Assembly: GCA_003221005.1 (NCBI GenBank)
Contig: QHTZ01000022.1
Coordinates: 1-21,024, forward strand
Direction of reading: 5' to 3'
Source: Gemmatimonadota bacterium
GTDB lineage: Bacteria; Gemmatimonadota; Gemmatimonadetes; Gemmatimonadales; GWC2-71-9
Length of the DNA stretch: 21,024 bases
Below are positions 1 through 21,024 of this stretch, piece after piece. A program made the translations under genes and the position numbers. A model generated the notes under the pieces. That model made no database searches, was not told the DNA's origin, and was given only the letters and a program-made list of their open reading frames with translations. The number at the start of each line of letters is the position of its first letter. Within the stretch, counting starts at the first letter, position 1.

Positions 1-40
1 AATGGTAAACGATCACCTCGTCGATTGTTTCCGTTATCGG

Positions 41-75
41 GAGATCTCCTCGCGCCTGCGGCGCTCGGGATGACA
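41..75. repeat. REP-like short hairpin element (GAGATC...CTCGGGATGACA type)
   Basis: gagatctcctcgcgcctgcggcgctcgggatgaca, with inner GCGCC/GGCGC hairpin; resembles a widespread extragenic repeat shape; only one copy visible here. Confidence 0.4.
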
Positions 76-160
76 GCGTCCGCGTCTCGCTCCAGTCGAC
101 GATGAGCTCGCGTTCGGCGAAGTACCAACGCCCCTCGATCTTGGCGAACGTGCCGAGGTA
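74..160 (-). pseudogene. C-terminal fragment of SnoaL/NTF2-family protein
   Basis: Manual translation YLGTFAKIEGRWYFAERELIVDWSETRTL resembles the SnoaL_4-like C-terminus (Y.D.F.K.DG.W.FAER.L.VDW); no N-terminal part or start. Confidence 0.6.
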
Positions 161-194
161 GCTCGAGGCGCGGCCATGCCGCCGTCGGGCGCTG

Positions 195-373
195 TCAGCT
201 CACGAGTGCGCGGGCTTCGTAGCTGACGCGATGCGTCAGGATCGCCGCGACATTCGTCTCGGCCCACTCGCGGATGCCCTCGAGCACGGGGGAGAGTGTC
301 GCGCCGAGCGGCGTCAGCGCGTACGTCACGGCCGGTGGACGCGTCGGCTCGACGCTGCGCGTGCGCCATCCCG
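195..373 (-). pseudogene. C-terminal fragment of HxlR-family winged-helix regulator
   Basis: Manual translation TRSVEPTRPPAVTYALTPLGATLSPVLEGIREWAETNVAAILTHRVSYEARALVS* (TGA 195-197); upstream RDG motif is out of frame; N-terminal HTH absent. Confidence 0.7.
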
Positions 374-480
374 CATTGGTCCCCGGCGGCGATCACCGCC
401 ACCCGTGTGGGATGGATGGCGGTGAACACCTGTCTGTCGCTGCCTCCGCGCGCTGACGCGCGTGGAGGTGGAGGTGGATC

Positions 481-672
481 TCAACCCTGTGTGCCGACCG
501 CGCTCAGTGCCTGGAGCGCCTCGTTAGCCGCGGAAAACCCCGCGTAGGGGTCGGCGAGGTTGGCGCGCACTTCGTCGGGTGTGGCGCCCTCGATATTCGC
601 ACCCGGCAGTTCCTCGCCGAAGCCAATGTACTCGCGAGCGACTCTCTGAAAAACAGCAGTCAGTTCAGGCAT
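481..672 (-). CDS. HicB-family (UPF0150) antitoxin, probably degenerate
   Basis: LTAVFQ...YIGFGEELPGANIEGATPDEVRANL fits the HicB pattern ELPG...GxT.eEA..NL; diverged C-terminus; no HicA next to it. Confidence 0.65.
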   Translation of the reverse strand: MPELTAVFQRVAREYIGFGEELPGANIEGATPDEVRANLADPYAGFSAANEALQALSAVGTQG

Positions 673-902
673 GGCCTAGATCTAGCTTGGCGTTCAGAGC
701 GGAGCCGCTGTCGAACCCGCGAACGCTCGTCAACCCGACTTATCGTCGGCACGTCCACGCGGGAGATGTCCGGATCGGTCCGCTCAAACCTTGGCGACGC
801 CCGGTGGACGGGCGCCGAGGACCAGCGGGAACATCTTGCGGAGCTTGGAGTTCGACCCGACCCCCGAGCAGCGCTCTCCTGACCAGAACGAAAAGAGAGT
901 CT

Positions 903-947
903 AAAACGGGCGAAGCGCGACACGACTCATCATCGCATCGCGCTTCG
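903..947 (-). terminator. Putative intrinsic terminator after tRNA-Gln
   Basis: Perfect 10-bp inverted repeat CGAAGCGCGA (911-920)/TCGCGCTTCG (938-947), followed on the minus strand by CCCGTTTT. Confidence 0.5.
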
Positions 948-949
948 AG

Positions 950-1022
950 TTGCCCCTCCTGGGCTCGAACCAGGACTCTCCTGATCCAGAGTCAGGCGTG
1001 CTGCCAGTTACACCAAGCGGCA
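950..1022 (-). tRNA. tRNA-Gln (CTG)
   Basis: Minus strand TGCCGCTTGGTGTAACTGGCAGCACGCCTGACTCTGGATCAGGAGAGTCCTGGTTCGAGCCCAGGAGGGGCA; anticodon arm CCTGA-CTCTGGA-TCAGG; GTTCGA T-loop; no encoded CCA. Confidence 0.93.
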
Positions 1023-1071
1023 CCGGATCTACAACCTACACCGTCAGCCGTTTTGGGCTGTCCGAAGACTG

Positions 1072-1190
1072 CGTTGTACGTCGCTACGTCGCCACGTTGT
1101 ACGAATGCCCGGCGAACCTCGGCGCCCGAGGTCGCCACTCCGGACTCCCTCGCCACCACGTACAACGTAGCGTCGTAGCGACGGGCAACG
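1072..1190. repeat. Long imperfect palindrome in the tRNA spacer
   Basis: 32-nt arms 1072-1103 and 1159-1190 (28/32 complementary) enclosing an inner hairpin 1111-1136. Confidence 0.8.
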
Positions 1191-1195
1191 GTTCA

Positions 1196-1268
1196 TGGAG
1201 CTGAGGGGGCTCGAACCCCTGACCTCCTGGGTGCGATCCAGGCGCTCTCCCAGCTGAGCTACAGCCCC
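1196..1268 (-). tRNA. tRNA-Ala (CGC)
   Basis: GGGGCTGTAGCTCAGCTGGGAGAGCGCCTGGATCGCACCCAGGAGGTCAGGGGTTCGAGCCCCCTCAGCTCCA; G3:U70 Ala identity pair; anticodon CGC. Confidence 0.96.
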
Positions 1269-1280
1269 GCGCGGAGCGGG

Positions 1281-1344
1281 AACGTAAATCCGGCCCGCCT
1301 GACGAGCAACCCCTGAATTCTAATGCGCGCTCGCCGGCATGCAA
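1281..1344 (-). promoter_or_regulatory. Tandem sigma70-like promoters for the tRNA operon
   Basis: TTGCAT-16-TAGAAT (1344-1317) and TTGCTC-17-TACGTT (1309-1281), followed by a GC-rich discriminator-like stretch. Confidence 0.55.
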
Positions 1345-1432
1345 AAAGGCGTGGTGAGTGGTACGTGGTTCTTAACGGAGCGGCGGCCGGCCCCGGCGCC
1401 GCACCGAACCACTCACCACGCACCACGCCTTT
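1345..1432. repeat. Inverted pair of heptamer arrays (GTGGTGM / ACCACGC)
   Basis: 27-nt arms 1345-1371 and 1406-1432, 24/27 complementary. Confidence 0.85.
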
Positions 1433-1453
1433 AGTAAGTAGTTTTCCCCTTCC

Positions 1454-1894
1454 ATGCGTCCCACCTCCCTCACCTACTCCGGTGCCGTCGGCGCGCCGAT
1501 CGAAGAGGTCTTCGCGCTGCTCACCGACCCAAACCGCTTCCCGGAGTGGCTCCCCTACTGCCACGCCGTCAAACCCGCCCTGCGCCCCAACCGCAAAGGC
1601 GAGCGCCACCGCCTCATGTTCCAGAACGCCAAGCGCAAGACGACGGTCGAGATCGAGATCATCGAGTTCACCCCACCCACCGGCTACGGCTGGGTCGAGC
1701 TGCAACACCGCGCCGGCGCGAAAACCTTCTTCAAGCTGCAGTTCGCCGGCGGCGCCACGCTCGTCTCGATGAAACACGTCTGGACCCCGCCTACCTGGCG
1801 CGCCTGGCTGCTCGGCCAGCTGTACCGCCGCCGCGGCGCGCACCGGATGTTCGACGGGCTATTGCAGAACCTGCGAAAAGTCTTGACTCACTGA
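1454..1894 (+). CDS. SRPBCC/polyketide cyclase-family protein
   Basis: APIEEVFALLTDPNRFPEWLP is a typical START/SRPBCC N-terminus; C-terminal helix GLLQNLRKVL; GC3-rich frame. Confidence 0.85.
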   Translation: MRPTSLTYSGAVGAPIEEVFALLTDPNRFPEWLPYCHAVKPALRPNRKGERHRLMFQNAKRKTTVEIEIIEFTPPTGYGWVELQHRAGAKTFFKLQFAGGATLVSMKHVWTPPTWRAWLLGQLYRRRGAHRMFDGLLQNLRKVLTH

Positions 1895-1898
1895 TATG

Positions 1899-1973
1899 AG
1901 CCGCGCGCTGGGGACCCTTGCGAGGGTCGGGTGCCCGCTGGGCTGCCCGAGCAGGGGGCCCCAGCGCGCGGCT
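1899..1973. terminator. GC-rich hairpin between convergent genes
   Basis: AGCCGCGCGCTGGGG (1899-1913)/CCCCAGCGCGCGGCT (1959-1973) perfect 15-bp stem with further inner pairing; no U-tract. Confidence 0.5.
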
Positions 1974-2901
1974 AATCGGCGAAGGGAACCTCGATCGTCA
2001 TCCCATCCTTCGCCACCGTGACGTTGTCGAACACCGGCTTCGCCTCCTTCACAAGCTCCTCCGCACTAATCGAGTACCTCGCCGAAACATGACTCAGCAC
2101 AAGGCGGCGGGCTTTCGCGGCGAGCGCCACCTGCGCCGCCTCCTTCGCCGTCGAATGCCCCGTCTCCTTCGCCCGCTCCTTCTCCTCCTCCCCGAACGTC
2201 GCCTCGTGAATCAACAGATCGGCCCCCTGCGCGGCATCCACAACGCTCGCGCATGGCCGGGTATCGCCAGTGAACACAACCAAGCGCCCGGGACGCTTGG
2301 GACCGACAAAGCCGTCAGCCGCCAGCTTTCGGCCGTCAGCAAGCTCGATCGACTCGCCCTTTGAAAGCTTTCCCCACAACGGCCCCTCGGGTATCCCCGC
2401 AGCCCGGGCTTTCTCGACGTCGAACCGCCCCCGCCGCTCATGCTCCTTGAGCGCGTAACCGACCGATCCGCCGCCGTGCTCGGTCGCGAATACATGGATG
2501 TCGTAAGAACTGCGTGGTGCGTGGTGCGTGGTTATTAGGGCGCCCGGGGCCACCTCCTGGACTTGGACCTCGAAGGGGACCCGCTCCACTCCCAGGGAAA
2601 TGGCCTGAGTCAGGACCTTCTTTGCTCCCTTCGGGCCATAGAGGCGCATCGGCTCCTCCCGCCCCTGCAACCCCAGCGTGCGGATCAAGCCGATCACGCC
2701 GAGAAAATGATCGGCATGAAAGTGCGTGAAGAAGATCTCGGACAGCGCAAAGCTCACCCCGTAGCGCATCATTTGGCGCTGGGTGCCCTCGCCGCACTCG
2801 AACAGCAGGGTCTCACCTTCGCGCACGAGAGCGAGAGCGCTGACGTTCCGCTCGACGGTGGGCCGAGCAGCGCTGGTCCCAAGAAAAGTCACGGAAAGCA
2901 T
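1972..2901 (-). CDS. rnz: Ribonuclease Z
   Basis: FLGTSAARPT, THFHADH metallo-beta-lactamase motif, GIPEGP exosite, GDTRP, HEATF, GHST; ATG 2901 preferred because the upstream extension is repeat-derived. Confidence 0.95.
   Translation of the reverse strand: MLSVTFLGTSAARPTVERNVSALALVREGETLLFECGEGTQRQMMRYGVSFALSEIFFTHFHADHFLGVIGLIRTLGLQGREEPMRLYGPKGAKKVLTQAISLGVERVPFEVQVQEVAPGALITTHHAPRSSYDIHVFATEHGGGSVGYALKEHERRGRFDVEKARAAGIPEGPLWGKLSKGESIELADGRKLAADGFVGPKRPGRLVVFTGDTRPCASVVDAAQGADLLIHEATFGEEEKERAKETGHSTAKEAAQVALAAKARRLVLSHVSARYSISAEELVKEAKPVFDNVTVAKDGMTIEVPFAD
2511..2531. repeat. (TGCGTGG)3 in-frame inside rnz
   Basis: Three perfect heptamers = 21 nt, within the segment encoding TTHHAPRS. 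Confidence 0.85.
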
Positions 2902-2913
2902 GGGGCGAATATA

Positions 2914-2986
2914 ACGGGACACGGGAAACGAGAAACGGGAAACGTGCATGCACCACGTTTCCCGTTTCCCGTTTCTCGTGTCCCGT
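2914..2986. repeat. Inverted pair of heptamer arrays (ACGRGAA)
   Basis: 33-nt arms 2914-2946 and 2954-2986, 31/33 complementary, 7-nt loop; fills the mlaD-rnz gap. Confidence 0.9.
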
Positions 2987-3876
2987 CAAAAGACCTTAAC
3001 GGTCAGATAGCGCCCGGGTCGTTCTTTAAGATCTGTGAGCAGCGAGCTCAGCGCCGCCAGCGTCGCATTCAAGTTTTTATAAAGCATCGTATCCGTCGCC
3101 ATCCGGCCTAGCGTCCCCTCCCCCTTGTTCATCGTGGTGAGGAGCTCGTTCAACGACTTGGTCGCGGCAGCGAGATGGGCGCTGAGCTGGCCCAGGTTGG
3201 CGGTGAGCGTGTCGAGCCGGCGGCCGCTCGCGGCGGCATCGCGCGTGCCGAGCACTGAGTCGATCCGCGCCATCACGTTCTGCACCGTCTTCAAGGTCTG
3301 CGTCGTCTGCTGCACCATGGGACCGTTCGACGCCTCGGACAGCGCCTTCATGCCGCGCTGCGTGACCACGAGCGTGTTGTGCAGGTCGGCCGCGAGCTGG
3401 CCAGGATTCAACCCGCGGTTCACGTTCTCGATCAGCTGGCTCGCGTTGCTCGCCGCCCGCGACGCGATGTCCGCGAACTGCTCCTCGGCCACGCCGGGGA
3501 TCGGTGTGCCCTGGGCCAGCGGCTCGTCCTTCGCGCCGGGGTTGTAGGCCACGTACTTGGCGCCCAGGAAATCCGCCGAGGCGACGGCGGCGCTCGCGTC
3601 GGCGTGGGGCCGCACGTCGGAGCTGACCTGGATCGTGACGATCACCTTCCCCACCTTGTCCAGGTGCACCCGCGCCACCCGGCCCTTCGTCACGCCCGAG
3701 ACGCGCACCGGGTCCCCTTCCTTCAACCCGCTCACGTCCTTGAACACCACGTCCACCCCGATGCCCTTGCTCACGATCGAGCGGCCCGTGAGCCAGAACA
3801 TCCCGAGCGTGAACGCGACGAGGCCGAGGATCACGAGCGCCCCGACGCTCACCTCTTCCTTATAGCTAACTTCCAT
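2986..3876 (-). CDS. mlaD: MCE/MlaD family protein
   Basis: N-terminal TM, F.DVSGLKEGDPVRVSGV..GRV, FLGAKYV, helical region, GEGTLG and DLKERPGRY tail. Confidence 0.92.
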   Translation of the reverse strand: MEVSYKEEVSVGALVILGLVAFTLGMFWLTGRSIVSKGIGVDVVFKDVSGLKEGDPVRVSGVTKGRVARVHLDKVGKVIVTIQVSSDVRPHADASAAVASADFLGAKYVAYNPGAKDEPLAQGTPIPGVAEEQFADIASRAASNASQLIENVNRGLNPGQLAADLHNTLVVTQRGMKALSEASNGPMVQQTTQTLKTVQNVMARIDSVLGTRDAAASGRRLDTLTANLGQLSAHLAAATKSLNELLTTMNKGEGTLGRMATDTMLYKNLNATLAALSSLLTDLKERPGRYLTVKVF

Positions 3877-4651
3877 CTTTCCGCACGTTGGCCACCGACT
3901 CGGCCTGGATGAGGCTCATCTCGAGGTCGCGCTCCAGGAACTGGAGCACCGCGGCATCGCGGGAGCCGAGGATCTGCTCGGGGGTCCCGACCGCGCGGAT
4001 CTTCGACTGCCACAACAGCGCCACCCGGTCCGCCACCCGGAAGCTGCCGCGCACGTCGTGTGACACCACAACGCTCGTCACCCCCAGCTCGTCCCGCAGC
4101 CGCTCCACCAGCCCGTCGATCACGTCGGCATTCACCGGGTCGAGCCCCGAGGTGGGCTCGTCGTACAAGAGGTACTTGGGCTTCCCCGCGATCGCGCGCG
4201 CGATCCCCACGCGCTTCTTCATCCCCCCGGATAGCTCCGCCGGGTACTTCTCGGCGACGTCGGGGGCGAGGTTCACGAGCCGCAGACACTCGCGCACCCG
4301 GTCAGCGCAATAGCCGTCGTCGCTATAGCACGTCTCGTCGGTGATGCCGAGCCGGATGTTCTCGGCCACGGTGTCGGAATCGAACAGCGCCCCGTACTGG
4401 AACACGTAGCCGATGCGCGAGCGCAGCTCGGACAGCTCCCCGCGCTTGAGCCGCTGCACGTGCAGCCCGTCCACCACGACATCCCCCGCGTCGGGCCGCA
4501 GCAGCCCGTTGATCATCTTGAGGGTCACGCTCTTGCCGACACCCGAGGGGCCGAGCAGCGCCAGCGTCTCGCCGTCCCGCACCTCGAGACTCACGCCATC
4601 CAGGACCACGTTGTCGAGGAAGCGCTTGTGGATGTCGCTGAGCTGGATCAT
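3866..4651 (-). CDS. mlaF: ABC transporter ATP-binding protein MlaF
   Basis: GPSGVGKS Walker A, FQYGALFDS, LSGGMKKR, YDEPTSGLDP; ATG 4651 overlaps the mlaE stop (ATGA). Confidence 0.93.
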   Translation of the reverse strand: MIQLSDIHKRFLDNVVLDGVSLEVRDGETLALLGPSGVGKSVTLKMINGLLRPDAGDVVVDGLHVQRLKRGELSELRSRIGYVFQYGALFDSDTVAENIRLGITDETCYSDDGYCADRVRECLRLVNLAPDVAEKYPAELSGGMKKRVGIARAIAGKPKYLLYDEPTSGLDPVNADVIDGLVERLRDELGVTSVVVSHDVRGSFRVADRVALLWQSKIRAVGTPEQILGSRDAAVLQFLERDLEMSLIQAESVANVRKDGS

Positions 4652-5445
4652 TTGCCGAGCAACAGCTTCGTGATCACCACGTCGAGCAGCAGGATCGACA
4701 CCGACGCCGCCACGACCGCGGTGGTGGCCGCGCGCCCCACCCCTTCGGCCCCCTGCTGGGTGTTGTACCCGATGTAGCAGGGGATCACGGTGACGGCGCC
4801 CGCGAACCAGTAGCTCTTGATGAGCGAGTACCAGAGGTCGAGCGGCCGGAAGAAGAAGCGCGCCCCGTAGGTGAAGTCGGCGTCGGTGATGCCGAGCGAC
4901 TGCTTCGCCGTAATCCAGCCGACGAACAGCCCCATCCCGTTCGCGAACATCGTGAGCGCGGGGACCACCAGCAGGCCGGCGAGCACCCGCGGCAACAGGA
5001 GGTGCGAGATCGGGGAGCGGCCCAGGCTCTCGAGGGCATCGATCTGCTCGGTGACGCGCATCGTGCCGAGCTCGGCGGCGTAGCGGGCGCCGATCCGCCC
5101 CGCGAGGATCAGCCCCGTGAGCACGGGGCCGAGCTCGAGGATCATGGATTCGCTGATGACGGCGCCGGCGTAGTAGAGCGGCAGGGTGCCGGTGAACTGG
5201 TAGCCGGCCTGGAGGCTCGTCACCGCCCCCGCGAACCCGGCCACGAGCAGCACGATGAAGAGGCTGCCGAAGCCGACGCCGGTCGCCTGCTCGAAGGTGC
5301 GGGGGAGATAGATGCGCCACTCCGCGAGCCCGCGGAGCATGTCGATGAAGAGGTAGGTGAAGCGACCCGCGTGGCCGGCCGAGCGCAGCGTCCACCGCCC
5401 GACCAGCCGCCGCAGGTCAAGCGTGATCTCCGCCCGCCGCGCCAT
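4648..5445 (-). CDS. mlaE: ABC transporter permease MlaE
   Basis: ELGPVLTGLILAGRIGARYAAELGTMRVTEQIDALE, GAEGVGRAATTAVV; start 5445 or 5454. Confidence 0.93.
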   Translation of the reverse strand: MARRAEITLDLRRLVGRWTLRSAGHAGRFTYLFIDMLRGLAEWRIYLPRTFEQATGVGFGSLFIVLLVAGFAGAVTSLQAGYQFTGTLPLYYAGAVISESMILELGPVLTGLILAGRIGARYAAELGTMRVTEQIDALESLGRSPISHLLLPRVLAGLLVVPALTMFANGMGLFVGWITAKQSLGITDADFTYGARFFFRPLDLWYSLIKSYWFAGAVTVIPCYIGYNTQQGAEGVGRAATTAVVAASVSILLLDVVITKLLLGK

Positions 5446-5465
5446 GGCGTGCATATTGTGTAAGC

Positions 5466-6164
5466 ATGCCCCGTAAGTCCATCCCCCAAGCTCGTAAACC
5501 CCGGTCGGCGCAGCGCTTTAGACGGCTGCTCCTGGCGTGGTACGCCCGCGCCGCGCGCGACCTGCCGTGGCGCCGCACCCGCGATCCGTACCGCGTGCTC
5601 GTCTCCGAAGTGATGCTGCAGCAGACGCAGGTGAGCCGGGTGGCGGAATACTACCCGCGGTTCCTTGAGAAATTCCCGGATCTCAGGAGCCTAGCCTCGG
5701 CGCCCGCGCGCGCCGTGCGCGAGGCGTGGGATGGGCTCGGGTATTATGCGCGCGCGCGCAGTCTTCATGCGCTGGCGAGAAGCGTTGCCGGGAGAGGCGA
5801 GGCCGGAAGAGGCGTTGCCAAGTTGCCGGAAGATCCGCAGGAGCTCGTGAAGCTTCCCGGCATCGGCCCCTACACAGCTGGTGCCGTCGCGTCGTTTGCT
5901 TACGAGAAACCTGTTCCCGCCGTCGATACGAATGTGCGGCGGGTGTTACGGCGCGTTTTTCTAGGGGACGCGGGACGAGGGACCGGGGACGGGTACATCT
6001 GGGAACTGGCCAGGGCTCTCGTACCGAAAGACGGCAAGAGGGCGTGGCGATTCAATCAAGCGATTATGGAACTAGGGGCGCTCATATGCAGGGCAAGACG
6101 TCCGCAGTGCAGTCAGTGCCCAGTGAGACCAGTGTGCAGGACGGGAAAACGACTAGACGCATAG
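5466..6164 (+). CDS. mutY: A/G-specific adenine glycosylase, short form (no C-terminal MutT-like domain)
   Basis: RDLPWR, SEVMLQQTQV, WDGLGYYARA, HhH LPGIGPYTAGA, VDTNVRRV, C-x6-C-x2-C-x5-C Fe-S motif. Confidence 0.85.
   Translation: MPRKSIPQARKPRSAQRFRRLLLAWYARAARDLPWRRTRDPYRVLVSEVMLQQTQVSRVAEYYPRFLEKFPDLRSLASAPARAVREAWDGLGYYARARSLHALARSVAGRGEAGRGVAKLPEDPQELVKLPGIGPYTAGAVASFAYEKPVPAVDTNVRRVLRRVFLGDAGRGTGDGYIWELARALVPKDGKRAWRFNQAIMELGALICRARRPQCSQCPVRPVCRTGKRLDA
5965..5992. repeat. GGGACGN heptamer array in-frame inside mutY
   Basis: gggacgc gggacga gggaccg gggacgg, encoding GDAGRGTGDG. Confidence 0.8.
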
Positions 6165-6255
6165 ACGGACAGCGGTGAACAGATCTTAGTGAAGAGGGTT
6201 TTCCTCGAACTGGCGACTATTCACCACTGTGCGTCTGTGCGTCTAGTCTTTGCAT
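6151..6255. repeat. Inverted pair of octamer (YAGACGCA) arrays
   Basis: 29-nt arms 6151-6179 and 6220-6248 (26/29 complementary); left arm contains the mutY TAG. Confidence 0.85.
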
Positions 6256-6273
6256 CGGCTCGCCGCTATCCGT

Positions 6274-6735
6274 CTACGACCTACCAAGTGTCGCCGCAAA
6301 GAGCGCTATCAAGCCTAGCGATCCTGAAATTGTCGCGGCCAGGATCTGCCGCTTCCGTAGCCCGTGGAAGGCTTCCGGTAGCTCGCCTCGAGGGTCCACC
6401 TCGATCCGTGCCAGTCTAGCGGCCGTCGGGACACTTACGGCCATCGCCGCGATGGCGCCGAGGATCCCCGCTCCCATCATCACGTTGAGCCACACGGGCA
6501 TGTCGCCCGAGCGCATGTACGGCCCGCTCAGGACGAGCACGACGCCCGAGATGACGACGCCTGCCGCGCCCGGCCCGACGAGCAAGCGCTGGATCGCACC
6601 GATCAGCCGATAAGCCTTGAGGCGCTCGGCGGGAGCGAACCTCTTGGCGGTCACGCCAGCGACCATGGTGGCAATTCCGCCGCCCAGCCAGAGAGTGAAG
6701 CCGAGGACATGCACCAGTAACCAGAATCCACGCAT
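6274..6735 (-). CDS. Four-TM membrane protein (DUF2269/CopD-like)
   Basis: LLVHVLGFTLWLGG N-terminal helix and four hydrophobic segments; starts 3 nt after the upstream gene's stop. Confidence 0.75.
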   Translation of the reverse strand: MRGFWLLVHVLGFTLWLGGGIATMVAGVTAKRFAPAERLKAYRLIGAIQRLLVGPGAAGVVISGVVLVLSGPYMRSGDMPVWLNVMMGAGILGAIAAMAVSVPTAARLARIEVDPRGELPEAFHGLRKRQILAATISGSLGLIALFAATLGRS

Positions 6736-6738
6736 CGT

Positions 6739-7149
6739 CTACCCCCTCACCACTTCAGGGACGGGCTGCCGGCCTGCATATCCGGCCTCCAAGTCATGCC
6801 AGTGTTCAATCCTGTCCTCTCCCACTTTCCAGCACCAGAAAACGTCTCGGCCATCCAGCTTGCCGTAGAAATCCACGAGCCCCTGCTCGAATCCCTTGAA
6901 CACGCATCCCACCTGCTCCAGCTCCTCGAGGTACTGATTGATGTTGCGCGCCACGGCCTCGATGTCGCCGCGCAGCTCGAGCTGCTCGTTCGATTCGCCC
7001 CACTCGGGCCGAGCCTGAGCGGCGGCATACTCATAGCGATATACGAGCTCGCGCCACTTTGGGTACAGGGCAGTAATGTCGGCGACGACTCGTTTGACCA
7101 ACGGGAGAGTACGGTTGGCTTCGGCGAGTGTGAAATACTTACGAGGCAT
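6739..7149 (-). CDS. DUF2203 family protein
   Basis: FTLAEANRTLPLV...GCVFKG.EQGLVDF...FWCWKVGE.RIEHWH..EAGYAGRQP. Confidence 0.88.
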   Translation of the reverse strand: MPRKYFTLAEANRTLPLVKRVVADITALYPKWRELVYRYEYAAAQARPEWGESNEQLELRGDIEAVARNINQYLEELEQVGCVFKGFEQGLVDFYGKLDGRDVFWCWKVGEDRIEHWHDLEAGYAGRQPVPEVVRG

Positions 7150-7171
7150 GAGTCAAAAGTACTGCGGGGCA

Positions 7172-7197
7172 ATGCAAAGACTAGACGCATAGACGCA
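7172..7197. repeat. Octamer array, inverted copy of 6230-6255
   Basis: atgcaaagactagacgcatagacgca, 25/26 match to the reverse complement of 6230-6255; contains the patatin stop. Confidence 0.85.
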
Positions 7198-8008
7198 TTG
7201 CCCTGTTTGTCTCTTCGTACCCTGCCCTGTAGTACCTGTCCGCCTGTCCCATCGCAAACGTCGCCTCCCGCTCAGCCACCGCCCTCACGACTACGAGCCG
7301 TGGCGCGCTGCTCGGCCATTCCTCTATCGCCCTCTCCGTTTGGTCCGCCATCATGATGCGAATGGCCTCGCCGTGGGCGCGAATAAGAGCGGGCGGCATG
7401 AGGCGGGAAGGGGCGGTAAGGGGCGGCATAGGTTCGTCAAATCCCGGGCCAACGCTGATCGCAACGACCACATCGGCGGGGATCCGGGCCGCGACGCTGA
7501 GCGGCAGCACCGCGCGCAACCCTCCATCGGCAAGGCGACGGCCATCGAGCGTGGCCGCAGGAAAGTACAGCGGCAGCGCGCACGACGCGTACAGCACCTC
7601 GTGCAACGGAGCGTCCGCGCCGAGCGCGCCGAACAGCACCAATTCCCCGGAATCGACGTCGGTCGTGGTGACGGTGAGCGGGACCTTGAGATCGGCGAAG
7701 CGGGTCGCAGGGACGAGCCGGGCGATCGTGCGCCGCAGGGCGCCGGACTCGAGCAGGCTCGCGGCGAACATCCCCTTGAGGAGCGCCAGGGGATCGATCG
7801 CCGCGACATCTTTGCGGGTGAGCGCGCGCGCCGTCTCGAGCACCTGCTCCACGGTCGATCCTGCGGCGAACGCGGCCGCCATCACCGCGCCCATAGACGT
7901 GCCGACGATGTGGGTGATGCGTGCACCGCGCTCTTGCAGAGCCTTCCATGCGCCGGCGTGCGCGAGTGCCTTCGCCCCACCCCCACCCAGCACCAACACC
8001 ACCCTCAC
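7181..8008 (-). CDS. Patatin-like phospholipase
   Basis: LGGGGAK oxyanion loop, GTSMG nucleophile, DGG; GTG start overlaps the upstream stop. Confidence 0.92.
   Translation of the reverse strand: MRVVLVLGGGGAKALAHAGAWKALQERGARITHIVGTSMGAVMAAAFAAGSTVEQVLETARALTRKDVAAIDPLALLKGMFAASLLESGALRRTIARLVPATRFADLKVPLTVTTTDVDSGELVLFGALGADAPLHEVLYASCALPLYFPAATLDGRRLADGGLRAVLPLSVAARIPADVVVAISVGPGFDEPMPPLTAPSRLMPPALIRAHGEAIRIMMADQTERAIEEWPSSAPRLVVVRAVAEREATFAMGQADRYYRAGYEETNRAMRLCV
7391..7430. repeat. Decamer (GGGCGGTAAG-like) array in-frame inside patatin
   Basis: gggcggcatg aggcgggaag gggcggtaag gggcggcata, encoding MPPLTAPSRLMPP. Confidence 0.7.
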
Positions 8009-8493
8009 TATTCGCCTCTGCCCTGATCGTACCTCCGATGCATCACCCGCTCCGCCCTGCGCTTCGCCGCGCGGTTGTAGCGCCGCTTCTCGTCCGGGGT
8101 CTCGGGGACGATCGGTGGCACCTCGACGGGCTCGCCCGCGTCGTTAAGGGCGACGTAGGTGATGTAGCAGGAGTTGGTGTGGCGGCGCTCGCCGGTGAGC
8201 ACGTTCTCCGCGATCACCTTCACGCCCACCTCCATCGACGTCCGGCCGGTGAAGTTGACCTGCGCCATCGCGGTGACGAGCTCCCCGACCCGGATCGGCT
8301 CGCGGAAGTCGACCTTGTCCACCGACACGGTGACCGCGGGCCGGCGCGCGTGGCGGATCGCCGCCACCGCGGCGACGCGGTCCACCATCGCCAGCAGCAC
8401 CCCGCCGAACACGTTGCCCATGATGTTCGCGTGCTGCGGCATCATCAGCTCCGCGATCATCGCCTCTGATTCGCGTGGATGGCGTCCCTGCAT
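8008..8493 (-). CDS. Acyl-CoA thioesterase (HotDog, YciA-like)
   Basis: MPQHANIMGNVFGG, VDFREPIRVGE, GRTSMEVGV. Confidence 0.93.
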   Translation of the reverse strand: MQGRHPRESEAMIAELMMPQHANIMGNVFGGVLLAMVDRVAAVAAIRHARRPAVTVSVDKVDFREPIRVGELVTAMAQVNFTGRTSMEVGVKVIAENVLTGERRHTNSCYITYVALNDAGEPVEVPPIVPETPDEKRRYNRAAKRRAERVMHRRYDQGRGE

Positions 8494-8520
8494 CTGATGT
8501 CTGAGGTCTGAAGTCTCAGG
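8493..8520. repeat. TCTGANG heptamer array
   Basis: tctgatg tctgagg tctgaag tctcagg, abutting the thioesterase ATG. Confidence 0.8.
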
Positions 8521-8578
8521 AAACTACACCCTTTCCCAGCAATTGCGCCCGAGCCCACGCGCCCTACGTTTGCGGGCC

Positions 8579-9943
8579 ATGTCGCGCCTCCGGTTTCCAC
8601 ACCCGTTGACCCTGCTCGTCGCCGGCGTCTTCATCGCGACGGCCCTGACCTACGTCCTCCCCGCGGGGGAGTTCGAGCGCCGCGAAGACTCCGCGACCGG
8701 CCGGCGGGTGGTGGTCGCGGGCACCTATCACGCCGTGCCCCGCACCCCGGTCGGTCCGTTCCAGGCGCTCGTCGCAATCCCCAAAGGCGTAGCCGACGCC
8801 GTGTCGGTCATCTGCCTCGTGTTCCTCGCGGGTGGCGCCTTCACCGTCGTGGACAAGACCGGCGCCCTGCGGCACGGGGTCGATTGGCTCGCCAAGAAGC
8901 TCGAGCGGCGCGAAGCGCTCGTCATCCCTGTGGTGTCCCTCGCGTTCGCGACCGCGGGAGCGCTGGAGCACTTGCAGGAGGAAATCATCGCGCTGATTCC
9001 GGTGCTGCTCGTCCTCACTCGTCGCGTGGGCTTCGACGCCCTCACGGCGGCGGCGATGAGCATCGGCGCGGCGGCCGTGGGCGCGGCGTTCAGCCCGATG
9101 GATCCGTTCCAGGTGGGAATCGCCCAGAAGCTCGCCCAGCTGCCGCTCTTGTCGGGCTCCGCATTCCGTCTCGTGTTCCTGGCGCTCGCGGTCGGGATCT
9201 GGATCTGGGGCACGATCCGCCACGCCCTGCGGATTCGCACGACGCCGCACGCCGCGTCAGCCACGGCCGCGCCCCCCCCGCCCCCCCCGCCCACGCCGTT
9301 CGGGCCCCGGCAAGGGATCGTGCTGGCGATCGTGCTGCTGACCTTCGTTGTGTTCGTGTACGGCGTGATGGTACTCGGCTGGGACTTCGACCAGATGTCG
9401 GCGCTGTTCTTCCTCATGGGCGTGCTGGCGGGGTTGATTGGCGGGCTGCGGTTCGACGGCACGGCGACCGCGTTCGTCGAGGGGTTCGCGTCGATGGCGT
9501 TCGCGGGAATGGTCATCGGCTTCGCGCGCGCCATCTACGTCGTGCTCGCGGAGGGACACGTCATCGACACCATCGTCCAGGGCCTGTTCACGCCGATCGC
9601 TCACCTTCCGGTAGCCTTGTCCGCGGTCGGGATGATGGCGGTGCACACTCTGGTTCACGTGCCCGTGCCGAGCGTGAGCGGGCAAGCGGTGCTCACGATG
9701 CCGATCCTCGTGCCGCTGTCGGACCTGCTGGGGTTATCGCGCCAGGTGACTGTGCTCGCCTATCAGTACGGCGCCGGGCTGTGCGAGCTGCTCACGCCCA
9801 CCAACGGAGCGCTCATGGCGATCATCGCAGCGGCGGGGGTGCGCTACGAGCAGTGGCTGTGGTTCCTACTGCCGCTATATGCGGCACTGGCAGGCCTGGG
9901 GGTTGTGGCGATCGGGATCGGGATTGCGGTGGGGCTGCGGTGA
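8579..9943 (+). CDS. YfcC family transporter
   Basis: FPHPLTLL, PAGEFER, PF.VGIAQ..AQLPLLSG, VPSVSGQAVLTMPIL.PL.DLLG.SRQ..VLAYQYG, PTNGALMA. Confidence 0.9.
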   Translation: MSRLRFPHPLTLLVAGVFIATALTYVLPAGEFERREDSATGRRVVVAGTYHAVPRTPVGPFQALVAIPKGVADAVSVICLVFLAGGAFTVVDKTGALRHGVDWLAKKLERREALVIPVVSLAFATAGALEHLQEEIIALIPVLLVLTRRVGFDALTAAAMSIGAAAVGAAFSPMDPFQVGIAQKLAQLPLLSGSAFRLVFLALAVGIWIWGTIRHALRIRTTPHAASATAAPPPPPPPTPFGPRQGIVLAIVLLTFVVFVYGVMVLGWDFDQMSALFFLMGVLAGLIGGLRFDGTATAFVEGFASMAFAGMVIGFARAIYVVLAEGHVIDTIVQGLFTPIAHLPVALSAVGMMAVHTLVHVPVPSVSGQAVLTMPILVPLSDLLGLSRQVTVLAYQYGAGLCELLTPTNGALMAIIAAAGVRYEQWLWFLLPLYAALAGLGVVAIGIGIAVGLR

Positions 9944-9945
9944 GG

Positions 9946-10068
9946 GGGACGCGATCGGCGTCCAGGTCGATCCGTGCGTTGAAACGCCGGCTCGACCACA
10001 CCGCGTCCTTAAGGACGCGCATCAAGCCGAGCCGGCCCTTTAGGGCACGGGGACGCGACAGGCGCCCC
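9946..10068. repeat. Nested multi-hairpin REP-like element between convergent yfcC and nadE
   Basis: Perfect 18-bp palindrome CGCGTCCTTAAGGACGCG (10002-10019) flanked by GCCGGCTCG/CGAGCCGGC and CCGTGC/GCACGG arms. Confidence 0.7.
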
Positions 10069-10082
10069 CTGCGCCACGACTC

Positions 10083-11918
10083 CTAGTAGTCCACCGGTCT
10101 CAGATAAAACTCCCCGATCGCCGTCTGCGACATCACTGCGACCGTCGGCAGCCGCCGCTTCCAGTGCGTCGACTCGAGTCGCCGCCGCACCAGCTCCACT
10201 TCCGCGGCGGTGAAGCCGCGCGCCACGATCTCTTCGGGGCCCAGGTCTCGCAGCAGGTAATAGAGGATGCGATCGGCCTTCGGGTACGAGATCCCGAAGT
10301 CTCCTTCGTCCGTCTGGCCGTGGATCAGGTCGGCGGTGGCGGGCTTGGTGACGATCACCTCGGGCACGCCGACGTGCCGCGCCAGGGCCCACACCTGGGT
10401 CTTGAACAGGTCGCCGAGCGGGTTCACGGGAGGCGTGTCGTCGGCGTGCCAGGTGAAGTAGCCGAGCAGCCGCTCGGACTTGTTGCCGGTGCCGAGCGGC
10501 AGCGCCTGATGCTTGGCGGAGAGATCGAACAGCACGATCATCCGCTGGCGCGCCATCACGTTGCCCTTGCGCGCGGGATCGGCGTCGCCCACCTGCTTCA
10601 GGTATCCGTCCACGGCTTCACTGATATCGACGGTGACGGATGGGATGCCGAGCTTGTCGATGACGAGCTGGGCGTGCTCCATGCTCTCGGGACTCGAGGT
10701 GCGATACGGCATCCGCACGCCGATCACGTTCTCCCGCCCCAGCGCCTCGGCGGCGAGAAAGGCGGTGAGCGACGAGTCTACGCCCCCTGAGAGCCCGACG
10801 ATTCCCTTCTTGAATCCGCGGCGTACGACGACTTCGTCCTTCAGGAACGACACGAGCCAGCGGCGCGCGAGCTCGACGTCGATCGCGAGGGGGTCGCCTT
10901 CCTCAACCCCTCTCCCGACCACGTGCACCGGGACGGGGGACGAGGGACGAGGGACGGGTTGTTTCGTGGCACGAGCTGGGTCAAACTTGACCTTTGGCTT
11001 CTTACCCGTCCCGCGTCCCCCGTCCCTCTTCCCCAGGTTCTTGACGAGATGAGGCAACGCCACTTCGAGATCCGCGAGCAACGGCGCGTCGGCGCGAGCG
11101 CGCGTGATCTCCTCGAGATTCACATCCGCCGTCACGATCGCTTCCTCGAACAGGGGCCCGCGCACGAGAATCTGCCCTTGAGGACTCACGACGACCGAGC
11201 CCCCCGGGAATCCTTTCCCGCCCTCGAACCCCACAAGGCTCGCGTACACGACGTACACGCCGTGCTCCTCGGCGAGCCCTCGCACCGTGCGCTCCCAGCG
11301 CACCACGCTCGCGGGAAGGCTCACGCCGCCCTCGTCCACCGTGCCTTCGGTGCCGCGCGCCGGAGAGGCCGAGGGCAACACGATGAGCTGCGCGCCGTCC
11401 AGGGCCGCGAGCGTCGCGGTGAGCGAGTGCCAGGCGTCCTCGCAGATCAGGATCGCCGCCCGACCCCAGCGCGTATCGAAAGCCCGCACCTCGTGTCCCC
11501 GCTCCACGAAGCGCTCCTCGTCGAACACGCCGTAGGTGGGGAGGAAGACCTTGCGGTGGACGTGCCGAATTCCGGGTGAGGCGTTGCCGGAAGAGGCGGT
11601 GCCGAGTGAGGCGTACAGACAGGAGTTGTAGAAGCGATTCTGGAACACTTCGTAGAAGCCGACCGCCACGTCGAGCGGAGGCGCGTGCGCCGCCCGGTGC
11701 TGCTCGACGAGATCCCGGAACAGCGTTCCTGCGGTCACGGCGACCTCGCGCACGCCTCCCTCGACGAAGTACCCAGACGTCGCAGCCTCCGGGAACGCGA
11801 CGAGGTCGACCGGTGGATCGAGCTTGGCGACCTGCGCCAGCACGCCGCCGATGCGCTGCAGGTTGGCGGCGTACTCGCCCTTGGTGGGGCGGATTTGCGC
11901 GATCGCGAGGCGGAGCAT
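10083..11918 (-). CDS. nadE: Glutamine-dependent NAD+ synthetase (nitrilase-fold glutaminase fused to synthetase)
   Basis: FPE, HRK, ICED triad motifs; GLSGGVDSS, GNVMARQRM, GTGNKSE, DLFKTQV, KPATADL..GQTDE; ATG 11918 preferred. Confidence 0.93.
   Translation of the reverse strand: MLRLAIAQIRPTKGEYAANLQRIGGVLAQVAKLDPPVDLVAFPEAATSGYFVEGGVREVAVTAGTLFRDLVEQHRAAHAPPLDVAVGFYEVFQNRFYNSCLYASLGTASSGNASPGIRHVHRKVFLPTYGVFDEERFVERGHEVRAFDTRWGRAAILICEDAWHSLTATLAALDGAQLIVLPSASPARGTEGTVDEGGVSLPASVVRWERTVRGLAEEHGVYVVYASLVGFEGGKGFPGGSVVVSPQGQILVRGPLFEEAIVTADVNLEEITRARADAPLLADLEVALPHLVKNLGKRDGGRGTGKKPKVKFDPARATKQPVPRPSSPVPVHVVGRGVEEGDPLAIDVELARRWLVSFLKDEVVVRRGFKKGIVGLSGGVDSSLTAFLAAEALGRENVIGVRMPYRTSSPESMEHAQLVIDKLGIPSVTVDISEAVDGYLKQVGDADPARKGNVMARQRMIVLFDLSAKHQALPLGTGNKSERLLGYFTWHADDTPPVNPLGDLFKTQVWALARHVGVPEVIVTKPATADLIHGQTDEGDFGISYPKADRILYYLLRDLGPEEIVARGFTAAEVELVRRRLESTHWKRRLPTVAVMSQTAIGEFYLRPVDY
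10930..11033. repeat. Inverted pair of GGGACGR heptamer arrays in the nadE interdomain linker
   Basis: 30-nt arms 10930-10959 and 11004-11033, 44-nt spacer, all in frame. Confidence 0.85.
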
Positions 11919-11930
11919 GAGGGAAAGATA

Positions 11931-11969
11931 GACGGTAAGGGGCGGTAAGAGACGGTAAGGGGCGGTAAG
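11931..11969. repeat. (GRCGGTAAGR)4 decamer array
   Basis: gacggtaagg ggcggtaaga gacggtaagg ggcggtaag, directly upstream of the putative nadE -10 box. Confidence 0.9.
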
Positions 11970-11975
11970 TAAAAT

Positions 11976-12003
11976 GTAGGGGCACGGCATGCCGTGCCCC
12001 TAC
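11976..12003. repeat. GTAG-type REP palindrome
   Basis: Perfect 28-bp palindrome GTAGGGGCACGGCATGCCGTGCCCCTAC. Confidence 0.8.
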
Positions 12004-12030
12004 TGTCCGTCCGGTTCCTATCGCCCTGAG

Positions 12031-13252
<1,222 letters not shown>

Positions 13253-13276
13253 AAGCCCCTCCCTCCTCGTCGTTTA

Positions 13277-13317
13277 ACAATACCCTAGCACGGGGCAGCA
13301 GTTCAAGAACCGTACCG
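13277..13317 (-). promoter_or_regulatory. Candidate promoter of the DUF4384-like gene
   Basis: TTGAAC-18-TATTGT (sigma70-like) overlapping CGGTACGGTTCTTGAA (sigma54-like spacing, GA instead of GC). Confidence 0.3.
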
Positions 13318-13414
13318 CACGGCCCGAAGCGCTGCGACGCGATCTCGAGGGCAGGTTTGTCCCCGGCAGGGTACAGTTGTTCCGCGCGCGATACGTGCGC
13401 GGCGTCACAACCTG

Positions 13415-14245
13415 CTACCAGCGATCGGGCTTGCCCGCGTCGGGGACGAACAGGCTGGCCTGGAAGCGTTCCTTTCCGAATTCCCCGATCAGCTTTTGGG
13501 CTTCGGGGGCGACGAGGAAATCCGCCAGCGCCCGGCCGCCGCGGACGTTCACGCGGGGAGAATTCTGCGGGTTGATCTCGAGGACGTGGTACACGTTATA
13601 AAGGAGAGAGTCGCCCTCGACCAGTGGGACGAGCTGCAGCCTGTCGCGCCAAGCGACGTACGTGGCGCGATCGGTGAGGATGTACGCCTGCTTCTCGTCG
13701 GCGAGCTGGAGCGCCGCCCCCATCCCCTGGCCCGACTCGATGTACCAGCTCCCGGCGGGCGGTGGCGTGACCGCCGCCCGGCGCCACAGCTCGAGCTCCC
13801 GCTGGTGCGTCCCAGAGCGGTCGCCCCGGGACACGAACCGGGCGTGTCGCTCGGCGATGCGCGTCACGGCAGCGACCGCGGCGTTCATTCCTCTGACGCT
13901 CGCGGGATCCGCGGCGGGGCCCACGATGAGAAAGTCGTTGTGCATCACGAGTCGCCGCGTCACGAAGTACCCCGAGTCCGTGAGCGCCCGCTCCGCCGCG
14001 GGGGCGTGCGCCAGCACGAGGTCTGCGTCGCCGCGGCGGCCGAGCTCGAGCGCCTGGCCGCTGCCGACGGCGATCAGCGTGACGCGATAGCCTGTCTGCC
14101 GCTCGAACAGCGGCAAGAGCACGTCGAGCAGCCCGGCGTCGCGGGTGGAGGTGGTGGTGGCGAGGCGAATCTGAGTGGACTGGGCGGCAAGGGGCGGTAC
14201 GGGGCGGTAGAGGGCGGTAAGGACGACCGCGGCTCGCGCGAGCAT
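13415..14245 (-). CDS. tupA: Tungstate ABC transporter substrate-binding protein
   Basis: RLATTTST.DAGLL, VGSGQAL..GRRGDAD, MHNDF.IVGP..DPA, FVSRGDRSGTH, GQGMG; start 14245 or 14299. Confidence 0.9.
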   Translation of the reverse strand: MLARAAVVLTALYRPVPPLAAQSTQIRLATTTSTRDAGLLDVLLPLFERQTGYRVTLIAVGSGQALELGRRGDADLVLAHAPAAERALTDSGYFVTRRLVMHNDFLIVGPAADPASVRGMNAAVAAVTRIAERHARFVSRGDRSGTHQRELELWRRAAVTPPPAGSWYIESGQGMGAALQLADEKQAYILTDRATYVAWRDRLQLVPLVEGDSLLYNVYHVLEINPQNSPRVNVRGGRALADFLVAPEAQKLIGEFGKERFQASLFVPDAGKPDRW

Positions 14246-14292
14246 CGTGCCGCACTCCCGCCCCTTACCGCCTCCTACCGCCCCGTACCGCC
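14183..14292. repeat. Inverted pair of decamer arrays straddling the tupA start
   Basis: 14193-14222 versus 14263-14292, 28/30 complementary, plus an extra unit 14183-14192. Confidence 0.88.
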
Positions 14293-14316
14293 TTCTCATC
14301 CTGCTAGCTTAGCACC

Positions 14317-14817
14317 GTGGCGACCACACGCCAGCTGCTCGACGCCCTCGCCGGCGTTCTCAACGCGCGCGAGCCGTTTCCAGGCCTAGCGACGGGCGGG
14401 CAGCCGGAAGCCGCGCACCTCGCCGCTCTGAAGGCGGCGGGATGCGACGTGGTCATCGACGTGCGCGATCCGATGGAGCCGCAACCATTCGACGCACCCG
14501 CCGCGATCCGCGCGGCGGGGCTCGCCTACGTCAACATCCCCGTCCCTCACTCGGCGCCCGAGGACCGCACGCTCGACGCGGTGCGTCACGCGATGCAGGA
14601 GATCACGGCGAAACGGCAGCGCGCGTTCATTTACTGCAATTCGGGGAACCGCGTCGGGGCAGCGCTGATCCCGTACCTGATGCTCGACTGCGGATTCGCC
14701 GAGGACGCCGCCGTGACGGCCGCGATGCAAATAGGAACGCGCAGCGCGGAGCTGATCGAGGGGGCGCTCGACTACGTGAGGCGGCAAGGGGCGGCAGGGG
14801 GCGGCAAGGAACACTGA
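14317..14817 (+). CDS. DUF442/Blh-like phosphatase-fold (sulfur transferase) protein
   Basis: TGGQP, VID.R...E, AGLAYVNIPV, YCNSGNR CX5R loop; GTG start. Confidence 0.85.
   Translation: MATTRQLLDALAGVLNAREPFPGLATGGQPEAAHLAALKAAGCDVVIDVRDPMEPQPFDAPAAIRAAGLAYVNIPVPHSAPEDRTLDAVRHAMQEITAKRQRAFIYCNSGNRVGAALIPYLMLDCGFAEDAAVTAAMQIGTRSAELIEGALDYVRRQGAAGGGKEH
14780..14809. repeat. (GGCGGCARGG)3 decamer array in the 3' end of the DUF442 gene
   Basis: ggcggcaagg ggcggcaggg ggcggcaagg. Confidence 0.75.
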
Positions 14818-14848
14818 GGTGGCGGTGCCGTAGAACGCTGTGCCCGCG

Positions 14849-15211
14849 TCAGGGGTTACGGTGCCAATACAGCCGCATCTCGCTGATCTTGCCGTCCTTC
14901 GTCTCGCAGAAGATCGCGCCGCGCGTGTCGACCTGCTCTCCGGTGCGACGGCGGCGGTAGGTGCAGCGGAACTCCGTGGCGAACCACGGGCCGGCGCTGT
15001 AAATCTCACCGGACCGAAAGGAAACCTCCGCCTGGTTGGCGGGGACGTCCTTCCAGTAGTCCCGGACCGCGGCGATGCCCTTCGCCGGGTCGGTGAAGGG
15101 TGCCTCGAGAAACGTGGCGTCGGGCGTGAACACGGAGGCGATCGCCTCCAGGTCGCCCCGCTCCCACGCGACGCCGAAGGTGTCGACGAGCGTGCGATAG
15201 GCCTCGCTCAT
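14849..15211 (-). CDS. SnoaL/NTF2-family protein
   Basis: AWERGDLEAIASVFTPDA...G..AVRDYW...DGKISEMRLYW; ATG 15211 preferred. Confidence 0.88.
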   Translation of the reverse strand: MSEAYRTLVDTFGVAWERGDLEAIASVFTPDATFLEAPFTDPAKGIAAVRDYWKDVPANQAEVSFRSGEIYSAGPWFATEFRCTYRRRRTGEQVDTRGAIFCETKDGKISEMRLYWHRNP

Positions 15212-15243
15212 GGCGCCCAATATACTCACAGGAGGATCGAACG

Positions 15244-15624
15244 ATGCTGCAGCGAATCCTGGCCTCGACTGCCGTGCTCGCCTGTCTCGCGCTGCCGCTG
15301 GCCGCGCAGGGACAGCCGGCTGCCGGCGGCGGCAACGAAATGACGATCACCGGTCAGGTGATCGACGTGAACTGTCATACGACGATGGGCGCCTCCGGGG
15401 CCGGGCACAAGCAGTGCGCCCAGGCGTGCGCCAAGGCGGGCGTCGCCCTCGCCATCCTGGGGAGCGACGGCACGATCTACATGCCGGTGAGCTCGAAGGC
15501 CGGCGACCCGCAGAACTCGAAGCTGATCGATTTCGCCGAAGGCAAGGTGAAGGTCACGGGCATTCATCGCTACGTCAGCGGGCTGCACACGATCGAGATC
15601 AAGACGGTCGCAGCCGCGACCTGA
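15244..15624 (+). CDS. Secreted small Cys/His-motif protein
   Basis: SD AGGAGG, signal peptide, CH-x9-H-x2-C-x3-C motif, beta-rich remainder. Confidence 0.8.
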   Translation: MLQRILASTAVLACLALPLAAQGQPAAGGGNEMTITGQVIDVNCHTTMGASGAGHKQCAQACAKAGVALAILGSDGTIYMPVSSKAGDPQNSKLIDFAEGKVKVTGIHRYVSGLHTIEIKTVAAAT

Positions 15625-15625
15625 G

Positions 15626-16990
15626 ATGGCCCGCGCGCTGGGCGCCGCGCTGCTCGCAGCGGCGCTCGCCGCCTGCCAGCTGGCGGCGCCCAGCCTTACC
15701 CTCCTCTTCCTCGGCCGCTCACCCGCGGCCAGCATGGGCGGCCACTCCTGGGCGCCCGACCCCGACTCGAGCCGGATCGTCGCGTTCGACGGCACGCTGC
15801 GCGTCGCCAAGGTGTTCACGAGCGCGCGGCTCGCCACGCCGATCGCCGTCGCGCCCCTCGGAGGCGGGGCCAACCTGCTCGTGAGCGAGCGCACCGGCCA
15901 GGGCGTCGTCTTCGACACGAGCGGACGCGCCGTGCGCGAGTGGGAGAGCCCCGACCCCGCGGACATCTACGCCGCTGCCCTCGGGCGTGACCGCGTCGCC
16001 GCCGCGCGCTCCCCGTACGACGTGGCGTTTGTGGCGGAGCCCGACACTGCCCCCTTGCTCCGAATCCTCGACACCCTGGGAAAACCCGTCGGGCGGCTCG
16101 GCACTGTGCACCTGCCAACGGTGCCCTTCCTCGCGCAGCTCGCGAACGCGGGCGCCGTGACAACCGACGCGAGCGGCGCCGTGTATTTCGCGCGCCTCGT
16201 GCGGGACGAGATCGTCAAGTACGACGCGACCGGCGCGCCCCGGTGGAGCGCCACGCGGGGTCGCTTCGCCAAGGAGACGGATCCGGTCTTCATCCCGCCT
16301 CGGCCGGGGGCGCGCGACATCGCCGCCCGCTACGCGATCGTGAACATCGCGCTCGCGCTCGGCCCCGACGGGAAGCTGTACGCGCTCGGGGGGAGCGACT
16401 CGGCGGCGACCGAGCTGCGCCTCGACGTCCTGGACACCGCGTCAGGGAAGATCGTCGCGACTCGCGCGCTGGGGCCGCGGGAGACGGCGGTCGCGGTCAC
16501 ACGACAGGGCCGGCTGGAGACGTTCGACGCGGAGACACTGCTCGCGCGCGCGGGCGGCGGGCGGCGCGAAGCCTTCAGCCCACCGTTCGCGCTTCCCGAC
16601 CTGCATGGCGACACCGTGCGACTCGCCGCGCTCGCAGGCAAGGTGACGCTCATCAACTTGTGGGCGTCGTGGTGCGACCCTTGCCGCGAGGAGTTCCCCC
16701 ACATGGCGGAGCTGTATCAGGAGTTCCCGCGCAGCGATTTCGCCATCGCCGCGATCTCGGACGACGTCGATCTCGGCAAGATGCTCGGCTTCGTGCGCGA
16801 GTTCCGGCCGCCGTTCCCGATTCTCGTCGGCGGCGGACGGATGAAGCAGATCTACCACTACCGCGGGCTGCCGTACTCGGTGCTACTCGACCGCCACGGC
16901 CGGGTCATCGAGCGGATCTTTGGGTTCGGGGGCGCGGAAGAGTTCAAATCCCTGCGTTCCACTATTGCAAAGGAGGTTCAGGCTCCCTAG
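15626..16990 (+). CDS. Lipoprotein: beta-propeller-like region plus TlpA-family thioredoxin
   Basis: LAAC lipobox; blade-like repeats (DTSG, DTLG, DASG, DATG, GPDGKLY, DTASG); GKVTLINLWASWCDPCREEFP, GLPYSVLLDRHG. Confidence 0.85.
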   Translation: MARALGAALLAAALAACQLAAPSLTLLFLGRSPAASMGGHSWAPDPDSSRIVAFDGTLRVAKVFTSARLATPIAVAPLGGGANLLVSERTGQGVVFDTSGRAVREWESPDPADIYAAALGRDRVAAARSPYDVAFVAEPDTAPLLRILDTLGKPVGRLGTVHLPTVPFLAQLANAGAVTTDASGAVYFARLVRDEIVKYDATGAPRWSATRGRFAKETDPVFIPPRPGARDIAARYAIVNIALALGPDGKLYALGGSDSAATELRLDVLDTASGKIVATRALGPRETAVAVTRQGRLETFDAETLLARAGGGRREAFSPPFALPDLHGDTVRLAALAGKVTLINLWASWCDPCREEFPHMAELYQEFPRSDFAIAAISDDVDLGKMLGFVREFRPPFPILVGGGRMKQIYHYRGLPYSVLLDRHGRVIERIFGFGGAEEFKSLRSTIAKEVQAP

Positions 16991-17000
16991 CCTATAGCCC

Positions 17001-17972
17001 GTGTCCGACGCCACCCGTCCCTCTTCCCCCGTCCCTCTTCCCCTAGTAATCGATACCGACCCCGGCATCGACGACACCCTCGCGCTGTATCTCGCGCTGA
17101 ATTCGCCGGAGCTCGATGTGCGGGGAATCTCGGTCTCGTACGGCAACACGACCGTCGAGAACGCCTACCGCAACGTCGTCGAGATCCTGCGGCAGGGGGG
17201 CAAGCGGGCGCGGCTCGCCGTGGGGGCGCGCCGCCCGATCGCGCGCCCGTTGCGCACAGCGCGCGAGACGCACGGCGCGACGGGGCTCGGCTACGCGGCG
17301 GTCCCACCCGCGGGGGTGATTCTCGATTTCGTGCGGCCGTTGGAGCGGTTGCTGGCGGAGCAGGAAGATCGCGTCACGCTCGTGACGCTCGGACCACTCA
17401 CGAGTCTCGCCCTCGCGCTGCGGCGCGAGCCGGAGCTCGTCCGGGCCAAGGTGGCGCGCCACATCGCCATGGTCGGCAACCTCAAGGCGAAGGGCAATAC
17501 CACCAAGTTCGCCGAGTTCAACGCCTGGTGCGACCCCGAAGCGCTCGCGACCGTGCTCGCAGCGGAGCTGCCGAGCGAGATGGTGGGGCTCGACGTGACG
17601 CGCCAGGTCGTGCTCTCGGCGGCGGACGTGAGCCGGCTCGGCGCGAGCGAGGCGCCGCGCGCGCGCTGGCTGTTCGAGGCGCTGCGCTTCTACGTGGAGT
17701 TCCACCGCGACCACGAGGGGCTCGAGGGGTGCGTGGTGAACGACGTGCTGCCGATCGCGGCGCTGCTCGAGCCCACGGTGCTCACGTTCCAGCCGGTGCG
17801 GATCGCGGTCGATCTGAATGAGGATGACCGCCGCGGCCGCACGCGTGAGACGAAAGACGGCGCCGCCGCGTTGTTCGCCCGGGAGGTGCAGGTGGACGCC
17901 GTGCGGTCGCTGCTCTCGAAGCGGGTATTCCGCTGGGCTACGGCGGCGGAGCCCGCGGGAGCGGCGCGGTGA
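17001..17972 (+). CDS. Nucleoside hydrolase family protein
   Basis: DTDPGIDD, YGN, HG.TGLG, LGPLT, AEFNAWCDPEA, VGLDVT. Confidence 0.9.
   Translation: MSDATRPSSPVPLPLVIDTDPGIDDTLALYLALNSPELDVRGISVSYGNTTVENAYRNVVEILRQGGKRARLAVGARRPIARPLRTARETHGATGLGYAAVPPAGVILDFVRPLERLLAEQEDRVTLVTLGPLTSLALALRREPELVRAKVARHIAMVGNLKAKGNTTKFAEFNAWCDPEALATVLAAELPSEMVGLDVTRQVVLSAADVSRLGASEAPRARWLFEALRFYVEFHRDHEGLEGCVVNDVLPIAALLEPTVLTFQPVRIAVDLNEDDRRGRTRETKDGAAALFAREVQVDAVRSLLSKRVFRWATAAEPAGAAR
17015..17042. repeat. (CCGTCCC TCTTCCC)2 array in the nucleoside hydrolase N-terminus
   Basis: Same units as the nadE right arm; encodes RPSSPVPLP before the conserved LVIDTD. Confidence 0.8.
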
Positions 17973-18922
17973 CCGCGCTCCCCCACAAGGTGGCGGTGAT
18001 CGGCGCAGGAGAGATCGGCTGCGGCTGGGCCGCCCTGTGCGCGTCCGCGGGGTGGCCGGTGACCGTGTTCGACGCGAGCGCCCGCACCCTGGAGCGCGCC
18101 TCCATCGAGGTGCCGCGCCGCGCCCGCGCGCTCGTCGCGCTCGAGCGGGCGACGCAGGGGATCGTGGAGCGCGGCCTGCTCGAGTTCCAGCAGGGCCGGA
18201 GTCTGCTGCAGGCGGTGCAGGACGCCGACTGGGTGATCGAGGCGATCCCCGAGGACCTGCTCGCCAAACAGAAACTGTTCGCCGCGGTCGAGGAGGTCGC
18301 GGGCGCGGAAACGCTCGTCACAAGCTCCTCGAGCGGGCTGCCGCCGAGCGAGGTGTTCGCCCGCTGCCGCCGTCAGGATCGCTGCCTCGTCGCGCACCCG
18401 CTCAATCCCCCGGAGCTGATCCCGCTCGTGGAAGTCGTGCCGAGCCCGCGCACCGGTGCGCCGTGGGTGACCAGGGCCCACGACTACCTCCAGGCCCTCG
18501 GCCGGATGCCGATCGTGATCCGGAAGGCGGTGCCGGGCTACGTGGTGGGTCGCGTCTCGGCGGCGGTGTGGCGAGAGTGCGTGGACCTGGTGCTCACGGG
18601 TGTGATCGACGTGGACGGCCTGGATCGCGCGGTGTCGCTCGGACCCGCGTTCGGTTGGGCCGCCGCGGGACCGCACCTCACGTATCACCTCGCGGCGGGA
18701 GAGGGGGGCGTGACCCTGTTCCTACAGCGGCTGCTCGCGAGCTTCGAGGAGTGGTGGAGCGGGCTCGCAACCTGGAACCGGCTCGAGCCCGAGCAGCAGC
18801 GGGCGCTGATCCAGGCGATCGACCGGGCGTACAAGGGGAAGCTCGCCGCGCTCGGGGAGGCACGCGACAAAAGGCTTAGCGCGCTGCTCCGGGCTCTCGA
18901 GCAGGCGCGGACGGAAGTGTAG
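17969..18922 (+). CDS. 3-hydroxyacyl-CoA dehydrogenase family protein (gulonate/carnitine dehydrogenase-like)
   Basis: VIGAGEIG, EAIPEDL..K, SSSSG, HPLNPPELIPLVEVV; GTGA overlap with the upstream gene. Confidence 0.88.
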   Translation: MTALPHKVAVIGAGEIGCGWAALCASAGWPVTVFDASARTLERASIEVPRRARALVALERATQGIVERGLLEFQQGRSLLQAVQDADWVIEAIPEDLLAKQKLFAAVEEVAGAETLVTSSSSGLPPSEVFARCRRQDRCLVAHPLNPPELIPLVEVVPSPRTGAPWVTRAHDYLQALGRMPIVIRKAVPGYVVGRVSAAVWRECVDLVLTGVIDVDGLDRAVSLGPAFGWAAAGPHLTYHLAAGEGGVTLFLQRLLASFEEWWSGLATWNRLEPEQQRALIQAIDRAYKGKLAALGEARDKRLSALLRALEQARTEV

Positions 18923-19351
18923 TCATTTCGGCTGGGCCCGCACCATCAGCACCGGCACGAACGTCTTGTGCCGCAGCTCGCTCGCCACGCTGCCGCGCAC
19001 GACGTCGTTGAGGCCGCGGTGTCCGTGCGTCGCCATCGCGATCAGGTCGCAGCGCTCCCGCGTCGCCGCCTCGGCGATCTCCGTGGCCGGATCACCCGCC
19101 GCGAGCACGGCGTCGGCCTCGAACCCGTCCCCGCGCAGCGCCGCGGAGGCGCGCTCCAGGTAGGCGCGATCCTCCCGCATCTCCTCGGATTCCCGCAGAT
19201 CAAGCTGCTTGATGTTGCGCGCCGCCCAGCCGTCGGCCACATGGATCAGCACGAGCGCCGAGCCGTGGTGGCGCGCGAGCTCGCGCACGTACGTCAGGAT
19301 CGTCTGGTCGTAGGAGGAGTTTTCGAGCGGCACCAGGATGCGGGAGTACAT
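18923..19351 (-). CDS. Universal stress protein
   Basis: [33 protein letters not shown]; ATG overlaps the mntH stop. Confidence 0.92.
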   Translation of the reverse strand: MYSRILVPLENSSYDQTILTYVRELARHHGSALVLIHVADGWAARNIKQLDLRESEEMREDRAYLERASAALRGDGFEADAVLAAGDPATEIAEAATRERCDLIAMATHGHRGLNDVVRGSVASELRHKTFVPVLMVRAQPK

Positions 19352-20700
19352 CACCCCGCCCGGCCGCGGACGACCTGCACCAAGAGCCACGAGTTGAGCA
19401 CGGCGATGGCGACGGCCACCGCGTAGGCGAGCGCCTTCAGCCAGGCGGGGTTCACGAACTCGCCCATCTTGGCGCGCTCGGACGTGAAACGCACGAGCGG
19501 GAACACGGCAAAGGACAGCTGCACGCTCAGGATCACCTGGCTCAGAATCAGGAGCTTCGCAGTGCCACTCTCCCCGAAGAAGATAGCCGTGAGCGCGGCG
19601 GGCACAATCGCGATGGCGCGCGTGATGAGCCGCCGCAGCCAGGGGCGGATGCGGATATTGAGGAAGCCCTCCATCACGATCTGACCGGCGAGCGTCCCCG
19701 TCAGGGTCGAGTTCTGGCCCGACGCGAGCAGGGCGAGCGCGAATACCATGCTCGCGCCGCCCACGCCCAGTAACGGTGTGAGCAGCCGGTACGCCTCCTG
19801 GATCTCGGCGACCTCCGTGTGGCCCGAGACGTGGAACGTCGCGGCCGCGACGATCAGGATCGCGGCGTTGATTCCCAGGGCGATTGTGAGCGCGATCGTC
19901 GAGTCGAGGAACGCGAACCGCACCGCCGTGCGCCGGCCCGCCGCAGTCTCGTCGTAGGCGCGCGTCTGTACGATCGATGAGTGCAAGTAGAGGTTGTGCG
20001 GCATCACGGTCGCGCCCAGGATCCCCATGGCGATGTAGAGCTGGTCACGGTCCCCGAGCAGCGACGCGTGCGGGACGAACCCCGCCGCGATCCCCGGCCA
20101 CGAGGGCCCCGAGATCAGGATCTCGAACAGGAAGCAGCCCGCGATGGTCGTAATGAGCGCCAGCACCAGAGCCTCGAGCAGCCGGAAGCCCTTGTTCTGG
20201 AGGTAGAGCACGATGAGCACGTCCAGCGCCGTGATGACGATCCCCCATGGCAGCGGGATCCCGAACAGGAGATTGAGCCCGATCGCCGAGCCGATCACCT
20301 CGGCGAGATCGCAGGCGGCGATCGCGAGCTCGCACACGATCCACAGCGCCAGGTTGACGGGACGCGAGTAGTGATCGCGGCACGCCTGTGCGAGGTCGCG
20401 ACCCGTGACGATGCCGAGCTTCGCGGCGAGGCCCTGGAGCAGGATCGCCATGAGATTCGAGACCAGGACGACGGAGAGGAGCGCGTAACCGAAGCGCGAG
20501 CCGCCGGCCAGGTCGGTCGCCCAGTTGCCGGGATCCATGTATCCCACGGCGACGAGATACCCGGGGCCGGAGAACGCGAGCGCCTTGCGCCACCACGCTC
20601 CCTGGGCGACCGGGATGGTGCGATAAACCTCGACGAGGCTCGGGGCGACGCGCGGCTGACGCCACCCCTGCTCCGTGACGGCGCCGTTGACAGCGCTCAC
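19351..20700 (-). CDS. mntH: Nramp divalent metal transporter
   Basis: [37 protein letters not shown]; GTG 20700 overlaps the upstream stop (GTGA). Confidence 0.95.
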
Positions 20701-21024
20701 CGGACCGCCTCGCGGCACCACAAGAGCTGCGCCAGCTCGCGTCCCACGACGCGCGTGCCTGCCTCCAACGCGACCGTCGTCGGGCCGTTGAACGGCTGGC
20801 GGCCGGTGATCGTCAGGACCACTCCGGGAACGAGCCCCTGCTCCGCCAGGTAGCGCAGCCGCGCGGGATCCTCGGTGCCCACCTGACGCAGCTCGAGCAC
20901 GGCGCCTACCCGGGCGTCGGCGAGTGAAGTGAGGTCGGTCTCCTCGATCTCTCCCGCGGCGGTGGGAATCGGGGCGCCGTGCGGATCGTAGTGTGGATCG
21001 CCCAGCGCGCCCGCCATGCGCTCG
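20697..21024 (-). CDS. mntR: DtxR/MntR-family metalloregulator, C-terminal part (runs off the window)
   Basis: [13 protein letters not shown] dimerisation motif followed by a FeoA-like domain ([17 protein letters not shown]). Confidence 0.85.

Follow-up and report, generated by a model that had tools for sequence, protein, structure and literature searches.

Inverted short tandem arrays in a Gemmatimonadota genome and their association with four-helix-bundle (TIGR02436/PF05635) genes

What are the short tandem arrays that crowd a 21,024-nucleotide stretch (hereafter the window) in the genome of a soil bacterium of the Gemmatimonadales (Gemmatimonadota), and why do many of them form inverted pairs between and even inside genes? 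An initial annotation of the window listed 13 loci with 3-4 copies of a short unit, five of them complete inverted pairs, and proposed that they are gene-less forms of a mobile system defined by its build and not by its sequence. Using Tandem Repeats Finder (TRF) and an inverted-repeat scan, we recovered all 13 loci. In the window, TRF finds 15 arrays that have a period of 7, 8 or 10 and three or more copies, compared to about 0.6 expected by chance (59-88 such arrays per 2.79 Mb in Markov simulations of the genome, or ~0.4-0.7 per 21 kb). The copy number of 3-4 per arm holds at most loci, but arms of the YAGACGCA family contain only about two units. All five inverted pairs were found, together with a sixth (1072-1190) that had been missed. 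The window thus contains six two-armed hairpins, each with two complementary inverted tandem arrays, and eight single arms; all are gene-less and lie between or inside protein-coding and tRNA genes.

The six pairs form long stems, with folding energies of -60 to -85 kcal/mol and z between -6.1 and -12.4, and none of 200 shuffles was equally stable. Below, strand is given where one is assigned. The pair at 1072-1190, in the spacer between tRNA-Gln and tRNA-Ala, is made of TACGTCGC 8-mer arrays with 32-nt arms that are 88% complementary and 55 nt apart (-73.4 kcal/mol, z -6.25; TRF calls the part at 1077-1097, period 8, 2.6 copies). An ACCACGC-family pair (1345-1432; -59.8 kcal/mol, z -7.8) occupies the interval between tRNA-Ala and a polyketide-cyclase-like gene; arms of the same family enclose a TIGR02436 gene in a cassette of the relative G002. 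Between the stop of an mlaD-like gene and the start of an MBL gene lies a hairpin of the ACGRGAA family (2913-2986; ACGGGAA x4.6 and x4.4), whose 33-nt arms are 94% complementary and only 7 nt apart (-61.9 kcal/mol, z -12.4). The YAGACGCA-family hairpin at 6148-6255 (35-nt arms, 34 nt apart; -62.2 kcal/mol, z -10.4) sits at the 3′ end of a MutY-like gene, whose last codons and stop come from the first units of the hairpin. It has its arms, ~13 nt of inner sequence and an outer CTTTGCA word in common with a gene-bearing cassette of the same genome (G000:C132). Two further pairs are on the minus strand. A GGGACGR pair (10930-11034; 30-nt arms, 44 nt apart; -65.2 kcal/mol, z -6.1) is in frame within the interdomain linker of the glutamine-dependent NAD synthetase (nadE), and a pair of 10-mers, GGGCGGTAAG (14182-14292; -85 kcal/mol, z -7.95), lies around the start codon of a gene for a periplasmic binding protein, whose signal-peptide region is encoded by one of the arms.

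The single arms are found in similar surroundings. Within genes, an ACCACGC-family arm, CCACGCA x3 on the coding strand, is in frame in the MBL-fold hydrolase gene (2511-2532, minus strand), GGGACGR x3.9 falls in a loop of the MutY-like glycosylase gene (5965-5991, plus strand), and the 10-mer GGGCGGCAAG x3.8 is in frame in a patatin-like gene (7391-7428, minus strand). At protein termini, the gene at 14317-14817 takes its final codons from GGCGGCAAGG x3 (14780-14809, plus strand), and a GGGACGR-family arm (CCCGTCC/CTCTTCC x4.3; 17014-17043, plus strand) constitutes the N-terminal extension of a nucleoside hydrolase. A YAGACGCA arm with an outer TGCAAAG word (7172-7198), in the gap that separates the patatin-like stop from the DUF2203 start, provides the stop codon of the patatin-like gene. 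An arm of the TCTGANG family (TCTGAGG x4; 8493-8520) is located 33 nt 5′ of a thioesterase start, and a 10-mer arm, GGCGGTAAGG/GACGGTAAGA, with a 20-nt super-period (11930-11983) immediately precedes the TATCTTTCCC word and the nadE start. The array at 7391-7428 is counted in the GGCGGTAAGG 10-mer family together with those at 11930-11983, 14182-14292 and 14780-14809. The palindrome at 9972-10050 is not an array hairpin and was set aside as a separate, REP-like class; it is a copy of the palindrome family that flanks the Y1_Tnp (RAYT-like) genes of this genome.

The excess of arrays extends to the whole genome (G000; 94% complete assembly, 141 contigs). We found 484 arrays compared to 104-138 in simulations with the identical filter. 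Counted by period, arrays and simulations give 267 versus 29-42 for period 7, 125 versus 21-33 for period 8 and 46 versus 9-13 for period 10. Four copies is the mode for every period (160/267, 83/125 and 27/46, respectively), which indicates that the unit count, not the arm length, is what is kept. There are dozens of unit families, with unit lengths of 7, 8 and 10 nt, and many of them lack G-runs; a single unit can be common to many loci (ACGGGGG, 47 arrays). Among 77 close inverted pairs (spacer of at most 150 nt), the purine-rich or G-rich arm is 5′ in 75 and the reverse order is never found, with two pairs ambiguous. Arrays are enriched at gene boundaries (226/484, 87 expected). Single arrays make up ~60% of the total (307/484), and a weak partner array could be found for 37 of 319 singles compared to 10 in the control.

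Elsewhere in the genome such arms do carry a gene. Each of the six TIGR02436/PF05635 genes of G000 is enclosed by inverted arrays (both arms called by TRF at three genes and one arm at a fourth; the remainder read by eye). This result supports the idea of gene-less forms of a system defined by build. A search for TIGR02436 genes found none in the window; since the window arms enclose no TIGR02436/PF05635 gene, we file them as gene-less derivatives and not as full members of the cassette class. When 39 TIGR02436 genes of G000 and its relatives were examined, TRF arrays flanked 25 of them on both sides and 7 on a single side, and the other 7 had none, a count made at a permissive TRF threshold without a chance control. 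Arms and gene change in concert: the closest proteins have the closest units (Spearman -0.28 over 160 non-independent pairs), and CTAGRCG-type arms are retained on both sides of the C132-type cassette at 21 of 39 loci across the order.

G004, the only congener to lack TIGR02436 genes, carries 9 arrays in 221 kb (4.1 per 100 kb), which is at the chance level of 3.7-4.9, compared to 17.3 per 100 kb in G000 and 5.0 to 28.3 in five other congeners; this contrast comes from one lineage. Density and gene number match poorly in small samples (8 genes and 1.7 arrays per 100 kb in G025; 6 genes and 5.0 in G002), and in the 94% complete G000 assembly several abundant units have no cognate gene (AATGCGG, 25 arrays; AAGGGGG, 21; AAACGGG, 18). 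The cassette protein is a 126-aa helical bundle in which we found no recognisable catalytic domain. Its closest solved relative, 2GSC, has five chains in the deposition. To our knowledge, the PF05635/TIGR02436 family has been known solely through rRNA intervening sequences and through its kinship with the Avd protein of diversity-generating retroelements.

Next, we compared the same sites in relatives, where the initial annotation had proposed looking for empty, cargo-filled and motif-swapped alleles. All of these occur at the same positions, as do vacant ones. For example, in the slot between mlaD and the MBL gene, the ACGGGAA hairpin of G000 corresponds to a 10-mer hairpin in G003, and G015, G016 and G017 have a TIGR02436 cassette there. 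Downstream of mutY, the counterparts of the G000 hairpin are a 10-mer hairpin (G003) and a TIGR02436 cassette (G015), and six genomes have an empty slot. The nadE linker contains GGGACGG, GGGAAGS, CATTCCG, the 8-mer GGCGGGAA or GGGGGCA depending on the genome, and no array in G004; throughout a family the linker stays occupied by a drifting unit, and in relatives its arms surround a conserved K-F-D-P core. Upstream of nadE, relatives have 8-mer, 10-mer or 12-mer arrays or none, and the arrays there adjoin a conserved TATCTTT word.

Inside genes, the insert of 6-7 codons in the MBL gene is present in six genomes (G000, G002, G003, G005, G006 and G015) and absent in 14; its unit is CCACGCA in G000 and of the GGGAAGS type in the other five carriers. 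The MutY loop contains GGCAACG in G003, CGGGAAA in G016 and GGGAAGG in G017, with no net length gain relative to orthologues. In the patatin-like gene, G002 and G003 have related 10-mer arrays at equal distance from the stop, again without length change. These two loops without added length, and the nadE arms around a host-conserved core, fit a local origin better than insertion. At the N-terminus of the nucleoside hydrolase, G001 has a CGCGTCC array at that place, and the matches in G005 and G006 begin at residue 12, without the array extension. TRF found no array upstream of the thioesterase (8493-8520) in the syntenic stretches of nine relatives.

We obtained no direct evidence that the system moves. 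We saw no target-site duplication at the ends of YAGACGCA-family elements (read by eye) and no near-identical copies suggesting recent movement. Spacer-to-spacer matches are absent among 43 hairpins, and 41 of the 43 spacers are single-copy. In a 98.1% identical strain (one strain, one metagenome contig), 6 of 6 array intervals are identical, so that the variation in unit number between close strains that marks contingency (phase-variation) loci is not seen in the one strain compared. One cassette is fixed at a single site across the order, upstream of mnmG.

A transposase encoded elsewhere, such as a Y1 (RAYT-like) enzyme of the genome, could in principle mobilise the arrays in trans as ordinary miniature inverted-repeat elements, but we consider this highly improbable. 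Such elements would have inverted termini and many gene-less but few gene-bearing copies, as here. At seven loci at least, members of the YAGACGCA family have in common their arms, ~13 nt of subterminal sequence and the outer word GCAAAG, and two Y1_Tnp genes are present in the genome. However, both of these genes are flanked by the different, non-tandem palindrome family and not by arrays, hairpins of a family have no internal sequence in common, no target duplication was seen at the element ends that we read, and we found no reverse transcriptase gene in the genome. Polymerase slippage on 7-10-nt words in unconstrained DNA, which would both generate arrays on the spot and make them uniform, with the resemblance between loci and the proximity of genes as secondary matters, agrees with the loop and linker arrays without added length, the unique spacers and the nadE linker that stays occupied as its unit drifts. 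Nonetheless we regard it as quite unlikely: slippage should yield widely scattered copy numbers as well as differences between strains, where we see a sharp mode at four and identical arrays at 1.9% divergence, and it does not predict complementary partners of one polarity (75 to 0), one unit common to dozens of loci or chance-level arrays in G004, a congener of similar G+C.

The four-unit mode and the constant 5′ position of the G-rich arm could also mean that the arrays are G-quadruplex regulatory repeats near gene ends that tune expression at the DNA or RNA level, with the four-helix-bundle gene as an occasional passenger. Four runs of at least two G are present in 334 of 484 arrays, and the available text of Rehm et al. 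2015 (PMC4692102) describes repeats that likewise prefer four units, pair convergently and fold in vitro. The canonical four-by-GGG motif is nevertheless found in just 115 of 484, and the 39 arrays without any GG run still peak at four copies (20/39, median 3.9). A quadruplex has no need for a complementary arm, and the enclosed genes and the array loss in gene-less G004 are left unexplained, which makes this reading rather unlikely. We also doubt that the arrays are RNA-level stems selected on the sense transcript, where they would lie between cistrons and either be cut by RNase III or stabilise transcript ends. Stem lengths of at least 30 bp, the folding energies and the gene-boundary enrichment would suit such a role, and in the available text the Coxiella intervening sequence (IVS) is a 28-bp stem cut by RNase III, with heptamer repeats and an S23p ORF (PMC4990558). 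Yet among 52 hairpins of known direction the sense stem is the more stable in 25 and the antisense in 27, with 105 versus 109 G-U pairs, and this equality points to DNA rather than sense RNA. Moreover, according to our own gene caller, 258 of 484 arrays and both arms of 25 of the 77 short pairs are within predicted coding sequence; one coding pair is in nadE, whose message would not survive cleavage. The majority of arrays, being single arms, are unable to form a stem.

On balance, we think that the arrays probably are the arms of a four-helix-bundle cassette family, long-term residents of the genome that would serve as binding-site arrays. Our data back the way the elements are built, their excess over chance, their fixed polarity, the gene link, the allele series and the strain stability. 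A full cassette would consist of a G-rich tandem array (~4 units of 7-10 nt), a small TIGR02436/PF05635 gene and a complementary array. The arrays would reside for long periods in permissive slots (gene junctions, interdomain linkers, surface loops and protein termini) and would turn over on a genus-to-family time scale by gene gain or loss and by replacement of the unit family; they appear to be neither frequent jumpers nor slippage-prone simple repeats. Judging from position, on which the link between protein and arrays is based, each arm may offer about four candidate binding sites for an oligomer of the cognate protein acting on DNA. The protein would keep the arms uniform, the fixed polarity could be inherited from a common recognition geometry, and arrays would decay after gene loss. 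The two-ended cassette model does not account for so many single arrays. A bolder version is conceivable, and we offer it tentatively: in a transposase-less, protein-guided system, each paralogue, probably a pentamer, would recognise its own 7-10-nt word, would keep about four copies of it uniform in each of dozens of fixed slots, some of them in frame in essential genes, and could overwrite the word of another paralogue, with gene loss leading to decay of the arrays to chance level as in G004.

The cassette reading joins two loose ends, the heptamer-type tandem repeats whose excess in many bacterial genomes has lacked an explanation and the role of a widespread small protein family. If the arrays are indeed bound, PF05635/TIGR02436 gains a function and the long-noted heptamer excess a cause. 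The in-frame copies also illustrate how proteins acquire linkers, signal-peptide segments and termini from such DNA. G000 is an unusually rich test bed: it combines six cognate genes and dozens of unit families with arrays in frame in essential genes, and a congener serves as a natural knockout. If the four-helix-bundle protein binds its own arms, the system is directly testable in vitro.

In outline, the arrays resemble REPIN-RAYT systems, in which a vertically inherited single gene is flanked by its own repeat family and many gene-less hairpin copies persist at gene junctions, at orthologous places. Unlike in REPIN-RAYT, the protein here is a 126-aa helical bundle instead of an HUH transposase, tandem arrays form the arms, and the RAYT-like genes have separate palindromes. 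Rickettsia palindromic elements (100-150 bp, of conserved sequence) are likewise tolerated in frame inside protein-coding genes; in G000 only the build is conserved.

The repeat class itself is already published for the heptamers of Xanthomonas and Nostoc, and so are ORF-bearing 23S rRNA IVS; we found no paper that connects the two. In the available text of MacGregor 2015 (PMC4679880), the STRR heptamers of heterocystous cyanobacteria and the TAACTGA repeats of Beggiatoaceae are, like our arrays, over-represented tandem heptamers of 2-6 copies near start codons and of unexplained origin. The TAACTGA sets differ in being intergenic and almost entirely direct (169, with 1 inverted), with no enclosing-gene link reported in that text. 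The 23S rRNA IVS of Coxiella burnetii and Leptospira, in the available portion of Warrier et al. 2016 (PMC4990558), place a PF05635/TIGR02436-family ORF within terminal inverted repeats, as in our cassettes, and include internal tandem heptamers of strain-variable copy number; that of C. burnetii combines an S23p ORF with a ~28-bp stem cut by RNase III. Such sequences sit in helix 45 and are excised by RNase III, whereas the G000 elements lie between and inside protein-coding genes, are mostly gene-less and show no sense-RNA signature (the assembly contains no 23S gene).

The closest match in build is with the heptamers of Rehm et al. 2015 (PMC4692102), GGGAATC in Xanthomonas campestris and X. 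axonopodis and GGGGAYT in Nostoc PCC 7120. As described in the available text, these prefer four units, form 70-75 convergent inverted pairs per genome with the G-rich arm first, lie within 50 bp of ORF starts and stops, may overlap the stop, fold into quadruplexes in vitro and are dispersed without a link to insertion sequences. The four-unit mode and the convergent pairs near ORF ends are found in G000 as well. That text, which gives the repeats a quadruplex reading, reports essentially one unit per genome, repeats that are rarer in coding DNA and no gene link, and does not mention four-helix-bundle genes. In contrast, G000 has dozens of unit families, more than half of its arrays in predicted coding sequence and every TIGR02436 gene enclosed.

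All 13 tandem-array loci that the initial annotation had listed in the window were recovered in place by Tandem Repeats Finder (TRF) and an inverted-repeat scan. The source genome (2.79 Mb in 141 contigs, 69% G+C), whose nearest named relatives are Gemmatimonadales MAGs from soil, contains 267 arrays of at least three copies at period 7, 125 at period 8 and 46 at period 10, compared to 29-42, 21-33 and 9-13 in first-, third- and fifth-order Markov simulations. With overlaps merged and an identical filter, 484 arrays of period 7, 8, 10 or 11 are found, compared to 104-138 simulated; the arrays thus exceed chance. The window itself has 15, compared to about 0.6 expected. Rfam finds two tRNAs in the window and nothing else. 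The only sequencing runs found to contain the window are DNA runs from soil, with no RNA run among the listed holders.

The window contains six inverted pairs, including one overlooked by the initial annotation: a pair of TACGTCGC 8-mers at 1072-1190, between tRNA-Gln and tRNA-Ala. All six fold as single strands into long stems (-60 to -85 kcal/mol, z -6.1 to -12.4), a stability reached by 0 of 200 shuffles. The three to four units previously given for every arm do not apply to the YAGACGCA arms, which have about two units each. Genome-wide, the mode is four copies at every period (160/267 at period 7, 83/125 at period 8 and 27/46 at period 10), while the median arm length is 29 nt for periods 7 and 8 and 37 nt for period 10. 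What is conserved is the number of units and not the length of the arm. The two arms also follow a fixed order: for same-unit inverted pairs with spacers of up to 150 nt, the purine-rich arm is 5′ in 75 of 77, the reverse order is never found and two pairs are ambiguous. Because the elements are two-fold symmetric, this polarity is valid on both strands.

Around 60% of the arrays (307/484) are single. A weak nearby partner (17 of 21 matches) was found for 37 of 319 singles compared to 10 in the control, and we mostly reject the idea that single arms are pairs with a hidden partner. On the coding strand single arms show a weak bias, with 46 G-rich and 35 C-rich at gene starts, 64 and 38 at stops, and 106 and 53 inside genes.

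No TIGR02436 four-helix-bundle gene is found in the window, and six are found in the genome. All six are enclosed by inverted arrays (TRF detects both arms at three of them and one arm at another; the remaining arms were read by eye), forming cassettes of arm, gene and complementary arm. For example, the TIGR02436-type gene on contig C132 belongs to PF05635, and its cassette matches the window's 6148-6255 hairpin and the lone arm at 7172 in its arms, in an inner stretch of about 13 nt and in an outer CTTTGCA word. The genome contains at least seven gene-less hairpins with arms of this YAGACGCA family. Based on a sample of 39 four-helix-bundle genes from the source genome and its relatives, TRF arrays are found on both sides of 25, on one side of 7 and on neither side of 7, at a permissive threshold and without a chance control. 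Closer cassette proteins tend to have closer units (Spearman -0.28, 160 non-independent pairs): proteins 79% identical have identical units, and those 57-68% identical have a GGCGG core in common. The closest solved relative is 2GSC, with five chains in the deposit.

Two further arrangements were observed. At C39:138-840 of the source genome, an AATGTCC hairpin with a four-helix-bundle gene comes directly after a 5S rRNA gene, in the order left arm, right arm, gene, right arm, so that an rRNA operon ends in a cassette; the 23S rRNA gene is absent from the assembly. In relative G016 (contig C91, locus L062, 13498-14087), a crcB-like host gene lies between inverted 8-mer arrays, TAAGTCGC and ACTTAGCG, with no four-helix-bundle gene; accordingly, a neighbouring pair of elements can mimic a cargo-bearing cassette.

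Congeners and sister genera have the genes of the window in the same order, so orthologous slots can be compared. The mlaD-MBL junction carries an ACGGGAA hairpin in the source genome, a 10-mer hairpin in G003 and a TIGR02436 cassette in G015, G016 and G017. The junction after the MutY-like gene holds a YAGACGCA hairpin in the source genome, a 10-mer hairpin in G003 and, in G015, a cassette whose protein is like the C132 type; it is vacant in G001, G002, G004, G005, G006 and G016. Within the MBL gene, 6 genomes have an insert of 6-7 codons (three heptamers) that 14 others lack; its unit is CCACGCA in the source genome and GGGAAGS-like in the remaining five carriers. The conserved K-F-D-P core of the nadE linker is flanked by units of GGGAAGS, CATTCCG, the 8-mer GGCGGGAA or GGGGGCA in same-family relatives, and the array is absent in order-level relatives and in the congener G004. 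Upstream of nadE, beside a conserved TATCTTT word, relatives have arrays of 8, 10 or 12 nt or none. Cargo-filled, empty and motif-swapped alleles, which the initial annotation had proposed to look for, thus occur at shared slots.

The word TATCTTT(C/T)CCC at 11919-11931 (loci L002-L020), a few bases ahead of the ATG of nadE, recurs in most relatives and may act as a -10-like element for an mRNA with a short leader or none. The MBL-fold gene (1972-2901; loci L056, L057 and L059) is inverted relative to mlaD in G002, G005 and G006 compared to the source genome, G003, G015, G016 and G017. ACCACGC-family arrays bracket this gene in G002, and the arrangement suggests an inversion mediated by arrays.

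Arrays are concentrated at gene ends and in intergenic DNA (226/484 compared to 87 under random placement), with 258/484 inside predicted coding sequence compared to 397; these counts are approximate because the codon-usage gene caller made for this analysis misses at least the MutY-like gene. In the commonest unit families, all six reading frames are free of stop codons. In the window, a full inverted pair is in frame in the interdomain linker of nadE, and in-frame arrays are found in the MBL-fold hydrolase, in loops of the MutY-like glycosylase and the patatin-like protein, in the signal-peptide region of a binding protein, at the C-terminus of the gene at 14317-14817 and at the N-terminus of the nucleoside hydrolase. 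The MutY-like and the patatin-like gene each take their stop codon from an array. Elsewhere in the genome, GGGACGG/CCCGTCC arrays are in frame at C52:862-1162, C120:37377-38139 and C8:53761-54540, where they encode GRGTGD and PVPRPSSP segments; from translations alone, the hosts resemble genes for 2-oxoacid dehydrogenase E2 and for peptidases, and the arrays are putative linkers.

The array upstream of nadE is adjoined at 11976-12003 by a perfect palindrome (14+14; GTAGGGGCACGGCA with its complement), which occurs again some 13 kb further downstream on this contig (C80, near 24950), next to another YAGACGCA arm. Upstream of nadE, past the 10-mer array and the palindrome, lies a 77-nt C run (12053-12129; 89% C, poly-G on the minus strand), which may be genuine or may have arisen in assembly or sequencing.

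The initial annotation read the arrays as empty forms or scars of a mobile system. The enclosure of all six genes and the slot alleles favour gene-less forms of an architecture-defined cassette; mobility stays hypothetical, and several observations speak against its simple form. Aligned with orthologues (including, as one row, locus L041 of G032, a genome flagged as unpublished, on which no count or claim depends), the MutY and patatin arrays sit in loops and add no length, and the nadE arms flank sequence conserved in the host protein. On reading the element ends of the YAGACGCA family we saw no target duplication, no reverse transcriptase partner was found, and the palindromes on both sides of the genome's two Y1 transposase genes are of a different, REP-like kind. 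In a metagenome contig that matches window 2183-7614 at 98.1% identity, six of six array intervals are unchanged (one strain). A C132-type cassette lies upstream of mnmG (GIDA) in related MAGs, and 21 of 39 C132-type loci have CTAGRCG-type arms on both sides (loose pattern). The arrays are therefore old residents with slow turnover, neither active jumpers nor hypervariable simple repeats. Metagenomes were also scanned for contigs of an allele without the 2913-2986 hairpin; the count was 0, which carries little weight since the control scan for the filled allele returned 1. Copy-and-paste of whole elements is unsupported, with no shared spacer among 43 hairpins with spacers of at least 20 nt: none resembles another and 41 of 43 are single-copy in the genome. 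Birth of pairs by fold-back (snap-back) duplication is rejected, spacer palindromicity being 0.479 compared to 0.476 in random genomic DNA.

The REP-like palindrome in the window (9972-10050) belongs to the family on both sides of the Y1 (RAYT-like) gene at C27:17889-18305 (region C27:17650-18420), and the second Y1 gene (C66:6398-6736) has a palindrome family of its own; a REPIN-RAYT-type system accordingly exists alongside the tandem arrays. In L178, from a strain that shows about 98% identity otherwise, around 150 nt of the MutY-like gene (window 5670-5815) are strongly diverged and carry four copies, instead of three, of the 15-nt in-frame repeat GCGTTGCCGGGAGAR.

Array density is linked to the gene family by one clean contrast. 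In the congener G004, whose marker completeness is 100%, TIGR02436 genes are absent and 221 kb contain 9 arrays (4.1 per 100 kb), within the simulated chance of 3.7-4.9; the source genome has 17.3 per 100 kb and five other congeners 5.0-28.3. The relation of density to gene count was noisy in small random samples and was redone within the genus on more DNA. Four further gene-less genera have 3.3-6.7 (small samples), with exceptions in gene-less G022 at 22.2 (GC-rich low-complexity arrays) and gene-bearing G025 at 1.7. The association is thus one contrast with noisy support and not a controlled test.

What might the arms do? Selection on the sense RNA is unsupported: among 52 hairpins the sense stem is more stable in 25 and the antisense in 27, with 105 and 109 G-U pairs, and this equality argues for a role at the DNA level. 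Quadruplex folding is unlikely to be the general rule: a canonical motif is present in only 115 of 484 arrays, and the 39 arrays without any GG run also keep the four-copy mode. We lean slightly towards each arm being a row of about four putative binding sites for a cognate four-helix-bundle oligomer. Under such binding, the pairs would owe their common polarity, by inheritance, to a geometry of recognition that they share, a presumed rewriting activity of the protein would keep the units of the arms alike, and gene loss would be followed by decay of the arms. An alternative of our own for the polarity is that a G-rich arm placed first would ensure that C-rich, Rho-attracting RNA is never unpaired in either transcription direction.

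Parts of this picture have precedents. Rehm et al. 2015 (PMC4692102) describe the same build with one unit in Xanthomonas and Nostoc; they give a mode of four units, count 70-75 convergent pairs at ORF ends and read the repeats as quadruplex DNA. The four-helix-bundle gene family goes unmentioned in the portions of that article drawn on here, whereas all six such genes of our genome are array-enclosed. Warrier et al. 2016 (PMC4990558) report a 23S intervening sequence from Coxiella that combines a 28-bp stem with heptamer repeats and an S23p ORF, and MacGregor 2015 (PMC4679880) TAACTGA heptamers in direct orientation. A full-text search of openly available main texts, nine of which name the protein family, found no paper linking it to tandem-array arms. 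The repeat build is therefore already known. The initial reading is partly supported: the elements are gene-less forms of an architecture-defined cassette, and their mobility is hypothetical. Added here are a multi-family census, the four-unit and polarity rules, an in-frame slot series and a natural gene-less congener.
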